From the IMG/VR virus record IMGVR_UViG_3300049198_000021, positions 1-64,000 of that record: 64,000 nucleotides of DNA; one strand, written 5' to 3'. The stretch comes from a virus. Taxonomy: Duplodnaviria; Caudoviricetes. How positions within the stretch are numbered: the stretch's first letter is position 1; each line of letters begins with the position of its first letter. Both the position numbers and the translations under genes were made by a program. Below the pieces are notes generated by a model. The model made no database searches, had not been told where the DNA came from, and saw nothing but the letters and a program-made list of their open reading frames with translations. Positions 1 through 64,000 of the stretch are shown here, piece after piece.

Positions 1-77
1 GGGAAGATTTGCTCCCGATCGGGATCAGAACGACCAGAAACTTCCCGATCGGGAAGATATGCTCCCGAGCGGGATCA
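1..77. repeat. 50-bp-period direct repeat with TCCCGATCGGGA palindromes (probably continues upstream of the window)
   Basis: GGGAAGATTTGCTCCCGATCGGGATCA at 1-27 and GGGAAGATATGCTCCCGAGCGGGATCA at 51-77; CTTCCCGATCGGGAAG at 41-56. Confidence 0.75.
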
Positions 78-106
78 AAAAAAAACACCGACATTGAAAA
101 TAAGTG

Positions 107-135
107 TTGACTCCTGTAGGTTCCTTCCATATACT
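107..135 (+). promoter_or_regulatory. sigma70 promoter for the tRNA cluster
   Basis: TTGACT-17 nt-TATACT with an A-rich UP region. Confidence 0.75.
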
Positions 136-260
136 TCGCAGCATGTTCACACAGACCGCCTTGCAATGCCTTACGGGCACCACGCTATATTGGCATAGCC
201 AGTATAGTTCCCTGTCACCCCTCTAGGGAGCAGCCCTGACGCGCTGCTCCCTCTTCAAGA

Positions 261-358
261 GGAGCGGTGGCAGAGTCTGGGTTATTGCGGCGGTCTCGAA
301 AACCGTTGAACCATCGAGAGATGTTGTTCCGTGGGTTCAAATCCCACTCGCTCCTCCA
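261..358 (+). tRNA. tRNA-Ser(CGA)
   Basis: GGAGCGG/TCGCTCC acceptor, GCGGT-CTCGAAA-ACCGT anticodon arm, long variable arm, TTCAAAT loop, encoded CCA. Confidence 0.9.
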
Positions 359-369
359 GCAGATTTCAT

Positions 370-404
370 GAGCGTCAGAGCCCTCCGGGTTCTGACGCTC
401 TTTT
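370..404 (+). terminator. intrinsic terminator-like hairpin
   Basis: GAGCGTCAGAGCCC-TCC-GGGTTCTGACGCTC followed by TTTT. Confidence 0.7.
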
Positions 405-422
405 CGTTTCATTACAAGTTTC

Positions 423-515
423 GGGTGATCTTCCCCCTGCCGGCCTGTAACCCCGGTGCCGTTTCAGAACGTGGGGGACGGATGGCGAGAGGTTCGAGTC
501 CTCGGTCACCCACCA
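423..515 (+). ncRNA. tRNA-like RNA (8-bp acceptor/4-bp T stem, no D arm, GTA loop)
   Basis: GGGTGATC/GGTCACCC-A-CCA; GAGG-TTCGAGT-CCTC; GCCGG-CCTGTAACC-CCGGT. Confidence 0.65.
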
Positions 516-559
516 TTTTAGGAGAATACCTGTGGATACAGGAGCTTAACAAGAGTTAC

Positions 560-643
560 GTGAGCGTGGCTTCATAGGGAATGGCACACCTTGCCGGCTC
601 AGACCCGGTAGCTTTGGGAGTTCGAGTCTCCCCGCTCACACCA
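560..643 (+). tRNA. atypical tRNA-Leu(CAG)
   Basis: GTGAGCG/CGCTCAC-A-CCA; GCCGG-CTCAGAC-CCGGT; GGGAG-TTCGAGT-CTCCC; expanded 8-9 connector and short variable region. Confidence 0.7.
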
Positions 644-651
644 ACTTAAAT

Positions 652-733
652 CCGCGAATGGCGAAATGGTAAACGCAGCGTCTTGAGAGGGCGTGGCTTT
701 GGCTTCTGGGTTCAAGTCCCAGTTCGCGGACCA
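652..733 (+). tRNA. tRNA-Leu(GAG)
   Basis: CCGCGAA/TTCGCGG-A-CCA; GCGTC-TTGAGAG-GGCGT; variable arm. Confidence 0.9.
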
Positions 734-747
734 ACACAACAAGCCAT

Positions 748-832
748 GGGTGCGTGGCGACAGGGGAATTGGTAGACTCACCGGACTTAAAATTCGGCCG
801 CTTTGTGGGTTCGAGTCCCACCGCACCCACCA
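748..832 (+). tRNA. atypical tRNA-Leu(TAA)
   Basis: GGGTGCG/CGCACCC-A-CCA; CCGGA-CTTAAAA-TTCGG; expanded connector and short variable region. Confidence 0.75.
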
Positions 833-866
833 GATTATTACGCATCTCAGATGCGAGAAGTTCAAT

Positions 867-940
867 GCCGGTTTAGCTCAGTGGTAGAGCAGCGCCTTTG
901 TAACGCGAAGACGGGGGTTCGATTCCCCAATCCGGCTCCA
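867..940 (+). tRNA. tRNA-Thr(TGT)
   Basis: canonical D arm GCTCAGTGGTAGAGC, loop TTTGTAA, TTCGATT, CCA. Confidence 0.85.
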
Positions 941-962
941 GTTAATGTTCCACGGTTTAGGT

Positions 963-1036
963 GTGGCCGAGGCAGAGATGGATGATGCGCCGGCTTGTGA
1001 TGCCGGAGATGGCGGGTTCAAATCCCGCCGGTCACC
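963..1036 (+). tRNA. tRNA-His(GTG), no encoded G-1 or CCA
   Basis: GTGGCCG/CGGTCAC-C; CCGGC-TTGTGAT-GCCGG; GCGGG-TTCAAAT-CCCGC. Confidence 0.85.
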
Positions 1037-1054
1037 CCTAAGCCGTGGAACAAT

Positions 1055-1129
1055 TGCCCGATCGACTAATTGGCAAGTCGCTCGACTCTGAATCCTGAAA
1101 TGTAGGTTCGACCCCTGCTCGGGCATCCA
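1055..1129 (+). tRNA. tRNA-Gln(CTG)
   Basis: TGCCCGA/TCGGGCA-T-CCA; loop CTCTGAA. Confidence 0.85.
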
Positions 1130-1179
1130 ATTATGGAGTTAGTTATGGAAGTTCTTGACGAACAAACTGACCAACCTGA

Positions 1180-1253
1180 TGCCCCTTCGGCTAATGGTAA
1201 GTCAGCGCCCTTTGAAGGCGAAGACGTTGGTTCGATCCCAACAGGGGCATCCA
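1180..1253 (+). tRNA. tRNA-Gln(TTG)
   Basis: TGCCCCT/AGGGGCA-T-CCA; loop CTTTGAA. Confidence 0.9.
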
Positions 1254-1392
1254 AATTAGCGCCGATCCATCGCTGCAAGGTGCAGCGGACCGGCCTGTAT
1301 ACCTTCGTTCTGGTTGAGCCTGATGGCTCCCTGTTCGATGTTGGTGCTGAGATCAATCGCCAGTTCATGGAGGGCGGATGTAACAAGTAAAT

Positions 1393-1468
1393 GCCGTTTG
1401 AGCAAGATGGGACTGCACTCCCTTGGTAGGGGAGAGAAGATTCGGTTCGATTCCGAAAAACGGCTCCA
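1393..1468 (+). tRNA. tRNA-Thr(GGT)
   Basis: GCCGTTT/AAACGGC-T-CCA; CTCCC-TTGGTAG-GGGAG. Confidence 0.85.
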
Positions 1469-1474
1469 ATTAGA

Positions 1475-1562
1475 GGAGGGTGCCGAGGTTGGCTCCTCAA
1501 CTGGCTTGCTAAGCCGGGGTGACCCTTCGGGGTCAGGGGTTCGATGCCTCCACCTTCCTCCA
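1475..1562 (+). tRNA. tRNA-Ser(GCT)
   Basis: GGAGGGT/ACCTTCC-T-CCA; CTGGC-TTGCTAA-GCCGG; variable arm TGACCC-TTCG-GGGTCA. Confidence 0.85.
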
Positions 1563-1569
1563 CAGATCA

Positions 1570-1657
1570 GGAAAGCGCGTGGGTCGGCTCCCTAATCAGC
1601 TTGGAACGCTGTCGTGACCCTTCGGGGTCAGGGGTTCGATGCCCCCGCTTTCCTCCA
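1570..1657 (+). tRNA. tRNA-Ser(GGA)
   Basis: GGAAAGC/GCTTTCC-T-CCA; loop TTGGAAC; variable arm identical to that of Ser(GCT). Confidence 0.85.
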
Positions 1658-1742
1658 CATACGTCGAAGCATATATCCACCCGATAATATATGCTTTGAC
1701 ATATCATGTGAACTGGTTTAGTTCAGATGATATGTCAATCAA

Positions 1743-1828
1743 GCCGCCTTGGCCGAGTCTGGTAAGGCACCCGGTTGCAACCCGGAGGTTCCGAAAGGAC
1801 GCAGGTTCAAATCCTGTGGGCGGCTCCA
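1743..1828 (+). tRNA. tRNA-Cys(GCA) with long variable arm
   Basis: GCCGCCT/GGGCGGC-T-CCA; loop TTGCAAC; extra arm GTTCC-GAAA-GGAC. Confidence 0.85.
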
Positions 1829-1842
1829 GATAATGAGGTGTA

Positions 1843-2178
1843 ATGAACGTAGACGACTTTTATGCTGAGTGCGCTGTGATCCTTGGAGTCCCTCACGAGG
1901 GCGAAGAGTTCACCCACTACAAGCGGACCCGCTGGAACAACCGGCGGCCCGGCCGAGGACGGTTTCCCGGTGCTGGTTTGATCCGCGTGTTCGGCGATGT
2001 CGTCCACATGAATATCCGGTCGCCTGTCATCGTGCAGGTTACCGTCGAAGGTTTGCCCGAGGCGTTGGATTTCCTCCGCGATCGGGTTGGCACTATGGGA
2101 GTGTCGTCTAATGGTAAGACAGCGGATTCCAAACCCGCTGACGTGGGTTCGATTCCTACCTCTCCCGCCACACCCTAA
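1843..2178 (+). CDS. hypothetical protein whose 3' end overlaps tRNA-Trp
   Basis: GAGGTG RBS before ATG; phage-like codon usage in the first ~85 codons. Confidence 0.6.
   Translation: MNVDDFYAECAVILGVPHEGEEFTHYKRTRWNNRRPGRGRFPGAGLIRVFGDVVHMNIRSPVIVQVTVEGLPEALDFLRDRVGTMGVSSNGKTADSKPADVGSIPTSPATP
2097..2170 (+). tRNA. tRNA-Trp(CCA)
   Basis: GGGAGTG/CTCTCCC-G-CCA; loop TTCCAAA; TTCGATT. Confidence 0.9.
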
Positions 2179-2235
2179 ATTTTCAATTGACAATCGTGGG
2201 GTTTTACCTTAACGATGCGTCTCTCAAAAATTTAG

Positions 2236-2826
2236 GTGGAACAACTAATGGAATTTTCTGCTCGCCAGCAAACATTCGGTATCAGCCAGCTACAGCGCTT
2301 GCTTGGTAAGAGTTCGCAAGACGCTGAGCGGTTCGCATCTTACAGCGGCTGGTCCGGGCTCTCCGGGCAGATGGTGACGATTGATGTCGCCGGCGCGCTG
2401 AACATGATGGTTCACTCCACTGCTGCTGACTTCGGTGTCGAACGCAATGTCGTCGGTGCTTGGCTGCCGGGCCTGCGGACCGGGGCGCTTATGGCGCTCG
2501 GTCGGAACGTGGACAACTGGACCTTCAATGGCACCCCCGAAGAGCAGAACCGATTTTTCGCGAGCCTGTTTGGCGAGCAGTCCAAGGTCAACGATTTCGT
2601 CGCCACCACGCTTGGCTGCTATTCCGGCACCGCCAAGCGGCAGATGCGTTTCCACTCGGCTACCGATGTAGAGCTTCTTTCCGAAGCCGAGTTCCAGTCC
2701 GGATACAGTGCGCGGTCGCCTCGGTTCGTGATCGATTCGCGGGCCCTCGCCGATCGTCTGTCGGCCATCCAGCAACCCTTGTTCGTGGCAAGCGTCAAGG
2801 TGGTCTCTTCCTCTCCTTATCTCTGA
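2236..2826 (+). CDS. hypothetical protein
   Basis: 196-aa ORF with an upstream TTGACA promoter (~2188). Confidence 0.65.
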   Translation: MEQLMEFSARQQTFGISQLQRLLGKSSQDAERFASYSGWSGLSGQMVTIDVAGALNMMVHSTAADFGVERNVVGAWLPGLRTGALMALGRNVDNWTFNGTPEEQNRFFASLFGEQSKVNDFVATTLGCYSGTAKRQMRFHSATDVELLSEAEFQSGYSARSPRFVIDSRALADRLSAIQQPLFVASVKVVSSSPYL

Positions 2827-2888
2827 TATTTTTCGGATCGAATAATTTTCAGTTGACAGTGAGGACCGAATCGCTTATCTTCCTCCTC

Positions 2889-3280
2889 GTCAAGTGCTTC
2901 GGCATGAAGACTACGGTCGTAGAAGGCCATCGAAGTTAAGCGAAGACGCGGGGGCAGAGCCCGCCGCCTCCACCAAAGACCCCTGCGGCCGCCTGAAACG
3001 CGGTCAGGGCGACGGCTCGCCGAGATTTAGGACGACGGTCCTGAGTAAGGTAGCGGGGTTCTTTGATGGGGGCGAATTAGGATCGATTCGCAAGGCTGAT
3101 GTGGAGAAGCGCCCCGTTTAGATACCGCTCGTTATGCGGATCAAATTCATCAACTGTCAACGACAATGATGTGGTCGTCGCCCGCGAAGAGATTCGTCTC
3201 GCCGCGTAAGCGACAAAATCCCTAAGGCTTCACTCCCTTAGGTGGCGCGTGGTCCCGAGCGTAGCAACAGTTTCGGGACA
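2889..3280 (+). ncRNA. ssrA: circularly permuted (two-piece) tmRNA, tag (A)VNDNDVVVAREEIRLAA
   Basis: 3' piece first (T arm, CGCCTCC-A-CCA 2965-2975), then 5' end GGGGGCGAA-TTAGGATCGA at 3068 with G3:U70; tag ORF 3156-3209 ending LAA-TAA; promoter TTGACA at 2853; outer ends approximate. Confidence 0.9.
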
Positions 3281-3489
3281 ACATCTTTTTCGCCAACGTC
3301 TCGTCCTACTGTTCTAGGCGGTCGAAAGCGAGGGTCACGGTGAGCGGCCCGGCTGCTATTCTGGTTCGAATCCGGAACGAGAAAGCACCCGGAGGTATCC
3401 GGTCTCTGTGTTCTCAGCCATGGTGGGAAGGCGCGGGCGTCTGGGTTCGAATCCCAGCCTGAACGTCGGGGCGCTGGCGAAAGAGATGT
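3281..3489 (+). ncRNA. structured RNA with ~23-bp closing stem and two T-arm (TTCGAAT) modules; Y RNA/YrlA-like candidate
   Basis: 3281-3303 pairs with 3467-3489; TCTGG-TTCGAAT-CCGGA and CTGGG-TTCGAAT-CCCAG. Confidence 0.6.
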
Positions 3490-3534
3490 GAAAATAGTTC
3501 TTGACGAACCGGACGAATCGTCCTAATGGTTTGT

Positions 3535-3741
3535 CACCGAGTTTATCGGGGATTGTGACCTACAGAGGTCAAAGCATGAGAAGAGATCGCCGGGTGCCCG
3601 GAATGATCTATGACGCTCTTGTGGACGGGTTCAGAGCCCGGCACCCCGCGCAGTTACCGCCGGGAGACGAAGGTCTGTCTCCAACTCGCTGTGAAGCTCC
3701 CGGCAACTAGGCCCGGCTGTCGTGAGATGGCCGGGCCTTTC
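3535..3741 (+). ncRNA. candidate structured ncRNA with its own promoter and terminator
   Basis: repeat-type promoter at 3501; several hairpins; terminator GGCCCGGCTGTC-GTGA-GATGGCCGGGCC-TTT. Confidence 0.45.
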
Positions 3742-3869
3742 GATTCGTGGTGAAATTATTTTGGTCCGTAGCTGTCCGCTCCCGTCCAATGCTTCCGAAG
3801 TGAGACATTCTTGCTTGACATGACCGCGATTCTAGCTTAACCATGGCGCTCTTCTGGAGATAGCGCTAC

Positions 3870-4316
3870 ATGACTACGATCGCTTACCGCTCGGGCCGCT
3901 TGGCTGCCGACACATTGATCTCCTATACCAGTATCACCAACGGCTCTCGCGAGAAAATCGCAAAGTGCGGTCGATTTACCGTCGCACTTGCGGGTCCCGC
4001 TTGGCTTCGCCGGCCGTTGGAAGCTTGGTGCGCTGACAGTTGCCCTGAGGAAGAGGTTCCTCAAGTGCTACTCGATCATGGTAACGACTTCTCGGCCCTG
4101 ATCATCGACAATACCACCGGAGAACTCTTCGAGTTCGACAACGGATACCTTCTTCCCATTTTTGCCGATTACACCGCAATCGGTTCTGGCGCTCTACTTG
4201 CGCTAGGTGCCATGGCTCATGGAGCCACCGCTGAGGAAGCCGTCGCGGCGGCCTCCAAGCATGATAAGAACACAGGCGGCCCGGTGACCAGCCTGTCCTT
4301 TTCCCTCACAGCATAA
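3870..4316 (+). CDS. HslV/proteasome-beta-like N-terminal Thr peptidase
   Basis: MTTIAY..G.LAADT start, AIGSG motif, A.EAV.AA...D..TGG. Confidence 0.8.
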   Translation: MTTIAYRSGRLAADTLISYTSITNGSREKIAKCGRFTVALAGPAWLRRPLEAWCADSCPEEEVPQVLLDHGNDFSALIIDNTTGELFEFDNGYLLPIFADYTAIGSGALLALGAMAHGATAEEAVAAASKHDKNTGGPVTSLSFSLTA

Positions 4317-4324
4317 GGTCACCA

Positions 4325-7300
4325 ATGACCCCCTATACCCAACTCATTCACGACCTGATGGGTCGTGCCTCCGGAGCCGTCACCGTCGAAGCTGCCGACG
4401 GGAGCTATATCACAAGCGATGACCTTCTCGAAGTCGGTGCATTCGCTTCCCATGCTGATGACCCGTGGATCGATCTCGTCACCGACGAAGGCAACGCGAT
4501 CGGTGTGTTCGTGGCCGGTAACCCGGAAGTCGTCGAGCCTCAGCCGTCTTTCGATGTCGATGGCGGTATGATCTATATGATCGATGGCGATCCGATCCCC
4601 GGCATGAAGCAGGGCCTGCATATGTGCCCCCTCAGCGTCTTCATGCACAATGGCAAGCCTGATTTCGATGGCCTCAACTGGTATGAACCAGAAGACCTCG
4701 ACCTTACTACGCCGGGCTCATCGCGCAACATCACCCTCATGACTGGTCGCCGCCGCGACGAAGGCCAAGGCAAGTGGAAAGAGATTTCCAGCACCTTCGG
4801 CCAGTTCGAAACCGTGCTACAAGATCACAAGGAAGGGCAGAAAGACGGTCCCTGCTTCCTGCAAGGAAAGTCGGCCAACGGCGCTCGCAAAGCTGTCGCC
4901 ATGATCGAGAACCACATCCTTGGGGTCGATCTCGATTCGGGCGCTCCCTTGACGGATGTGATGGAGACCATCCAGAAGTATGGTCTGGAAGCCGTCATCT
5001 ACACGACTCACAGCCACCTCAAGGACACCAGTGTCATCAAGCGCGACCACTTCATCAAGTGGAACGAGGAAGGTGAGGTCGATGAAGACGCTGTTCGCGA
5101 TTACCTGATCAAGGTCAAGGGGACCTTGCCTCAGATCGTTGACGATCTGGAGATCATCGACGACGCCCACCACACCGAAGAGGGTGTGGTCATCCTCGTC
5201 AAGCACAAGCCGATGCCCAAGTTCCGGGCGGTGTTCCCGCTCAAGGAAGCGTTCGTATTCGCCAAGCGTGGTGGTTCCCAGAAGGATGCCATCAACGAGT
5301 GGAAGGAGCGCTATGCCGGCTTCTGCTCTGAACTGGGCCTGTTCTTCGACGAGAAGTGCGTCGATCCTGCTCGCTTGTTCTACCTGCCCCGCCACCCGGC
5401 CAAGAGCAAGAATCACGGCTCTTGGTTGGTGGTGGGCGAACCGCTCGATCTCGACAAGTTCGATCGAGTGAAGATGAAGCGCGGTCGGACCGGGAAGCGC
5501 AGCGCTGTCTCCAGCAACGCGTTCACGGACGCGGCTGGCGGCGCTGATTACGACGACGAAGATGACGCCGATCGCTACATCACCTCTTGCGGTTTCAACC
5601 TCAAGGGCTGGTCGATCAAATACGCCAAGCGCTTCGAAGTCCAGACCATGATCGAAGAAGTGGTTGGTGGTGACTTCGTTCGCGAATCCCGTGGCAACAA
5701 GCCGGGCGTCCATGTCGAATGCCCCTTCGAAGCTGAACACTCTAGCTTCGGCGGCGGTGGGACGTTCGTGGTCAATGCATCCGACAACTTGGATGACGGC
5801 TACGATGGCGGGTTCACCTTCACCTGCGTCCACAACTCGTGTTCCGGCCGGGACCGACTCGATTACCTCAAGGAGATGATCGAGCAGGAACTGATCACCG
5901 TTGCTGACCTCAAGAACAAGGACTTCCTCTTCGAACTGGAAGAGGATGAAGAGGAAGAGGACGTTCCCGCTCAGCGCGAGAAGCCGAAGAAGCACACCCA
6001 GCAGACCGACAAGGAACACCGGGAAGAGCATGAGGATCAGATCAACGACGATGACTTCGGCGATGATGAAGACTCGATGCTCAAGGCATTCAACCGGCGC
6101 TATGCGGTGATTCGCACCAGCGGGGGTGTTCGAATCCTCGTGGAGCCCCGGACAGCAGAAGATGATGTCGTCTTCGAAAGCCAGAACGATGTGGCTCTCT
6201 ATGAGAAGAACCGTATCATCTGGGTAACCGAAGGGAAGCAGACCCGCAAGGTCGAGGCGTTCAAGCAATGGCTTGAGTGGGAGAAGCGTCGCACCTATCG
6301 CAACGTCGTGTTCGCGCCGGGCGAGAAGACCCCGAAGGATGTCTACAATCTCTTCCAAGGCTGGCCCTTTGAGGCGGTCCCGACGACATGGGAAAACGTG
6401 CTGGACAACAAGCACGAGCCGGTGGCTGGTGACTGGTCCATGCTGCGTGGTCACATCTACGAGAACATCTGCGAATCGAATGATGCCTATTTCGAATGGC
6501 TGATGACGTGGATCGCCATGCTCTTCCAGAAGCCTCAGGCCAAGCCCGGCTCGACGGTGGTCATCACCGGGAAGAAGGGCACCGGTAAGTCAACGCTGTT
6601 CGACTACATCAACCAGCTTCTCGGTCGGTGTGGGATCACTGTGTCCCAGCGTAAGCAGATCGTCGGGCAGTTCAACGGGCACCTTGCAACCACCTTGCTG
6701 ATGGTCTGCGAAGAAGCCTTCTGGGCGGCTGATCCGCAAGCCGAAGGTGTCCTCAAGGACATGATCACCAACAAGTCGGTGCTGATCGAAAAGAAGGGCT
6801 ACGATCCGATCCAGTCGCAAAACTACACGCGTCTGGCGCTGATCTCGAACAACGAATGGGTCGTCCCGGCCTCGCTCAAGGACGAACGGCGCTTCTTCGT
6901 GCTTCGTTGTTCCGACGCGGTGCAGGGTAACATCCATTTCTTCGAGCAGATGCGCGAGCAGATGGAGAAGAAGGGCGGTCTCGAAGCCATGCTCTACGAT
7001 CTCCTCCACTGGGAACCGGTGGGCGGGACCTTCTCGACCTTGTTCACGCCGCCGGCAACCGCTTACCTCCAGCAGCAGCAGATCGAATCGCTGTCTGGTG
7101 TGCAGAAGTTCATGCTCGAACTGGTCAAGTCTGGGGTCTATGAAACCCATGATGATAAGGTGACGCCGATCGAACTGAACACCGACACCGAGACGACTGT
7201 CTACGCTGTGGACATGCGTGCGGCTGTGGAAGATTACGTCCGGTTCCAGTTCTCCTCGGACAAGGCCAAAACCAGCTACGACGACATCTCGGCCGTGGTC

Positions 7301-7477
7301 ACCGACTGGTTCGGTGCCCGTGAGATCAAGATGAAGGTGGACGGTCAGGTGAACGGGAAGCGCACCTTTATCTTCCCGCCGCTGTCTGAGGTCCGCTCGA
7401 AGCTCAAGGAAAACAAGGGTCTGGATGTAGAGGCAATGACCGAAGAGGCGGTGAAGTCAATCCGGCTTCGGTCGTAA
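4325..7477 (+). CDS. DNA primase-helicase (primase domain plus C-terminal D5/SF3-like NTPase)
   Basis: GVDLD, YTTHSH, PKFRAVFPL, D....DPARLFYLP, zinc motif CPFEAEH..CVH..C, Walker A GKKGTGKS, ERRF. Confidence 0.85.
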   Translation: MTPYTQLIHDLMGRASGAVTVEAADGSYITSDDLLEVGAFASHADDPWIDLVTDEGNAIGVFVAGNPEVVEPQPSFDVDGGMIYMIDGDPIPGMKQGLHMCPLSVFMHNGKPDFDGLNWYEPEDLDLTTPGSSRNITLMTGRRRDEGQGKWKEISSTFGQFETVLQDHKEGQKDGPCFLQGKSANGARKAVAMIENHILGVDLDSGAPLTDVMETIQKYGLEAVIYTTHSHLKDTSVIKRDHFIKWNEEGEVDEDAVRDYLIKVKGTLPQIVDDLEIIDDAHHTEEGVVILVKHKPMPKFRAVFPLKEAFVFAKRGGSQKDAINEWKERYAGFCSELGLFFDEKCVDPARLFYLPRHPAKSKNHGSWLVVGEPLDLDKFDRVKMKRGRTGKRSAVSSNAFTDAAGGADYDDEDDADRYITSCGFNLKGWSIKYAKRFEVQTMIEEVVGGDFVRESRGNKPGVHVECPFEAEHSSFGGGGTFVVNASDNLDDGYDGGFTFTCVHNSCSGRDRLDYLKEMIEQELITVADLKNKDFLFELEEDEEEEDVPAQREKPKKHTQQTDKEHREEHEDQINDDDFGDDEDSMLKAFNRRYAVIRTSGGVRILVEPRTAEDDVVFESQNDVALYEKNRIIWVTEGKQTRKVEAFKQWLEWEKRRTYRNVVFAPGEKTPKDVYNLFQGWPFEAVPTTWENVLDNKHEPVAGDWSMLRGHIYENICESNDAYFEWLMTWIAMLFQKPQAKPGSTVVITGKKGTGKSTLFDYINQLLGRCGITVSQRKQIVGQFNGHLATTLLMVCEEAFWAADPQAEGVLKDMITNKSVLIEKKGYDPIQSQNYTRLALISNNEWVVPASLKDERRFFVLRCSDAVQGNIHFFEQMREQMEKKGGLEAMLYDLLHWEPVGGTFSTLFTPPATAYLQQQQIESLSGVQKFMLELVKSGVYETHDDKVTPIELNTDTETTVYAVDMRAAVEDYVRFQFSSDKAKTSYDDISAVVTDWFGAREIKMKVDGQVNGKRTFIFPPLSEVRSKLKENKGLDVEAMTEEAVKSIRLRS

Positions 7478-7484
7478 AAATTTC

Positions 7485-7685
7485 GGACAATTTGTCCGGA
7501 AAGCCTTGACAGACATTTTCCCTGCCTTTAGAGAAATCCTCGCTAAACGTGATTTGTCACTTTCTGGTTCTAAACAAAGGAGGTTGTCATGAAGTAAGCA
7601 GTTAGGCCGCCAACCCAATATGGCATTAGAGATATGATGGCCGCGCTAGGATAACACCGGCGCGGCCTTAGCACAGGAGACAGAC
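7485..7685 (+). promoter_or_regulatory. rtcB promoter and leader: palindrome, TTGACA promoter, M-K-stop minigene, hairpin
   Basis: GGACAA-T-TTGTCC 7485-7497; TTGACA 7506; AAGGAGG-ATGAAGTAA 7589-7597; GGCCGCGCT/GGCGCGGCC 7639-7667. Confidence 0.55.
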
Positions 7686-8927
7686 ATGCGTATCGATCAG
7701 ATTACCGATTCACTGGGTAACAAGAAGCTGGTGAAGCTCTGGGAGCCGAAAGGCTATCCATTCGAGCCCGAAGCTGTCGAGCAGATCAACAACATGGCTC
7801 GCCTCCCATTCGTTTTCAAGCACGTTGCTGTGATGCCTGATGCCCACGCAGGCAAGGGCTCCACCGTGGGGACCGTTTTTGCAACCAAGGGCGCTATCGT
7901 GCCGGCGGCTGTTGGCGTTGACATCGGCTGCGGCATGATGGCCGTCCGCACTTCGCTGACCGCGAGCGATCTTCCGGACAACCTGTCGCACATCCGTGGG
8001 ATGATCGAGGCTGCTGTGCCTCACGGTCGTGGGAACATGGACCAGATTCGTTCTGGCCGTGATCCGGGTTCGTGGGGTAAGCCGACCAAGGACGCAGAAA
8101 TGCGTTGGAAGAAGCTGGCGGACCGCTACGATGCGATCATCGCCAAGCACCCGAAGATCGCTCAGCGTCGCCACCCGGTGCATCACATGGGCACGCTGGG
8201 GACCGGCAACCACTTCATCGAAATCTGTTTGGACGAGGACCAGAACGTCTGGGTCATGCTCCACTCGGGTTCGCGTGGTATCGGCAACTCGATCGGCACC
8301 TACTTCATCGAGAAGGCGAAGCGCGAGATGGAGCGTTACCATATCGCTCAGTATCTGCCGGATGAAGACCTGTCGTATCTGGTTGAGCATACCGAGGTCT
8401 ACGACGATTACGTCGAAGCCGTCGGCTGGGCTCAGGACTTCGCGATGGAGAACCGTCAGACGATGATGGATGCCGTGTTGGGCGTGATGCGCCAGACCCT
8501 GCCGCCGTTCCTGTCCGATCAGATGGCAGTCAACTGCCACCACAATTACGTGACCAAGGAGCAGCATTACGGTGAGGCCGTGCTGGTGACCCGCAAGGGC
8601 GCTGTGCAGGCTCGTGAAGGCACCATGGGGATCATTCCGGGGTCGATGGGCACCGGGAGCTTCATTGTCCGTGGTCTCGGTAACCACCACTCGTTCCACT
8701 CGTGCAGCCATGGGGCTGGGCGCGTGATGAGCCGCACCAAGGCGAAGAAGCTGATCTCGATGGAACAGCACGCCGAGGCGATGAAGGGAATCGAAGCCCG
8801 TTTGGATGAAGACGTGCTGGACGAGAGCCCGGCCGCCTACAAGCCGATCGGGGCTGTGATGGATGCTCAGAGCGATCTCGTCGAGATCGTTCACCGCCTC
8901 CGTCAGGTTCTCAACGTCAAGGGCTGA
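7686..8927 (+). CDS. rtcB: RtcB RNA ligase
   Basis: MPDAHAGKG, VGVDIGCGM, GTLGTGNHF, HSGSRG, HHNY, RKGA, PGSMG, SHGAGR, DESP.AYK motifs. Confidence 0.97.
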   Translation: MRIDQITDSLGNKKLVKLWEPKGYPFEPEAVEQINNMARLPFVFKHVAVMPDAHAGKGSTVGTVFATKGAIVPAAVGVDIGCGMMAVRTSLTASDLPDNLSHIRGMIEAAVPHGRGNMDQIRSGRDPGSWGKPTKDAEMRWKKLADRYDAIIAKHPKIAQRRHPVHHMGTLGTGNHFIEICLDEDQNVWVMLHSGSRGIGNSIGTYFIEKAKREMERYHIAQYLPDEDLSYLVEHTEVYDDYVEAVGWAQDFAMENRQTMMDAVLGVMRQTLPPFLSDQMAVNCHHNYVTKEQHYGEAVLVTRKGAVQAREGTMGIIPGSMGTGSFIVRGLGNHHSFHSCSHGAGRVMSRTKAKKLISMEQHAEAMKGIEARLDEDVLDESPAAYKPIGAVMDAQSDLVEIVHRLRQVLNVKG

Positions 8928-8928
8928 T

Positions 8929-9231
8929 ATGACACCGAATGCTGACAATGTTACCGCGATCGTCAGCCGGGACCCAGACGCTGCATTGATACTTGCAATC
9001 AAGCTGCGGCGTCTGGGTTTCGTCACCGAGACCTACGTTTCCGCCTCAACCAAGGGCTATAAAAAGGCGGTAGCCAAAGCCATGCAGCATGAGTTAGCGA
9101 TTCTTCTGGACGAGGATGTCGCGATTGATGCTATCTACGATGAGCGATATGACCTGACACAAGTCGATGTGGTATCCCTAGTTGTGGAAAACATGGGAGA
9201 CATTCCACGCCCTAAGCTGTGGGTCCATTGA
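8929..9231 (+). CDS. stand-alone protein resembling a class IIa aaRS (HisRS-type) anticodon-binding domain
   Basis: ALILAIKLRRLGF.TE....S.K..KKA...A.....ILL.ED pattern. Confidence 0.45.
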   Translation: MTPNADNVTAIVSRDPDAALILAIKLRRLGFVTETYVSASTKGYKKAVAKAMQHELAILLDEDVAIDAIYDERYDLTQVDVVSLVVENMGDIPRPKLWVH

Positions 9232-9261
9232 TAGAATAACAACAAACAAGGAGGAACACCC

Positions 9262-9684
9262 GTGCCCGAATCCCGTAACCTTTTCACCGCAGCAGCCGCT
9301 ATCGCACTGCTTCTGATCGTCGTCGTCGGCGGTGGTCTGGGTAGCTGTGCTGCCTACAATTCGATGCGCGTCTGGAACGCCGAAACGGCTGGGGAAGCCG
9401 AGTTGGCTCAGGCAAGCTCCAATCGCCGGATCGCGGTGCTGGAAGCACAGGCCCTGATGGACAGCGCCAAGCTCAAGGCCGATGCCGAAGTGGCCCGCGC
9501 TCGTGGTGTGGCCGAAGCCAACAAGATCGTCGCCGAAGGTCTCGGCGGACCTGAGGGATACCTACGGTATCTCTACATCAACAACCTCGAAAACTCCAAG
9601 GGTCAGGTGATCTATATCCCGACCGAGGCTGGTCTGCCGATTCTCGAAGCCGGCAAGCGCCCGCGCCCGGCTGCCGCTGAATAA
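9262..9684 (+). CDS. SPFH/band-7-like membrane protein
   Basis: N-terminal TM helix, AEA-rich coiled coil, YLRYLYI...VIYIPTEAGLPILEAG. Confidence 0.75.
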   Translation: MPESRNLFTAAAAIALLLIVVVGGGLGSCAAYNSMRVWNAETAGEAELAQASSNRRIAVLEAQALMDSAKLKADAEVARARGVAEANKIVAEGLGGPEGYLRYLYINNLENSKGQVIYIPTEAGLPILEAGKRPRPAAAE

Positions 9685-9884
9685 TGGGCGTCCAACAAGA
9701 ACAGGCGACGGCCGAACTTCGGTTCCTCCGTTTCTTCTACTCAGCAGCCGGCGGTGCTTTCGGGCCGGCTGATGCCGAAATCTACCGGATGATCATCGAG
9801 GACTTCGAGGATCAGACTGGTGTGCGGGTTCCTGAGGATTACCGCGAAGGCTTCTTTTCCGACGAGGATGACGACAATGAATGA
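9684..9884 (+). CDS. hypothetical protein
   Basis: translationally coupled ORF. Confidence 0.65.
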
Positions 9885-10125
9885 ACCCGATGAACCCGCC
9901 GTGGATGACCGCCTTCGCCTTCTGATCGAGCGTATCGAACGCCTCGAAGAAGAAAAGAAGGGCATCGCCGACGACATCAAGGATGTCTACGCAGAAGCCA
10001 AGGCCGTCGGTTTCGACGCCAAGATCATGCGTATGATCGTGCGCCTCCGGAAGATGAAGCCGGACGATCGCAGCGAGCAGGACATGATCCTCGAAACCTA
10101 CAAGAACGCGCTGGGCATGTCCTGA
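9877..10125 (+). CDS. gapR: GapR (UPF0335/DUF2312) nucleoid-associated DNA-binding protein
   Basis: [40 protein letters not shown] signature. Confidence 0.92.
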
Positions 10126-10595
10126 TGCATCAAGTCATCTTGTTCAGCGGTTGGTATAGCGCGGCTCTGTGCCGCTCCTGTCCTGATCTGCTGTTCGTGT
10201 TCGGTGACAACACGCTTGGGTTCGGAAAGGGTGGTCAGGCGATCATCCGATCCGAACCCAACACCTTCGGTATTCCCACGAAGAGAAAGCCTTCCATGGC
10301 TTCCGGGTCTTTCTTCATGGAAGGAAACGAGCGTGATCTTGATGCTGTCCTAGTTCGACTGGGTGAGTTGTGGGATCGTCTCGAAGAAGGGCGAACTGTC
10401 GTCATCCCAATAAACCAAGAAGGGGAGATCAGCCTTGGCCTCGAAAGAGCCCGCTTACGACAAACCGCTCCGGGCATCTACGACACGCTCAAAAACCACG
10501 TCAACGAGATGTGTGTCGCGCATGGCTGGGACAAAATCGAAGACGAAAAAGGTCTCGAAGCCTTTCATGCTACTCTCCGAGGACCCGAGAGTTAA
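10125..10595 (+). CDS. conserved phage protein (FVFGDN..G.GGQA..R..PN..GIPTK family, macrodomain-like)
   Basis: motif recognition. Confidence 0.65.
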   Translation: MHQVILFSGWYSAALCRSCPDLLFVFGDNTLGFGKGGQAIIRSEPNTFGIPTKRKPSMASGSFFMEGNERDLDAVLVRLGELWDRLEEGRTVVIPINQEGEISLGLERARLRQTAPGIYDTLKNHVNEMCVAHGWDKIEDEKGLEAFHATLRGPES

Positions 10596-10908
10596 CCTTC
10601 TCCAGTCGATGGTTCAGAGCCTAGCTCACTTCGAAGCGAAGGGATTCACGGCTCAGCATCTCAAGGTGTTTTTCGCGGTAGAGCTATTCATCAGCATATC
10701 GCAATCCAGAGCTAATCCAGATGAAGTTGGTATCGCCACCCTTCTCGGGATGCATGTTGAAGACTTTACTCATGAATTGAATGAGCTTGTGGAGAAACGT
10801 TATCTTCACAAGATGCACCCAACTTATGGGGAGTTGATTTACACTTACAAGATCGGGTCGTTGGGTGGAACATTGCTGCGCAAAGTGGCACTAAAAAAGA
10901 TTACCTAA
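10567..10908 (+). CDS. hypothetical protein, possible winged HTH
   Basis: IATLLGM....F...LNELVEKRYL pattern; start uncertain. Confidence 0.55.
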   Translation: MLLSEDPRVNLLQSMVQSLAHFEAKGFTAQHLKVFFAVELFISISQSRANPDEVGIATLLGMHVEDFTHELNELVEKRYLHKMHPTYGELIYTYKIGSLGGTLLRKVALKKIT

Positions 10909-10924
10909 GTCCCCGAAATAAGTG

Positions 10925-10967
10925 AAAATGTCGGTGAACGAAGCATTCCTTCGTTCACCGACATTTT
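10925..10967. terminator. perfect 19-bp inverted repeat, likely bidirectional terminator
   Basis: AAAATGTCGGTGAACGAAG-CATTC-CTTCGTTCACCGACATTTT. Confidence 0.75.
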
Positions 10968-11049
10968 TGCTTGCCTCAGGTGGAATTTCCTGCTATCATA
11001 GATGATCATTCGGTGCCTTGCCACCGTCACTCCCAGCAGGCAGCATAAT

Positions 11050-11415
11050 ATGTTCCTAATTTATCTGGCGGTGGTGTGCAGCGCCATGTCGTTCCTCACC
11101 GGCATCGTCATTGTTGGCTCCGGTAAGGAGTTCCAATACGAACCCAAACATCTTCTACAGGGACGCCGCGACGCGCTCCTCTACGTCTGGGTGATCTTCT
11201 CGTCGATCTTCGCACTGGCACACTGTGCTTCGTTGATCGAATACGGGATCACAGAAGATTGGCAATATCGATTCAGTGACACCGGGCGTTGGATGGCGAT
11301 CCACTCTGGTGTGGGTGCCCTCCTTACTGCCGCTCACCTGTTCATTCGCCATGATCTTTCAGGTGGTGCTTCTTCACATATTTTCCTTTGGGGTGCGCGT
11401 CGCCATGCCGTCTAG
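11050..11415 (+). CDS. membrane protein (3 TM)
   Basis: hydrophobic segments. Confidence 0.65.
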   Translation: MFLIYLAVVCSAMSFLTGIVIVGSGKEFQYEPKHLLQGRRDALLYVWVIFSSIFALAHCASLIEYGITEDWQYRFSDTGRWMAIHSGVGALLTAAHLFIRHDLSGGASSHIFLWGARRHAV

Positions 11416-11833
11416 CTTTTCGATCCTAGCTGCCGATACTGAACTACAGCACAGCATTTGGGTTGCCACCGGCGGCGCTATGCTCGTGCTTCTGCAATCG
11501 ATTCTTTCAGGAGAACGCCGAGTGTGGTGGAAGCTTCTTGTCTCTTGCATCATCGGTGGTAGCGCCGCTGCTCTCGTCGGGCACGCTTTTGAGGGCTCTT
11601 CGTGGGTCTACATCTACTGCGGTATCTCGGCCATCGTCGCTGAGAACATCATCTTTGGTCTGGTCAAGGCTTCCGAGCAATTCAAACAGAACCCGATCAC
11701 CGTCGCCGCCCAGCTTTGGCGCGTGTTCGGCCCGAGCTTCGGTAAGACCACCGACAAGGCGGCTGACGCCTTGGATGTCAATCCCGACACCGGTAAGCCG
11801 GCCGGAGGAAATGACACTTCCGCTGTAGGTTAA
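11405..11833 (+). CDS. holin-like membrane protein
   Basis: 3 TM segments and a charged C-terminal tail. Confidence 0.55.
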   Translation: MPSSFSILAADTELQHSIWVATGGAMLVLLQSILSGERRVWWKLLVSCIIGGSAAALVGHAFEGSSWVYIYCGISAIVAENIIFGLVKASEQFKQNPITVAAQLWRVFGPSFGKTTDKAADALDVNPDTGKPAGGNDTSAVG

Positions 11834-12048
11834 TATGCCCTTCTGATAACGGATAACATCCCGCCTAGTTATCCTCTCCAACCGGTGAGTGATGATTATG
11901 GGATGGCGGGAAACTGCTCCTAACCTAGAGGGAGTTCTGCGCTCCCGTGATACACCACCTGCCTACATCTGGCCGGTTGGTTTTCTCGTTGCTGAGCTTT
12001 TTGCTCTTTGGTTTCTCAGGCCCTAACCCTACCCACACCCCAGCGTTG

Positions 12049-12079
12049 ACGCCTCGGAAGAAATTCCGGGGCGTTTTTC
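12049..12079 (+). terminator. intrinsic terminator
   Basis: ACGCCTCGGAA-GAAA-TTCCGGGGCGT followed by a T run. Confidence 0.7.
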
Positions 12080-12136
12080 GTTTGACAAATCTTCCTATTC
12101 GTATCATGGAAAGTCTCACATCAACGAGGAGACCTC

Positions 12137-12595
12137 ATGATTCTTTCAAACCAAGTGCGCTGCCATAAATGTGGCGACACCCCTTTCAGTGCCCATCGGC
12201 ATGATTACCGGCCGTGCAAGTGCGGTTCCATCGCAGTGGATGGTGGTATGACCTACCTCCGCCGGGTCGGCGACATCTCCGCTTACGATGACATGAGCAT
12301 CGAGTTCCCGGACGAATCTGCGAACAAGATCATCTATGCGCTCGATCAGGTCATTGGTGATGGCAGCAGCTACGGCCCCGCCAGCTTGCTCATGGCTATC
12401 ACGCGCACTCTGGAAGCAGAGGGCATCACTGTCGATCGTGATCGTGAAAAGCATGAAGGTGCGGTCGATGAAGCCTTCGCTGCTGCTGTCGTCTGGACAT
12501 CCCAGAACGGCCGCAACGGGCTTGGCGCTCTGTGTGCTGTGGCTCGCTATGTGCGTGACGCCGGCGGCGTCTGGAAGGTTCCTGTCGATGCCTGA
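12137..12595 (+). CDS. zinc-binding conserved phage protein
   Basis: C..CGD...S.HRHDY..CKCG...VDGG; GAGGAG RBS. Confidence 0.75.
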   Translation: MILSNQVRCHKCGDTPFSAHRHDYRPCKCGSIAVDGGMTYLRRVGDISAYDDMSIEFPDESANKIIYALDQVIGDGSSYGPASLLMAITRTLEAEGITVDRDREKHEGAVDEAFAAAVVWTSQNGRNGLGALCAVARYVRDAGGVWKVPVDA

Positions 12596-13214
12596 GCGTT
12601 TCTCGTGTGCTGACCTACATTTCGGCCACAAAGGTATGGTCATGTTTACCAGCGGCGGTAAGCCGATCCGCCCGTGGGGGACTGCGGTGGGGAAGGTGAA
12701 GTTCGATGATCTCGAACCCGAGTTGCAGGCTGACATCATGCGCCGGGTCGAAGAGATGGACGAGGCCATGGTCGATAACTGGAACCGGGTCGTTGGTCCC
12801 AAGGACAAGGTGGAAGTTCTGGGTGACGCTGTGATCGGTCGTCAGCAGATTCACACCTTCGGCCGGCTGAACGGACGCAAGCGCTTGCGGATGGGGAATC
12901 ACGATGTGTTCGTCAAGAACAACAACCGGGACTATGCCCAGTATTTCGAGGAGATCACAGCCTACAAGGTCTTCGACGATCTCATCATGTCGCACATTCC
13001 CCTTCACCCCGAATCGGTCAAGGAACGCTGGAAGGCGAACGTCCATGGGCACCTTCACACCAAGCGCGTGATGATGAACAAGCAGACGTGGTGGGGTGGT
13101 GTCCAAGAAGTGATCGATCCGCGCTATCTTTGCGTCTCGATGGAACATATCGACTACACACCCATTCCTATGGATGAAGTCTACCGCCGTATCGAGGAAC
13201 AACAAAATGGCTAA
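12588..13214 (+). CDS. calcineurin-like metallophosphoesterase
   Basis: DLHFGH, LGD, GNHD, SHIP, HGHLH. Confidence 0.92.
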   Translation: MPERFSCADLHFGHKGMVMFTSGGKPIRPWGTAVGKVKFDDLEPELQADIMRRVEEMDEAMVDNWNRVVGPKDKVEVLGDAVIGRQQIHTFGRLNGRKRLRMGNHDVFVKNNNRDYAQYFEEITAYKVFDDLIMSHIPLHPESVKERWKANVHGHLHTKRVMMNKQTWWGGVQEVIDPRYLCVSMEHIDYTPIPMDEVYRRIEEQQNG

Positions 13215-13437
13215 TCCAAAGACACCGGCTTCGGCCGTCATGGACTTCCGGGAGCGTCATCGGCTGGATCAGGCGGCCGTCGATCGCCTGTTCGGCTTCT
13301 CGTCGGAGGGGCGCGCTTGTCGTCGCTGGGAAGCCGAAGGGGCTCCCTACTACGTGACCATCCTCATGGCTTACGTAGACACCTATGGCCTTGCGAAGAT
13401 GGAAGAACTAGCGGCAAATCGTGAACTTGTCGCTTGA
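13207..13437 (+). CDS. XRE-like HTH protein
   Basis: R.RH.L.QA....LFG.......RRWE. Confidence 0.6.
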   Translation: MANPKTPASAVMDFRERHRLDQAAVDRLFGFSSEGRACRRWEAEGAPYYVTILMAYVDTYGLAKMEELAANRELVA

Positions 13438-13467
13438 CCGTCATAGGTTAGTGTTCTAGCTTTGTAT

Positions 13468-13640
13468 CGAAGCAAGGGCCTCCCTGCTTTCGGTGGCTCG
13501 CCCGTCAGGTCCAGTGCTTGGCGGGCGAAGTCACATCAGAGAAGCAAGCGCCAGATGGCTATCCCGGTGCCAGCTAAGAAGCACAGACTACCGGCGGCGT
13601 AAAAGCCGTAAGAAAGAAGTGACCAGCCTAGCTCAGTCAT
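13468..13640 (+). ncRNA. candidate structured ncRNA at the strand-switch point
   Basis: TTGACC-17-TAGCTT promoter (13434-13462); stem CGCCCGTCAGG/CTTGGCGGGCG; no convincing ORF. Confidence 0.4.
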
Positions 13641-13969
13641 CAGATTTCACTATCGTCTCGGACCCACAAAGCGATCGGCGGGAGGTTGTTTCCGGACACC
13701 AACATCCGGACGGGCTCACCCTTATTCAGCAGGTGCAGTTCCTCCTCGGTCGGCCGCCACTCCGACATGAAAGCCGGGTAGACCTCCTCACCGCTGGAGA
13801 GTTGCGATCGCACGATCCGCACGGCTGGTTCGAAAAGGATGTCACCGGTCGCACCGACTCGCCGGACAGCTAGTGTCCCGCAATCTTGCTCATCCCAGTC
13901 GGCCGGCTTGCCCATTCGGATGTAGTGATCCGGAGCGTCCGGGTGTGGGCCAATGTCGGTAGCGATCAT
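13640..13969 (-). CDS. conserved phage hypothetical protein
   Basis: PADWD...CGTL...SEWRPT.EEL..LN.G. Confidence 0.7.
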   Translation of the reverse strand: MIATDIGPHPDAPDHYIRMGKPADWDEQDCGTLAVRRVGATGDILFEPAVRIVRSQLSSGEEVYPAFMSEWRPTEEELHLLNKGEPVRMLVSGNNLPPIALWVRDDSEI

Positions 13970-13970
13970 A

Positions 13971-14648
13971 TCAGTTGTTCTCCTCGTCTTCGTCGATCGG
14001 GATTTGACCTTCGGACGGACCGAACGATCCCATGTATTGCTTGGCCCACTCATCGCGATCCATGCCGCGAAGCACATCGATGTATTCCTGAGGCCAGATG
14101 GAACGCGGTCTTGTGACCTCATCGTAAGCCTCGCGATATGCCTCTGGGAGAACCACGATCGGATTCTTGGTTGCGCCATTGACCGTCACGGTGAAACCGG
14201 CCTTCATGAGCGATCTGATCTCGTCGATTTGCCGGTTCTTTTCAGCTTCGGACATTTCTTTCATGATCCGCACCATATCCTCGTAGAGAAATCTTGGGGT
14301 AGCGCCCTGTTCGATGTTAGTGGTATTGCCGTAAAGCAACTGGCGGGTTGCCTCCATATGGCAAGCCTCCCTCATCGCTTGCATTTCGACACTCAGACGG
14401 TTTGCGATCTTGAGATCGTGTTCGCTGAGTTCGTCCAGCAAGCCCTTGTCGAAGCGGATGGAGGGATAAACCCGATGGACCACTGAGTGGTCTCCCTCAG
14501 GGGCTCCCTTGTCATATCCGAAAAACTCGTAGCGACCGGGGTCGCGTTGGACTGCAAAGTCCACACCAGATGGTAGCCAGTCAGCTATTTTGATCCCCAT
14601 CCCGTGGAAGAAGAATGAGTTGTCGGTTTTGGAATCAGTTGCGGGCAT
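13971..14648 (-). CDS. hypothetical protein
   Basis: 225-aa ORF. Confidence 0.65.
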   Translation of the reverse strand: MPATDSKTDNSFFFHGMGIKIADWLPSGVDFAVQRDPGRYEFFGYDKGAPEGDHSVVHRVYPSIRFDKGLLDELSEHDLKIANRLSVEMQAMREACHMEATRQLLYGNTTNIEQGATPRFLYEDMVRIMKEMSEAEKNRQIDEIRSLMKAGFTVTVNGATKNPIVVLPEAYREAYDEVTRPRSIWPQEYIDVLRGMDRDEWAKQYMGSFGPSEGQIPIDEDEENN

Positions 14649-14695
14649 CCCAGTCCTCTACCAGAATGCCCGCCATAGTCAAGTCAGAATTGCGG

Positions 14696-15082
14696 TCACC
14701 GCATCATCAGGTCGATCGCTTCGCGCTCGTTGATCTCACCAGCGGCGTGGGCTTCCTCGATCTCCCGGTTGCGAAAGAACTTCTGGTCGTCGAGACCCTG
14801 ATAAGCGAGCGAACCATAAGCCGGATCGATCTCATACCAGTAAGCGTCCCAGTCAGGACCTTCCCCTGTCTTGTAGGCGCGCTCGATTTGACGGAGCAGC
14901 TTGTTCGCCCGCTCCTCACCACGCTTGTATACGCCTTCGTCTGAGAAGGTGTAGCCATGGGCGAGACGCCGACCGGTTTCGGTCTCGGCGACAATGTAAT
15001 AGACCAGACCCTCGATCGGGTATCCGGTCTCGTCTCGACCGGTGTGAACGACATCGCTGCGAACGTAAAACTGAAAAGCCAT
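14696..15082 (-). CDS. hypothetical protein
   Basis: AGGAGACAGAC RBS; headed by a repeat variant. Confidence 0.75.
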   Translation of the reverse strand: MAFQFYVRSDVVHTGRDETGYPIEGLVYYIVAETETGRRLAHGYTFSDEGVYKRGEERANKLLRQIERAYKTGEGPDWDAYWYEIDPAYGSLAYQGLDDQKFFRNREIEEAHAAGEINEREAIDLMMR

Positions 15083-15154
15083 TGTCTGTCTCCTTGTTGA
15101 CGAATCAGTGATAGACTAGCTCCACCAATTCGTCAACAAGTTTTCCAGACTAAG

Positions 15155-15310
15155 TTACTTGTTCTTCTTTTTCGCTGTCTTCTTGGCGTCCCGGAAATCC
15201 TTAGCTGCTGGGGCTTTCTTGGTTCCGGGCTTATTCATCTTCTCTCCGGAGCCGTTCTTGATACGCTCCTGCTTGGCGTTGATGTTCGCATAGAGACCGC
15301 GTTTTGCCAT
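15155..15310 (-). CDS. small basic protein MAKRGLYANINAKQERIKNGSGEKMNKPG... (51 aa, not in the ORF track)
   Basis: translated by hand; GAGGA RBS. Confidence 0.7.
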   Translation of the reverse strand: MAKRGLYANINAKQERIKNGSGEKMNKPGTKKAPAAKDFRDAKKTAKKKNK

Positions 15311-15376
15311 TTTCAAATTCCTCAGTTAGGTCAATCGAAAATGATACCATAGGCACTCTTACGAGTCAATGATCCG

Positions 15377-16141
15377 TCAGAGAGACAACCACCCGTCGTC
15401 GTCGAGAATATTGGGGTCTTCCAGCGCCATCTCTACCCGGCCCAGCGTCTCCGCCCAGTCGTGATGCATGGTGCCAAAGCCCAGTGGGAAGGTCTCGCAC
15501 TTCGGGACGACGTAATCGATCCAGCCCCGGTCACGCTCGACCTTACCCTTAAAGCCGTGCTTCTTCTCCAGCGCCTTGAGTTCCTTGCGGTAGGGACAGA
15601 CAGATGTGGACGCCTTGGGCTTTATGGCGGTCGAGGGAATCACGATGCGGTTATCTACCGTAAGTTCGTGAACGCTCTGAACCCGCGCCCGGCGATTTGC
15701 CCGCTTGTCTGTGATGGAGATGATCTCCTTGACGATCCCGCAGCAGAAGCGTCGGCCTGTGATGATCTGCCAATGATTACCGGCGTCTACGAGGAACACC
15801 CGTCCGGCTGTTCGGATGTCTTGTGTGTCCTTGAGCCATTGCGTGATGGTAGGACGATCTTCGATGTAGCTTCCAAGCAGGATTCCGGAATGCGGATCGC
15901 GCTTGGTCATGCGCTTTGCTTGGCCCCGTTTGATCCGGAGCGGCTTCATTGTGACGCCACAGTTTTTGAAGGCCCGCATCATCTGACCTGTTGTTGTTCC
16001 TTTGATGGATGCCTTGCCGCTGAGGAATCGGAGGAGACGGGCTGCCTCCCCTGTTGTCATTCCCGTAATGATCGAGAGAGCGGCCGGACCGCAATAGCGG
16101 TTGTTGTCTCCCGTGGCGTTCTTAACCGGATGAATTTTCAC
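15377..16141 (-). CDS. hypothetical protein (peptidase C39-like YCGPAAL..H fold possible)
   Basis: YCGPAALS, GNHW; headed by a repeat. Confidence 0.7.
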   Translation of the reverse strand: MKIHPVKNATGDNNRYCGPAALSIITGMTTGEAARLLRFLSGKASIKGTTTGQMMRAFKNCGVTMKPLRIKRGQAKRMTKRDPHSGILLGSYIEDRPTITQWLKDTQDIRTAGRVFLVDAGNHWQIITGRRFCCGIVKEIISITDKRANRRARVQSVHELTVDNRIVIPSTAIKPKASTSVCPYRKELKALEKKHGFKGKVERDRGWIDYVVPKCETFPLGFGTMHHDWAETLGRVEMALEDPNILDDDGWLSL

Positions 16142-16214
16142 AGACTTGTCTCCTGATTCGCTGTTGACTACGAATCAGCTTATAGGACAAATCTTCCGGT
16201 TTGTCAAATCGTCG

Positions 16215-16478
16215 TTAGTCGGGCTTCCGGTCGCGGAACTGGTAGCGGCCCTTCGTGTCCCGCTGCTCCGCGTCCCGGATGATCCGGGCGGCTTCACGCT
16301 CGCGACGGACAGTCCGGTTCGAGTATACGGTATCACGCGAACGATCCCGATCGGCTTTGTCGGTCCGCTCAGAGCGCTCAGAACGTCGATCCGGCTCCTG
16401 AGCTACCACAGGGGACGCGAAGACAGGCAAGGCAGCACACAGCAGCGCAGCGGCTATCAGGGGGTGGTTCATATTCAT
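16215..16478 (-). CDS. small secreted Arg-rich protein
   Basis: signal peptide LIAAALLCAALPVFA; AGGAG RBS. Confidence 0.6.
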   Translation of the reverse strand: MNMNHPLIAAALLCAALPVFASPVVAQEPDRRSERSERTDKADRDRSRDTVYSNRTVRREREAARIIRDAEQRDTKGRYQFRDRKPD

Positions 16479-16495
16479 GGGACTCTCTCCTCTAG

Positions 16496-17452
16496 TTACC
16501 AGCCGAAGTTTTCGGCACAAATCGGGCCCATTGCCCGGTCGATGGATTCGTTACGGGTTAGCTTACGGGCACAGATCGAGCAAGTGCCCGTCCGCTGTCC
16601 GTAGGCTTTAGCAGCAGCCGCCGGGTCCATGGCAGCAGCGATAATACGCTCCTGCTCTTCCGGGCTGCACTTGAAGCTCTTGACGAAGCGTCCGTCAACG
16701 ATCTTCCCGAGATAGCGGCGCTCACCGGCGTCGTCTTTCTCGATCGTCTTGACGTAGATCGCACCGGCGTTGGCACCGGTCCGGACCTTCGAAAAGATGA
16801 ATGCGTCGAGACGCATCTTCGGGAACTTGATGTCCCGATCGATCGCCGAAGCGAATGCCTGTTCGATCTTGTCGAGCGACTGACCGGAGATGTCCGGAGC
16901 CCGCTCGGCGATCTGACGGCGTTCTTCTTCGCGGCTGGCGTCTTGCGCCATACAGCGACGAACGGCGGCAAGCTGGCGTTCGGTGAGGAAGCCATACTTC
17001 AAGACCGTCTGGGTCATCTCGAACGCAAAGCCAAAGCCGCGCTTGGTTGCTTCCACCATCCACTGAGTTTCCGGCGTGTGGTCGTCGAACCACATAGCAG
17101 CCTTCTCGGATGTCTCCTTGGCCTTACGCTCGGCCGCCGTGGCACGCTGCTCAGCAGCCTTGGCCCGATCTTCGGGCGAGGTCTTGAAGGTGACCTTACC
17201 AGTCCCCTTGCAGTGGAAGCAAGGACCAACCGGGCGACCGGCGTAGCTGATGAAGCGACCAGAGCCCAGACACTTCGGGCAGGTTTCCTCATATACGAGG
17301 CCGCCGGTCTTGGGCTCCTGACGGGCCTGCAAAAGGTGGTTGAACACAAAATCGGCATCAGCCGACGGCTTAGGCTCGAAGTCACCAAACAAGTCGGTGA
17401 GATCGTCGTCGAGACGTTCGTCGTGGTCTGGGTTCTTACAGATGCTGCACAT
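16496..17452 (-). CDS. DUF6011-like protein with DnaJ-type zinc finger
   Basis: CPKCLGSG..CFHCKGTG; C-terminal CSICARKLT..ESI.RAMGPICA. Confidence 0.8.
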   Translation of the reverse strand: MCSICKNPDHDERLDDDLTDLFGDFEPKPSADADFVFNHLLQARQEPKTGGLVYEETCPKCLGSGRFISYAGRPVGPCFHCKGTGKVTFKTSPEDRAKAAEQRATAAERKAKETSEKAAMWFDDHTPETQWMVEATKRGFGFAFEMTQTVLKYGFLTERQLAAVRRCMAQDASREEERRQIAERAPDISGQSLDKIEQAFASAIDRDIKFPKMRLDAFIFSKVRTGANAGAIYVKTIEKDDAGERRYLGKIVDGRFVKSFKCSPEEQERIIAAAMDPAAAAKAYGQRTGTCSICARKLTRNESIDRAMGPICAENFGW

Positions 17453-17573
17453 GGTGTGTCTCCGATTCGTTGTCTATGCGAATCGGTTTAGACACACCAT
17501 GTGATTTGGTCAACTACTTTTTCCATGAGTCGGCAAAGCCGACTCATCTACCAGTTTTTCCACCCCTACCGCG

Positions 17574-19040
17574 TCACTCCTGATAGATGCGACGCCAGTA
17601 GGCAGCGTTTTCCCGCACTTCGGCCCAGTTCTGGGTGTTGTGGAGCATCCCGTTCGAATAGATCAGGACCATCTGATCGTGTCGTCCGTTGAGGTCACGC
17701 TGGTTGATCGTCTGGAGCTTGTCAGTGCCCTCAGGAGAGATCACCGCAAAGCGCCCGGCTTTGGATGCCTTGGTAGGGTCGGTTGCGACTTCCTTACGGA
17801 CATCGCGGGGCATCCCAGCGATCTGGACATAAGAAGTCTTCATGGCGAACCGGTGAGTGTCACGTTCCGCTTCGTGGACCAGCAACCCACCGCCCGAACC
17901 GAACACCAGATTGTCCACCGACCACTTGTGGTAGGTCACACGCTGGAGGATTCGGCGCAAGCTGTCCTCGTTGATGCCGTCACCTTGAATGAGGCGGACG
18001 TAATCAGGAAGGACCCGGTAGCCCTTATCGTTCACAGTCCAGCCGACAAGCCGTCCAATCAAATCAAGGCAGTGGACCACGTTGATGATCGGATCACCGG
18101 AGTCAGGCCGCACCACCAACCGCATGTTGGACGCCTTGAGCCGTTCAAGCAGGCCACCCTCGCTGGCGGGCTTGAGCCACATACCGATAGCGGTGTCCTG
18201 ATCGTAGGTGTCGATCACCACGGAGACAGGGTAGCGCCCGCCGCCGGGGAACTGCTTGTCACCGTGGACTTCCAGAATGCGCTCGAAGAACGCCATCTCG
18301 TTCTCCCGTCCCCACGACGTGGTGACCGAGTGTTCGGTGGCTGGGATCGAGAACCCCGGCATTCCGTCGAACTGATAGGCGTGCTTGGCAAAGCGGATGC
18401 CCATCAGGTTGTCGGTCACCTGAAAGTTCACGAGGTGTGCCATACCGCCGATCGCAGCAGCTTCGGTCGATTGTGCGCCACGAGCGCCAAAATCCACCAT
18501 CAGCCAGTCAGCCAGTTCCGGCGTTCCGCTCTCGGTCAGATAACGTTCGAGAAGGTTGTGCCAGCGCATCGAGCGAGTCGCGATGGTGGTCGGATACCAG
18601 ACAGCACGAAGCAGCATAGTTTCGACATAGGCAGCGATTCCGGCGCATTCGTCGTCGGTGGATTCCACCGTCACCAGAACGGTTCCCTGATCAACCACAG
18701 TCCCTTCGGGCAAGGCTCGGACGATGACCGGCAAATAGCCATCGTGGACAGCCACGATCCGTTCCCAGAGCGCCCGGTTGAACGGGATGCCGTGAGCGGT
18801 GAGTTCCGCTTCGGCTTCGTCGATCATTGCCGTCGTCACCTGCTGCATCAGGTAATAACGTAGCGCATATTGCAGACCGAAGAACTGGACGTTGGTGAAG
18901 GCACCACCCTTACGGGCTTCGATATATCCGTAGCTCTTCTCGAACTCAGGGTGTTCAAACGTCCAGTGAGTCGCCTTGTAGGTGTCGGCGTTGAGGATCG
19001 GCTGGGTCAGCAGCGTCCCAAGGTCATTGATGAAATTCAT
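17574..19040 (-). CDS. nadV: nicotinamide phosphoribosyltransferase (Nampt)
   Basis: ADTYKATH, FFGLQY, WYPTTIAT, DFGARG, PATEHS, VSVVIDTYD, RPDSGDP, QGDGI, FGSGGGLL. Confidence 0.95.
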   Translation of the reverse strand: MNFINDLGTLLTQPILNADTYKATHWTFEHPEFEKSYGYIEARKGGAFTNVQFFGLQYALRYYLMQQVTTAMIDEAEAELTAHGIPFNRALWERIVAVHDGYLPVIVRALPEGTVVDQGTVLVTVESTDDECAGIAAYVETMLLRAVWYPTTIATRSMRWHNLLERYLTESGTPELADWLMVDFGARGAQSTEAAAIGGMAHLVNFQVTDNLMGIRFAKHAYQFDGMPGFSIPATEHSVTTSWGRENEMAFFERILEVHGDKQFPGGGRYPVSVVIDTYDQDTAIGMWLKPASEGGLLERLKASNMRLVVRPDSGDPIINVVHCLDLIGRLVGWTVNDKGYRVLPDYVRLIQGDGINEDSLRRILQRVTYHKWSVDNLVFGSGGGLLVHEAERDTHRFAMKTSYVQIAGMPRDVRKEVATDPTKASKAGRFAVISPEGTDKLQTINQRDLNGRHDQMVLIYSNGMLHNTQNWAEVRENAAYWRRIYQE

Positions 19041-19228
19041 TATTCGATCTCCACGCAGTGAGTGCAGGCAGCAACTTCCGGAAGTCCTCTCATGTCCACT
19101 TCAATGTGGAGAGCTACTTTCGTCCCGTCGGTGAACAAGAACTCGATGTTGTTACAAGATTCAGCGTCAATTTTTTCAATCGTTTTACCGATGAAAAGAT
19201 CGGTCGCCTTGTGAAGCGGAATTTCCAC
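19040..19228 (-). CDS. hypothetical protein
   Basis: coupled ORF between the NAD genes. Confidence 0.55.
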   Translation of the reverse strand: MEIPLHKATDLFIGKTIEKIDAESCNNIEFLFTDGTKVALHIEVDMRGLPEVAACTHCVEIE

Positions 19229-19231
19229 CGG

Positions 19232-20317
19232 TCAGAGGACCGAGTTGAAACGAGTGGAGAAGTGATCGATGACGTTGAAGTGATCTTCGAACATCATCTC
19301 GCGGGTGACTTCCTCGATCGGCCACCAGCGTGCGGCGCTGGCATCGTCCTGACCACGCACCAGAGGCAGTTGAGTGCCAAGCGAGGTAAGGTCGAAACCG
19401 TAGGCCACCGAGATCGTCCGCTTGCGGGTTGAGCGCCACGGGTTGTCCAACAACTTCTCGCCCTTACAGGCAAGCGCAAGGATCGCCGGGTTGACATCGA
19501 TGTCAGTCTCTTCGATCAGTTCACGAAGCGCCGCCCGTTCGAAAGTCTCGTCGATCCCGACGTGACCGCCGGGCAAGGCCCATAGGCCCTCGCCCGGCAT
19601 CTGGCCGCGCCGGACCAGCAAGACGTGCCCCGCCATGATCACGCAGGCATCGGCGGCCGTGAAGTAGCGCGGATAGGGCGACTGCGAGAACTGGCCGAGG
19701 TAATCTTCCATGAAATGGTATTCCCGGCGCATCTGGTTGAAGCGCTCGGTGCTGACCCATTCCCGGAGAAAGCTGAAAGTCCCGCGAGGGAAGATCGTCT
19801 CACCCGTCTGCTGCTGGAACCGGACAAGCATCTCCACCGCATTGTCTTCCTCGGGGATGTCGTAGAGAATCTTCCGCAGCTTGGTTGCGTCCAGCGTCCC
19901 ATGCAGTTCCGGGCTGGTAGGTGTAACGCTGATCGATTCCCACTGAGGGAACAGGGTGAGGTAGTAGGACGACCCATCCTTCGAGTAGCCGATCAGGGCG
20001 ATCTCCGGATCAGGGATCGAGATCGCCTTGGCCTGATCGGTTACGCACTTCTGGACGGCCGCCACCCAGCGGTTGTCGTTCTCCTGATCCGGGATGCCGA
20101 GGATGAACACACGGTCCTGCTCAGTGGGAGTCAGGCTGGCCCGGATCATTTCACGCACCTCTTCGAAGGTGAAGGGGTTGCGGAAGTTGATGGGCTCACC
20201 GACCGAACCGACGATGATGAAAAGATATTGGGCCTTCTGGAGAGCCTGCTTGACCACAGTCATGTGACCGGCGTGGAAGGGCCGCATACGCCCGGCGAAA
20301 ACACAGATGTCATACAT
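19232..20317 (-). CDS. nadM: bifunctional NMN adenylyltransferase/ADP-ribose pyrophosphatase (NadM-Nudix)
   Basis: GRMRPFHAGH, RNPFT, KDGSSYYL; Nudix box ALPGG.....ETFERAALRELIEET. Confidence 0.93.
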   Translation of the reverse strand: MYDICVFAGRMRPFHAGHMTVVKQALQKAQYLFIIVGSVGEPINFRNPFTFEEVREMIRASLTPTEQDRVFILGIPDQENDNRWVAAVQKCVTDQAKAISIPDPEIALIGYSKDGSSYYLTLFPQWESISVTPTSPELHGTLDATKLRKILYDIPEEDNAVEMLVRFQQQTGETIFPRGTFSFLREWVSTERFNQMRREYHFMEDYLGQFSQSPYPRYFTAADACVIMAGHVLLVRRGQMPGEGLWALPGGHVGIDETFERAALRELIEETDIDVNPAILALACKGEKLLDNPWRSTRKRTISVAYGFDLTSLGTQLPLVRGQDDASAARWWPIEEVTREMMFEDHFNVIDHFSTRFNSVL

Positions 20318-20329
20318 AGAGAAATCTCC

Positions 20330-22686
20330 TCAATCGGTGGGCATGATGTTGATTTGGATGTCGAAGAACTCCAGCTTTGCAGCCAGCGATCGCAGGGCAG
20401 CCCGTGCCTCTTTGATCATCGCCAGTTCTTCCGGCATATGAATTTGGTAGTGGTATACCCACGAGGAGTTCTCCACCGACAGCCGCAGGATCAGCCGCTC
20501 CAGATCGGTGAAGGGATCGCTGAGGCAGTTCGCATAAGCGTATTCGAACATACCCTCGCAGCAAGCGTTGATGGCTGCCGGCTGGTAACCAGCTTCCAGA
20601 AGGATGAAAAGCGGGTCCGACGGATCGTCCACACCTTCCCGGAAAGCGTGATCACCGATTTGGGCAAAGCCCCACATCAAGGCTTCCGCCTCTTTGTCCG
20701 TGATCGGGACCCGCGTGATGACCGGGGCGTTCAACGGCCTTCATCCCGCTGGCCCATGTAATCTTCGAGGGCATAGCAGATGTTCCATGCCGAGTGGTTG
20801 GCCGACTGATCCACCGATTCACGGAACCGGGCATAGGCTTCGTCCACCGACTCATACATCTTGGCGGTGTCCTTGTAGTAGCCTGCCCGCACGCGCCCGT
20901 CGTCGAAAAGCTCGACATAGGCGTGTCCGATCTTGCTGGTTTTGTCGAGGATCACTCGACCAGTGCCGACTTCGTTCATGATGCTTTGCTCCGGATAAGC
21001 GGATGGGCGTAGGGAGCCTCCGCGTGGTGTTGATAGAATAGGACCGGGTGTCCGAAGGTGTCATCCCGGCGGCCTACGGTTTGGCGTGCTTGTTCACCGT
21101 CGCCAATGGCATTCCAAGCTGATACGCAGCCGTTCGCCATGACTGAGAGAGCCCCGGCGCAGAAGGCCGTGTTGTCGTCGTCCGGCCCATGATCTCGGCA
21201 ATGACAGGCAGGCACCTCGTTGTTCATCACCGCGTCGGTGTAGAACTCTGGGGTGAATCCTCCTAGCCAGCCAGCCGGGGCTTCCTTCCGCCACGGACAT
21301 TCGTTGCAGGGTGTGGTGTGGTGGAGCTTCATGGGAGAAGGTCCATCGTTCGCGGTGAATCGGCCGGGCGGGCGAACTGGCGGGTGACTTGCCCGTCCTC
21401 AACAAGCTGACCGTAGAACACGCCGCGATCGGCGCGGTTCATTGCATAAGCAGAAAGGGCGCGGGTTCGGTCACCGTAGGTGACGGTGCTGGCTCCGTGG
21501 ATGGTGACATCGGTGACTTGGTATTGACCCATGTTACTTCCTTTTCAGCCCGAGGAGTTCGATTTCTTCGTCGGTGAGCTTCGCAAGCGCCTGTTCGCGG
21601 CGCTTCTGCTTCGTCTTGATCAGATCGAGCCCGATCGCGAGGGCGAAAGGCGCAACCCGGTCGAGAAGGTAGACCTCATCATCAGCGAACCAAACAGCCT
21701 TGCGCTGCTCGACATTACCAGCGCCGCCGTAAAATCCGCGTCCGGCGGCCGCCATGGTAGCTGCCTGCTTTGTTCGGAACACCCCAATGAAGGGCCCGTT
21801 CCGGCCGCGATCGTCATCGGATTCGAAGGCGGCCCATATGTCGATGATGTTTCCGGTCATACGCGGATCATCCCCAGCGAGCGTGCATCGTCGGTGTATT
21901 CAGCGAGCGTCTTCTTTGCCTTGAAGTGAGCATCGCGCTCAACCTTGAGACCGAAGCGACCACGAACGGTCCGGAGTTCGTCGAGGCTGACGTAGCCGAG
22001 TTCCGGCGAACCGTGCCCGAGATCGCAGAGGCCGAAAAGCGTGTCGCCATCGTCCGCGATCTCAGTGATGAGCCACGTCGCGCCGCCGCCGGGCATGAAG
22101 AATTTCACGACGGGCTCAAAGGCAGAGCCGTCGGCACCGGTAGCGGACTTGCTACCATTCGCTTTGAGCTTGGTCATCTGTTCGGCGAGGATCAGTTTCT
22201 GGGCCATGTTGTTGTCTCCTGTGTTGTTGCTGTGCGAATCAGATAGGACAATTCTTCCTACTCGTCAACCGTCTTTTACGGCTCCATTTCCGACGGGAGA
22301 TTTTCGAGGACTTCCCCAACCGCCGGGATTTCGATGACCGGGACTTCGACAGTCAGTTCGTGAAGGACATCAATGTCGCAGTCAGCAGCATCCTGCCACT
22401 GGCTGATCCAGTCACGGGCCGCCTCACCACGATCGCTTTCCTGCCAGCGTTCCGACTTGTCATCGAACTCGCTCTCACGCTCCGAAGCGATGTCCTCGAC
22501 GAAACCACGGATTTCCTCCACGACTTCGTTGTAAGGCGAGAACGCCTCATTGATCACCGCGTAGGCATCTTCGATGACGCCAAGCTGGGCCGAGGTCACT
22601 TCATCCAGCGTATCCCGCGCCTGAGTCATCTTCTCCAGAAGCGCTTCGCGGCGAGCCTCTTCGGCGCGTGTGAGTTTGAATGCCAT
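20330..22686 (-). other. block of small hypothetical CDSs (20330-20734, 20731-20979, 20976-21332, 21329-21532, 21534-21860, 22276-22686)
   Basis: overlapping start/stop codons and consistent codon usage. Confidence 0.7.
21857..22207 (-). CDS. DUF2958 family protein
   Basis: PVVKFF.PGGGATWLITE...LFGLCDLG.G.PELGYVSL.EL...ERD.HF. Confidence 0.88.
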   Translation of the reverse strand: MAQKLILAEQMTKLKANGSKSATGADGSAFEPVVKFFMPGGGATWLITEIADDGDTLFGLCDLGHGSPELGYVSLDELRTVRGRFGLKVERDAHFKAKKTLAEYTDDARSLGMIRV

Positions 22687-22741
22687 CTGTCTGTCTCCTG
22701 TTGTTTCCGATGGGTTCGAGTAGGATGATTCTTCCGGTTCG

Positions 22742-23155
22742 TCAACCGAAAAGATTCAACCCTTCCAGTGCCAGCTTGCACCGGCTCTTTCGGCCGAACA
22801 CATAGGAACAGGTGTCGATCGGGAGCGTCTTGATCACATGCCCATCCCGGATAGGGTAGGTCGGGTCGTGGACAATAGCCGAGACGAGACCAAGACCGCT
22901 TGCGATCGCAGTCCGGGTGAGCATCTGCATGTGGGTGCATCCCAGAACAATGCAGGTGCCGAACCCGTGTGCTTCCCCATACCACTCCGCGAAGTGCTTC
23001 CCGAAGCCGTCAGGGTCCTTATCAGCCCGGATCACGGCCTTGCCGATGAACTGGGTGCCGGCGTGGTTGGATTGCGCCATCGCTTTGCCCGGCACGTAGT
23101 CAGGCACATCGGTCCGCATCAGGACGTAGAGAATCATTGGGTCGTCGGTGGTCAA
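22742..23155 (-). CDS. peptidyl-tRNA hydrolase type 2 (PTH2)-like protein
   Basis: LYVLMRTD....PGKAMAQ..HA; IVL; IVHD...T. Confidence 0.7.
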   Translation of the reverse strand: MTTDDPMILYVLMRTDVPDYVPGKAMAQSNHAGTQFIGKAVIRADKDPDGFGKHFAEWYGEAHGFGTCIVLGCTHMQMLTRTAIASGLGLVSAIVHDPTYPIRDGHVIKTLPIDTCSYVFGRKSRCKLALEGLNLFG

Positions 23156-24399
23156 TTTTTGTTCCTCGCGGTTGCGTCATAGGAGGCGGGTCGTCGGCTA
23201 TCTTTCATCAAGATGATACCGTGTTTCGCTGACTCCGTCATGGTGTCGTAAGAGTCGATCTGGGCTCCAACCGTCAGGCCGTCAAACATGGCCGTAGCAG
23301 ACCATCGATAGCAATCAGAGTGGCTGTTGGTTCGGTAAAACCCGGTGGCGATTTGGAAGCCCTTGATGGGATCAACAGTAACGATGTGGCCGTGCTGAGC
23401 CAGCATCGCTTGCTCGATCACTTTAGCAAGCTTCTGTCGGAGACGACTCATTCGGGCGTCGGCTTGCGATCGAACTCGTCGATCACCCCATCCCATTCAC
23501 CTTCGCTGGTGACGGTGCCGAACAGGCCATAGACGTTCGTCTCGGACTCGTTGGCCTTGTTGAAATAAGCCTCGGCCTTGTCGCGATTCTCGGTCAGATA
23601 GCTCATCTTGCCGCCTTGGGCGGTTTCGACATCAACGCGGTAGTCAGTCTTGGGCTCGGTCATGTGGTTCCTTTCGTGTTGCTCTGCGAATCAGATAGGA
23701 CGAATCTTCCGTGTCGTCAAACTCTTTCTAGCAGCAAAAAGCCCGGCTGTTTAGGCCGGGCTTTCCGCTGATTCAGCGAGTTTGCCGTTCGCTTTTTATG
23801 CACCTTGAGAGTGCAATTCTCGAATTAGCAGTGATGTGTTTAGCTGTCAATCACCTACAGGTGGACAATACGCGCTTCCGGTCCGGAGAGTCGTGTTTCG
23901 ACTGATTCCCGGAACCACCGGTGGTTAGTTTCCCGCATGATCTCGCTGGCATAACACTGCTCCCGCCGGTATTGGTCAGTCACGAAGATCAGATCGAAGC
24001 GGCTCCCGAAGCGTTGTCCCGGTGAGACCACCGCTACCTTCTTGTCCGGCACTTGACGCCGGAGGTATTCCGCTTCCATCGCGGTGGCTACGACGAAAAG
24101 GATTTTCATGCCGATCGAGCCTCCTTGAAAGACATGGCATTGTCGAGGATCATCAACACCCCCGGATCGACTGCAATCCACGCTCGTGCGCCACACGCCA
24201 GTTGGGTCCCATCATGGACAGCCCGGCTGGCCCCATTCCACGTCACCTCTTGTGCGTAGATGGCGGTGGAGTTGGGTCCATTTGGCTTGATCGTGTAGAC
24301 CGGGCGGCGACCGCCATCCTTCGCGTTCATGGCAATGAATTGCCGATTGACGTGGATGATGGCCCCCTTCGGCCCGGCTGTAATATCTCTTACCATCAT
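23152..24399 (-). other. small hypothetical CDSs (23152-23496, 23448-23663, 23855-24109, 24106-24399)
   Basis: ORF chain. Confidence 0.65.
23736..23815 (-). ncRNA. candidate ~80-nt sRNA
   Basis: TTGACA(23850)-17-TAATTC promoter, hairpins, terminator GCCCGGC-CTAAACA-GCCGGGC-TTTTT, no ORF. Confidence 0.5.
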
Positions 24400-25652
24400 G
24401 AAGCTTCCAAGATCATGGCGCGCATCTCTGCCCCGGACATGGTGGTGTCGTTCGAGACGTTGAAGTCGGCCGGGTTGCGATTGAACATACGGGCCATCCG
24501 GAGAAAGTCTTCGTAGCTCAGCTTGCCCAATTCGATCGTGTGATCGAAGCGTCCGGGGCGGATCAGGGCCGGGTCGAGTCGCTCGTGATGGTTGGTCGTA
24601 GCGATGACCACAAGCCCGTCAGGGCACAGGATACCATCGAGAACGTTCAGGAGAGCCGAGAGACTGATCGGGCTCTTCTCCTCGCTCTTCCCTTTCGCCT
24701 TCTTGGTGTCGCTCTTCTGGGCGTCCCGATTAACCTTAACCCCAGCGGCGTCGATGTCCTCGATCGCCAGCAGAATTTTCGACCAGTCACGGGTGCCGCT
24801 GAGCAGCTTGGTCAATTGCTTGTCGGCTTCCACAGACCCCAAGTTGAGGTAGTAGATCGATCGCTCGGTCTCAGTAGCCACGGCGTGGATCAGGCTCGAC
24901 TTCCCGCAGCCGGGCTCGCCGTGAAGCATGATGCCCATGTGGTGCGGAAGTCCCAAACGGTGGTGTTCTTCCTTCTTGGCTTCGAACTCCCGGATAGCCC
25001 CGATAACCCGCTCGCCGGCGTTGTTGGCGGTGAACACGCTGTCGATCCGGCGGAGCGGGAGCTTGCCCATCTTCGACCAATAGTCGTCGGAATTGATGTG
25101 GATCGGGACGTTCTCGAAGCCGCCGACGTTGGTTCCGGCTGCTCGTGCGATCTCTTCGGCGAACCGATAGACGGTCTTCTTCGAGCGGGTCAGGAACGTC
25201 ACAACGGTGTGTTCCTTGAACTTCGTGGTGTTCGAGGATTCATCGACGAAGCGGTGGACGAGGACCGGGCGGCCTTTGTAGATGCCCAAGTGCGTGCCGT
25301 AACCAGCGGTCAGGCCACGGTGCTTGGCGACCTCACGCCATTTTTCCTCATCGAAGCCGGTCTCGGTCTGGAACACGAAGTTGCGGCTGAAAGTGTCCCG
25401 GATCACGCTGGATGTGATGAACCGCGAGATCGCTTCGTAGTCTGGCGAATCCGAGTTGTAACGCATGTCGATGGTGGTCAGCTTCTTGATCACCGACCAG
25501 AGCTTACCGGGGATGGATTTCCCCCAAGTGATGATCCCCATGACAATACCAGCCACGATCGCGCCTTGGCTGAACTGGTTGGAGTTCAACTGTTCCTTGA
25601 CGAATGCCCAGAGGTTACCGTCTTGAGTGATGGAGAAAATATCTTGGAACAT
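24396..25652 (-). CDS. BCS1-like AAA+ ATPase
   Basis: N-terminal TM, GEPGCGKSS, IEDID, LSALLNVLDG, TTNH.ERLDPALIRPGRFD. Confidence 0.9.
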   Translation of the reverse strand: MFQDIFSITQDGNLWAFVKEQLNSNQFSQGAIVAGIVMGIITWGKSIPGKLWSVIKKLTTIDMRYNSDSPDYEAISRFITSSVIRDTFSRNFVFQTETGFDEEKWREVAKHRGLTAGYGTHLGIYKGRPVLVHRFVDESSNTTKFKEHTVVTFLTRSKKTVYRFAEEIARAAGTNVGGFENVPIHINSDDYWSKMGKLPLRRIDSVFTANNAGERVIGAIREFEAKKEEHHRLGLPHHMGIMLHGEPGCGKSSLIHAVATETERSIYYLNLGSVEADKQLTKLLSGTRDWSKILLAIEDIDAAGVKVNRDAQKSDTKKAKGKSEEKSPISLSALLNVLDGILCPDGLVVIATTNHHERLDPALIRPGRFDHTIELGKLSYEDFLRMARMFNRNPADFNVSNDTTMSGAEMRAMILEAS

Positions 25653-25654
25653 GC

Positions 25655-26122
25655 TTATCCCCAGCGCTTTGCAGCGAGAAATGGATCGGTGTCGTCGTCG
25701 TAAAGCGTGCGCTCGATGCCCATCTTGCGGGCCTTGCGGATGCAGTCAGTTGTTCCGGTTCCGCCGGGGAATCCCAGCAGAAGTTCAGGCTTGAAGTCTT
25801 CCAACATGACGCCGTTCCGGATCACACCCGCTTGGATTCCGATCGTATCCCAGTCCGCCACGTAGCGACGGTAGCTGATCATGTTCTCCTCGGCCCACTC
25901 CTTGACGATGGCGTCAAGTCCGGTAGCGCAGCCCACACCGATCTCGCGGATGCCGCCTTCGTAACGGTGAATCCGATTCAACCGCTCGTAGGTGAGCTTG
26001 GTCTCGTTGTAGGTGCGGCCGCCGGTAACGCAGATACGTTGGCCCGGTTCCTCCAAACTAGGTGTCTGCCAGATTTCCAACCGCTGGATGTCCGGCAAGA
26101 TTGCATATTCCAGTTCGATCAC
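25655..26122 (-). CDS. SLOG/DUF2493 (YspA-like) protein
   Basis: RICVTGGR.Y, GCATGLD, ADW...G..AG..RN..M, FPGG.GT. Confidence 0.85.
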   Translation of the reverse strand: MIELEYAILPDIQRLEIWQTPSLEEPGQRICVTGGRTYNETKLTYERLNRIHRYEGGIREIGVGCATGLDAIVKEWAEENMISYRRYVADWDTIGIQAGVIRNGVMLEDFKPELLLGFPGGTGTTDCIRKARKMGIERTLYDDDTDPFLAAKRWG

Positions 26123-29100
26123 CAGTCATGTCCGTTCGTCGGATTCTTGGCGCGGATGTCCAGTTCTGGTGCCATACGGGTGAAGCCGTTGAAGCCGTCC
26201 TGCGTGAGAACAACCGGGCCATAGACGCCGCGAGCCACGTAGATACCCAGATTGGCGATCTTGCTCGTTCGGAACGCGCCGTGACAGGTGAGTTCGCCAT
26301 ACTGAGAAGGTGATAGGATCACCGCAACAGCCACTTCGGAACGGCCGTTTTTCTTGTATGCTTCCAGTTCGGCGATCGCCATCAGCGTCCGTTGGTAGAG
26401 GCTCTTCGCTTCTTCCTTGGCCTTCCGTTCGTAGGCGTTCCGTTCCTTGTTGAAAGCCTGCTCCTGCCCGGCCAGCCGCTTGTGGAGGTCTGTGCAAGTG
26501 TCAGCCAATTCGTGAAGGCGGAGTGCTGCTGCTGCGTTTGCCGACGCGCCGCGAAGACGCTCCCACCAACCACAATTGCCGAGGTGGGTGGCGAGATCGT
26601 GATCGCTCATTTCGTAGGGTGAAATCTTGTCAGTCATGGCGCAAAATCTCGAATCGCTGCATGACCGAACCTTCGTAATCGACAAGCTCAACCATTTCCG
26701 AAAGGGGGCGGCCGAATTTGATGGGACCGGATTGGAAAGTCACCCACGGCTGGCCGTTAAATTCACGAATGGAGTGGTCGGTCACCACGTAAAGATCGCC
26801 GTTCTTGTAGTGGCTAATGATGCTGCCAACTGGCAAAGTAGCTTCCGCCGAAATAAGGCGGGCAGCAAGCATCTCAAGTGAGGGTCGCGTCATCGGTTTC
26901 TCCGATTGCTGTTCTATTCAGAACATCACCAATGTCAAGCTAAAATGGCGGTGGTCGAAAAACGATTAGTGAATGGTCACTGGGTCGATCGCAACCGGAT
27001 CAACGTGCCCGCCGCCTTCTTCACTGGGGATAACCCACAGGATGTCCCCGGTATTGACTTCCACCATGCAACCGCAAGCCATCTCGACCATGCATCCCGA
27101 TTCCATCCATTCGACCTTACTGGGACGCAAATCGTCGGGGAGGTCTGGAAAAATCTTGTCAGAGCTATGTTCCTCGACGATTTCGTCAGGTGTCAGGAAC
27201 TCTTCGGTGTAAGCCATACGGGCTCCTCTTTGGCGGGATCGGCGGACAGCCGGCACTTACCCTCGCATCCTCCGAAATCAACCATCCGACATTCAGATGC
27301 ACAGATCGGCTCAAAAGGAGTTTCAGGTAGTGGTATCTGCTTGCGCCCAAAGATGGGTGTAAGCTTTGCGCTTACCGGTTGATCGGGCATGTCCAGTCGG
27401 GGCGGAGGTAGTCTTTGCGAACGCGTCCGCCCCTTTGGATCATAATCTCTCGGGATGTAGGTCATCAAGCCGGCTCAGGGGTGAGGTCTTCCAGCATCTT
27501 GATGGTTTCAAGGATTGCTTTGATCTCACGATCGCGATGCTCGCACTCGGCGGTCAGCGCGATCGTGATGCGATCTCCGAAATTCTTGCGGATCATGTTG
27601 TTCTTGGTGGTCCGTGCGATCTCCTGCTCCCGCAAGATTCGGATCGCGGTGTTCCGCAGTTGCTCGTTCAAGGCGTATCTCCTAGCTGATTCGTTCAGCG
27701 ACATTTTGGCTATACGCTGTGCCGCGAGAATGTCAATCGCGGAGTTGATATTCCCACTTACCATTGACCTTTCGACGCCAGACTGGCTCGAAGAAGGTCA
27801 GGGCGGAGTATCCGGGGCTATGGGGGACGCGGACTGGATACCACGCCCACCAGAGTTCCCAGTCATCCCCGATGCGGGTGTTCTGCCATGGACTCATATC
27901 ACCGTCCCACTGCCCCATCAGTTCATCCACCCTGAGGGGAGGATGTTGCTCATGTTGGTAGCATCCGTGTGATTGATCCGGTCACCGCGCCGGGCGCTCT
28001 CAGGAGCCAGACGGTCGATAAACTGCCGAACCATTTCGTGGTCCACCACAGTGCTGGTGGCTTCGTAGAAGATCACCTTGAAACCAGCCACATCGACATG
28101 GGACAGCACCACATGCACCGGACGGTTGTCCAGATAGCCGATCGTCACGCCGATACCCCCGTGCTGCTTCCAAGCGACCGGAGGGTCGCGCCGATCAACC
28201 AAACGAAGCCACACACCGTGCTGTTCTTCGTTGGTGGCGGCACAGAAGCCGATCGCCCCTCCGACAAAACGAATGAGTTCGTCATCGATCTGGGCATCCG
28301 GGTTGAACCGCTTGCTCGGCTTGATAGCCTTACAGCGTTCAACGATCTCTTCGAGAACCAGTTGCGTGTGCTTGTCCGACGCATTGGCGAACTCGACGAG
28401 GGTGGCTTGTGCTGATGCGATCAGGCTGATCGCTTCTACAGCCTTCTGGATGTCTTCATCCTTCATGCGTTATACGCCTTGACCACGGTCGCGGTGATCA
28501 GCCAACGGGTCGCCGATCGGCCGTCGCGCTTGGCTTCCAGCTTCTCGAAGCGATATTCGCTCAGGGGGTTGCCACGCAGCGCATAAAGGACGCGCTGGTA
28601 TTCACCATCGGACTTGATGTAGAGGGTGATGTCGAAGGCCGGCTGCTCATTGTAGAAGGCCAGCTTCATGTCGATCCCGGCGGCGTCCGGTGACGCGACC
28701 AGCAGGATCGAGGTCCGCAAATTACAGATGCGTTCCAGAGCCTGCTCGAAAGTCGGCATCTGAGGAACGATGGAAAGCTGCGATGCTTTGGTTGCCATGG
28801 TGTGTCTGTCTCCTGTTGCTTGGCTCAAACGTAGAGCCGTTCGTGGCGGTAGCCGGTGGTGTGGTAGTCACTCGGCGAGGCGGTTGTGATGTAGCGTTCG
28901 CTCCACGGTTCGTCGCCATCGTAGGCGAGATCGACCGGGCCGTTGTTGCGCTTGGCGAGGCTTCCGGCGGCGGCGCGGGCGGCGCTGTCCGAAACATATT
29001 CGCGGTAGATGTTGACGGTCGGCATGACGTTCTCATCATAGCACTGGAACTCGTAACGTGTGGTTCGTCTTGTCATCGCTGTCTCCTCAGTGATTCGTTG

Positions 29101-31115
29101 CTGATGAGATGCGAATAGGATGATTCGTCCGGTTCGTCAACTACAATTTTTCGAGATCATATTCGCAGATCGACTTGTCAGGTAAGCCCCAGTTGGCGGT
29201 GAAATACTGGCAACCGCGACAGAAGGCGATACCCGCGTGTGTGGTATTCTGATGCCGCCAGATACACGTCACGCAGCCCCCGTGGAAGATCGCTGGTTTG
29301 CCTTCGGCTTGTGCTACGGCGATCGTCAGAGCATTCTTGTGAGGGATGGTGTGGTTGTCCTCAACCGCCGGCACGTAGAGTGCCTTCTTGGTGGCGAGGA
29401 ACATCAGAACGAAGACGCCTGTCAGCGTGACGTAGGGCAGATACTGCTCGATCATTCCACACCCAGTGCAAAGCCGATCGCGTGGAGCGTCAGAAAGCCG
29501 CCAAGGATCGTGGTCAGAAGCAGCCCGGCCTTGATGAACTGGTTCAGGTAGCCTCTGGTGGACCAGACGCTGGTGATGACGGCGAGGGCGATCGTCGAGA
29601 TGATCAGATAGATTTCGAGAAGGTTCATGCTTTCTTTCCCCATTGCTTACGACCGGTTCGTTCCGGCTCGGTTGGTTGCGGTTTACGGACGCCGGGGTTC
29701 AGTAACCGTTCCCGTTGGTCCTTGATGATAGCTTCGAGAGCATCGAGCCGGTAGATTTCGTCAAGCGGGACCGCGAAAAGGAACGTCTCGACATCGATCT
29801 GCTCATACATCCGCTCGACGCGAGCCAACACGGCCGGTGGACGCAAGTCTGGGTAGGCTGAAAAAGCCGGCCGGCGTGTCGGCTCAGCCGGCTCCTCAGG
29901 TTCATCCGTGTCGTCGATCGCACGGATCGGTCCACGCATGAGGTGGTTCAGCCGGTCCATGATCGCCTGCTTGCTGGTATCCACGAAGACCGTCTCGTAG
30001 TTCGGGTCGATCTTCTTGGCGTCCGCTTGCAGGTGAACGTATTGCGGACCGGCTGGTGTCTGGCACAAGTAGAACTTGAGCCCCTTCTGTTCGTCAGGCA
30101 TCCACTTTCTCCACGTTGATGGGGATCATGAACTCGTCGATCGAAATGACCCGCTGCTCGGCACCGTCCTGAACGAGGACGCAATTTGACTTCGGGTCTT
30201 CGAACGGAACGCCTTCGGTGTAAGCACGGCCTTCTTGGCGATATGCGACCGGTGTGCTTCCACGATAGATGCCGTCATACCAGACCAGTGCTTTGACCGG
30301 ACGCCCTTCGTAGAAGCCGTGTTCGGTAAGAGCCTGTCCGGTGTAAGCCACCCTCTGGAACTCTCCGACTTCTTCCTCAGGGTCGATCAGCGAACAATCG
30401 TCCGGGCCGTCAGCGTAGCTGAGGATCACTTGACGAGCCTTGTCGGCGCAGCCGGGCAGCCACTTGATTTCGTAGCTGTTCTTGCGAGCGCTTCGGAAGG
30501 CACAACCCACCGGTTCACCGTCCAGATAAAGCGCATCGAGACCGACATGCTCATCCGTGCAGAGCCAGTTGAAAATCGGGTAGCACCCAAGTCTTTCTTC
30601 CAGCGCTTCCGGAGGATAGTAAGGGTCACTGATACCCAGTTCAGCGATTACCGCATCGTAGGGCCAGTAGTGATACCCCTTCTCGCCCGGAGCGGGTCGC
30701 TTGACCTGTCTGATTGCGTCAATGAGTTTCATCAGACAAGCTCCTCCGGGTTCTCAGCCTCACGCTGGAGAACCTGACGAAGCTCAGCAGCGCGGCGGAG
30801 GTCTTCGATGATGCGATCCATCGTGCCGCAGTCGGCATCGCGGAGCGTGGCTCCCAGACCGATGGCGGCTTCGATTTCGTCGTCCGGGTTTTCGGCTCGG
30901 AGCATATCGAACATCATCGCCTCGATTTCGAAGGCGCGGTCGCTGTTGCTGACCTTGAGCCCGACTTCCTTGGCCGCCGCTTCCATGCCGTCCATCATGT
31001 CGGACAGGGTGAGCAGGCGGTCCTTGCTCTTTTCGTAGGTGCCGAACGGTGCCATGTCGCAGGCGTAGCGGAAGTCGCTGTAGGTGTTCGCGAGTTCGCG
31101 GTTTCGGATAGTCAT
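26119..31115 (-). other. block of ~14 small hypothetical CDSs (e.g. 26119-26637, 26966-27217, 27193-27468, 27918-28466, 28463-28798, 28825-29076, 29141-29455, 29625-30101, 30094-30732, 30732-31115)
   Basis: tightly packed minus-strand ORF chain. Confidence 0.7.
26630..26893 (-). CDS. DUF1653-like protein
   Basis: HYKNG.LY.V.......V.....RPLSE......RF. Confidence 0.6.
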   Translation of the reverse strand: MTRPSLEMLAARLISAEATLPVGSIISHYKNGDLYVVTDHSIREFNGQPWVTFQSGPIKFGRPLSEMVELVDYEGSVMQRFEILRHD

Positions 31116-31165
31116 GATCTGTCTCCTGATTCGTTGTTGATGCGAATCAGGTAGGACAAATCTTC

Positions 31166-31549
31166 CTACTCGTCAACGGAATAATTTACCGGGTAGCTGT
31201 TTCGGATTCGCCATAGCTCAGTAGCCTGACAGCAGTGACCACGCTGACCGAACCGATCACATAAGCCTGTGGCTTCGACCAGAACCTTGATAAGACGGGG
31301 ATTTTCTTGAATATACTCATCCCAGAGGCGGCTATAGAGATCATGACATTCCCGGATGTTGATCGGGCGCTTGCCACGGGCTTCCTTGATCGAAAGCCCA
31401 GTTGCGCCACAGGAGAAGACCTTGGCGGCTTGATAGATTTGCTCGATCGACTGGTTGCCCCGTCCCTTGATGCGTGCATAGTAGGCTGAGAAGCGTTTGT
31501 CGCCGGCCGATGAGCATTCGAGGAACGGGGCTTTACCGTGGTAGATCAC
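31166..31549 (-). CDS. NADAR-like (DarT1-antitoxin-type) protein
   Basis: LECSS.GDKRFSA......SIE..YQAAKVF....D.FG....CQA. Confidence 0.6.
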   Translation of the reverse strand: MIYHGKAPFLECSSAGDKRFSAYYARIKGRGNQSIEQIYQAAKVFSCGATGLSIKEARGKRPINIRECHDLYSRLWDEYIQENPRLIKVLVEATGLCDRFGQRGHCCQATELWRIRNSYPVNYSVDE

Positions 31550-32712
31550 TGGATTTCGGTGCCATCTTCCTTGAGGAGATAGGCCGGCGACACCGCCTTG
31601 AGGATCGGCCGCATACGCTCGCCGCGATGTTCGATCGGCGACTGGTTACCAGCGTGCTTGATCACCACACCTTCACGGACGTGCTTGGCACCCTGCCATT
31701 CCAGCGGGGCGTCGCGAAGCTGTTCGATGATCGCCATGTCGAATGGGCCATCATAGAGTAGCGGGACTTCCGCGATTCCGTGCTGATCGAAGTGGAACTC
31801 GATCGCCAGAGAATCCGCATACTCCCCATCGATCCGAAGATCGAAGGCACGAAACTCCGGCTTCGACAGGCCGTAGTTGAACCGCTGAATACCGGGCCCG
31901 AACGTCTCGCCGAAGATGTCGAGTCGGTCGCAGCCGAGAGCGTCTGCCATCTGCTCGATCTTGGCGATCAGGTCGTTGGCGATCGCCGCCTTGACGTAGA
32001 CGTTCCCCGCCCGGTTGGCTTCGGTGTCGATCATGACGATCCCCTTGGCACCCAGACCCTTCGATGCGATCGCGATGTTCTTGTTCGGACCGAACAGCCG
32101 GTCGTCGCTGACGTGGCGACGATAGCTGATCCGGGTGAAAGTGCCGTGCAGCTTTTCGGTGACGACAACCGGCTCGCCCGGCTCGAAGAAATCGGGCCAG
32201 CGCTGAATCGAGTCGAAGTCGTAGGTCAGTGCGAACTCGGGAATGCCGGCTGCGTCGCCGTTCATTCCCGCCGGGACTGGGGGCTCATACTTCGTGATGC
32301 CGAAGAGTTCAGCCACGTCGCTGCCTTCGGTGAAGTAGATGTCGTAGCCTGCCCGATCGATCTCGTCGAACACGCCGAAGTCTTCGTCAGGTGTCGGCAG
32401 CGGCCAGACGAGCCCCTGCGAGTAGACGCCCCGCAGGCGGATGATCTTGACGCGATCACCCTGCTTGCCGGCCAGCATACCGGTGTCCTTCTCTTCGTTC
32501 CAGTATCCATAGCGCTTGAGCAGGTCGTGAGGGACCACAGCCGCTTCGGGCACGTAGATGATCAGATCGCCGGTTTGGTAGCGGTGGCTCCCGTCCTCGT
32601 TCTTGGCTGTGATTGCCCGGTAGCCGAGGATGGTGCAGATCGACAGGCGATCCGCATCGGGATGATCTTCCACCGCGTCGATGCGGCGAACCTTGACTTC
32701 GAAGTTGCTCAT
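31546..32712 (-). CDS. ATP-dependent RNA ligase with N-terminal tRNA-binding OB fold (DRB0094 family)
   Basis: HPDADRL, RLRGVYSQGL, TEKLHGT, FGETFGPGIQ, FRAFD, REGVVIK, LKAVSPAYLL. Confidence 0.92.
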   Translation of the reverse strand: MSNFEVKVRRIDAVEDHPDADRLSICTILGYRAITAKNEDGSHRYQTGDLIIYVPEAAVVPHDLLKRYGYWNEEKDTGMLAGKQGDRVKIIRLRGVYSQGLVWPLPTPDEDFGVFDEIDRAGYDIYFTEGSDVAELFGITKYEPPVPAGMNGDAAGIPEFALTYDFDSIQRWPDFFEPGEPVVVTEKLHGTFTRISYRRHVSDDRLFGPNKNIAIASKGLGAKGIVMIDTEANRAGNVYVKAAIANDLIAKIEQMADALGCDRLDIFGETFGPGIQRFNYGLSKPEFRAFDLRIDGEYADSLAIEFHFDQHGIAEVPLLYDGPFDMAIIEQLRDAPLEWQGAKHVREGVVIKHAGNQSPIEHRGERMRPILKAVSPAYLLKEDGTEIQ

Positions 32713-32730
32713 GTTGTGTCTCCCTGTTTC

Positions 32731-32946
32731 TCAGTCGTCAGCGTTGACGCGCTCGATGTAGTTGATGATCCCTGCGATCTGGGTGTCCGTCGCATCGAGA
32801 ACGACGAACTGGCTATCCAGAATGCCCTTGTCTTCGATGAACCGGATGCCGGCTCGTTGAAGAGCCCGCCGGAACGGACCGCGAATCAACAAGCCGGCAG
32901 TTACCGGGAAGCGTGATGTGTCTTCCGGGAAGGTATAGATTTTCAT
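32731..32946 (-). CDS. hypothetical protein
   Basis: coupled ORF. Confidence 0.6.
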   Translation of the reverse strand: MKIYTFPEDTSRFPVTAGLLIRGPFRRALQRAGIRFIEDKGILDSQFVVLDATDTQIAGIINYIERVNADD

Positions 32947-32947
32947 C

Positions 32948-33925
32948 TCAGGTGGTCAACTGGAAGTGATGAAGCTGGATGACCAGTTCATCGATTCCCA
33001 CCTGATCAGACTTGCCCGGTAGCGGAGAGGCCAGTGCGGCAGCATCCACTTCCTCCACCATCTGTTCGAGGATGGGGGCCACGTCGTTGTAGTTGAACTC
33101 GCCGCGCTTGACGGCCAGAAGGTAGGCGGCGTCCGGGCGGGGAAACGTGATGTGACCGGTCAGCAGCAGTTCCTTGGCCTGCCCGGCGACGCGGATCGCA
33201 TGGCTGATTGCCTTCCAGTCGATGCCTTGGTTGTCCATGGCAGCGCGGGCCCGATCGCCGTAGTTCTCGTAGACCTTCGAATAGATGTCCAGAGCGTTCT
33301 TGATCGAGTTGGTGAATGGCACCTTGCGATCCACCACGTCGAGGTGGAGGATTTCCTTACCGGCTTGGCTCGGGATGTTGATGATCTCCGAGAACTCGTG
33401 AGTCCCGCAGAAGATCGTAAGCTCTGTGGAAAGCTCGCTCAGCTTGGCCGTCGTTCCGTGTTCACGCACAGCGTGATCCAGCATGACGACGAGATCGCGA
33501 CAAGCGGCCATGCGCGAGCCTTTGATGCCATACTTGGCAGCCTGCCGCTGGCAGTAACCGACGAATCCTTTGCACTGCTTGTTGAGCAGCAAGTGCTTGT
33601 TGTCCCGGATCAGTTCCCAGTCGGGGTCCATCTCGACGATTGCCCAATCTGGGGCGAACAGAAGTTCAGTGCCGACGGTATCACCGCTGGTGACCATCTT
33701 GAGGAACTTCTGGAGCGGGAACGACTGATCGTCCACGTCATCCTGCGTGTTCTTCGTGGTGTTGTCGCCGGTTCCCTTGTCGATGACGTTGGGAACACGC
33801 TGGAGCAGGATGTCACGCCCGGAGGGCAGGAACACGCCCTTGAAGTCCAGATCGGACGTTGGGGTGTTGGTGCCGTAGAGGTGCGATCCGTGCTGAATGC
33901 GGAGGAGTGTCTTTGCGGGTTGCAT
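32948..33925 (-). CDS. pol-beta superfamily nucleotidyltransferase (YcgL/NrdC.11-like)
   Basis: HGSHLYGT.TP.SD.DFKGVF, QAAKYGIKGSR, DWKA.SHA.R. Confidence 0.88.
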   Translation of the reverse strand: MQPAKTLLRIQHGSHLYGTNTPTSDLDFKGVFLPSGRDILLQRVPNVIDKGTGDNTTKNTQDDVDDQSFPLQKFLKMVTSGDTVGTELLFAPDWAIVEMDPDWELIRDNKHLLLNKQCKGFVGYCQRQAAKYGIKGSRMAACRDLVVMLDHAVREHGTTAKLSELSTELTIFCGTHEFSEIINIPSQAGKEILHLDVVDRKVPFTNSIKNALDIYSKVYENYGDRARAAMDNQGIDWKAISHAIRVAGQAKELLLTGHITFPRPDAAYLLAVKRGEFNYNDVAPILEQMVEEVDAAALASPLPGKSDQVGIDELVIQLHHFQLTT

Positions 33926-35935
33926 CAGCGAATGGGTTCCTTGTATTGGGCGACGGTCACCTTGAGGACGCCGCCATCGTTGTCATAGACGAAAAAGGTC
34001 GCTGCATCGGCTTCGACCTTGACCTCGCTGGTGTCCGTTATCGCGGCACGCTGTGCGGTCTTGTTACGAAAAGCCCGTGCAAGGCTGCTGGGTGTGACGC
34101 TCATGCGGCTTTCTTCATGTCAGGGACGTTCTTCATCCGGCGGGTCGGCCATTGGTTGAAGGGCTTACCCAGCTTCGAGTAGTTGACGATCTGCTGGGTT
34201 TTCCATGCCTGAACTTCCCCGTCCGGCTTGGTGACAACCAGCGTCGAGTATCCCCACACATGGTTGCCGTGCAGTTTCGCGTTTTTCACCTCGCCGATCT
34301 TTTTGACCAGCTTGATCACGAATGAATCGTAGTCGGCTGCCGCCCATTCCATGCGCTGTTCGATGAAGCGCTTGGCCTTATCTTCGTCGATAACCACGAA
34401 GTAGGGTTCGTTGCTCCGATAGCTGGGGCGGTGATCCGGGTGGGCCTTGGTAACCGAGTGGAACTCGTTGTAGCGCATCCGGGAAGTGGCGTAGGTCATC
34501 CCGTAAGACGAGTGCTTCGGATAAGGGGCGGCTTGGTTGATGTCGCCTCCAGCCGCTTCCAGATCGGAACGTATGCGTTCGATGTCCCGTTCGGCCGTTT
34601 CCTTGGCACGAGCGATGGCATCTTTCTTGAGCGGCAAGACGGCTTTTTCGATGGGGTTCATGTGTCTGTCTCCTGTGATTCGTTGTCGATGACCGGCAAT
34701 TAGGACAAATCTTCCGGTTCGTCAACCGCTTTTTATCAACCAGCGACTGAGTGAACAGCGGCGGGGAATATGAGACTAGCGGTGCTTCCGGCCCCGGCAT
34801 CATCTACGGCACTGCCGTAGTCGCAGTTGCTCTTATCCATCAAGCGGTCGATTTCCGAATCCTTCGTCCGATCATAGATCGTCACATCAGGATCGCCGAT
34901 GGTATAGAACCCGAGGCGATTACTGGGGCAGGAATCAAGGACGGTCTGCACGTCCTTTATCCATTTCAATTCGGCCTTTGTGAGCTTCATGGTCATCAGT
35001 CCGTCGCCCAGTCATCGAACCGGTCGTAGGCTGCTTGCGCCGCTTCCCAGATTTCCTTGTCGAGCCCATCCAGCGTCTCTTGCAGGAACGGGCAGTCAGG
35101 GCCGCCGGGGCCGGCTTCCGCCTGCATCTCGTCGAACATCGTCTGTGCGTTCTGGATGTGGATTTCGTAGCCCGGCTTCCCGTTTGCCGTCATGAAACGC
35201 AGAGCTTGGGCGGTCGCCGGGCAGGTGTAGGGATTGGCCGGCTTGCGGAGACGGTTGACGTTGCAGATCATCGAGCCCTCCATCACAGAAGCCAGAAGTG
35301 CCAGATAGCGGCACTCCCCCACGCCATGGTGAAGAAGGTGAAGTAGGCAAGCAATGCGCCGATGCCGCGATAGTAGGCCGGCCGTCCTTCGTCGTCGGGC
35401 GTTTTATGGATACCGAAGCTGGCCTTGAGCAGACCGACGATCAGGAAGACACCGATCGAGGTGTGCTTGGTGATCATTACCAAGCCGGCCGGGACCGCGA
35501 ACCAGCCCCAGATTTCCCGCAAAACGAACGCTCCGTAATAGACGCTCAAGAATGAGAGCGCCCCGAAGATCGCCCACATGACGGCCTTCCCGAGGATTTC
35601 CGCGACGAGCGTCGTGGTGTCGTAATCGAGCTTCTTCATGCTGCATCTCCATCGCGGAAGCCAAGCAGGCCCCGCTCAAAGAAAACACCGGTAACGTAGT
35701 CTTCCGGCGAATTTCCTTCGAGGAAGAGTTCGTAGGCGAGATCGAGGGAGAACCCATCGGTCTCCTGATCACCGTCGAGGCCCTGTTCGATGGTGGTCAC
35801 ACCCGCATCGACCAAAAGGTCAACGGCGCGTTCCATGAAATCGGCGTAAGCCTTATCATCAGCCGACTGGCCGCCCATTTCGTATTCGTGTTCGCGGCGA
35901 GCAAGCTCGGCGTCAGTGTGATCGTTGTCGAACAT
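33925..35935 (-). other. hypothetical CDSs (33925-34104, 34101-34661, 34736-34996, 34996-35283, 35283-35639 membrane, 35636-35935)
   Basis: ORF chain. Confidence 0.7.
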
Positions 35936-35997
35936 TTTGCCTCCAATTCGTTGTTGATGCGAATCGGATTAGGATAAATCTTCCGGCTCGTCAAACA

Positions 35998-36318
35998 CTA
36001 TTTCAGCTTGGCGAGAAGATTTTCCAACCAGTCCGCCAGTTGATCGTAGGTCGAGGTTCCCATCCGGGAACCCAGCGGCTCACCCTTGTCGAACAAGATC
36101 ATGGTAGGTGTTTGACGGACTTGATAAGTGCGCGTGATGTTGGGGTTCTTCTCCACGTCGATGTCTACGAGAAGGACTTCCTCGTAGTCGTCAGCGAGTT
36201 GATCGAGAAGCGGGTCGAGCATGGCCGAAGGGCCGCAGAAGGAAGCCTTGAAGACCAGCATGACCGGTCCCTTGGTTTCCTTCAACGCCTGTTCGAACGT
36301 GTTGTCGTCGATCTTCAT
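35998..36318 (-). CDS. thioredoxin-fold protein (CxxS)
   Basis: F.ASFCGPS..L.P....IDVE.NP....Y.VR..PT..LF..GE. Confidence 0.85.
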   Translation of the reverse strand: MKIDDNTFEQALKETKGPVMLVFKASFCGPSAMLDPLLDQLADDYEEVLLVDIDVEKNPNITRTYQVRQTPTMILFDKGEPLGSRMGTSTYDQLADWLENLLAKLK

Positions 36319-36319
36319 A

Positions 36320-38350
36320 TCAGCGCGGCGAGAAGTTGCTGGGCATCCGGCAAGCGCCGCGAGATTCCTTGATCGCCTGCGACGGCTTTGCCTTCGGCTG
36401 GCCCGGCGTGTAGGGCTTGGTGACTTCCACGAAGGCCGCATCGACGAAGTAGCCTTCCGGCATCTTCTTTTCCTTCGCATCCCACTTGGGATCGATGCTG
36501 ACCTGAATGGCCCCGTAGAGCGGCACATGGATGATGGTCACCGTCCCGGTCAATCCGTGGATAAGCGACTTGCACTCGTCACCCAGCTTGGTGTGAAGGT
36601 CCGCAGGGACTTCATCAGGCCGATGCCGGTCGGGTAGCGACTCGACCAGTTCGAGTCGGTTTCCGTCAAGCGTGTAAAATTCCCCCGGCTTGTTCCCTTC
36701 GGGAGCAAGTTCCAATGCGAAACGATCGCACCCCGTCATGTGATAGAAACGGGCGGTCGCGATACCTTCAAGGCCATTGATCTTGTCGCGCACCTTGTCG
36801 CCGAGGCGGAAAGGCCACGTCAGCGAGCCGGGCTGCTGGATGATGGGTTTATCGCTGTTCTTCGCCATGAGTTGTCTCCTTAAAGATTGGTTCCGAGTTC
36901 AAGAATATCTTCCGGGACTTCGTAATCATCCCATGCTTTGTTGATATTCCCTGCGTTGTCTGTTTCGTCAAGCGCAAAAGCCATACCAGCCTCAAACCCG
37001 CTTCGGAAAGCGTGTTCACCAGTGCCAACGAGAAGATCGGAAACCCGTCCGCTGTTTGCGAACATATCCTGATCACCGACAGGGACAATTGCGATGCCGT
37101 CCAGTGGGATAGCCACGGTGTTCTTCCCATCAAAGTGGGTGATCATGTGACCGGGGTATCCCGCTTGTTCGAGCGCGACTGCGATGTATTCCCACGCCGC
37201 GAGGGGGACTGGTAAATAGGCGACAGTGTTGGTCATTGAGCCCGTTCTTTCTTCCATAGATACCAAGCATATTGCCGGGCTTCTGCTGGCATTTTCATCA
37301 GCGCTGCGATGCGTAGCTCTTGTTCCCGCCGGAACAGAGCCGGGAGTCTTTCTAGGATTCCCTGCTCAATCCGGATTTGATCATCGAGTCGTTCAACTTG
37401 GCGCTTGGCGGCGTGAGGGCAATCGGCTGTTGGGCCGGTCCCGCTTGTCATGAACTCTGGTCTCTTCATCAGTAGTAGCTCCGCAAGAACTCGCGCTGAG
37501 GGTCGCTTAGTCCTTTTGCAACCCGCGCTGTGCTGTGTCCTCGAAGCTCCCGGTTGATTCGTTCCTCACTCCGCCCTCGTAATTCACGGGCCTTGTGTTG
37601 GGCTGCCCGGAAATCTTTCCGAGAGACCTGAATGGTCCGATCATCAAGAACCAGAAGAGCAATCGGGTGGGGATCACCGAAGCGCTGTAGTATCAACCCC
37701 TCGTCGAAACCCATATCGTTATAGATCAGGTATTCAACAAGTTGTTGAAAATCCGTGTCAGGTGAAATCTCCTCAGGGAGAGGGGCGGGGTCGTGCATCC
37801 AGAATGGCTGCCCGGATGCCCGTGCTTTATCCCAGTCAGGGTTCAGCCAGAAGGCGCTCGGATGCTTCTTGAAGGCTTCCAGACGCGCCCGGTCTTCGTC
37901 CCAGTCCGTTGTCTCAGGACGAAGGACATGCTCTGGCTTTGGTTCGGGCTTCGGTGGTGTCCGTTCATTGTAGAACCAGATCACGGATTCACTCACACCT
38001 TCCGGGTTCGCCCATCGGCCGGGGCTCTTTTTCCCAGCATAATTATAGGACGCATATTTGTAGTCGATCGACCAATGTGTGTAGACCCCAGTGAACTTCT
38101 TCCGGATTTCCCGGTCAAGTCCCGCCGGGCCACCGGTGGCGAGCGCCGAACGAATCTCATAGCGAGCCATTCGCGCACTCGCCTTGAGATCGAGTTCGGT
38201 CTTTCGCATCCGGAAGATGTCACCAATCGTCGGCTGGCCGCTTGCCCGTCGATCCGGTGTGATCACACGAAGGGTCCAGATTGCTTCGGCAATCACGTAG
38301 GCGGACAGAAGAGCCACGCATCCATAGATAACCATAGCCAGCGTCGTCAT
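36320..38350 (-). other. hypothetical CDSs (36320-36868, 36880-37236, 37233-37469, 37469-38350)
   Basis: ORF chain. Confidence 0.65.
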
Positions 38351-38814
38351 ACGTAGAGCCGATCGAAATCGGAGTTCTTCCACCACGCCTTGGGGTCTTC
38401 GAACTCGGCGATCTTTTCCAGCAAAATCTCTTCCGGAACGCGGTGTGCGTGCGGCCGGATGCGATTGCAGGTCAGTAGGAACTCAGCCGACCGTTCGATG
38501 ATCATCAGCTTCACATCCTGACGCTGCGAGATCGCGTAGTAGATGAACGGCTGGACGGCCTCGTAGACAAGGCCCGTGTCGGTCACTGCCCACTCAGGGG
38601 TCGGCCACTTCTCCATGGCACTGAGCATGGTGTGCGTGATGATCTGCGAGCGCTGGTCACGAGGCATCGCGCTCTCGTGGTAGGCTCGCCGGCTTCCCCA
38701 CAGAGCTTCCCGGAAGCGGTCACGCTCCAGACGCAGGTAGTTCTCCGGGAGATGCTTGTCAGCCCAAGTGGACTTACCAGCGCCGGGGCAACCGATGGTG
38801 ATGAACAAACTCAT
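38347..38814 (-). CDS. polynucleotide 5'-kinase domain (PNK/AAA_33-like)
   Basis: GCPGAGKSTWA, RDRFR, D.....R...VPE. Confidence 0.85.
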   Translation of the reverse strand: MSLFITIGCPGAGKSTWADKHLPENYLRLERDRFREALWGSRRAYHESAMPRDQRSQIITHTMLSAMEKWPTPEWAVTDTGLVYEAVQPFIYYAISQRQDVKLMIIERSAEFLLTCNRIRPHAHRVPEEILLEKIAEFEDPKAWWKNSDFDRLYV

Positions 38815-40675
38815 TCGCCATTGCTCCCTTCGAGGCTGAGGACGATCGGGTCAGTCGGACCGGCGAGGGCTTCCACACCGGCACGCTGGATCAGGTTCTG
38901 GATGTAGCCGTGGATTTCGACCTTGGCTCTCTCAGTCTCGGCTTCCATGTGTTCGCCGAACTGATCGACCACGAAAGGAGCAGACGAATTGATCTTGGCC
39001 TTGGCTGTTCGAGCCCGGCTAACCAGATCGTCGATCTTCTTCTTCGACAGCCCGCTTGCCAGCAAGGCTTCTTCGAGTTCATCCAGAGCGCCCAGAGCTT
39101 CGTCGAAGTCTTTCTGGAACTCTTTGCCGAACTGATCGGCCCGGCTCTTGGGATTCGGCAACATCGGCAAACGCCCCTTGCCTGCGATCCATTCAAGGGT
39201 GCAAGGCACGCCGCTGCCGTTGTTGAGCGACGATACGAAGGTTGCCCACTGTGCCTCAGAAAGCGCGATCTGAATCAACTGCTCCCGCTCGAAGTGCCAG
39301 TCACGCGACAGGTCGCGGTTCAATTCGCTGGCCTTGATCGTGATGTTGATGAAACCGTTGTGGGTGAAGTCCGAACCATATAGGTTCGTATGTCCATTCA
39401 CCCGGCTGGCGCTGATCTGCCCGAACGCGGGGTGTGTCGTGACGGTCCGCTCTTTGCCTCCAAAGCCGTCGGCCGGCTTGGTGATGGGTTCTTCGACGTT
39501 GCTCATGTTCAACCAACCATCTCCGGGAGTTTGTAGGTGTGGGCGATCAGCCAGCGGCGAAGCTCGACGAATGCCTGATCCTTCGACTGGTAGGTGAGAC
39601 CGACATTGATGATCTTGGTGTCCGCCTTGTTGGCCGGGATCGCCCGGACCTGCTTCGTCCACTTGTCGGTGGAGATGCTGCCAATAACGGTGTCGCTCGC
39701 GTCCTTGATGATCTGGAAGCGCTGCACACCATCCTTGGTCTCAGTTATGGTCACCGGGATTCCGAGGATGAGGCGCTTGAAGGTCATTTCCTTGATACCA
39801 GCCATTTGTCTTGTCTCCGATTCGTTGTTGATGACAAACGAATAGGAAGATTCGTCCGGCTGGTCAAGCGCTATTTTAAGACATCAGTGGGATGCCAACC
39901 TCGGCTCGGAAGCTTACGATCGGGCCAGACTACTTCGGGGCCAGACAACCACCGCCACTGGACATTACCTGTCTCTTGCACCTTACCATCTGCACGCAGA
40001 GGATGCGACGTATGGTTATGATAGTAGCCGCCGATGATGTAGGGCTCGCCCCAAGCGTCGTAGTGGACTTGGGTGGTCCAGAACTTCGCAGGAATCTGTA
40101 GTCCCCGGACTTGGACAAAAGTCTTTTCCGTTGCAAGCGACCGACGGGTTTCACCGCCGAATAGGAGTCTTTCGAAGAACTTCATCATGAGTCATCCCCT
40201 TCTTCGTGGCAGCAATCTTCACATTTCCACTCATCGTGGTCGGCACACATCTCGCTGATCTCGAACCACCACTCACAGCCTTCGCAGCAGAAGACCAGCG
40301 AATCGATCCCGTAGCAAAACTCGGAATCCAGTTCCGCATCCTCCATCTCGTGGCGCTCTAAGATGGCCGCCAATGACATACACGTCCCTTGGAGTTCGTA
40401 GGCGATGTCTTCGGAGGTCTTCGCCCAAGTCACTTACGAAGCTCCTTCTTGGTCTTCCGAAAACGGGCGGGGAGGTTGGGCAAAGCCTTGTAGAGATCGG
40501 TCTCCTTGCAGTGCTTGCAGGTCACCTGCTCACGATAAAGGGCGTTGGCGTGGTGGCTTGGCGCACCACACGCCACCTGAGTGGTGAACGGGATCAGGAC
40601 GTGGCACTTAGGGCGAAACTTCTTCACGGCCAACCACCTTCCATATACCAGTGACGCAGCGCTAGAGCGTCCCAT
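38811..40675 (-). other. hypothetical CDSs (38811-39506, 39509-39805, 39871-40188, 40185-40433, 40430-40675)
   Basis: ORF chain. Confidence 0.7.
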
Positions 40676-41115
40676 GCCGCGTTGTGCTGGACCGCTCCGG
40701 GCAATGTGGTCGGATACACATCGAGATGGCGCAGACAGACCAGATGGGTTTCGTTCCCCATCGGGACACCGGTGCCGGGTCCGGTGATGAACAAGTTCAT
40801 CAGGTCGGCGATGTCGCTCATCCAGTCAGCGTAGATCGTAGGCATGGCCCCATCGTCGTAGATGATGTCAGAGATCGCCGCGCCCCACTCGCTCGTCGGC
40901 ATGTGATACAAGATCGTCTGGGGTGGGACCGCATAGAGGATCGGCAAGACGTTCGCTTCCACCCACGGATCGAGCGTCTTCGACATGATCAGGTCGTTGA
41001 GCTTTTCGTCGTCGATGAAGTAGATGGTCTTCCCGTCTTGGCGCGTGATGGCGGCCGAGATGAGATCACCTCCGAAGCCGTTGAACTCAGTGTCGAAGAA
41101 AAAGCGCTTGTTCAT
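40624..41115 (-). CDS. DEDD 3'-5' exoribonuclease-like protein (DUF5051/RNase AS type)
   Basis: FFDTEF.G...LIS, WV..NVLP, ADW..D, HNA.WDA. Confidence 0.8.
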   Translation of the reverse strand: MNKRFFFDTEFNGFGGDLISAAITRQDGKTIYFIDDEKLNDLIMSKTLDPWVEANVLPILYAVPPQTILYHMPTSEWGAAISDIIYDDGAMPTIYADWMSDIADLMNLFITGPGTGVPMGNETHLVCLRHLDVYPTTLPGAVQHNAAWDALALRHWYMEGGWP

Positions 41116-41116
41116 T

Positions 41117-44100
41117 TCATTCCTCCAGATCGATCAGGCTCATCCAGACGGTAAGGTCGGCTGCTCGGTCGTCAAAAAATAGTCGATAGCTCGAAATCGG
41201 ACTATCCTCATCAACGCGCTCAACGCGCATTGTCGGGCTAGTAAACCGCCGGGCAATGAAGGCATGAGCCTTCTCGATGTTGAGGCAAACAGCTTCCGTA
41301 TTCTCCGGACCGACGTTCTCCCCATCATCGAAGATGGTCGAGACCAACACCACTTGCTTGCGTCCATCCTGCATCAGCACATGGTCTGGGAAGTCCATGA
41401 ACGTGAAGCCGCAGGGATCGGAGTAGAGGGTGATCGGATCATCTTCCACGGCGGCGCGGGCGGCCCCGAAAATGGCAGCACGCTGGAGCCCGGCGATGAA
41501 GCCTTCCCGTTCTTCGGGCATCATGACACAGATCGTCCCATGCTCGCGTTCCCAATCGGCGATCGCTTGGAGAAGCGGGCGGCCGTATCGATCGAGGTTC
41601 GTCATGCTACCTTCTTTCTGCGATCATGATGCATGTCAACGTAAGCGGTGACCAGAATCCATTCGTCTGGATCGGTGATACCGGTCGGGTAGCTGACGCT
41701 GAACCGATAGTCATACTTGCCGGTCAGGGCACCGTGCTTGAGGCGATCGACGATCTGCTGCTTTCGGGATTCCCGACATTCGACGACGACGGCGAGGTAG
41801 GTGCCGTTGCGCCACTGGATCGTGATGTCCACCATGAATGGTTCCAACAGGATGGAGACCGCGTGATGTAGCTTGGAAAGCTCCCCGTGGATGTCCAAAA
41901 GGGGAACCTTCTGGGCGCTGGTGTATCGGTCGGTCATACCATCAGGTCCCCAACGCCCGGCCACGGTTAGCCATCATGTAGACCAGAGCGTCGGCGTTCT
42001 TTTCGGTTTCGCGGATGGTCTTCATCGTGTTCTGGGCGATCAGGATCAGTTCCTCGCGGATCGCAAGCAAGTCCTCAGTGGTTGGCTCACCTGCGATGAA
42101 CATGAATCGATCGACCTTCCGGAAGCTCGGCTCACCCCAGCTACCATCCGGCTGGAGAGCAGCGACTTGCAGACGATGTTCGGTGGCCTTGACCACTTTC
42201 ACCACGGTGTAGTGATAGTTCATGGCTCTGTGATCGATGATCCCGAGATCGCCAGCGGTTGGGTTGATCTTAGGCATCAGGCAGCCGCCTCCCAATCAGC
42301 CGCGTGCCGGCGAAGGATCGCGGCAATCTCGGTGTTGTCGAGGACGTGTGCCACAGCGTCGGCCGCCGCGTCCACGGCGTCTTCGAAATGCTGGGCGAAG
42401 AGTTCCTTGTCGGTCGCCATCAGAGTCCCCGTCCCTTGATCTCAGCCGCAGCCAGCTTCTTGGCTCGCCGGGTAAGCTGGTATTCGATCTCGCGTTCGAG
42501 GATCGCGGCGAACTTCTCGTCAATGATGCGTCGAGTTTGGTTGGCGATTTCGTCGCCACAGATGAGTTCGTCGATCTGTTGCTCGATCGCCATATAGCCG
42601 ACACCCTTGGGCTGCTGCCAGTAGGAGCCGTTGTGGAAATGCTTTTCGATCGCGGCGCGGGCGGCGGACTCGGCCTTTTCTCGGGCAGTCTTGAGAGCAA
42701 GTGCCCGGATCGCGTCCATATCGATATTGATGTCGAGGTTCATGTCTGTTCCTCAGGCCACGTAATCGGCGATTTCGCGCCAAATACCGTTGCGACGAAC
42801 TGCGATCAGGAAGCAGCAACCTGCTTCTCGCATGGCACGAGCCATCTCGAAGGCCAGCTTGCGGCTGAACCCTGTGTAGCTGTAGGGTGCGTCAGAAATG
42901 ACTCGATACATTTGGTTGTCTCCGATTCGTTGTTGATGCGAATCGGATAGGACAAATCTTCCTAGTCGTCAACCGGTTTCGTTGAGAACGACGCCTTGCA
43001 GGGTGAGTGTGATGATCTGGTCAGTGAGATCAGACAGGTAGTCTCCCCGTCCTTGCACCGAAACATCTTTGACGATGTAGCACTGCCCCTCGAAGGAAAC
43101 AGTCTCACGGTTATAGAACAAGTCCTGCACTTGGCTGTCCATGTCTATGACATCCACAACAGCTATCCGTTCATGCATCATCCGCTGTTTGCGAATTGAT
43201 ACATCAGAGGAGACAATACCAAGACGCTCGATCTTGAACATCCCCTCGTGTGCTGCCGAAGCTCCTTCGGTTCGTCGATCGTTAGCTGCCTCGACTTCAA
43301 GATATGCGCCGTAAAGCTCGTCTCGGGTCATGGTTAGTTTTTGACGCAACTTGCGTCGGAAAAGAATCACATCGAAGAACCGACGCCAGCGTGTGTCTCC
43401 CAAATCAGGGGGAGCTACCGGGCGAGGCGTAACGACGATTGGTTGGTGTCTCAGCATCATTCTTCCCACGTCCGCTTCTTATCCGCTTCTTCCTGCTCAT
43501 CAGCCCACGCCACAGCGTTGCTGATCAGAAGCTCCAGCGTCTCACCGAAGATCAGTTTGTGGTAGGTGTGTCCCCACGAGAAAGAGGCGGAGTTGTCCGA
43601 GGTGTAGGTCAGGACCGGAGTCGAGAACACACCGAGGAAGCCTGAGACTCCCATGCGGTGAGCCGACGCCGACAGCATGTCCATGGCTTCGGAAAAGTCG
43701 CTACCGTCGTGACCGCAGAAGAGCATGTCCAGTTCTTCCTCGCCCCAGTTCTTGAGCAATTCAGCCAACGGCCCCGGTAAGTCTTCGGGCTTGTCCGCCA
43801 TCATGTCGATCGTGTCGGCCAAGTCCTCACCGCCATTCCACGCCGGGAACAACCACATCTTGTCCAGACGCAGGTTGTTCTCGAACAATTCGTCAGTCGC
43901 CTTCATCGGTGTCATTAGTTGTTCTCCCGGAGTTCCCAAAGTTGCCGCGTCCCAGCCTCGCAAAGTCCTTCGCGATCCATCGCTCCGTGTGATGCACCGT
44001 AGGGGCTGATCTTTCGAAAAGCCTCCGGGTGGCCGCAGTAGAGATCGCTGTCAGGTTCCCAACCGCAGTGCCGGCACTTCGTGCAGTGCTTCTGCTCAAT

Positions 44101-47100
44101 GGCTTCCCGGTTCCAGCGCTCGGTTGGTGTCTCGCTCATGTGCGCTTCACCGGTGCCAATCCGGCGCTCACCATCCCCGCCAGCCAGATGGCGACTTCGG
44201 AATCATGGAGGGCAGACTCCAGCGCGATCCGATCAAACTCGTGGCCGTTCGGTCCCGCCAGTTCGTCGGCGTGGACAGCGATCGATGCCAGCTTACAGAG
44301 AAGTGCCGGTGGTGGGTTGAGAATGTCCATATCAGCGGTCATATTGGCTCTCGACAGGGTTTCCGAAGCGATCCTCGCTTTGCGGTCGGCTGCTGCTGTT
44401 GCTGTCATACATCGGCGGCCCTAGGTCGATCTGGTGGGATGCCATCGAGTTTAGGCCCCCTGCAATCGTGAAGTGATCAGCCGCTTCCCGGAGCCATTTG
44501 GAATCCCGGTCGCACGGTTTGCTGTTTTGATGCATCTGAGCAAGGGAAGCTCCCCGCTGCTGGTGATACCGAGCAAGTGCCCGGAGTTCGCTAGGATTGC
44601 TCATCGGATAGTCTCCCAAAGCCAATCTCCGTAGAGCTTGCGATCCAACAGGACGGCAAAGATCAAGCCGAAAAAGAAGCAGAGGATAGTGGCAAGGGTC
44701 AGGCTCATGTCCGTTTCTCCCACAACCAATCTCCATATACCTTACGATCCATCAGCAAGCCGAACGAAACAGCCCCTGCGAGAGACAAGATAATAATGAA
44801 CAATCCGTTCATGAGAAGAACCCCTTGAGGCCGGAGCCCGACTTGCGAGGCTCCTTCTTGCAGCTATAGGGGTCTGCCAGTCGTGCTGTCATCGTGAAGC
44901 CACGAGCCGTCTTGGCGAAACGCAGGGTTGCCCGCGTGATGTGCCAGCCGGCTGGGTTGGTGGACTTCTTGTCGGGTTGGATGTGATGGATGCAGAACAG
45001 GCCGAAGTTCCACCGACGTTCCATTGACCAGTCCGGATTCAACTGGTTGTAGTGATAGACGCACCACCCCCGGCCCGGACGGTCAGCGAACAAGCGGACG
45101 TGGCCGGCGACTTGGCGCTGATTGTCTGACTTGTAGAACAGGTGAGGGATGCGGGTGATCTTGAATTGAGAACCACGGCTCAGAGGATCAGGCGTCATAC
45201 GTTGGATGCCGAAATGCTCGCGGATCATGGCGAAGCCATCGAAGCCTTCCTTGAAGTCACGAACTGGTTCCTTGAGACCGCCGTCGTCGGGATATTTGTG
45301 CTTCATGGTAAACTCCGAGATAAGGGCTGGGGTGATCAGGGGCGTGGAAGACCACGCCCCTGACAATCGGTTACTGGCGCTGTGCCACCACGCTGGTTTC
45401 CTTGGCGTCGGTGACCTTCGCCGGGTCCACGTCGCCGGGGCACGGGATGGAAACCGCCGAGGCCGGCAGCTTGTTCGGGGTTGTCACCACGTCGGGCTCG
45501 ATCAGCGCCGTGCGGGCCTTACCAGTCAGCGGGTCCACGATGTTGACGATCGTCGCCGCACCGCTCTCGGGCATGAAGAGGCCGTTGGGTTCCGGCTGTG
45601 CCTGCTCGAAGATGCCAACTTCATCAGCGTAGCCTTCGCTGTGCATACGGATGCGCTGCGGATAGGTCGGGGACGTGAACTGGGTGCCGAGGCTGACGCC
45701 GTAGCCGACGGCCTGACCGAGGCACACGAAGCGACCGTCGATCGCCTGAGTGTAGACGTAGACGAGGGTCGTCTGGTCCATATCCTCGTAGGCATTCTTG
45801 AGGAGCTTACGCTGAGCGTAGTTGGCGATGCGGGGCATCCCGATCTCGCGATCGGCCGTGTCCATGGCGGTGCGGGTTGCGTCTGCCTGACGGGTTGCCG
45901 CCGGGTTGGTATCGGTGCGGCCGCAGGCGGAGAGCGAAAGGGCGAGAGCCCCAATCATGATAAGCTTCTTCATGGTGTCAGTTTCCGATCTGCGCGGTGC
46001 AGCGCTGGTTGGGAGGCGTGAGATCGCCTTCGTAGGTGTCGAGGGTGGTTGCGATCAGGTCTTCCAGCGCCTTGCGGGCCGGGCCTTCGGTGGTGGCGAG
46101 ATCACGGCAATAGCGGGCGATGTCGCGATTGATGCCTTGTTGGTATTGCCGGCTGTTGTCGGCCACCTGTGCGGCGGTCTCGGCGTCGAACTTCTGTGCT
46201 TCGCGGTTGACCACCTTGCCGGCTGCGAGGAGCGGGAGCAAGAACGCCCAAGCGAGTGCGATCGTGAGCGCCGCGAGAGCCAGTCCCCCGATCAGTTTTC
46301 CATATTCTTTCATGTGTTGTCGTCTCCTTGTTGCTTTGCCCTCAATGGGTGCCGAATCGATTAGGACGATTCTTCCGGCTCGTCAAGCGAGAATGACAGT
46401 GAAGAGTAGTAAGACCGTCCGTCTCGGACTTGCTTGGTGATCTCACCCTCCTGCACCATCTCCAACAATGGGCTCGCCAGTCCTTCACCGCCTCTCAGCG
46501 CAATGTCGGGATAGGTAGCCTCGCCTCCCATGTGCTTTAGGATGGTCCGGATAGCCCGGCGATCGCGCTGGTTCTGGTTCATTGCTCCTCCGGTAAGCCA
46601 GCCATGAACAGGAGATTCCCGATGATGTGTTTGCGAAGCAACTCGACCGGACCAAGCTGGGACTTGGTAAGTCCCCACGGCTGGATCGTCTTGATCATCT
46701 CAATGGCGGCCAAGATAGTCGCTTCGTCGATCGAAGCGTTCGCCAAATACTCCTCAGCCTGTTTGTTCAGATCATCGGTTCCACAGTTGCAGAAGGGTTT
46801 CGGAAGTTCCTCGTCTTCGTCTTCTTCGTCGATCCAGTATTCTCGTTCGAGATTATCTTGGCCGAACTCCGGGTCGAGGTAGCACCCTTCGTCGTGCGCG
46901 ATCGGATAAGCCGCTGCGATGAGATGCCGGGCGATCATCAGAGTGCCGCAATCATCTTTTGGACGAACACTTCGTATTCGCCTCGGCCGTAATCTAGCAC
47001 TTCAATGAAGTCCTCGTCAGAATCATCCTCGTCGATCTTACCGGGAATGCAGTGGTGTTGGATCAGGACGCCGGCGAGGACGCTGAACCACCCTGAGTTT

Positions 47101-50100
47101 CCGAACGGGTATTTTCCAGAGAAGCTTTCGTTCCGTTCCCACAGCGTGGAAAGCTGGAGCTTGAAGTAATCCCGGATCGTCATCATCGATCCGGAATCGC
47201 CGTCGTAGAACTTAAGATCGAGTGCGTCAGCAGGTTGCAGTGCCATCATTAAAATCCCCTTAAATCAACCAAGAGAAGACCTCTTGCGACCAATAGAGCG
47301 GCCAGAACACGCCACACGGAAGAGCTAACAAGACCGTAAGGTCTGCTCCGTTTGCTGCAATGATTTCTTCGGCATTCGCTGTGTAGCCGAATGTCAGTAA
47401 TGCTATGACGCAATACCACTTGACCTTCGCGGCGAAGGACATGGCGGCGGTGCTGTAATTGGCATCGTAACGAAACCAATTCACCACGTCACGAATCAGC
47501 ATCGTCCATGCCCTCCCAAGTCCAATAAAGCGGCCAGAATACTCCGGCCATTGCTGATTCCACCGATGTGCCGATACGGTTTACTTCTTTAGGGAGCCCA
47601 TGCTTCTCTTCATAGTAGCTCGGATAATCCATGACCGGATAATTCGAAGCGCAATGCCCGAACGTGTAGACCCCAACAAGAGGGTAAAGCCACCACAGAT
47701 ACACCCGCTTCTCCCAGAGATCGCGGCGGCTGTAGAAGCGCTGGTGCGATCGTTCGTCGCCAACGGTTGGCGTGCCAACCAACCAGTTCCAGATTTCCCG
47801 GATGATCATACGGTCTCCTCAGACACGATACCACAATCTTCGACTTCGACATCGTTTCGGATGAGCTTGATCCCCATCTCGTTGGCTGGGCCGTAGCCTT
47901 CGATGAACTCGTTGGGGTTGAACTCCAGATCGATCACCCCGCGAGCTTGGAGTTGAGCGATATGCTCGACGTGTTCCACCAGATCGTGGAACGGGAAGAA
48001 GCTCGCACGGAACTCTTCCATGAACTGCTCATCGAATTTCGTCTCATCCACCGAAATGCGGATGGTCTGGACGACGTGGGTATCATAAATCATCAGTAAC
48101 CATCCTTTTCTCGTTCGTAACCAGCAGGTTCGATGTAAACATCTTCCTTGGCGATTTCCTCACCATGGAAAGTCAGTTTGACTTCCAAACGGTTCTCAGG
48201 GGAAGACCAACTCCACCCGTGGAATGTAAGGTCCAGCTTGAGCCCTTCCATGAGTTCTCTCACGGTCAGGGGTGTGTCAAGGTCGCTCTCAGTCATGTAA
48301 GTAGCGCTCCCCTTTCAGAACTTCGGCGACGTGTTCGGTGAACGCCTTGGCGTGGCGATACATCGAAAAGAAGATCGATGGAACCCGGTCTGCATTCTCC
48401 ACCGGTGGGTATCCCCAACCGGGACAGTTTTCGTCGAGCCAACCGATCCAGTAAGGACGGAGACGATACATCGTCTTGTGAATCTTGAAGTCGCCCAGCG
48501 TCCCGTCAGGGACCTTGATAGGATCGAACAGCAACTGCTCAGCGGTCGATCGGATGCCGGCGTGGAGCGATGAGTAGTGGTCGTAATATAGCTCGGAAAC
48601 CCCCACGATGCAGGAGAAATACCGCATATCGCCGTCTTCATCCCGGTAGAAAAAGGTATTCCCTCGGCCGATCGTCATGCCGTGTGGTTTCTTGATATAC
48701 TGGCTCATGAAATCATGCCCACCACATCCACGATCGCGTCCATTTGCTCGATCTCATCGGCATTAAAACCGCCCGCTGATTTGCTATCAGTTGCATCTTT
48801 CCCATCGGTGAGCCAAGCGCACGTCTGGTCCAGAGTGTCGATAGCCATACGAAAGGCGTGCGGGGATTTTTCACACAGCATGATGTAGAACGCCTTTCGA
48901 TCGATTTTCTTGAGCTTGGCGGCTCTATTTATGATCTTCCAGACCAACCAAGCGTTGAATCCTCGCGGCTGTATCAACCCTTTGTCCATTACGAACGCTG
49001 AGAAGAATATCTTCTGACGATCCGAGAGAGATGTTATCTTCAACTTCAAAAGTTCAAGAGAAAAGGGATCGGTATAGTCGGTTGCGGGATTCATTCGCTT
49101 TTTCCAAACTCTTCTTCGAGCCAACGCTCCAGCCGGAGTTCCGCCAGATAGTCAGCAGTCTTCGCATTGAAGCGATCGAGATAGGACTCTGGTGGGAAAT
49201 TACTCACCAGTAAGAGCCTTATTGATCGCCCGGCGGGCGGCTTCCCACTCGGGCGGGTCCTTCCACTCCGGCTTACCGCCTTCGTCATCGGCCCACATGG
49301 CACCACATTGGTCGCAGATTTCCCAGAGAACACCGCCCCGGTGCGTATCTTCGTGCTGACAGGTGTTGCCTTCATCTCGCCGGAGAAGGCCCACCAATGC
49401 GTCGAGGAGTTCACGGGATGCCGCCATGAGGCGAGCATCGCCTTCCGCATTGGGTCCGGGGATGATCCCCTCACAACCGACCACACATTCTTTTTCGGAC
49501 ACAATGTCCCAGCCGGCGAGATATTCTTCACCCTCGTCGAAGGCTTCCATCCAATACCGGTTCTCCACCGGTCGCATGTCTGGCGTAGCCCGCCACGGCC
49601 CGTCAGTGATGGGTAGACGCTCAGCAGCCATGACTATCTCCTTCATCCGGTGAGAGTCCGCAAAAGGCACAGATACCGGCGAATACCAACCACGCCACCA
49701 CGATAGGGCCCAAGATCAGGAGACACGGGCCCCACATGATCGTGAACATGATCAGAGTCCCGACAGGGCTCTCGCCCGGTCCCCAGAGCTTGAGGATGAT
49801 CAGACCCATGACAAGACCCAGACCCAGATACACCGGGAAGAAGAGCGGATGGCTCATCATCGGATCGAGATATTCATGCAGCATCGTTTTGTCCGTTCTG
49901 GAAGAGCAAGGTGTCGCCGTCAATTCGGTTTCCGTCACGGTCCTTGACGCTGTAAGCGCCGGCGCGGGTGTCGAGGAACAAGGTGACATACTTGCACCGG
50001 GTGTTGCGCGTCCACGTCCAGCGGCCGGTGTTCACGTCAGCGACCCACTTCGCGATGACATCCATCGGGACCAGATAGCGATCCGGAAGGCCATCACCGT

Positions 50101-50355
50101 AACCGGTATCGCATTCGAAGCTGGGTCCGCGATCGGGCATCAGATATTCCCCATCAATTCGCCGATCACGCCGCAGGTGGCGACTACGATCGTGCCGATG
50201 ACCACAACAAGCGTCCAGAACTTGGCCCAGCGCTTCTGCTCCCAGAGATATTGTGCATCATCAGCGATCTCCTTCAACGAGATCGTCATGATCCCGATCA
50301 AAGAGAGGACAGTGAAGATTTTGACACCGGCGAGCCATGTCTCAGGGTTGCTCAT
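41117..50355 (-). other. block of ~25 small hypothetical CDSs, including lipoprotein 45371-45973, membrane protein 45978-46313 and paralogs 47260-47502/47489-47809
   Basis: ORF chain; lipobox LSAC in 45371-45973. Confidence 0.7.
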
Positions 50356-51044
50356 TCGGATTCCCCTGCGACAGATGCGATACGATCAAGGCCGATCGCG
50401 ATCTCGCAGACCAAGAGGTCGGGGCCGAAGTCTTCCCGGATCGAGCAGGACGCCATTTCGGTCCACTTATCCCCACGCAGTGCTTCGATGTCGAGCGTGC
50501 TTTGGCTGTAGGACGGCAGCCGATCGCTTGCGATCACCCGCGTCTCCGTCTTGCAGAAGCGCTCGATCTCCCGCTGAACATCAGGGATCAGGGCGGCCCG
50601 ATAATCAGCCTTGGAATCGGCCCGGTAGATGGCCTGAAACTCAAGCTGCCAGAACGAATTGAACCGCAGCTTGGCGGCGCTGGCACCGTCATTGGTTTCG
50701 CGGCGTGCGCTGATACCAGCCTGCCAGACGCACAGGGGCATCTTACCGCCCAGATGACGGGCATAGGCATAGCTGCTCGGCGTCGTCTCGGCGCGCAAGC
50801 ACAGGGGTTCACCACCACGGATGTCGTTCGTGATGAAGATGTCATTGTCATCGTAGGCCGCGCTGATCTGCGAGCGAGGGTGAAGGATCGGGCCTTCGCA
50901 GCGAGCGAAGCGCCATGCCGGATTGACAGCCAGCAAGCGGCGCTTGATGACGTTAGTCACCCGCGCTTGGAATGCCTCACGTAATTCGATCTCGTCCTCA
51001 GACCAGAAGCGCAGGCCGCCGAGTTTGAACAGGGCTTCGCTCAT
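50352..51044 (-). CDS. truncated class II aminoacyl-tRNA synthetase catalytic core (GlyRS/ProRS-like), no anticodon domain
   Basis: LRAETT, Q.G.S.RRE (motif 2) LRFNSF.QLEFQ, E.AS.S.R.DF, EIAIGLDR (motif 3). Confidence 0.8.
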   Translation of the reverse strand: MSEALFKLGGLRFWSEDEIELREAFQARVTNVIKRRLLAVNPAWRFARCEGPILHPRSQISAAYDDNDIFITNDIRGGEPLCLRAETTPSSYAYARHLGGKMPLCVWQAGISARRETNDGASAAKLRFNSFWQLEFQAIYRADSKADYRAALIPDVQREIERFCKTETRVIASDRLPSYSQSTLDIEALRGDKWTEMASCSIREDFGPDLLVCEIAIGLDRIASVAGESE

Positions 51045-51045
51045 C

Positions 51046-52320
51046 TCAGAGGTCCCAGATCGCGGCGACGATAGTGGTGACGAATGCGATAATCCCGATC
51101 AGAATGCAGCCGCCGCCGATGATAGCATACCAGTCATTTTTGTCGCTGTAGCGGCCGTAATTCGCCTCATCCAGCTTTGCCATGCAGTAGCCGATTGCGC
51201 CGAAGATGACGGCAATGGTCGCGGCGATCTTGAGAATCATATTAGCTGTCTCCTGTTGTTGTCAGAATGGCGTAGGATGATTCTTCCGGATCGTCAACAG
51301 CTATTCTTTGAGGTATTCCGCCATCAGCGCCATGGCAGCATTCCATGTCTTCGACGCGCCTTGGGCTACCCCGTTGATGTAGAAGACGTAGGCACCACCC
51401 GGCTGGCGTGTGATGATGATTTCTTTGTCCCCCACCTTCATCTCCAGAAGCAGCCCTCGGCGTCCTGTGATGTGGATCGCATCGGGGATGGGGATGCTTG
51501 GGTCTCCGTAACGTGGCATGTAGGCTCCTATCAGTGTGGGTCGAAGACCTTGACGCCGTTTAGCTGGAAGAACTCATCCACCTCATGGGTTTCGCATTTG
51601 ATGATCTGCGATCGGAGCCATCGTGTCCAATCATAATCAGAATAAGCGATCTTATCCAAGGTGTATTCGGCTCGTAGTGTGATCATCCGATCAGATGTTG
51701 GATTATCCGCATCTATCGCATCCATTTTGATCGTCAGATAAATATACTGACTATCTTCATCAAATATGAACTGCCAGCCCGGCTTGTAGGTGAAGTTGTC
51801 CAGAAGGTCTTTCAGTGAATGCTTCTCGTCTGGCTCTCTGTGCGCTAAATTGGCTAGGCTGTAATGCTCAAAGCCTTCATAGTATGTCATCGCCATGACA
51901 GGTTCACTCTTCCGTGTCCGGTCCTTCGAACAGGACATTCATGAAGGGCGAACGCCCGATCGTCAGCATGTCGCGGGCGTGGTCGAGAGCCTGTTCGCGC
52001 GTTAGGCCGGCTGTCACCAGTTCGTCGTCGCTGGCGTCAATATAGAAGTGAGCCGCCCGCAAAGCGTGCATGGCTTCCGTAAAGCCAGACGAGAACAACG
52101 CGATCTCACCAGCCCGCTCGCGTGCTTTGGTGCGCCATTCATCCCGTTCATCGATCAGCCGCTGCCGGTCACTCAGAAGCTCTTCGATCAGCTTCGCGGC
52201 ATCCAAACCGTCCGGGTTGATCAGGTATTTTTCGTTGCCTTTGAATCCTTTACGCGAGACGTAGCGGTGGCTCGTCGTCGTCAGGCGGGTCAGTAGGGCG
52301 TCGATTTGGCGGGGGTGCAT
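51046..52320 (-). other. hypothetical CDSs (51046-51240, 51301-51519, 51531-51896, 51904-52320)
   Basis: ORF chain. Confidence 0.65.
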
Positions 52321-52336
52321 GTAGGTGTTCCTTCTG

Positions 52337-53578
52337 TCAACGGGGGAGGATAATGCGAGAATCGTCGAAATATCGGCGAAGCGCCGGCGGGATCGTGATG
52401 CACCCATCCTCGTGCTGGTAGTTCTCGATGATAGCCGCGACGGTGCGGCCGACGGCCAGCCCAGACGCGTTGAGAGTGTGGACGAACTTCGCCTTATCCT
52501 TGTGGTGTTCCTTGTAACGCGTGTTCATGCGGCGCGCTTGGAAGTCCCCGCAATTCGAGCAGGATGCCACTTCCACCCAACGCTTCATGCCGGGGAACCA
52601 GACCTCCAGATCATAGGTGATCGCCGCGCCGAAGCCCGTCTCTTCCTCGCTCAGAAGGACTATCCGATACGGGAGTTCCAGCTTGTCCAAGATCGAGATC
52701 GCCGAGCCACGAAGGAAGTCATGCTCAGCGGCGCTGTCTTCGGGGCGTGTGATGCTGACCAGTTCGACCTTCTCGAACTGGTGTTGACGCAGTAGGCCGG
52801 TCGCGTCCCGGCCCAGCGATCCCACTTCCGAACGGAAGCACTGGGTAAGAGCCACCATGCGGATCGGAAGCTCTTCCCCATTGAGGATACGGTCGGCGAC
52901 GCTCGCCACCAACGGCACCTCACCAGTCGGAATCAACCAACCGCCCGGCACCTTGAAGCTGTCCTCAGCGAACTTGGGAAGCTTGTCAGTCCCAAACATG
53001 GCGTCCTCATTGACGATCACAGGTGGGATGCATTCGATGAAGCCGCCCACGCTGATATGGGTATCAAGCATGAACTGCCCCACGGCCCGGTGCAGCCGGG
53101 CCATGTCACCACGCAGGAAGGGGAACCGCGATCCGGCCAGCGCCGCACCAGTCTCCGGTTCGAAGCCGATCTTTGCGCCTAGTGTGGCGTGATCCTTGGG
53201 TTCGAAGAACGGAATCGTGGGCTCGTAAAGGGTCGCCTGATTGTCCACCGGGACGAACTTGTCGAGAATGTTGGGAAGCTCGCACAGAAGCTGGTTGAGG
53301 TCCCCTTCGTAGATCGCTATGTGTTCTTCTTCGCGTTTGATCTTCTCGTTGAGTTCCCGCACCTTCGCTTTGGCGATTTCCGCCCAGTCCGATCCGCCTT
53401 TGCCGATTTCCTTACTGATCCGATTTCGGTCGGAGAGGAGTTCTTGTGCGCGTGCCTTGTGATGCCGAACGTATTCGTCCAGCGACAAGATTTCAGCCGA
53501 CACAGGAGGAAGCCCGCGTCGCGCCATCTGGCGATCGAACTCAGCCGGGTCCGCCCGAATCATACGGATGTCGTGCAT
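52337..53578 (-). CDS. serS: seryl-tRNA synthetase
   Basis: MHDIR N-terminal coiled coil, GSRF, LIPTGEVPL, CFRSE.GS.GRD..GL.RQHQF.KVE, EVASCSNCGDFQARR, HTLNASGLAVGRT. Confidence 0.96.
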   Translation of the reverse strand: MHDIRMIRADPAEFDRQMARRGLPPVSAEILSLDEYVRHHKARAQELLSDRNRISKEIGKGGSDWAEIAKAKVRELNEKIKREEEHIAIYEGDLNQLLCELPNILDKFVPVDNQATLYEPTIPFFEPKDHATLGAKIGFEPETGAALAGSRFPFLRGDMARLHRAVGQFMLDTHISVGGFIECIPPVIVNEDAMFGTDKLPKFAEDSFKVPGGWLIPTGEVPLVASVADRILNGEELPIRMVALTQCFRSEVGSLGRDATGLLRQHQFEKVELVSITRPEDSAAEHDFLRGSAISILDKLELPYRIVLLSEEETGFGAAITYDLEVWFPGMKRWVEVASCSNCGDFQARRMNTRYKEHHKDKAKFVHTLNASGLAVGRTVAAIIENYQHEDGCITIPPALRRYFDDSRIILPR

Positions 53579-53859
53579 TACCAGATGTTCCGTCCGAGGG
53601 GATTGTGTTCGAAGACGTGCCAGATGTAAGCCCCATCATGGATCGTGCCATGATAGTGGTGCGTGTTGGGGACATCTTCACCAGTGGCGAAAATTTCAAA
53701 CGTTCGGTCGGTCACTTCTCCGCCGTGTTGTGCGGTCAATGCCCAGAGGCAGTGATTTCCATTTGGATCGAGACCGACGTGCATGATCTGGCAGCCAACC
53801 GGCATCTGGATAGTGGTCAGGGTTTCCAACCGGTGCTTGAGGATGCGATGAGGAATCAT
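53578..53859 (-). CDS. conserved phage hypothetical protein
   Basis: MP.G..I..V......LWA......TG.....GT....VWHVFE-type pattern. Confidence 0.7.
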   Translation of the reverse strand: MIPHRILKHRLETLTTIQMPVGCQIMHVGLDPNGNHCLWALTAQHGGEVTDRTFEIFATGEDVPNTHHYHGTIHDGAYIWHVFEHNPLGRNIW

Positions 53860-53862
53860 TAT

Positions 53863-54123
53863 TTACCCTTCCCAGTCAACGATGTCGTAACCCGTCTCCG
53901 GGTCTTCCCATTCCACCCATTCACCGTCCTCGAAGACTTCGAGGCCGCCGGCGTTGGCGTAGTCAGGCTTGATGTTGTTGTTGTATTGAAACAGATCGTA
54001 GCGCGCTAGGGCTTCGATCATCTTGACGGCTTCCTCAGGGCTCTCCACAGGGACGTGGAAAGACTTCATCGGCACCTGAGGGCACCACCAGACGCGGAGA
54101 TCGCCGTGCTTAGGGTCGGTCAT
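53863..54123 (-). CDS. superinfection exclusion gp17-like protein
   Basis: LRVWW.PQVPMKSF.VPV.S.EEA......LA.YDLFQY.N.IKPDY.NAGGL. Confidence 0.75.
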   Translation of the reverse strand: MTDPKHGDLRVWWCPQVPMKSFHVPVESPEEAVKMIEALARYDLFQYNNNIKPDYANAGGLEVFEDGEWVEWEDPETGYDIVDWEG

Positions 54124-54801
54124 GCCAAGGACTCCGCATAGGCCCGGATCGCCGCGCCTTCTCGGGTAAGGGCGAACTCCTTGTAGCGTTCACCCTGACG
54201 CATCTTGACCAGCGCCGGACGACGCCCGTTGGCCTTGGTAAGCCGGATCGCACACGCCTCAGCGCAGCCAAGGATGCAATAGGTATCATCCAGACCCGCG
54301 ATGGTCGAGATTTGTGCCCGGCTCAGCTTGCCATAGATCGCCGAAGTTTCCAGAAGATGATACATCAGAACGTCCTTACCAGATTTGATCGAGCTTAGAG
54401 GCGGCGATGCCAACGAACACGCCAAGAACATACCAAGCGAAGATGTGGCCTCGCGTTGTGTGGACGATCTCGCCGGACCAGTCGAAGATGTTCATAGTTC
54501 CTCCATCAGCTTCTGACGCACCCACGCGAGGCGCTTCGGGTTTTCATGCATCAACCCATCGTCACCTTCCTGCCAGTAGTCGATCTCGTAGTTGAAGGGC
54601 GTGTCGCAGTCGTTTTCAAACTGCTCTTTCAACAGATCACGAAGCTCGTAATATAGCTTTACCGAGCGTTTTTCAGCATGATAGCACAACCCAAAATGCC
54701 GGCAGAAGCCACCTTCGGAGGGTTTTCCGGGTGTGGCCCCGCTGGTAGCCCAGTTGTGCCAGTCGGCGAGGAAGGTGCTGAGAGCGGGGCTCATGTTGCG
54801 A

Positions 54802-55254
54802 TTACTTCGACTTGAAGCCGCCGCCCGACGAAGGACGGTAAGCCGGCGCGGAGGGGCGATAGGTGGAAGGCTTGTAGGACGAAGACGACGGCTTGTAGGA
54901 CGACGACTTGGCGGCGTTCTGGCGCTGCTGTTGTTGCTGACGACGAAGTTCGACCTTCTGACGCTCGATCTTCACCTTCAAGCGCTTGATTTCCTGCGAC
55001 TGCGAGCCATACTTGTTCGCCATGCTGGGATGGTAGCTGCCCCGGTAGCCCGGATCGCGGTAGATGTAGCTCTGGCCGGACGAGTTGCTGCCGATCATGT
55101 AACCCACCATACCGTAGAGCAGGTAGTCATTCACGTTCCCACCGGCGTCGGACCAGTTGCGGCATTCGGTCGGATTCGAGGCGGACGCGCATTCGTCTTG
55201 GATGCTGCAAGCGGAGAGAGCGGCACAGGCTGCGAGGGCAATCAACTTCTTCAT
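54802..55254 (-). CDS. lipoprotein with Ser/Tyr-rich tail
   Basis: MKKLIALAACAALSAC lipobox. Confidence 0.75.
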   Translation of the reverse strand: MKKLIALAACAALSACSIQDECASASNPTECRNWSDAGGNVNDYLLYGMVGYMIGSNSSGQSYIYRDPGYRGSYHPSMANKYGSQSQEIKRLKVKIERQKVELRRQQQQQRQNAAKSSSYKPSSSSYKPSTYRPSAPAYRPSSGGGFKSK

Positions 55255-55281
55255 GGGTGTCTCCTTAGATTGGACCTTGAT

Positions 55282-55558
55282 TCAGGTGGTGATTTCTTCG
55301 AGGGCCGGCACGCCAAACTTGCCTTCCATCTTCATGACGATGAACTTCTGGCCGGGGTGTTTGATCGCCAGCCGCTCAGCTTCCGCCATGGCGAGTTCGC
55401 GGGTCGGGTGGTAGAACTGGGGTCGGCGACCGAACTTGGTCCAGACGCAGTAGGTGCCGATCTCTTCAAAAGGCGGCGCGGGGCGGGGAGGTGTTGATCT
55501 CGTTGGCGGTCACAGTGCCGGGTTCGTCACTGGTCATAAGGTCAGCCATCAGATTCAT
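55282..55558 (-). pseudogene. frameshifted gene (TTT-TGA at 55471-55466); C-terminal part belongs to the P..H.T...A..EAERLA...PG..F phage family
   Basis: AAGGAG RBS and ATG in frame 0, conserved-looking domain in the +1 frame without its own start. Confidence 0.55.
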
Positions 55559-56125
55559 AGGTTGAACTCCTTTTGAGGGTTGTCGATTTCAGCGAGAAAA
55601 GCCTTGATAGCAGTCGCAATCCCTTTGACTCGGGGAATATCGATCAAGTCACCATCGCGTTCGGCCCGCTCGATTTCTTCTTGGAAGAGTTCGAGCCCGT
55701 GGCGCTTGACCAGAACGTATCCGGCGGCCCGGTCAGAGTCAGCAACGGCTTGTGCCAGACCACGCTCGAAACCGGGGGCGATGTCTTCGAACGCAAAAAC
55801 GATAGCAGCGGCCCGCCGGTGGTTGATCTCGTCGTTCATGGTCAGAACTTCCGATCGGCATTGATGAGCGAGACCTTGGTGCCCGGCTGGAGCAGGGCAG
55901 CCGCGTGTTCGCCCACCTCGCAGACGCGGACCAAGCCGCCAACTTCGACGAGGACTGTAGTCCGTTTGATTACGATGTCGGGGCCACGGAAGCCGGGGCG
56001 GATCTCGGTCCAATCGGCCGCGTCCTTGATGATGCCCGATTCCTTGGGTGTCATGCACTTCTCGACCGGGACAGGCTCAGCGCAAGCGGACAGGCCGAGG
56101 AGCGCCGACAGGATGGCGAGCTTCT

Positions 56126-56428
56126 TCATGCGACTTCCTTCTTGATGTATTTGTCGGCGATCGCAACGAGATCGTCCCAGCGGCTTTGGTCGAACGCAGC
56201 CTGCATTGCGATTGCGTCCACATATTGATCGTCCGGGATTTCCAGAACCCCTTCCTTTTTCAAAGAAACCACAGAGGCGAACAGCCGGTAGTTGCGTTCG
56301 TCCCGCGTCATCAGCGTGCCGATGATGCAGGGCGCGGCGTTGCTACACGTCCCCAGCGCCGGGGCGCATTCGTCGAGATGGGCTTGGGTTAGGTCGCGAA
56401 GATCGATCTTGATCGTAGGCTTGCTCAT
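56126..56428 (-). CDS. paralog family A (IKIDL..LT...APC.IG)
   Basis: similar to 59534-59857 and 63052-63366. Confidence 0.8.
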   Translation of the reverse strand: MSKPTIKIDLRDLTQAHLDECAPALGTCSNAAPCIIGTLMTRDERNYRLFASVVSLKKEGVLEIPDDQYVDAIAMQAAFDQSRWDDLVAIADKYIKKEVA

Positions 56429-56817
56429 GCGCCTTCCCCCGTGTTGGGGATCATGTCGTCCAGAGCGCGGCACATCTGCCGGACAGGACACCGATCGATT
56501 TCGCCCTTCATGGCCCGGCCCTGTTCGATCAGGCGGTCCGGCTCCAGTTGGGCGCGGATGTTCTGGATCATGGTGATAGGGACAAGCACCATCCCACTCG
56601 CTACCTTAACCTGCTCGAAAGCCGTCCAGTCACGATAATGTGTGATGCACATGGTAGGGTTGTTCGGCCAATCCTTCCAAACGTAAGAAGAAGCATGTTC
56701 AGAGCGCCGTTCAGTTGAACCATCGCCCCATTTGATCTCCACATCGTGTCCTTTAGGGACCGGGCAATTTCCGGAGCCGTCGTGTGGTAGCCAAGCAGGC
56801 TCGGTCTTGGTCGTCAT
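56425..56817 (-). CDS. paralog family B (W..H.G..CPV)
   Basis: similar to 63363-63578 and 63565-63816. Confidence 0.75.
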   Translation of the reverse strand: MTTKTEPAWLPHDGSGNCPVPKGHDVEIKWGDGSTERRSEHASSYVWKDWPNNPTMCITHYRDWTAFEQVKVASGMVLVPITMIQNIRAQLEPDRLIEQGRAMKGEIDRCPVRQMCRALDDMIPNTGEGA

Positions 56818-59800
56818 TAACTGTCTCCCTGTTGTTGTGCGAATCGAATAGGACGTTTCTTCCGGTTAGGCAAGCGCCATTTTCACTGACCCGGTGTTAT
56901 TCTGAGGATACCGGCAGGGGCCGTGGTTCACCGATCAACCAGAAACACCGGGTGATGCGGGGCCGTCCCCGGCTGTCGTGACCATGGATGCGCGTCTTGC
57001 GAAACAGATCAGGAGCCTGCTCGCAGGAGTTGATGGCTGCTTGGATGCGATCCAGCGGGTGGACATGCTTGGTGCCGTGCTGGCAGGCCGCCTCTGCTAG
57101 GACGCCATCGCCCCACACCACGGACTCAACTCCGTCGGCGATCAGCAGGTGCGCCACCCGATCGGCGATCCGCACCTTAGCCACGCGGTTTCACCAGTCG
57201 CAGACCGTCGAGGAGCCCATCAGCGTCCGACGAGATGTTATCCGCCCAGTCGCTCAAGCGCATCTGGTCGATCGGTTCAGGAGCCAAGGCTTCGGTGTCC
57301 ATCATCTCATCCATCAGGCGTTCAGCGCTGCGCTTGATCGTCTCGGCGCGTTGCCGCCATGAGCGTAGCTGGTTGGGCGTGATGCTCATTGAGCCATCTC
57401 GGCGTCGGCCAGTTCAAGGAACTTCTCGAAGAACTTCGGAGCCAGATCGTCGTAGTCCGGTCGGTTGTCGAAGACCGGGAAGCCGATTGCGGTGTCCATG
57501 TGAGAGGTCATCGCCTGCGTGGCATCGTGGACCTTCATCTGGATGTCATACATATCGTCGCGATCTTCCAGTCCGTAATCCCAGCCGAGGCCCAGTCGGA
57601 CCTTGACGTAGATTTCCGAAAGCTCAAGATGGCGCTGTGCCTTCTCGAAGCCGTCTAGCCGGCCTTGGGTGTTGGACATGAGATAGCGGTGGATGTGAAA
57701 CCGCATGAGTTGCCACAAGGCTCGCTTGTTCTCGGCGCGAAGCTGCTCGATCTCGGTCATGGCTTCTGTCCATTCGTGATCCGGGCAGACTGCATATCGT
57801 ATGCGAGCAGCGTCAGCTTGTCAGCAAGACCAACCGCATCCGCCGGGTCAGTGAAAGCCAGCCACCATTCCGGTGCGCCACGGCTGGCTTCCCAAGCTTC
57901 CTCAGGAGTCTTTCCGTCGGACTCCTGATAGCCGTCGCGGCAGCCGCGAATGACGATGGTGGAGGCTTCGGCCGAAACCGCCGATCCGATCAGGATGACG
58001 CCCCCGCCAAAGGGGATGATGTGTGGTCGCACTTCGGGCTCGGTCTTGGCGGTCCGCTTCTTACGGGAAGCGGCTTCCTCGATCCGGGCCAAAAGACCCT
58101 CCGCCGCGTCGATGCGCGTCTGTTCACTCACCGTCAGGTTTTCGTGATCGGCAACCGGGAGCAGCCGATACATGGCATTCATCAGATCAGCCACCAGCTT
58201 GTTGCTGGCAGCCAGTTCCTGTTGGAGGCGGCCCGCTTCATGCAAGGCGGCAAGAAGCTCGCCGGCAAGCTGGTCATCAGTGTTCGGTGTGTTCATCCTT
58301 CACCCCCTGAGATCGTGGTGCGGGCGATGGTGGCCGCCGCACAGTAGCCTTCCAGCCAGTCGAGTGAGCGCGTCTGGCCGTTCATGCCGCGATTGAGGGC
58401 ATCATCCAGTCGTTCGGTGATCTGGCTGTTCATGGTAGTGATGATTTTGGAGACCTGCTCCATGTCAGCACGAGCCATCTTGGCATCTTCGAAGGATGCA
58501 TATGAGCCCAGCCAGATACCGTTGTCATCGACAAGATCGTAGAAGCCGAACTTCTTGTCATGATTGATGTGGATGATCAAAGTGCTGTCTCCTGATTCGT
58601 TGTTCATGCGAATCGGTTAGGACGAATCTTCCGGTTCGTCAATCAGTATTCGAACGACTCGTCCCACTCGTCATTGATCCCACAAATCTTGACCTGATCC
58701 CAGAGCAATTCTCGTGAGTATTCAGTTGTGTATTTCAATAGCTCGCAACGTGCGTGGTCGTCGGGAAGCGCACGGAAGTGCGGACATTTCTTGACCGGCA
58801 TTCGGCCGTTATCATCGAAGTCACCAAGGCGGGTATAGCAATACCACCCTTTGGGTATTTCATTGCGCTGTTCGTCGGTCAGCGCCGCGACTATGCGCTC
58901 TTCCTCAGTCATTTTGTTCTCGTTTCATGTTCGCCGCTTTGTCTTCGGCTTCCATGGATTCCACGGCGTCCTTCATGATGGCGATCGTGACCTTACGGTA
59001 GTCCGAGAAGGTCCGGCTGTAGCCTTTACGCTCGTCGTCAGTCAGCGCCCAGCGGACGGACATACGCACGGTGACCTCGTTACCGCTGAACGTGCTATCC
59101 ATCGTCCGCATTGCCGAATGCTTGTTGACCACCCGGTTCCAGCGCTTCTGAAAATCGAATTGGCGATCGGTCCACTTGTAGCGTTCGCGGACTTGCCGGG
59201 GCGGCATGAAGGACAGGCCGACATTGGTCCACCAACAAAGCGAACCGTCTTCGAGGCTTTCGATCAGGTAGCGTCGGCTGTATCTGTTACCATCTTCGAT
59301 CTCTCGCAGCCAGCCGATCTGCCACTTCGACGGCATGGCGGATTCGAGGATCACCAGATCGCCGACTACAGCGTCGCGGGTGCTGTCATATCCGGCTGGT
59401 GTGAAGCCGTTGAGTGATGGCGAGTTCTTACCGTATTCGGCGTCGGGTTCCCAGTTGCGCGTGATGTAGAACGACAGGATGTCGCTCATGATCAGGGTCC
59501 GGGCCCGGTTGCGATCGAACGGACGCGGCTTGCTCATGCAATGTCCTTTCTGAAACGATCAGCAATTTCAAGGACTTCATCCCAGTATGAGAGATCGAAA
59601 GCATTCTGCATTTCACGAGCAGCTTCATGCTGCTCGGCTGGGAGGATGATGAACCCTTGGTTGATCAGGTTTCCGATGTTGTCTTGAACACCACACCCCT
59701 CAGGGTCAGCCATCTCAGCCAGCCACTTACGTCGCGCCGGGGGAACCAAAGAGCCGATGATGCAAGGTGCAGCATAGTCACACAACTTCATATGTGGTTT

Positions 59801-62800
59801 GGCCTCTTCCAGCTTCTCGGCCGTCAGGTCGCGCAGGTCGATCTTGATGTAGCTCATGCCGGGGCTCCCACCGGTGGTGTGTAGCTCAGGTCGTAGCTCC
59901 GGGCGAGATCGATTGCCCCCAGTTCCATACCGTCCAAGAAGTCTCGGACATCCAGTTCGGTTGGGCGGGCCGGTGAGTCGTGTAGGTTGGTCTGTGCGTC
60001 GCACAAGAAGTCGAGGAGCTTATCATCGACATCGAAGCCGAGTTCGTCGTAGATCGAACTCAAGGAGTGGCGCTCCAGTGTCGGATTATACTGGTCGTCA
60101 GGGATCAAGGCACCGACAGCACACGCGCATCCATCGTCCCCGCGATAGGCGCACACCAAGCGCCCATCGTCAATCACCATTTGCGAGGGCTTACCTTGCC
60201 GACGAAGGTGGTTCACCATCGCGTCGAAGGCTTCCTGCAAGGTGTAGCTGGTGATCGGTTTGGCGGCGGGCATCGGCTGGTCTCCATGTAATTGCTGTTC
60301 GAATCAGGTAGGACAAATCTTCCTAGTCGTCAACCGCAATCTTGACTTCACGCTGGTGCGGATAGTAGAAGCAGTGATGCTCTCCGTGGACCACCGTGAA
60401 GGGTCCCTCGTAGAAGGCCACGTCGGAGTGAGTGACATCCACCCGACCGCAGGTGCAAGCTATTTGGCGCACGGGTCGAGCGGTCCGCCCATAGGCCAGC
60501 CGCAGCACATGACGGTCTTCGTCCAGCTACGCTTGGTCTTCTTACAGCTACGGCATTGCCGTAGTGGTGCCTTAGGTTTCTTGGTTGTCATGGTAGGCCA
60601 ACAGCTTCCTTTGCTATCCGTCGGCAGTCTTCCCGTGATAGCTCTAAGCCGCGCATGGCGATCAATACCAAAGCTTCCTGTAGCTTCGCGGTGATGACAC
60701 TCAACTCTTGTGTTTGCTCGAACCACAGGAGCGCTTCGGCGGCGTTCTTGTGTTTCTCTTCCATCTGCAAGCCGATGGCTTTTTTCAACCGCTCGATCTC
60801 AGCGGCTGGGTCTTTCATTCCCACACACGCATTGACGCAAGCGACGATCCGGGCCGCGTTGGCTTCGGAACAGATCGGGTCGCGGCACCAGTTATCCCGC
60901 AAGCAGCCGTCGTAGAAGACGCGCTCGATGTTGTCCGGCTGGTTGGGATCGAGCCGCCACGGCTCCTTGGTATGGGGCTTGGTCACAGCATCGGTTCCTT
61001 GTTGCCGATCCCATTGATCATGTAGCCCAGCGCGGTCGATCCGGCGGCGTCGTTAAGGTTAAGGCGGCTGTCGGCGACGCGCTTGTCCAGTCGCTCGATC
61101 GTCTTGAGCAAGGCGGCGGATTGCATGATGTCGCCACAGTTCAAGGCGAGACGCTGCATCGCCAAGACGTGCTTCGCGATCTCGTCGAGGTGGTTGTTCC
61201 AGTCGGGCGTGACGCTCACGACACGCTCTCGTAGAAGGCCAAGGCGCGGGCGGCCTTCTCGGCAACATCACCGGGGCTGGTTCCGTGGATGGCGAAGGCC
61301 GGGTTGGCGTCTCGCACTGCAAGGAACGTGCCATCAGGGGCGGAAAGGATGCGAAATAGTTCGTTGGGCGTGATGGTCATTTCGTCGTGTCCTGAACCAG
61401 ATTGGTGAAACGGTCGTGAACTGCCACGGCGATCTCGTAGGGCGTGATGTCGTTGCCGGAGTTCACCGTGTTGGCGATCAGCTTCTCCAGTTCCAAGAGC
61501 GTGGGTTTTTCCGGGGGAGCTTGGGTGGTGTAGGTTCCTGCACCTATTTCCTCGGCTGCATTCTCCAGACTGGTGAAGTAGCCGGCCCAGTAGCGTCGCC
61601 AGAACACGTCGCCCATGTCCGGCTTCAACTCTTCGTCGCGGCAGGCTTCCTTGGCCTTACCAGCCGTGAAGAGAAGCCACGCCACTATGTTCTTCTGCGT
61701 CACCGATTCTGCTCGCTTGAAGCCGGCGCGGAAGCCGTTCATGTAAGGAACCCGCGTGGCGTAGGTCGAGAACTCGCACGTCTCCATGGCCTTCGCCAGT
61801 TCATCCTCCACCAGTGAGGGAGGCTTCGGGTCGGGAGCAATCAAGCCACGAGCGCGCCACCGCTCCAGTTCTTCTTCGACGAAGACGGCCGGCGCGTTGA
61901 CCTTCGCCAACAGAGCGCGGAACTCATCAGCAGTGATCTTGGTGGGCGGCGGCGTCTGGTTCATTCGACAAGTTCCTCGCGGATGATTTGGGTGAGGTGG
62001 CCGATCATGGCGAACAGAGTTCGTTCGAGGCCGGGGGTCAAGAGATAGCTGCTCGATTTGGCGGCTTCTTCTATTGCCGAGAGGCGCGTGATGATCCGGT
62101 GACGCTTTTGAGCCGCCAAGAAAGCCTCGCTTTGCGTGTCGATGGTGTAGGTTTCTAGCTCATCAATCATTGACCAGCTCCATCAGAGCAGTGTGGAGAC
62201 GGGTGACGAATGCTTCACCCATGTCTCGGGATGTATCGCCTGCCTCGTAATCGAAATCGCTTTGTTCGATCATATCGGCTTCATCGAGCGAAGCTACCAC
62301 AGCCGCCCACACCTTTCCCCGTGTCAGCGCCGGGCGTTCGGCTGGTGTGATCTCCAGCGCACGATCGAAACCCTTACGGAACCCATTGGACCAAGGGATG
62401 CGGTTGCGCTCGTCTTGAAACACAGCACCTTCAATGGCTTTTGCGAGTTCGCTATCCACCAACGGGACAGGCTCGGGCTCCGGCTCAATCAGGCCGCGTT
62501 CTCGGAGATCGTTAAGGACCTTCTTCCGCATGTTCGGATAGGCCCAATCGTCCATAGCCTTCAAGAACTCAGCCTCAGTCAGTGGAGTGGTGTTTGTGGT
62601 GGACATTAGCTTCCGCCTCCGTGGTCAATGATATGTTGGGCTTGTTTGAGGGCGTCTTGATTGACTTCCCGATGGAGTTGCCCTTCCATTCGCAGGCGGC
62701 GCTTGGGATCGATCTGGCGGCAGAACTCCACAGCTTCCTTCACCGCAGAGTCGTTCGGGTAATCACCAGCCGCGTAGAGAAGCAGGCTATCGATGTGCCG

Positions 62801-64000
62801 CCACGCCTCGTGTTTCAAACGGTCGTTGTCCCGTTCAAGAGACATTCCACGGTCGGTAGCCAGCCCAGCGGTCTCAGCCAACCACGCATTGCGTTCCAGC
62901 AGCGGTGCTTTGATGTCCTCTTCGAACTGTGCGAAGACTTCGGCCGTCGTCCGGAAACCCTTACGCTCGCGGATCGTCTTGGCGACGCCGTGTTGGTTAA
63001 GGAACTCGTAGAACTTGGCGGCAGCTTCGATGGCGGCTGGCGACGGGGTGATCATGCTTCGGTCTTCATGTATTTGTTGGCGATCGACAGGACGCCATCC
63101 CAGTCGGCGGAATCAAAGTATTCTTGGATGTCGCCTGCATCTTCCAACTGCTCGGGCGGGATGTCGAAGACGCCCTGCTCGGCGAAGTATCGCACGCAGT
63201 CCTGCGATGCCGTCTCAGCCAGCCCGGCCACGAAGTAGCGCTCGGTCTCGGTCATCAAAGCGCCGATGACGCAAGGGGCGGAATAGAGGCACTTCCCCAA
63301 CTCGGGATCGCATTGCGCCAGCAGTTCCGGGGTGAGGTTGTTGAGGTCGATCTTGATCTTTGTCATGGGCTTCTTTCTCTTTTACGATCCCAGTCGGACC
63401 AGTTGCAATACGAGATCACATCATCCCATGAGATATGATCAGCTTGAATTTGTTCGATACGTGATCGGTCGGTGAACAATCCGAACAACCACTTACGTTC
63501 TTTGATAACACTCACCTGATCGGTTGGTGTGACAGGGCAATTAGGTCCGCTGTGTTTCTTCCACTCAGGTCCCACCATTTTCATCCTCCACCGGCTCGGG
63601 CATGTAGGCGATGATCTTGGCCGGGAGTTTGCCCGGTTGGTTGGGTCCGCGCTTCCCGGTCCATCGGGCACTCACCCACGAATCCGCCCGCCAGATGTGT
63701 GCCGGCCAGACAGAGCCGTCAGCCAGCATCACCGCAGGGCGTGTGTGACCGGGCACCGGGCAAGGGCCGAGTGTGTGTTCGGTCCAACCATCAGGGATGG
63801 GGTTGGGGTTGTTCACACAGGATCGCTTGCGAACATATAAGGTGTTGCACCATGTCGCTGCTCGAAATCATCTTCCGGAAGACCGTGGTCGAGGAGATAA
63901 CGGATGCGCTTGGCGGCACCATGCGGGGTGTTATCCACCACGGTCCACTGGCTATCAAAGCACCACGCCCATTCCTCGGGCGCGAGTTGGAAAGCCTTCT

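What the first reader, a model, noticed from the sequence alone, without database searches (positions are those of the whole stretch)
560..832. Two tRNA-Leu genes share a re-wired fold: the variable arm is replaced by connector-to-variable-loop pairing
Seen: Leu(CAG) and Leu(TAA) both have an 8-9-nt linker between acceptor and D stem (normally 2 nt) and only a 6-7-nt variable region. The linker can pair with that region: GGCT 568-571 with AGCT 610-613, and GGCG 756-759 with CGCT 799-802, a compensatory difference between the two genes. The neighbouring Leu(GAG) is canonical type II. Inference: a non-canonical tRNA architecture that may still be charged by LeuRS (A73) while evading host nucleases.
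Basis: partly seen in the sequence, partly recalled or inferred. Interest (0 to 1): 0.72.

Follow-up and report, generated by a model that had tools for sequence, protein, structure and literature searches.

The report
Phage leucine tRNAs with fifth helix
Two leucine tRNA genes of this 176-kb phage, and relatives in at least five other kinds of uncultured phage, carry an extra four-base-pair helix between a lengthened acceptor-to-D-arm connector and the variable loop; I found this departure from the standard cloverleaf in no paper or RNA family searched, and gene finders miss it.

Summary
Leu(CAG) at 560-643 and Leu(UAA) at 748-832 have normal acceptor, anticodon and T arms, A73 and an encoded CCA. 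They have a 3-bp D hairpin and a short variable region of 6-7 nt. Between U8 and the D hairpin lie 7-9 extra nt instead of one. ARAGORN misses both genes, and Rfam's tRNA model scores only one, at threshold and with wrong ends.

I found 11 distinct sequences of this build on at least six groups of phage or metagenome contigs. All carry Leu anticodons and A73. The proposed connector/variable-loop helix pairs in 43 of 43 cells. Its fourth pair is U:A, C:G or G:C, and one swap (G:C to C:G) separates orthologs in related phages. The other four helices co-vary too, so these are genes under selection and not decay products.

They are the phage's only decoders of CUG, its commonest Leu codon, and of UUR. 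No phage LeuRS exists, so the host enzyme must charge them.

Leu tRNAs without the long arm are already known (Streptomyces; T5-like phages; noted earlier in this scan on other DNA). The fifth helix is the new part. Evasion of host nucleases is untested. No RNA-level data could be obtained.

The parts
560..643 (+). tRNA-Leu(CAG) gene, 84 nt, extended-connector build, A73 and encoded CCA
   Evidence: Sequence. Missed by ARAGORN and by Rfam even at E<=10. Homologs in L005, L010, L021, L023 and L025 show compensatory changes in the anticodon and T stems.
568..571 (+). Helix X, 5' strand (GGCU), in the lengthened connector of Leu(CAG)
   Evidence: Pairs with 610-613. The family pairs in 43/43 cells.
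610..613 (+). Helix X, 3' strand (AGCU), first four nt of the 6-nt variable region of Leu(CAG)
577..591 (+). D hairpin of Leu(CAG): 3-bp stem GGG/CCU, 9-nt loop with the GG of the elbow contact
   Evidence: Stem co-varies in the family: GGG:CCU, GGG:CUC, CCG:CGG, AGA:UCU.
748..832 (+). tRNA-Leu(UAA) gene, 85 nt, extended-connector build, A73 and encoded CCA
   Evidence: Sequence. Missed by ARAGORN. Rfam tRNA model scores 29.3 bits against a cut-off of 29, over 757-825 only, so with wrong ends. Identical copies in L005, L010, L025; diverged orthologs in L021, L023; also L020.
756..759 (+). Helix X, 5' strand (GGCG), in the lengthened connector of Leu(UAA)
   Evidence: Pairs with 799-802. The ortholog in L021 has GGUC:GGCC, a both-sides change at the fourth pair.
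799..802 (+). Helix X, 3' strand (CGCU), in the 7-nt variable region of Leu(UAA)
763..779 (+). D hairpin of Leu(UAA): stem GGG/CUC with the 11-nt loop GAAUUGGUAGA, which matches the D loop I recall for E. coli tRNA-Leu
   Evidence: Sequence. Loop is 9/11 identical to that of the T5-like type I Leu(UAA). The E. coli comparison is from my own knowledge.
652..733 (+). tRNA-Leu(GAG), ordinary long-arm cloverleaf lying between the two odd genes (comparator)
   Evidence: ARAGORN; Rfam 50.2 bits

Best explanation
Both genes encode working leucine tRNAs of a five-helix build. The acceptor/T-arm stack (7+5 bp), the anticodon arm and a small D hairpin are standard. The connector after U8 is lengthened by 6-8 nt. 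Four of its bases (GGYN) pair with the first four bases of a 6-7-nt variable region (NRCY, followed by an invariant UU).

In an ordinary tRNA the connector (8-9) and the variable loop (44-48) run antiparallel along the D stem and touch it through base triples. Here I infer that they zip into a short Watson-Crick helix. The four-way cloverleaf junction then becomes two three-way junctions: acceptor/X/T, and X/D hairpin/anticodon arm. The helix is about as long as a D stem, so the L shape and the anticodon-to-CCA distance can be kept. It most likely braces a core that has lost the long variable arm and has only a 3-bp D stem.

The host LeuRS would charge these tRNAs, because the phage has no LeuRS. 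They would read CUG and UUR during phage translation.

Shown: the genes, their conservation, the covariation of all five helices, the retained identity motifs, and the codon fit. Inferred: the 3D arrangement, charging, decoding, and the reason the helix is kept.
For: 1. Family. There are 11 distinct sequences on at least six contig groups: the window clade (L005, L010, L025); L021 and L023; L020; L024; L035; L032/L033. GC of these tRNA genes themselves ranges from 36% to 61%. All carry Leu anticodons (CAG, UAA, UAG), A73, U8 and the UU before the T stem.

2. Helix X pairs in 43/43 cells. The fourth pair is U:A in 6 sequences, C:G in 4 and G:C in 1. The first pair is G:U or G:C and the third is C:G or U:G. 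Only 0-1 of 500 shuffles reach this, and slid registers pair 14-72%. The G:C to C:G swap separates orthologs at the same array slot (window versus L021/L023).

3. The unpaired part of the connector varies freely (UCAUA, UAGUA, UAAUA, ACA, UUA, ACG, UAA), as loops do.

4. Acceptor, anticodon, T and D-hairpin stems all show both-sides changes, with 97.7% of 263 cells paired. In L010 the CAG gene has a G:C to C:G change in the anticodon stem while keeping the insert.

5. At the same slot, more distant relatives carry ordinary Leu(CAG) or Leu(UAG) tRNAs. The odd genes therefore stand in for normal isoacceptors.

6. ARAGORN finds only Leu(GAG) elsewhere in the genome. CUG is the commonest Leu codon in phage ORFs at 25.5 per 1000.

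7. The phage has no LeuRS. A bacterial LeuRS can charge short-arm tRNA-Leu, and U8:A14 is an identity element (PMC6614811).

8. RNAalifold recovers helix X on alignment A7.
Against: There are no RNA-level data.

Helix X is only 4 bp. Three of its pairs are nearly invariant, so the covariation rests on about two both-sides events and two one-sided ones; my rough estimate of chance consistency is about 0.02. Alignment A7 is fitted to my structure.

On the structure-blind alignment, RNAalifold chose a different 3-bp pairing for the connector, with the G18G19Y of the D loop.

Nearest-neighbour energies give helix X only 0 to -2.5 kcal/mol, and the minimum-free-energy folds differ from my structure.

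In L024 the helix needs a 1-nt register shift or tolerates a C:C mismatch. In L032 the D hairpin is weak.

One paper reports that E. coli LeuRS charges only long-arm tRNA-Leu (PMC6614811), so charging by the unknown host is an assumption.
Confidence: 0.6

Rival explanations
1. The tRNAs work, but the insert is a floppy bulge or pairs elsewhere. The candidate is the connector's G-C-Y pairing with the G18-G19-Y of the D loop, as a pseudoknot or an alternative D stem. Complementarity to the variable loop would then be coincidence or shared ancestry.
For: RNAalifold on the MAFFT alignment predicts this 3-bp pairing, and 31 of 32 cells pair. Helix X adds little computed stability.
Against: The alternative carries no covariation signal, because one side is the invariant GG; all 500 shuffles equal the observed value. 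It is broken (G-G) in the window's own UAA gene. It would tie up the two Gs that make the elbow contact with the T loop in all tRNAs. It does not explain why the first variable-loop base tracks connector base 12 perfectly: A with U six times, G with C four times, C with G once.
Confidence: 0.15
2. One reading: the rebuilt core makes the phage's Leu tRNAs poor substrates for a host tRNA-cutting or tRNA-inactivating defence while they remain chargeable. This adds to the best explanation and is not exclusive of it.
For: An RtcB RNA ligase gene lies at 7686-8927 (Pfam E=6e-124), and the genome carries a tmRNA and an array of at least 27 tRNA genes, which fits a contest over translation. The build was found only in phage DNA and not in 185,579 bacterial and archaeal species genomes with two patterns. 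From my own knowledge, phage tRNAs that escape anticodon nucleases through loop changes are documented.
Against: No nuclease aimed at tRNA-Leu is known for the presumed host. The anticodon loops, the usual targets, are ordinary here. Sister phages manage with ordinary type I or type II Leu tRNAs at the same slot. No defence or counter-defence assay is available.
Confidence: 0.15
3. They are tRNA look-alikes that do not decode: decoys, regulators or partners of a phage protein.
For: The same genome and its relatives carry several tRNA-shaped RNAs that are clearly not standard.
Against: They have full 7-nt anticodon loops with U33 and A37, and Leu anticodons kept within lineages. A73 and CCA are present. 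They sit in line in the tRNA array at the slot of a normal isoacceptor, and the anticodon stem shows compensatory change. With Leu(GAG) they cover five of the six Leu codons.
Confidence: 0.07
4. They are decaying pseudo-tRNAs that picked up a junk insertion.
For: Standard finders reject them.
Against: All stems are intact in all 11 distinct sequences from at least six contig groups, with both-sides changes in every helix. The UAA gene is 100% identical across contigs whose CAG gene differs by up to 8%.
Confidence: 0.03

Closest known systems
Type I (short-variable-loop) tRNA-Leu: Streptomyces coelicolor tRNA-Leu(CAA) (Fan et al. 2019, PMC6614811), mitochondrial tRNA-Leu, and the 77-79-nt Leu tRNAs of T5-like and Erythrobacter/Sphingobium-type phages seen here
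   Same: Leu anticodon, A73, U8 and A14 motifs, G18G19, no long variable arm. From the D loop to the 3' end the window's UAA gene is about 80% identical to the T5-like Leu(UAA).
   Different: Those have the normal 2-nt connector and a 5-6-nt variable loop that cannot form a helix. Here the connector is 8-10 nt and pairs with the variable region, adding a fifth helix.
Class II (long variable arm) bacterial tRNA-Leu
   Same: Same identity features and, in the UAA gene, a matching D-loop sequence. There is an extra helical element on the variable-loop side of the core.
   Different: The class II arm is a hairpin made of variable-region nucleotides alone, and it projects from the core. Helix X is made of two distant strands, both anchored at each end, so it must lie within the core.
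allo-tRNAs and tRNA-Sec-like 8/4 and 9/3 tRNAs (Mukai et al. 2017, PMC5389517; Krahn et al. 2020, PMC7609411), including 8/4 tRNA-Ser and tRNA-His in alphaproteobacterial phage tRNA clusters
   Same: Natural non-canonical tRNAs found in phage tRNA arrays. The same window holds 8/4-looking Ser and Tyr genes.
   Different: The Leu genes keep the canonical 7/5 acceptor/T split. Their oddity is in the connector and variable loop, which those papers do not describe.
D-arm-lacking and other reduced mitochondrial tRNAs
   Same: A rebuilt core and an altered connector region.
   Different: Those lose elements. This build gains a helix and keeps a D hairpin with the GG motif.

Membership tests
tRNA, canonical cloverleaf (Rfam RF00005; ARAGORN model) | 7-bp acceptor stem stacked on a 5-bp T stem, with a TTCRANY T loop | tested here: met
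   Both genes and all 11 family members
tRNA, canonical cloverleaf (Rfam RF00005; ARAGORN model) | 5-bp anticodon stem and 7-nt loop with U33 and a purine at 37 | tested here: met
   Loops CUCAGAC and CUUAAAA. The one exception in the family is L035, with C33.
tRNA, canonical cloverleaf (Rfam RF00005; ARAGORN model) | 2-nt connector (positions 8-9) between acceptor and D stems, and four helices meeting at one junction | tested here: not met
   Connector is 10 nt (CAG) and 8 nt (UAA). A fifth helix is supported by covariation.
tRNA, canonical cloverleaf (Rfam RF00005; ARAGORN model) | Detection above threshold by standard models | tested here: not met
   ARAGORN finds neither gene. Rfam gives no hit for 560-643 even at E<=10. 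For 757-825 it gives 29.3 bits against a cut-off of 29, with wrong ends.
tRNA-Leu identity (bacterial LeuRS substrates) | Leu anticodon, discriminator A73, U8 with A14, and G18G19 in the D loop | tested here: met
   Present in both genes and all relatives. The role of U8:A14 is reported in PMC6614811.
tRNA-Leu identity (bacterial LeuRS substrates) | Leucylation by LeuRS | not testable with these tools
   The phage has no LeuRS. The host enzyme is unknown.
Class II tRNA-Leu | Variable arm of 10 or more nt forming its own hairpin | tested here: not met
   Variable regions are 6 and 7 nt.
Type I tRNA-Leu (PMC6614811) | Short unpaired variable loop in an otherwise standard cloverleaf | tested here: not met
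   The loop is short, but four of its bases pair with the lengthened connector. Sister phages do have true type I forms.
allo-tRNA / tRNA-Sec-like | 8/4 or 9/3 acceptor/T split, long D stem, long variable arm | tested here: not met
   7/5 split, 3-bp D stem, no long arm
Intron-containing tRNA genes | A group I intron in the anticodon loop (bacteria) or a bulge-helix-bulge intron (archaea) | tested here: not met
   The insert is 6-8 nt and lies between U8 and the D stem. No group I intron family was hit in Rfam over 1-3500. That the insert is too small to self-splice is my own knowledge. Removal at the RNA level was not testable.

The most novel reading that the evidence does not exclude
Phages of several unrelated lineages use translation-competent tRNAs whose core is rebuilt as two three-way junctions with a fifth helix. 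The Leu genes would be one case of a wider phage habit of rewiring the long-arm tRNA classes: the Tyr-like gene at 423-515 and three Arg-like genes in L024 show a related long-range helix that encloses the anticodon arm. The rewiring would be kept because it lets the phage's tRNAs escape host enzymes that recognise the standard core while host synthetases and ribosomes still accept them.
Probability: 0.12. Interest if true: 0.9.

Novelty: new variant of a known kind. Interest (0 to 1): 0.68.

Why it matters
[quoted passage not shown] The reviews and papers I searched on natural non-canonical tRNAs list Sec, Pyl, allo- and mitochondrial forms, but nothing with a connector/variable-loop helix.

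If these RNAs are charged and decode, they show that bacterial translation accepts a five-helix tRNA. That would give tRNA engineers a natural scaffold with a new site to build on.

There is also a practical point. ARAGORN and Rfam miss or mis-end these genes, so phage tRNA sets are undercounted. Here, the phage's only decoder of its commonest Leu codon would be missed.

Tried and rejected

2. More members:
- Eight IMG/VR scans, one metagenome scan and two GTDB-genome scans were run. No bacterial genome matched.
- GenBank phages gave no match to the CAG-type, L032 or L035 forms.
- All scan patterns fix part of the sequence, so members with other D loops or T arms would be missed.

3. Single-sequence folding: the minimum-free-energy structures are not cloverleaf-like for these genes, and not for the canonical Leu(GAG) either. 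Z-scores are weak, so this was uninformative.

4. Alternative connector pairing with G18G19Y: considered and ranked below helix X.

5. 8/4 or 9/3 reading of the Leu genes: rejected, because the stems are 7/5.

6. Intermediate forms: L022 and L024 have Leu(UAA) and Leu(CAA) with a 4-nt connector (UGAC) and a 5-6-nt variable loop, but only 2 bp could form. They were not counted as members.

7. Phage LeuRS as a co-evolved partner: none in the genome.

I re-ran it from references.

Full report
**What is there.** The window is the first 64 kb of a 176.5-kb IMG/VR virus record whose ends overlap, so its tRNA array runs across the record's end into the window. The array is followed by a permuted alpha-type tmRNA at 2849-3280 and an RtcB ligase gene at 7686-8927. 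The nearest cultured relatives are Sphingobium phage Lacusarx and Erythrobacter phage vB_EliS-L02, so the host is probably a sphingomonad.

ARAGORN finds nine tRNAs in the window but neither of the two genes in question. Rfam's tRNA model gives nothing for 560-643. For 757-825 it gives 29.3 bits against a cut-off of 29, with wrong ends.

**Anatomy.** Read by hand, both genes have these standard parts:
- a 7-bp acceptor stem, A73 and an encoded CCA
- a 5-bp T stem with loop TTCGAGT
- a 5-bp anticodon stem with loop CUCAGAC or CUUAAAA
- a 3-bp D hairpin; in the UAA gene its loop is GAAUUGGUAGA, which matches the tRNA-Leu D loop as I recall it from E. coli
- a variable region of only 6 or 7 nt that ends in UU

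The oddity lies between U8 and the D hairpin, where there are 9 nt (CAG) or 7 nt (UAA) instead of one. The first four of these, GGCU or GGCG, are complementary to the first four paired bases of the variable region, AGCU or CGCU. I call this pairing helix X.

**Is it more than chance?** For one gene, no: segments this short often match over 4 bp. I therefore looked for relatives.

- Close relatives (L005, L007, L008, L010, L012, L025) carry both genes. The UAA gene is identical in all of them. The CAG gene differs in D-loop bases and in two unpaired connector bases, and in L010 it has a G:C to C:G change in the anticodon stem.
- A metagenome scan anchored on the anticodon and T arms, with the variable region left free, brought in diverged orthologs from related phages (L021, L023). 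An IMG/VR scan anchored on the D-stem 3' strand and anticodon arm had already found a copy in a different phage (L020).
- A covariance model built from the CAG genes found a UAG version in another phage (L024).
- A T-arm pattern found two more lineages: L035 on a 220-kb contig, and L032/L033, whose copy of the gene is 36% GC.

In all there are 11 distinct sequences. Every one has a Leu anticodon, A73, U8 and the UU before the T stem.

**Covariation.** Helix X pairs in 43 of 43 cells.

| Pair of helix X | Types seen |
|---|---|
| first | G:U or G:C |
| second | G:C only |
| third | C:G or U:G |
| fourth | U:A (6), C:G (4), G:C (1) |

The G:C to C:G swap at the fourth pair separates orthologs at the same array slot. 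On a MAFFT alignment made without any structure, 1 of 500 shuffles reaches the observed pairing, and slid registers pair 16-72%. On the model-fitted alignment, 0 of 500 shuffles reach it.

The unpaired connector bases vary freely. All other helices co-vary as well, with 97.7% of 263 cells paired and 18 of 24 pairs showing both-sides changes. The D hairpin changes from GGG:CUC to CCG:CGG and AGA:UCU.

The evidence for helix X is real but thin. It amounts to about two both-sides events and two one-sided ones, with none inconsistent.

**A rival pairing.** RNAalifold on the MAFFT alignment pairs connector G-C-N with the G18-G19-Y of the D loop instead. That pairing holds in 31 of 32 cells but carries no covariation signal, because one side is invariant. 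It is broken in the window's UAA gene, and it would tie up the two Gs that make the elbow contact. I rank it second.

Nearest-neighbour energies make helix X neutral to -2.5 kcal/mol. That is compatible with the helix but not decisive.

**Are they working tRNAs?**
- At the slot upstream of Leu(GAG), more distant relatives carry ordinary Leu(CAG) or Leu(UAG) genes. These are type I in L002, L009, L015 and L018, and type II in Lacusarx and L011.
- In this genome ARAGORN finds no other Leu tRNA except GAG.
- CUG is the commonest Leu codon in the phage's long ORFs (25.5 per 1000). UUG plus UUA add another 14 per 1000.
- The phage has no LeuRS, so the host enzyme must act.
- A bacterial LeuRS is known to charge a short-arm tRNA-Leu, with U8:A14 as an identity element. 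The same paper reports that E. coli LeuRS does not charge such a tRNA (PMC6614811), so charging here remains an assumption.

**How it probably works (inferred).** In a standard tRNA the connector runs from the acceptor/T junction down to the base of the D stem, and the variable loop runs back up beside it. Both lie in the D stem's groove. Lengthened and made complementary, the two strands can form a 4-bp helix about as long as a D stem. The single four-way junction then becomes two three-way junctions.

U8 and the last U of the variable region flank the top of helix X. A14, A15 and G18G19 sit in the D-hairpin loop. The usual U8:A14, 15:48 and elbow contacts therefore remain possible.

Either helix X or the D hairpin could stack on the anticodon stem. 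X joins it through 0-1 nt, and the hairpin joins it through N26 as in ordinary tRNAs. Only probing or a solved structure can tell which.

**Compared with what is known.** Short-arm Leu tRNAs are known. They also occur in sister phages without the insert, so the helix does not simply replace the arm. The 8/4 tRNAs reported from alphaproteobacterial phage clusters (PMC5389517) are a different departure; the Leu genes are 7/5. Neither that paper, nor the 2020 review of natural non-canonical tRNAs (PMC7609411), nor my other literature searches describe a connector/variable-loop helix. Earlier notes of this scan recorded short-arm Leu tRNAs in other phages, but not this helix.

**Verdict.** The structural reading is supported by modest covariation. 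The nuclease-evasion motive is untested. I class this as a new variant of a known kind, worth bench work.

Noticed in passing
window 423-515 (+): Tyr(GUA)-like gene with an 8-bp acceptor stem, a 4-bp T stem, A73-CCA and no D arm in the usual place. CCCCC (433-437) pairs with GGGGG (473-477), enclosing the anticodon arm. ARAGORN misses it. The gene is conserved in L021 and L023, and L023 has CCUCC:GGAGG, a both-sides change. This is a second rewired long-arm-class tRNA in the same array.
   Followed up: partly
L024 11201-11282, 8598-8679, 4102-4183 (all minus strand); L022 259-341: Three 82-nt Arg-like genes (anticodons ACG, UCU, CCU; G73-CCA). A helix after the acceptor stem (CCCC...GGG, or CUCA...UGAG in the third copy) encloses the anticodon arm, and a GG-containing loop lies 3' of it. 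ARAGORN misses all three.
   Followed up: partly
window 1475-1561 and 1569-1657 (+): Ser(GCU) and Ser(GGA) genes with an 8-bp acceptor stem, a 4-bp T stem, a long variable arm and U73. ARAGORN misses them, and the second scores 32 bits on Rfam's tRNA-Sec model. They fit the 8/4 tRNA-Ser reported from alphaproteobacterial phage clusters (PMC5389517).
   Followed up: partly
window 1743-1828 (+): tRNA-Cys(GCA) of 86 nt with a long variable arm and U73. This is an unusual build for a Cys tRNA.
   Followed up: no
window 7686-8927 (+) and 2849-3280 (+): An RtcB RNA ligase gene (Pfam E=6e-124) and a permuted alpha-type tmRNA (88 bits) lie next to the tRNA array.
   Followed up: no
G000 172362-172455, 173685-173836, 175598-175712 (beyond the window): Three more T-arm-bearing, tRNA-like stretches that ARAGORN does not call. 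One ends in GCCA with a CAU in a 9-nt loop and a very long extra arm. Another ends in UCCA with a long-range GGUGAU/AUCACC helix.
   Followed up: no
L002 2584-2669 (Erythrobacter phage vB_EliS-L02): A tRNA-Leu-like body whose anticodon arm is replaced by a CCGC-GACG-GCGG hairpin with a 4-nt loop. It is not annotated in the record.
   Followed up: no
L003 289-365 (Escherichia phage EscoHU1 and some 280 T5-like phages): The T5-like Leu(UAA) is a 77-nt short-arm tRNA, yet PMC6614811 states that E. coli LeuRS charges only long-arm tRNA-Leu. How the T5 tRNA is charged deserves a look.
   Followed up: no
L035 2498-2581 (minus strand): This five-helix family member has the anticodon loop CCUAAAC, with C instead of U at position 33. 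It sits beside four ordinary type I Leu tRNAs (CAA, UAG, GAG, CAG).
   Followed up: no

What the first reader, a model, noticed from the sequence alone, without database searches (positions are those of the whole stretch)
3281..3489. ~210-nt RNA with two tRNA-elbow mimics inside a long closing stem
Seen: a 23-bp terminal stem with one mismatch. Module 1 has a D-like hairpin ACTG-TTCTAGG-CGGT, a stem-loop and T arm TCTGG-TTCGAAT-CCGGA. Module 2 has a TGGTGG loop and T arm CTGGG-TTCGAAT-CCCAG. There is no CCA end. Established: bacterial YrlA Y RNAs combine a long stem with one tRNA-like domain and co-occur with Ro60/RtcB. Inference: a double-mimic Y-like RNA or decoy for tRNA-sensing or tRNA-cleaving defences; no Ro60 in this window.
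Basis: partly seen in the sequence, partly recalled or inferred. Interest (0 to 1): 0.72.

Follow-up and report, generated by a model that had tools for sequence, protein, structure and literature searches.

The report
Two-headed tRNA-mimic RNA in phage
Right after its own tmRNA gene, this Erythrobacter-type phage encodes a conserved ~210-base folded RNA that shows two tRNA "elbows" inside a long stem but has no anticodon or CCA end; it is a new variant of the tRNA-mimicking Y-like RNAs, and its partner and function are unknown.

Summary
Window 3281-3489 (+) folds into a 25-position terminal stem that encloses a D-like hairpin, a hairpin, a T arm, a variable hairpin, a second D-like loop and a second T arm. 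The fold z-score is -4.6.

Five sequence variants exist: cultured Erythrobacter phage XM05 and uncultured relatives. Their changes preserve pairing: 96% of cells are paired against 40-52% in slid controls, and 18 pairs changed on both sides.

The element is single-copy and non-coding. It directly follows a permuted tmRNA that has its own promoter-like site. It lies 4.2 kb upstream of a phage rtcB on the same strand.

The Y-RNA reading is only partly supported:
- Host-clade bacteria carry rsr(Ro60)-YrlA-rtcB operons, and their RtcB is 63% identical to the phage's.
- The Rfam YrlA model does not match the element.
- No phage carrying it encodes Ro60.
- Rsr was found in only 9 of 121 host-family genomes.

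The arm order D-hairpin-T-hairpin-D-T is a cyclic permutation of tandem T-hairpin-D RNAs that I found in other phages. Earlier notes of this scan describe similar RNAs on other DNA, there with a DUF7873 protein, which I did not find here.

Best reading: a processed, trans-acting double tRNA-elbow mimic acting as decoy or scaffold. I rate it a new variant of a known kind. There are no expression or binding data.

The parts
2853..2881 (+). Sigma-70-like promoter (TTGACA-17-TATCTT) in front of the tmRNA; probable start of the transcript that also carries the element
   Evidence: The same hexamers are seen in XM05. No terminator-like site is called between here and 3489.
2849..3280 (+). Circularly permuted (two-piece, alphaproteobacterial type) tmRNA gene. 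It ends one base before the element.
   Evidence: Rfam alpha_tmRNA 88.4 bits and tmRNA_permuted 82.6 bits.
3281..3305 (+). P1, 5' strand of the terminal stem. Positions 3282-3295 are invariant in all five variants.
   Evidence: There are 25 pairs and 4 of them changed on both sides. The A.C at 3296/3474 is A-U or G-C in the other variants.
3308..3322 (+). D-like arm 1: 4-bp stem, 7-nt loop UUCUAGG (loop invariant)
   Evidence: The outer pair is A-U, G-C or U-A in the three lineages; 100% of cells are paired.
3321..3328 (+). GUCGAAAG, a match to the YrlA motif GNCGAAN0-1G. Present in 4 of 5 variants; the L009 variant reads GAUGACAAAG here.
   Evidence: The motif occurs 1.34 times per kb in this genome, so two hits in 209 nt have P of about 0.03.
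3327..3354 (+). Hairpin in the anticodon-arm or variable-arm position: 3+5 bp with a loop of 6-10 nt. It is not an anticodon loop.
   Evidence: helices 3 and 4, 4 pairs with changes on both sides.
3360..3376 (+). T arm 1: 5-bp stem closed by G-C, loop UUCGAAU
   Evidence: Three of 5 pairs changed on both sides; 100% of cells are paired.
3379..3415 (+). Capped acceptor-like hairpin (AS). Its length varies from about 20 to 50 nt between variants, and its basal pairs covary.
   Evidence: helix 6.
3417..3432 (+). D-like arm 2: GCC/AUGGUGGGAA/GGC. The UGGU(R)G(R)AA core is shared by all variants.
   Evidence: The stem (helix 7) is kept only in the window's subgroup; XM05 and L009 read AAGUGGUAGAA.
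3441..3457 (+). T arm 2: 5-bp stem closed by G-C, loop UUCGAAU
   Evidence: Three of 5 pairs changed on both sides. RNAalifold adds a possible 3-bp extension.
3465..3489 (+). P1, 3' strand. It contains an invariant GGCGAAAG (3476-3483), a second match to GNCGAAN0-1G.
7686..8927 (+). rtcB (RNA 3'-phosphate ligase), same strand, 4.2 kb downstream. This is context, not shown to act with the RNA.
   Evidence: Annotated as a tRNA-splicing ligase in XM05, vB_EliS-L02 and Lacusarx. 63% identical to Erythrobacter ani RtcB.

Best explanation
The element is a non-coding RNA of about 209 nt. It is probably made from the same transcript as the phage tmRNA and released by processing. Its 5' and 3' ends pair in a 25-position stem.

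The arm order is D1, hairpin, T1, capped hairpin, D2, T2. From this I read two tRNA-like bodies. The outer one is in normal order: P1 stands in for the acceptor stem, with D1 and T2. The inner one is circularly permuted, as in YrlA: T1, a capped acceptor-like hairpin, then D2. It sits where the outer body's anticodon arm would be.

The RNA has no anticodon loop and no CCA, so it cannot decode or be charged. I propose that it works by mimicry. It offers two tRNA elbows, plus a sequence-invariant stem, to one or more proteins that read the tRNA elbow, and so titrates or scaffolds them during infection. This would fit the phage's tRNA, tmRNA and RtcB translation-maintenance and counter-defence kit.

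Shown here: the structure, its conservation, its single copy, its non-coding nature and its genomic context. Inferred: that the D and T loops form elbows, which D pairs with which T, co-transcription with the tmRNA, processing, and the decoy or scaffold function.
For: - Fold stability: z = -4.57 here and -4.28 in XM05.
- Five variants keep P1, D1, the hairpin, T1, AS and T2 through compensatory changes. RNAalifold on the same alignment recovers P1, D1, the hairpin, T1 and T2 on its own.
- Both T loops have the tRNA consensus UUCGA(A/C/G)U closed by G-C, and both D-like loops keep GG.
- The AS length varies by amounts that are not multiples of three, and no Pfam-bearing ORF covers the element.
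- A model built from it finds one copy in the genome, none in five host-clade genomes, and only tRNA pairs at 22 bits or less elsewhere.
- A promoter-like site precedes the tmRNA, and no terminator-like site lies between the tmRNA and the element.
- At the same position, after the tmRNA, a more distant relative (L013) carries two tandem T-hairpin-D cores that hit the YrlA core at 38.1 and 23.4 bits.
- Four further, unrelated phage contigs (L132, L134, L135, L138) carry two T arms with one or two canonical D arms inside 14-21-bp closing stems.
- The phage itself has a single-module YrlA-like RNA in its tRNA array.
- Published work shows that a YrlA tRNA-like domain folds as a true tRNA L-shape, and proposes that elbow-binding proteins are its effectors and that it may compete with an anticodon nuclease (10.1101/312249; PMC7790460).
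Against: - No transcript, end-mapping, modification or binding datum exists.
- There are only five variants from three lineages of one narrow phage clade, and the pair counts come from a model-fitted alignment.
- The D1 loop (UUCUAGG, with GG abutting the stem) and the D2 loop are atypical. The D2 stem is not conserved.
- T2 is separated from P1 by 6-7 unpaired nt, unlike a tRNA.
- No helix joins the two bodies, so the nested reading is topological inference.
- Close relatives (vB_EliS-L02, Lacusarx, L011, L014) lack the element yet keep the tmRNA and rtcB. It is therefore dispensable for both.
- No candidate protein partner was identified.
Confidence: 0.5

Rival explanations
1. It is a true Y RNA that uses the host's Ro60 (Rsr). 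On this view the invariant outer half of P1, with its GGCGAAAG, is an Rsr-binding site, and the two tRNA-like heads tether or gate host Rsr/PNPase or aid RtcB. The RNA would have been captured or evolved together with rtcB from a host rsr-yrlA-rtcB operon.
For: - Host-clade genomes have rtcR / rsr - YrlA (69-74 bits, at or above the Rfam threshold) - rtcB.
- The phage RtcB is 63% identical to theirs.
- The putative Rsr motif GNCGAAN0-1G (PMC4201824) occurs twice, once invariantly.
- As in Y RNAs, the most conserved part is the stem formed by the two ends.
Against: - The YrlA model does not match.
- The invariant motif lies on the 3' strand of the stem, whereas in YrlA it lies near the 5' end.
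- The motif is short, so two hits have P of about 0.03, and the internal copy is lost in L009.
- No Ro60 is found in any phage carrying the element.
- Rsr is found in only 9 of 121 genomes sampled from the host family, so most potential hosts would lack the partner.
- Relatives with rtcB lack the RNA.
Confidence: 0.12
2. It is a cis-acting processing and stability module for the tmRNA transcript. tRNA-like shapes and a stem of more than 20 bp would recruit RNase P, RNase Z or RNase III to cut exactly at the tmRNA 3' end and to protect the transcript end. This would resemble mascRNA at the MALAT1 3' end, or the processing stems of rRNA operons. The released RNA would then have no function of its own.
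For: - The element starts one base after the tmRNA model ends.
- There is no promoter-like site of its own and no terminator-like site in between.
- P1 is long enough for RNase III (established knowledge).
- There are weak Rfam similarities to mascRNA (16.5 bits) and to the Deinococcus Y RNA tRNA-like part (17.1 bits), both not significant.
- L013 also has tRNA-like units right after its tmRNA.
Against: - Relatives process the same tmRNA without the element.
- One tRNA-like unit would suffice for punctuation, yet two T arms, a D arm and two hairpins are all kept by compensatory change.
- Similar two-headed RNAs occur in small phages with no tmRNA nearby.
- The invariance of 14 bp of P1 on both strands goes beyond what a generic RNase III stem needs.
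Confidence: 0.15
3. It is the RNA subunit of a Ro60-independent particle built with a phage protein. That would make it analogous to the 'double tRNA-mimic RNA plus DUF7873' pairs that earlier notes of this scan describe on other DNA.
For: - Sequence-invariant P1 suggests a specific protein contact.
- Earlier scan notes (e1-2703945, e1-4274050; unverified AI notes) report two-headed permuted tRNA mimics next to DUF7873 in many bacteria and phages, some inside tRNA clusters.
Against: - No DUF7873 hit was found among the 69 ORFs of 195-320 aa in the whole phage genome.
- The flanking genes are a tmRNA and another small RNA unit, not a protein gene.
- The arm order differs from that class (a cyclic permutation), and the RNA is half as long.
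- The later check quoted in those notes gave the pairing claim itself only 22/100.
Confidence: 0.12
4. It is two decayed tRNA genes, or leftover tRNA fragments such as an old attachment site, with no present function.
For: It lies next to a tRNA array, and both T arms have generic tRNA sequence.
Against: - Eighteen pairs changed on both sides while pairing is kept.
- The terminal stem is conserved in all five variants.
- Neither ARAGORN nor the Rfam tRNA model finds a remnant cloverleaf.
- The same architecture is kept while interior sequence has diverged to about 70%.
Confidence: 0.03

Closest known systems
YrlA (Y RNA-like A), Rfam RF02553; Chen et al. 2014 (PMC4201824); structure in Wang et al. 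2018 (10.1101/312249)
   Same: - The 5' and 3' ends pair in a stem.
- There is a T arm, then a capped acceptor-like hairpin, then a D-type loop, with no anticodon loop and no CCA.
- An optional hairpin lies upstream of the T arm.
- A GNCGAAN0-1G-type motif is present.
- It is encoded near rtcB, and host-clade bacteria have bona fide YrlA directly upstream of an rtcB that is 63% identical to the phage's.
   Different: - There is no match to the family model.
- A second T arm and a second D arm wrap around the YrlA-like core.
- The stem is 25 bp against about 8-10 bp.
- The invariant motif lies on the 3' strand.
- No Ro60 is encoded by the phage.
- The gene follows a tmRNA, not rsr.
Tandem permuted tRNA-mimic RNAs of phages. 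These have no Rfam family, and I found no paper on them; examples are L013:3440-3577, L132, L138 and, as a variant, L134 and L135. Earlier notes of this scan describe longer ones beside DUF7873.
   Same: Two T arms and two D-type loops enclosed by one long terminal stem; no anticodon and no CCA; encoded by phages that lack Ro60. L013 has it at the same genomic position, directly after the tmRNA.
   Different: - The order there is T-AS-D-T-AS-D, whereas here it is D-hairpin-T-AS-D-T. That is the same circle opened at one acceptor hairpin instead of at the anticodon-side stem.
- There is no sequence similarity beyond generic T and D motifs.
- No DUF7873 was found in this genome.
Deinococcus radiodurans Yrn1 (Rfam RF01053)
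   Same: Normal-order D-like loop, short hairpin and T arm closed by a stem. The window's second module aligns to model positions 27-89.
   Different: The score is 17.1 bits against a threshold of 80 (E about 1), so it is not significant. The 4-bp closing helix of that alignment is not conserved in the other variants. No Rsr is present.
tmRNA tRNA-like domain; mascRNA at the MALAT1 3' end
   Same: These are tRNA-shaped modules without an anticodon that act through tRNA-binding or tRNA-processing factors. The element abuts a tmRNA. The stretch from D1 onward (CUGUUCUAGGCGGUCGAA) loosely resembles the UAGGAUCGA stretch of the phage's own tmRNA (by eye only).
   Different: It has no CCA, no aminoacylatable acceptor end and no reading frame. 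The mascRNA hit is 16.5 bits against 42.5.
Phage T4 RNA C and RNA D
   Same: Small stable RNAs transcribed from a phage tRNA region whose roles are still unknown (PMC3014915).
   Different: No sequence or structural comparison was made here; this is only a precedent.

Membership tests
YrlA (RF02553) | Scores at or above the family's gathering threshold (69 bits) with the covariance model | tested here: not met
   No match at E<=10 on the window stretch or on the 221-nt stretch alone, and the element is not among 14 genome-wide hits. Positive control: host loci L036, L037, L038, L044 and L055 score 69.4-74.2 bits.
YrlA (RF02553) | Permuted tRNA-like core in the order T arm, capped acceptor-like hairpin, D arm | tested here: met
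   T1 3360-3376, AS 3379-3415, D2-like 3417-3432. T1 and the AS base covary. The D2 stem is conserved only within the window's subgroup.
YrlA (RF02553) | Stem formed by the 5' and 3' ends, carrying GNCGAAN0-1G near the 5' end (the putative Rsr site) | tested here: inconclusive
   The stem is present (25 positions). The motif is found at 3321-3328 (internal, 4 of 5 variants) and at 3476-3483 (3' strand, 5 of 5 variants), but not on the 5' strand. The chance of two hits is about 0.03.
YrlA (RF02553) | Encoded within about 4 kb of a Ro60/TROVE gene on the same strand | tested here: not met
   No TROVE domain and no homologue of E. ani Rsr in the complete 176.5-kb genome or in five related records. 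The TROVE model did not score on the E. ani Rsr itself, which is why the protein search was added.
YrlA (RF02553) | Bound by Rsr, and carries tRNA-type modifications | not testable with these tools
   Needs immunoprecipitation and modification mapping.
tRNA (RF00005) | Cloverleaf with a 7-bp acceptor stem, a 5-bp anticodon stem with a 7-nt loop, and a CCA or CCA-addable end | tested here: not met
   ARAGORN and the Rfam tRNA model give no call at 3281-3489. The hairpin loop is 6-10 nt. There is no CCA.
Tandem permuted double tRNA-mimic RNAs (undescribed class; earlier scan notes link some to DUF7873) | Two T-AS-D units in tandem inside one closing stem | tested here: not met
   The order here is D-hairpin-T-AS-D-T, a cyclic permutation with only one AS hairpin. 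L013, L132 and L138 show the tandem order.
Tandem permuted double tRNA-mimic RNAs (undescribed class; earlier scan notes link some to DUF7873) | Adjacent DUF7873 protein gene | tested here: not met
   The Pfam scan of all 69 ORFs of 195-320 aa in the genome listed 19 families, none of them DUF7873. The neighbours are a tmRNA and a small RNA unit.

The most novel reading that the evidence does not exclude
Phages carry a hitherto undescribed class of 'two-headed' tRNA mimics: two anticodon-less tRNA bodies fused in one RNA. The class exists in several circular permutations. This element would be the variant in which a normal-order body encloses a YrlA-like inverted body. These RNAs would act without Ro60 as an anti-defence decoy, or as the core of a new RNA-protein particle that engages two tRNA-elbow-reading proteins at once, for example a tRNA-targeting nuclease, RtcB, or modification or processing enzymes.
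Probability: 0.25. Interest if true: 0.8.

Novelty: new variant of a known kind. Interest (0 to 1): 0.58.

Why it matters
tRNA cleavage and tRNA repair are a main battlefield between phages and bacteria, and the role of the tRNA-like Y RNAs that sit beside RtcB is still unknown.

This element shows that a phage can keep a tRNA-mimic RNA, here with two heads, without encoding Ro60. It does so beside its own tmRNA and on the same strand as rtcB, 4.2 kb upstream. Together with the tandem forms found in unrelated phages, this suggests that elbow mimicry is a reusable RNA module in phages, and that Ro60 is not its only possible partner.

A cultured phage, XM05 on Erythrobacter sp. JL475, carries the element, while a close relative, vB_EliS-L02, lacks it. 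The question can therefore be tested directly by deletion, pull-down and structure probing.

If it turns out to be only a processing signal, it is still a compact example of tRNA punctuation applied to a tmRNA.

Tried and rejected
- **Rfam at permissive thresholds** on 2100-4200 and on the element alone gave only non-significant partial hits: Deinococcus Y RNA 17.1 bits, mascRNA 16.5, sX4 11.7, UPD-PKib on the wrong strand.
- **RNAalifold on the raw MAFFT alignment** paired the two T arms with each other. This is an artefact of the palindromic TTCGAA and breaks in XM05 and L009, so I rejected it.
- **A tRNA-type acceptor pairing for module 1** (UCUCGU with ACGAGA, seen only in the window copy) is not conserved in L004, XM05 or L009. 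Rejected.
- **The 4-bp GUUC/GAAC closure of module 2**, suggested by the Deinococcus model, is not conserved. Rejected.
- **A pseudoknot between the D1 loop (CUAGG) and CCUAG next to AS** fits L004 and L010 only. Rejected.
- **The metagenome scan** for the P1 + D1 signature gave one copy identical to the L004 type and one chance match, so no new lineages.
- **BLAST against 50,697 phage records** found only XM05.
- **The P1 sequences** do not recur elsewhere in the genome, so P1 is not a repeated protein-binding site.
- **The band-7/RtcB association**: phiCbK has a band-7 gene directly upstream of rtcB, but this phage has no Band_7 domain, and ARAGORN finds no tRNA in the phiCbK stretch.
- **The name 'DUF7873'** could not be searched as a family, so I replaced that search with a Pfam scan of 69 ORFs.
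- **Gene context of the tandem-type RNAs** in other phages is not uniform, so no common partner emerged: a D5-type primase-helicase downstream in L140; a GroEL-like and an Acb2/Tad1-like gene downstream in L141; only small unknown ORFs near L132 and L138.
- **A coding reading** (40-codon ORF at 3340-3462; a minus-strand 'hypothetical protein' annotated in XM05 over the tmRNA end) is rejected because of indels that break the frame and because the changes are compensatory in stems.

Full report
**What the window is.** The window is the first 64 kb of a 176.5-kb virus record that CheckV rates as complete. Its nearest cultured relative is Erythrobacter phage XM05, at about 82% nucleotide identity over this region. 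Erythrobacter phage vB_EliS-L02 and Sphingobium phage Lacusarx are next. All of these are CbK-like siphoviruses (PMC9127768).

All features below are on the + strand, in this order:
- a tRNA array at 261-2170, which continues at the other end of the record;
- a sigma-70-like promoter at 2853-2881;
- a circularly permuted alphaproteobacterial-type tmRNA at 2849-3280 (88 bits);
- the element at 3281-3489;
- a further promoter-like site with a small terminated unit at about 3500-3745;
- an HslV-like gene at 3870-4316;
- a large DUF5906 primase-helicase at 4325-7477;
- rtcB at 7686-8927.

**Observation.** The single-sequence fold has a terminal stem of 25 positions and z = -4.57 against dinucleotide shuffles. 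The XM05 copy gives z = -4.28. The T-loop consensus GGTTCRANTCC occurs 11 times in the window, nine times in the tRNA array and twice in the element, against 0.48 expected.

**Relatives.** BLAST, a pattern scan and a search around HslV homologues found five distinct variants:
- the window copy (209 nt);
- L010 (211 nt);
- L004 (192 nt), identical in L005-L008, in the other IMG/VR stretches that match the D1 pattern on those contigs, and in one metagenome contig;
- XM05 (195 nt);
- L009 (226 nt).

vB_EliS-L02, Lacusarx, L011/L012 and L014 have the tmRNA and the downstream genes but no such element.

**Structure.** I derived a structure by hand from the three closest variants and built a covariance model from it (R1). 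I then let the model align XM05 (109 bits) and L009 (72 bits).

On that alignment 96.4% of cells form standard pairs, against 40-52% when partners are slid by one to three columns. Eighteen of 53 pairs have a change on both sides, and 0 of 500 column shuffles reach the observed values. By helix:
- P1 has 4 pairs changed on both sides. The window's A.C mismatch is A-U or G-C in the other variants.
- D1 has 1, the hairpin 4, T1 3, the AS base 2 and T2 3.
- The stem of the second D-like arm holds only in the window's subgroup. XM05 and L009 keep the loop core AAGUGGUAGAA without a clear stem.

RNAalifold run on the same alignment recovers P1, D1, the hairpin, T1 and T2. On the raw MAFFT alignment it instead paired the two palindromic T loops, which I reject as an artefact.

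The outer 14 bp of P1 are invariant on both strands in all five variants, although the interior has diverged to about 70%. This points to a sequence-specific contact or processing site. The limits are five variants in three lineages and a model-fitted alignment.

**It is not a gene for a protein or a tRNA.** The AS hairpin differs in length by amounts that break any frame. ARAGORN and the Rfam tRNA model do not call the element. The hairpin in the anticodon position has a loop of 6-10 nt, and there is no CCA. R1 finds one copy in the phage genome, none in five host-clade genomes, and only tRNA pairs at 22 bits or less in the other loci.

**Reading the architecture.** In a tRNA, the strand that leaves the T stem runs straight into the acceptor stem, and the strand that leaves the acceptor stem runs into the D arm. 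Here T1 is followed, after 1-3 nt, by a capped hairpin, and then after 1-4 nt by the second D-type loop. That is the YrlA order, T-AS-D (PMC4201824).

The remaining parts are in normal tRNA order around it: P1 5' strand, 2-4 nt, D1, then T2, 6-7 nt, P1 3' strand. I therefore read an outer, normal-order tRNA-like frame with a permuted, YrlA-like body in its anticodon position. This is inference from topology; no helix linking the two bodies is evident.

**Other phages support the general idea.**
- At the same place after its tmRNA, the more distant relative L013 has T-AS-D-linker-T-AS-D inside a short closing stem. The Rfam YrlA model hits both cores there, at 38.1 and 23.4 bits, both below threshold.
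- A pattern for 'T loop, 18-34 nt, canonical D arm, 10-22 nt, T loop' found twelve viral contigs.
- In L132 and L138 the region folds into two T-AS-D units within closing stems of about 19-21 bp. In L134/L141 and L135/L140 it folds into a variant with a second T arm and a D-like loop within closing stems of about 14-19 bp.
- None of these is covered by an Rfam family at threshold, and none of the contigs has a TROVE or RtcB match.
- The window's order, D-hairpin-T-AS-D-T within P1, is the tandem order read as a circle and opened at one acceptor hairpin.
- Earlier notes of this scan describe longer two-headed permuted tRNA mimics beside a DUF7873 protein on other DNA. I treated them as leads only. 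A Pfam scan of all 69 ORFs of 195-320 aa in this genome found no DUF7873.

**The Y-RNA hypothesis: points in favour.**
- The phage RtcB is 63% identical to RtcB of Erythrobacter ani, Altererythrobacter and other Sphingomonadales.
- In five of eleven such host loci, a YrlA at or above the Rfam threshold lies 200-400 nt upstream of rtcB.
- The E. ani locus reads rtcR, rsr (Ro60 vWA domain, 53.8 bits), YrlA, rtcB, an unknown gene, RlaP.
- The putative Rsr motif GNCGAAN0-1G occurs twice in the element.

**The Y-RNA hypothesis: points against.**
- The YrlA model does not match the element.
- The invariant motif copy is on the 3' strand, whereas YrlA has it near the 5' end.
- The motif is frequent in this genome (1.34 per kb; two hits have P of about 0.03).
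- No Ro60 is found in this genome, in XM05 or in four related contigs, either by the TROVE model or by the E. ani Rsr protein.
- Rsr is found in only 9 of 121 genomes sampled from the host family.

The element works like a YrlA in shape, but it fails the membership tests.

**Other readings.** A cis-acting processing or stability role is plausible from the zero-spacer junction with the tmRNA and the long stem. It does not explain the conservation of six separate helices, the absence of the element in relatives with the same tmRNA, or the occurrence of similar RNAs far from any tmRNA. Decayed tRNAs are excluded by the covariation.

**Verdict.** This is a real, conserved, clade-restricted structured RNA. 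The best description is a two-headed tRNA-elbow mimic, a new variant of the tRNA-like Y-RNA kind. It is probably released from the tmRNA transcript and probably acts by binding proteins that read the tRNA elbow, as a decoy or scaffold. Its function, its partner and even its expression remain unshown. I found no description of it in Rfam 15 or in the papers searched. T4 RNA C and RNA D are an old precedent for unexplained stable RNAs from a phage tRNA region (PMC3014915).

Noticed in passing
G000:C1:173786-173889 (+), outside the window; L026:1501-1604: A single-module YrlA-like RNA lies in the phage's tRNA array between tRNA-Pro(cgg) and tRNA-Ile. It has a T arm, a capped hairpin CACCGG/CCGGUG, UA, a canonical D arm and a two-part closing stem. 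It scores 37.2 bits full-length on Rfam YrlA, below the 69-bit threshold. Likely counterparts score 37.5 bits in the L004 phage and 27.8 bits in XM05.
   Followed up: partly
L013:3440-3577: A related 164-kb phage has two tandem permuted tRNA-like cores (T, capped hairpin, D) directly after its tmRNA. The YrlA core hits are 38.1 and 23.4 bits. The acceptor-like strands CAUCCC/GGGAUG are complementary, so this is not a tRNA dimer.
   Followed up: partly
L132:13661-13859, L138:3754-3928 (-), L134:47-225, L135:104-273 (-); near copies in L141 and L140: Unrelated small phage contigs (15-49 kb, one complete) carry RNAs with two T arms and one or two canonical D arms inside 14-21-bp closing stems. 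There is no Rfam family for them and no TROVE or RtcB on the contigs. In L140 the RNA sits about 60 nt upstream of a D5-type primase-helicase. In L141 it sits upstream of a GroEL-like gene and an Acb2/Tad1-like gene.
   Followed up: partly
window 3497-3745: A promoter-like TTGACG-17-TAATGG is followed by a unit of about 200 nt that ends in a strong hairpin plus T-run (3711-3745). The promoter and the terminal part are conserved in XM05, vB_EliS-L02 and L011. It is a separate small RNA candidate, already noted by the scan.
   Followed up: no
window 2171-2848: About 680 nt lie between tRNA-Trp and the tmRNA that XM05 lacks; there the two genes are 14 nt apart. The stretch holds a 196-codon ORF (2236-2826) with no Pfam match.
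   Followed up: partly
L036:1697-8414 (Erythrobacter ani); L055:5351-5598 (Novosphingobium): The E. ani locus reads rtcR (divergent), rsr, YrlA, rtcB, a 140-aa unknown and RlaP. The Pfam TROVE model did not score on this Rsr; only the Ro60 vWA domain did. The Novosphingobium locus has two YrlA genes in tandem, both above threshold.
   Followed up: partly
L129:4735-7127 (Caulobacter phage phiCbK): A band-7 lipoprotein gene and a short 'hypothetical' stretch lie directly upstream of rtcB. This recalls the band-7 / tRNA-like / RtcB association mentioned in 10.1101/312249. ARAGORN finds no tRNA there.
   Followed up: partly
G000, one of the 69 ORFs of 195-320 aa (position not resolved): One ORF matches the Phage_integrase family (E = 1.6e-21) in a phage whose cultured relative vB_EliS-L02 is described as lytic.
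   Followed up: no

Follow-up and report, generated by a model that had tools for sequence, protein, structure and literature searches.

The repeated element that heads the gene blocks of this phage is probably (we put the probability near 55%) a co-regulated family of host sigma-70 promoters, a standard expression head equipped with GcrA-type boxes. Each promoter would be joined to a short, CA-rich leader with the ribosome site GGAGACA, and each copy would start transcription and translation afresh where an operon begins, within a 52-kb one-way array of accessory genes. On the sequence comparisons below, the repeat is stable, orthologous regulatory DNA; finding one promoter many times among variable genes is by itself no evidence of cassette shuffling.

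The genome (IMGVR_UViG_3300049198_000021, 176,504 bp) belongs to a CbK-like siphovirus of Erythrobacter-type bacteria, an alphaproteobacterial host type of 57% G+C; the window is the whole 64,000-nucleotide stretch analysed. The array contains about 130 mostly small genes, among them those for NAD salvage enzymes, an AAA ATPase, an RNA ligase, RlaP, a thioredoxin and SerRS. Paralogues within it are single genes (a 100-aa gene present three times and two tandem pairs), and a search for duplicated modules inside the array found none. When some 40 proteins of the array were scanned against Pfam and PHROG, no DNA-binding regulator emerged. Searches for a phage-encoded sigma factor, GcrA or PF01555 methylase were likewise negative; the phage methylase is phrog_799, for which comparison with solved structures gave no usable match.

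Copies were counted with an nhmmer profile made from the copies themselves and run on the whole genome. This search returned 17 full copies, 16 on the minus strand (16.2-64.7 kb) and one on the plus strand. Fifteen of the minus-strand copies are inside the window (Table 1), and the sixteenth (T of TTGAC at 64701) lies 701 bp outside it. With two variant minus-strand sites, which keep the leader and ribosome site next to an unrelated spacer, the window carries 17 sites, in agreement with the roughly 17 same-orientation minus-strand copies reported by an earlier sequence-only reading. The sequence TTGACGAACCGGAAGATT, with at most three mismatches, gave 13 matches against 0.07 expected from shuffles, and the 21-nt inverted repeat six matches against none expected. 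The interval between -35 and start codon measures 56-73 bp in all 15 full copies of the window. The ORF list and the copy coordinates also confirm each of the seven stop codons of upstream genes that had been placed inside or flush against copies (Table 1). A scan of 185,579 prokaryote genomes with the promoter core yielded lone chance matches, except in one region of an Erythrobacter MAG that contains related genes together with copies. The core is therefore not a common host promoter.

Table 1. The leftward array and the promoter sites, in window coordinates. For full minus-strand copies the upper coordinate is the T of TTGAC, and for variants it is the -35; "upstream" stop codons are those of the preceding gene.
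Feature	Position	Strand	Remarks
Leftward array, about 130 mostly small genes	13640..64000	-	continues to 65,701, past the window
Variant promoter	15083..15136	-	unrelated spacer; 13-bp inverted repeat (15128-15140 with 15093-15105) pairs -35 region with leader
Full copy	16142..16207	-	heads 254-aa gene 15377-16141, GTG start; 7-bp inverted repeat in leader
Variant	17453..17513	-	TTGACC-N17-TAAACC, unrelated spacer; standard GATTCG...CGAATC leader and SD; stem-loop 17527-17545 upstream
Full copy, TAGG spacer form	22208..22268	-	heads DUF2958 gene; -5 box, no +12 box
Full copy	22687..22745	-	heads single gene 22276-22686; upstream TGA (22742) inside TTGAC
Full copy	23664..23720	-	intrinsic terminator 23736-23764 upstream
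Full copy	29077..29140	-	upstream stop (29141) abuts -35
Full copy	31116..31176	-	perfect GATTCG-N9-CGAATC; upstream TAG (31166) in spacer; 94-98% conserved in XM05 and G001, position retained in L02
Full copy	34662..34725	-	exact match to 25-nt search consensus; phage-specific gene 34736-34996 ends flush with -35
Full copy	35936..35994	-	downstream of thioredoxin gene
Full copy	39806..39867	-	most divergent core, 6 mismatches; shifted-register inverted repeat TTCGTT...AACGAA
Full copy	42912..42972	-	upstream TGA (42969) in -35 (within TTGAC); then two phage-specific genes
Full copy	46314..46386	-	heads two-gene unit 45371-46313; GC-rich hairpin 45337-45362 ends unit; upstream TAA (46361) inside copy
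Full copy, 'CGCCATTCTGACA' leader subtype	51241..51297	-	86% identical to copy 64701
Full copy	56818..56873	-	weakened -35, TTGCCT
Full copy	58581..58642	-	three GANTC sites; upstream stop (58643) abuts -35; predicted start codon TTG
Full copy	60274..60333	-	upstream TAG (60323) in spacer
Same promoter core, other leader	3501..3525	+	perfect dyad GGACGAATCGTCC; heads primase/RtcB block; retained in G001, XM05, G002

The architecture is that of a putative promoter that supplies a -35, a conserved 17-bp spacer, a CTA-type -10 and a ribosome site to the first gene of a block, as the sequence-only reading had described it. The -35 is a perfect TTGAC, the 17-bp spacer is conserved to the same degree, and only (C)TA is fixed in the -10; TTGnC, GGA, GA and TCCTA are invariant across the 16 minus-strand copies. 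The spacer holds a dyad as conserved as the -35, with A or T at its centre in equal numbers. The leader is CA-rich and carries the Shine-Dalgarno sequence GGAGACA. A promoter scan of 15-35 kb based on the E. coli consensus flagged no copy because the -10 is poor; the same scan did detect the terminator at 23.7 kb. Transcription would start at a conserved CA, 11 nt past CCTA, and the weak -10 may be compensated by the host cofactor GcrA, which would ride on sigma-70 and read CcrM-methylated GANTC with YGAKTCK flanks.

A promoter has up to three GANTC (CcrM) sites, whose positions are about -19, -5 and +12 when counted from a predicted transcription start, on which all +1-relative positions given here rest. 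Among 90 distinct copies from seven phages, 86 contain at least one GANTC, and the centres cluster at element positions 17, 31 and 46/47. The -19 site is the centre of the spacer dyad GGAnGAWTCnTCC, the -5 word is YGATTCG, and the +12 word CGAATCR is YGATTCG on the opposite strand. The extended motif YGAKTCK, which a GANTC site would fit by chance in one case out of eight, is matched by 34 of 41 sites at -5 (top strand), 47 of 49 at +12 (bottom strand) and 24 of 39 at -19, counts that are not independent events because the copies are homologous. Variation in the boxes is confined to the degenerate positions of the motif (CGAATCA/G, CGACTCA/G, C/TGATTCG, TGAGTCG). In the G003 lineage the +12 box is present in 15 of 17 copies and the -5 box in two of 17; the two arms are thus independent. 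Genome-wide, GANTC is depleted (629 sites versus 820+/-29 expected), and YGAKTCK fits 71% of intergenic sites versus 30% of coding sites. In a second, unrelated promoter family (72-95 kb) CGAATCR recurs, at -27 and at -3. One Erythrobacter genome encodes both GcrA and a CcrM-type methylase (PF01555, 223.8 bits).

The published GcrA motif is TGATTCG/YGAKTCK (PMC4647560), and the centre of a GcrA box falls at -20+/-1 or -30+/-2 within the spacer, or between +5 and +30, as in PcsM (GAATC at -22 to -18) and PmipZ (box at +12) (PMC9976885). Counted from the predicted start, the -19 and +11/+12 sites of the phage promoters fit these positions, and the -5 site falls outside them. Brevundimonas GcrA has no extended-motif preference (PMC7987155), so YGAKTCK may not hold for Erythrobacter. 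Our literature search found no paper describing positioned GcrA-type boxes in phage promoters. Extension of the pattern to phiCbK was rejected: this phage encodes a GcrA homologue (PMC3556154) and its GANTC sites are strongly depleted, but YGAKTCK fits 25% of them, which is no excess, and there is no such promoter; its GcrA gene is left unexplained by the pattern.

The relatives of the phage show how stable the copies are. The comparison with related phages, which the sequence-only reading had proposed as a check, places the copies at orthologous sites in seven such genomes. Twelve of the 16 are common to G001, and five or six are retained even in vB_EliS-L02 (L02), at an identity of about 48% between the proteins in common. 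Most copies are closer to their own orthologue than to any paralogue, which argues for little concerted evolution. The closest informative relatives have about 75-80% protein identity, so recent events are not visible. The metagenome contig Ga0210043_1000024 and two IMG/VR contigs are one phage (99.98-99.995% identical), with about 75-90% DNA identity to this genome; in these three independent assemblies, 18.5 kb with seven copies contain no indel. One segment of the array, 45,337-46,386, consists of a copy, two genes and a GC-rich hairpin; the whole unit is missing from XM05, where the two genes that flank it exactly in this phage overlap each other directly. It looks like a moron-type insertion.

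Two other readings of the dyads have to be weighed against GcrA-type boxes. In the first, which we consider unlikely, GcrA plays no part: the spacer dyad GGA-N7-TCC, whose centre is close to -19 and which overlaps the -10, would serve as operator for a dimeric regulator able to shut the promoters off together, and the GANTC words would be merely part of the operator or incidental. The regulator, itself putative, could be host-encoded or phage-encoded, for example the repressor-like XRE/cI-like protein (HTH_3/phrog_4) at 140,715-141,467. The strong conservation of the dyad and the equal use of A and T at its centre are in line with such an operator, as is the perfect dyad GGACGAATCGTCC at copy 3501. 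In the L02 lineage, spacer GANTC is present in none of ten copies and the GGA...TCC dyad is kept; both L02 and the Erythrobacter MAG region have the perfect GANTC-less palindrome (TA)GGACAAATTGTCC(TA), and something besides GcrA therefore constrains the spacer. An operator, however, leaves unexplained the -5 and +12 words with their strand-specific YGAKTCK fit, as well as CGAATCR at -27 and -3 in the second promoter family. The reading with GcrA-type boxes may accommodate the outer dyad, which persists where GANTC has been lost and could also bind a dimeric regulator. In the other reading, which is quite unlikely, the inverted repeat would work as an RNA stem-loop. Located in the leader, or in transcripts that read through from promoters further upstream, it would stabilise or process the mRNA or keep the ribosome site unpaired. 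The sequence-only reading had taken a stem-loop as a constant part of the element, yet only 34 of 70 distinct copies, taken from this phage and from related ones, contain the 3' arm. Copies with this arm (type A) fold better than shuffles but weakly (about -4 kcal/mol, mean z -1.4, single values to -4.8), whereas the others, about half, have no fold (mean z -0.1). Several copies, such as 39867 and XM05 111047, have a 5' arm that is displaced in register and still complementary. Upstream of the 254-aa gene, the promoter has a stem of 7-10 bp in this phage, in XM05 and in L02 (-6.7, -9.9 and -14.4 kcal/mol, respectively); these stems differ in sequence and lack GANTC, so a fold matters there at least. 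The stems are short with 9-nt loops, an Rfam scan of 13-64 kb matched no family, and from lineage to lineage the arms vary separately, with no compensating changes (CGACTC variants; G003 lineage). Moreover, relative to the predicted start the 5' arm occupies about -7 to -2, so that RNA from its own promoter would lack it. As the -5 and +12 words have the form of GcrA-type boxes, we infer that the apparent hairpin is mainly two opposed boxes and not a required RNA fold.

A third reading takes the copies as recombination points. The sequence-only reading saw in the array a recombinogenic, integron-like cassette system without a recognised integrase. In such a system, of PeSL or integron type, homologous or site-specific exchange between copies would excise, insert and shuffle modules, perhaps through the small tyrosine recombinase of the phage acting on GATTCG-N9-CGAATC. 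The genome does encode a tyrosine-recombinase frame (210 aa, PF00589, 76.7 bits; 169,554-170,126), but it is the sole such frame, is distant from the array, and nothing ties it to the repeat copies. The copies do stand in a hyperplastic array of small ORFs. XM05 has nothing that corresponds to the promoter-proximal 15 kb of this array, a stretch that starts precisely at copy 64701. Some indels touch copies, such as the phage-specific gene flush with the -35 at 34725, additional genes after copies 42972, 60333 and 64701, and the unit at 45.3-46.4 kb missing from XM05; the relative L014 has three to four tandem [copy + gene] units with a 483-bp period. However, 25%-60% of all gene junctions are breakpoints, so indels touching copies are expected by chance. 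Over 54 directed genome comparisons, synteny breakpoints showed no consistent enrichment at copy-bearing junctions, an outcome that the sequence-only reading itself had named as counting against the cassettes. In the three closest pairs, breakpoints made up 6/16 copy junctions versus 51/113 others (38% versus 45%), 4/12 versus 24/83 (33% versus 29%) and 1/13 versus 27/105; a single comparison, the one with XM05, favours the cassettes (9/12 versus 38/89, p=0.035 uncorrected). The orthologous copy positions, stable across deep divergence, the closer likeness of orthologues than of paralogues and the indel-free assemblies also speak against exchange between copies, as do the missing upstream terminator at most copies and the missing inverted repeat at half of them. 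Core and leader are found apart (3501; 17513; 15136), which speaks against a single mobile piece. Across the array, genes are gained and lost at gene junctions generally, without preference for copies, and the cassette system, not borne out by breakpoints or by the positional orthology of the copies, is very unlikely.

If the promoters do carry GcrA-type boxes, a further and more tentative step can be taken: this promoter class and the second one (72-95 kb) may be tied to the CcrM/GcrA epigenetic system of the host as a replication-coupled timer, a possibility that we hold well short of even odds. Injected, fully methylated DNA would fire the promoters via GcrA-loaded RNA polymerase, and newly replicated, unmethylated copies would go silent, the methylation state thereby timing the early genes; the spacer dyad might add a second, repressor-type control. 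A lytic phage would then run a large accessory-gene programme through a cell-cycle methylation reader of its host rather than a factor of its own, and the methylation state of phage DNA, replication and gene timing would be linked.

Among known systems, phage morons (Hendrix and colleagues) are self-contained units of promoter, gene and terminator that have been inserted among conserved genes. The unit 45,337-46,386 resembles them, but it alone has the clear pattern, most copies heading conserved orthologous operons. Integron arrays combine attC sites, an IntI integrase and a single Pc promoter with promoterless cassettes that have attC at their 3' end. The phage array shares with them one-way, short, variable genes punctuated by a repeated imperfect palindrome. 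Unlike in integrons, the repeat is a promoter and ribosome site at the 5' end of the block, each module has its own promoter, no IntI-type integrase adjoins the array, and the repeat is not linked to gene-content breakpoints.

The analogy with the promoter-early stem-loop (PeSL) cassettes of T4-like myoviruses (Arbiol et al. 2010, PMC2839356; Comeau et al. 2014, PMC4122927), drawn in the sequence-only reading, holds in part. As in PeSL, a repeated sigma-70-type promoter with Shine-Dalgarno sequence and start codon occurs in many same-sense copies among the small variable ORFs of a large lytic phage, and some indels touch copies; TTGAC-N17-(C)TA, GGAGACA and a start codon are present in 15/15 copies of the window, with a -10 that is weak by the E. 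coli consensus. In PeSL a terminator stem-loop lies upstream of the promoter (PMC4122927), whereas here the inverted repeat is downstream of the -10, upstream ORFs enter or abut the -35 in seven copies, and an upstream stem-loop is found only at 23736-23764 and 17527-17545, copy 23720 being the sole clear case of the terminator-promoter order. Breakpoints are not enriched at the copies, spacer and leader are conserved too, and the phage is not T4-like but a CbK-like siphovirus of an alphaproteobacterial host type.

The GcrA/CcrM promoters of Caulobacter crescentus (Haakonsen 2015, PMC4647560; Wu 2023, PMC9976885) differ from their putative counterparts here in that the latter are phage-borne, repeated about 17 times, and have up to three boxes each, an extra -5 site outside the described positions and an outer dyad around -19. 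Common to both are a host-type promoter with YGAKTCK-flanked GANTC and, by the predicted start, a spacer box centred about -19/-20 (compare PcsM) and another near +12 (compare PmipZ). The weak -10 also fits a promoter-opening cofactor.

The phage contig is 176,504 bp long, and the window covers its first 64 kb. Among cultured phages it is closest to two from Erythrobacter, XM05 (152 kb, DNA identity of about 80% in places) and vB_EliS-L02 (L02), a CbK-like prolate siphovirus (PMC9127768). G001, an IMG/VR genome of 132 kb, is colinear with the phage at 75-90% DNA identity; G002 to G005 are further IMG/VR relatives. By our gene calls, a one-way array holds about 130 mostly small genes. Its recognised products are NAMPT, NMN adenylyltransferase/Nudix, a BCS1-type AAA ATPase, RNA ligase, RlaP nucleotidyltransferase, thioredoxin, a kinase, seryl-tRNA synthetase and DUF2958, and most of the remaining genes have no family. 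G001 also has the seryl-tRNA synthetase gene (tRNA-synt_2b and Seryl_tRNA_N), which XM05 lacks.

Throughout the array, genes are preceded by copies of one element: a -35 TTGAC, a 17-bp spacer, a CTA-type -10, a leader and the ribosome site GGAGACA. Chance would give far fewer occurrences of the core word and of the inverted repeat. A profile scan of the whole genome, as suggested in the sequence-only reading, found 17 full copies, 16 of them in the array and one at 3501, and none elsewhere. That reading had counted about 17 copies in one orientation, starting at 15083; both figures are recovered when two variant sites are added, which share the leader and ribosome site of the full copies. The promoter core and the leader also occur apart from each other, at 3501, 17513 and 15136. 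The -35 lies 56-73 bp from the start codon in each copy, and the seven upstream stop codons reported earlier, within the element (22742, 31166, 42969, 46361, 60323) or abutting it (29141, 58643), are all present. TTGnC, GGA, GA and TCCTA are invariant across the 16 minus-strand copies, which means that constraint on the spacer equals that on the -35.

Coordinates of the features (copies and variant sites by their -35)
Feature	Coordinates	Strand	Remarks
Nine tRNA genes	261-2170
tRNA-Ser gene	261-358
Single full copy	3501	plus	Ahead of the primase/RtcB block
RNA-repair and translation-rescue gene set	7686-8927, 22742-23155, 31546-33925		RtcB ligase, PTH2-like (weak match), RNA ligase with OB-fold domain, RlaP nucleotidyltransferase
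One-way gene array	13.6-65.7 kb	minus
Inverted repeat at a variant promoter	15093-15140
Two variant sites	17513, 15136	minus	Promoter spacer unrelated
16 full copies	16.2-64.7 kb	minus	Profile built from the copies
RNA ligase gene	31546-32712		Not in XM05, nor in G005-type phage
Unit of copy, two genes and hairpin	45307-46386
Seryl-tRNA synthetase gene, complete	52337-53578		Within the accessory array
Three paralogues of a ~100-aa gene	56126-56428, 59534-59857, 63052-63366		38-43% identical, spacing ~3.4-3.5 kb, in array stretch missing from XM05; neighbouring genes not paralogous
Paralogues of the L014 tandem-unit genes	63813-64000 and beyond
Second promoter family	72,000-95,000 (beyond the window)	plus	Unrelated to the copies
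Tyrosine recombinase	169,554-170,126	plus	Short, 210-aa frame
Tandem units in L014	4684-6435		IMGVR_UViG_3300037322_000288
Array-gene homologues in L044	1683-6086		OZ245896.1

The T of TTGAC at -35 and the TA of CCTA at -12/-11 give a geometry of the alphaproteobacterial sigma-70 type. The Sinorhizobium sigma-70 consensus is CTTGAC-N17-CTATAT and that of Caulobacter is TTGACGS-N10-14-GCTANAWC. No phage-encoded sigma factor was found in this genome. Transcription is predicted to start at a conserved CA, 11 nt past CCTA. This geometry puts the 5' arm, GATTCG, at -7 to -2, so it would be absent from the RNA of its own promoter. A stem-loop had been proposed for every copy; the 3' arm with a weak fold was found in 34 of 70 distinct copies, and the remainder are unfolded. 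In the variant promoter at 15136, the -35 region (CTTGTTGACGAAT) and the promoter's own leader (ATTCGTCAACAAG) pair as the two halves of a 13-bp inverted repeat; for the gap, the folding energy is -34 kcal/mol.

Each arm is a GANTC site, the recognition sequence of the alphaproteobacterial methylase CcrM, with flanks preferred by GcrA. The GcrA motif is TGATTCG, more broadly YGAKTCK (Haakonsen et al., PMC4647560), and its boxes lie within the spacer at -20±1 or -30±2, or else between +5 and +30 (Wu et al., PMC9976885); PcsM has GAATC at -22 to -18 and PmipZ a box at +12 (PMC9976885). Among 90 distinct copies from seven phages, GANTC centres at three spots: element position 17 (-19; 39 copies), positions 31-34 (about -5; 41 copies) and position 46/47, +11/+12 from the predicted start (44 of 49 leader sites). 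At least one is occupied in 86 of the 90. On a fixed strand, YGAKTCK is matched by 24/39 sites at -19, 34/41 at about -5 and 47/49 in the leader, where chance would give 1/8. The variants CGAATCA/G, CGACTCA/G, C/TGATTCG and TGAGTCG differ solely at the degenerate positions of this motif. Of the 17 copies in lineage G003, 15 carry the +12 box and 2 the -5 box; L02 has no spacer box. Because lineages use different subsets of boxes, the arms are independent elements rather than a co-varying helix.

GANTC is depleted genome-wide (629 sites against 820±29 expected). One third of the sites fall in intergenic DNA, which makes up 16% of the genome, and YGAKTCK is matched by 71% of intergenic against 30% of coding sites. 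The second promoter family (GTGGAAAAAGTGCTTGACCGAATCG...CCTAGAAACGAATCA...GGAGACAGACCATG) has the leader word and ribosome site in common with the window copies, and carries CGAATCR at around -27 and -3. An Erythrobacter genome has genes for both GcrA and a CcrM-type methylase. The phage genome has neither; it encodes a phrog_799 "DNA methyltransferase" and an XRE/cI-like repressor homologue. From these sequence features we infer that the copies would start transcription, be methylated and bind GcrA.

The -5 site lies outside the described GcrA box positions, and Brevundimonas GcrA has no extended-motif preference. None of the box/promoter pattern is present in phiCbK; in that genome (JX100813), GANTC occurs at less than half the frequency that base composition predicts (303 sites, 675 expected), and AGATTCA/TGAATCT occurs 25 times. 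A dimeric regulator binding the outer dyad GGA-N7-TCC is a live explanation, which GcrA binding would not exclude. The dyad is retained even where the central GANTC is lost; it reads GGACAAATTGTCC in L02 and is a perfect palindrome, TAGGACAAATTGTCCTA, in L044, an Erythrobacter sp. MAG chromosome. Two array genes have homologues in the L044 region, which also contains three or four promoter copies in this palindromic form; the region could be a related prophage, or else phage DNA binned in error. For at least one site, the promoter of the 254-aa gene, a fold matters, since a hairpin of differing sequence, without GANTC, is kept there in three lineages.

The sequence-only reading had seen in the copies a PeSL-like or integron-like cassette system with gene shuffling between them. 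Following the check proposed there, we called genes in eight related genome pieces, linked them through reciprocal best hits in colinear chains, and asked whether a junction with a copy is likelier to be a gene-content breakpoint than one without. Over 54 directed comparisons, the proposed excess appeared as one nominal signal only, against XM05 (9/12 copy junctions, 38/89 others; p=0.035, uncorrected). The corresponding values were 6/16 and 51/113 against G001, 4/12 and 24/83 against G005, and 1/13 and 27/105 for G001 against G005. Gene turnover is very high throughout, with 25-60% of junctions being breakpoints; therefore indels touching a copy are expected by chance. Moreover, copies are positional orthologues, with a counterpart at the same gene junction for 12 of 16 in G001, 7 in XM05 and 5-6 in L02, a phage with only about 48% identity in the proteins it shares. 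The best match of most copies in another genome is the orthologue rather than a paralogue, which argues for little of the concerted evolution that frequent exchange between copies would produce.

Some events do look modular. The unit at 45.3-46.4 kb, a copy with two genes and a GC-rich hairpin without a T run (CAGGGGCGTGG-TCTT-CCACGCCCCTG), is missing from XM05, in which its two flanking genes directly overlap, and for this reason resembles a moron-type insertion. The -35 at 34725 directly abuts the end of a gene peculiar to this phage, and the relative L014 has 3-4 tandem units of a copy and a ~140-aa gene (period 483 bp). Any promoter-bearing junction, and ordinary duplication, would produce such events. 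The paralogues of the L014 genes in this genome and in G001 are in tandem with no copy in between. A search for a near-identical relative with indels found none, and three assemblies of a single relative all represent one phage and show no indels. No link was found between the copies and the tyrosine recombinase, which is homologous in position to the annotated 'integrase' of XM05; the genome of this phage is otherwise of lytic type.

PeSLs have a terminator stem-loop directly upstream of the promoter, according to their authors (PMC4122927), whereas in this phage the preceding genes extend into the -35, and an upstream stem-loop occurs at two sites only. The repeat lacks two testable PeSL features, a terminator ahead of the promoter and breakpoints that coincide with copies, as well as those of integrons. 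The literature searched yielded no description of phage promoters with positioned GcrA-type boxes; one published report describes a GcrA-dependent prophage-like operon. The repeat would function as a standard head made of promoter, leader and RBS; it is closest in its cis elements to the GcrA-dependent methylated promoters of Caulobacter and in its genomic setting to PeSLs.
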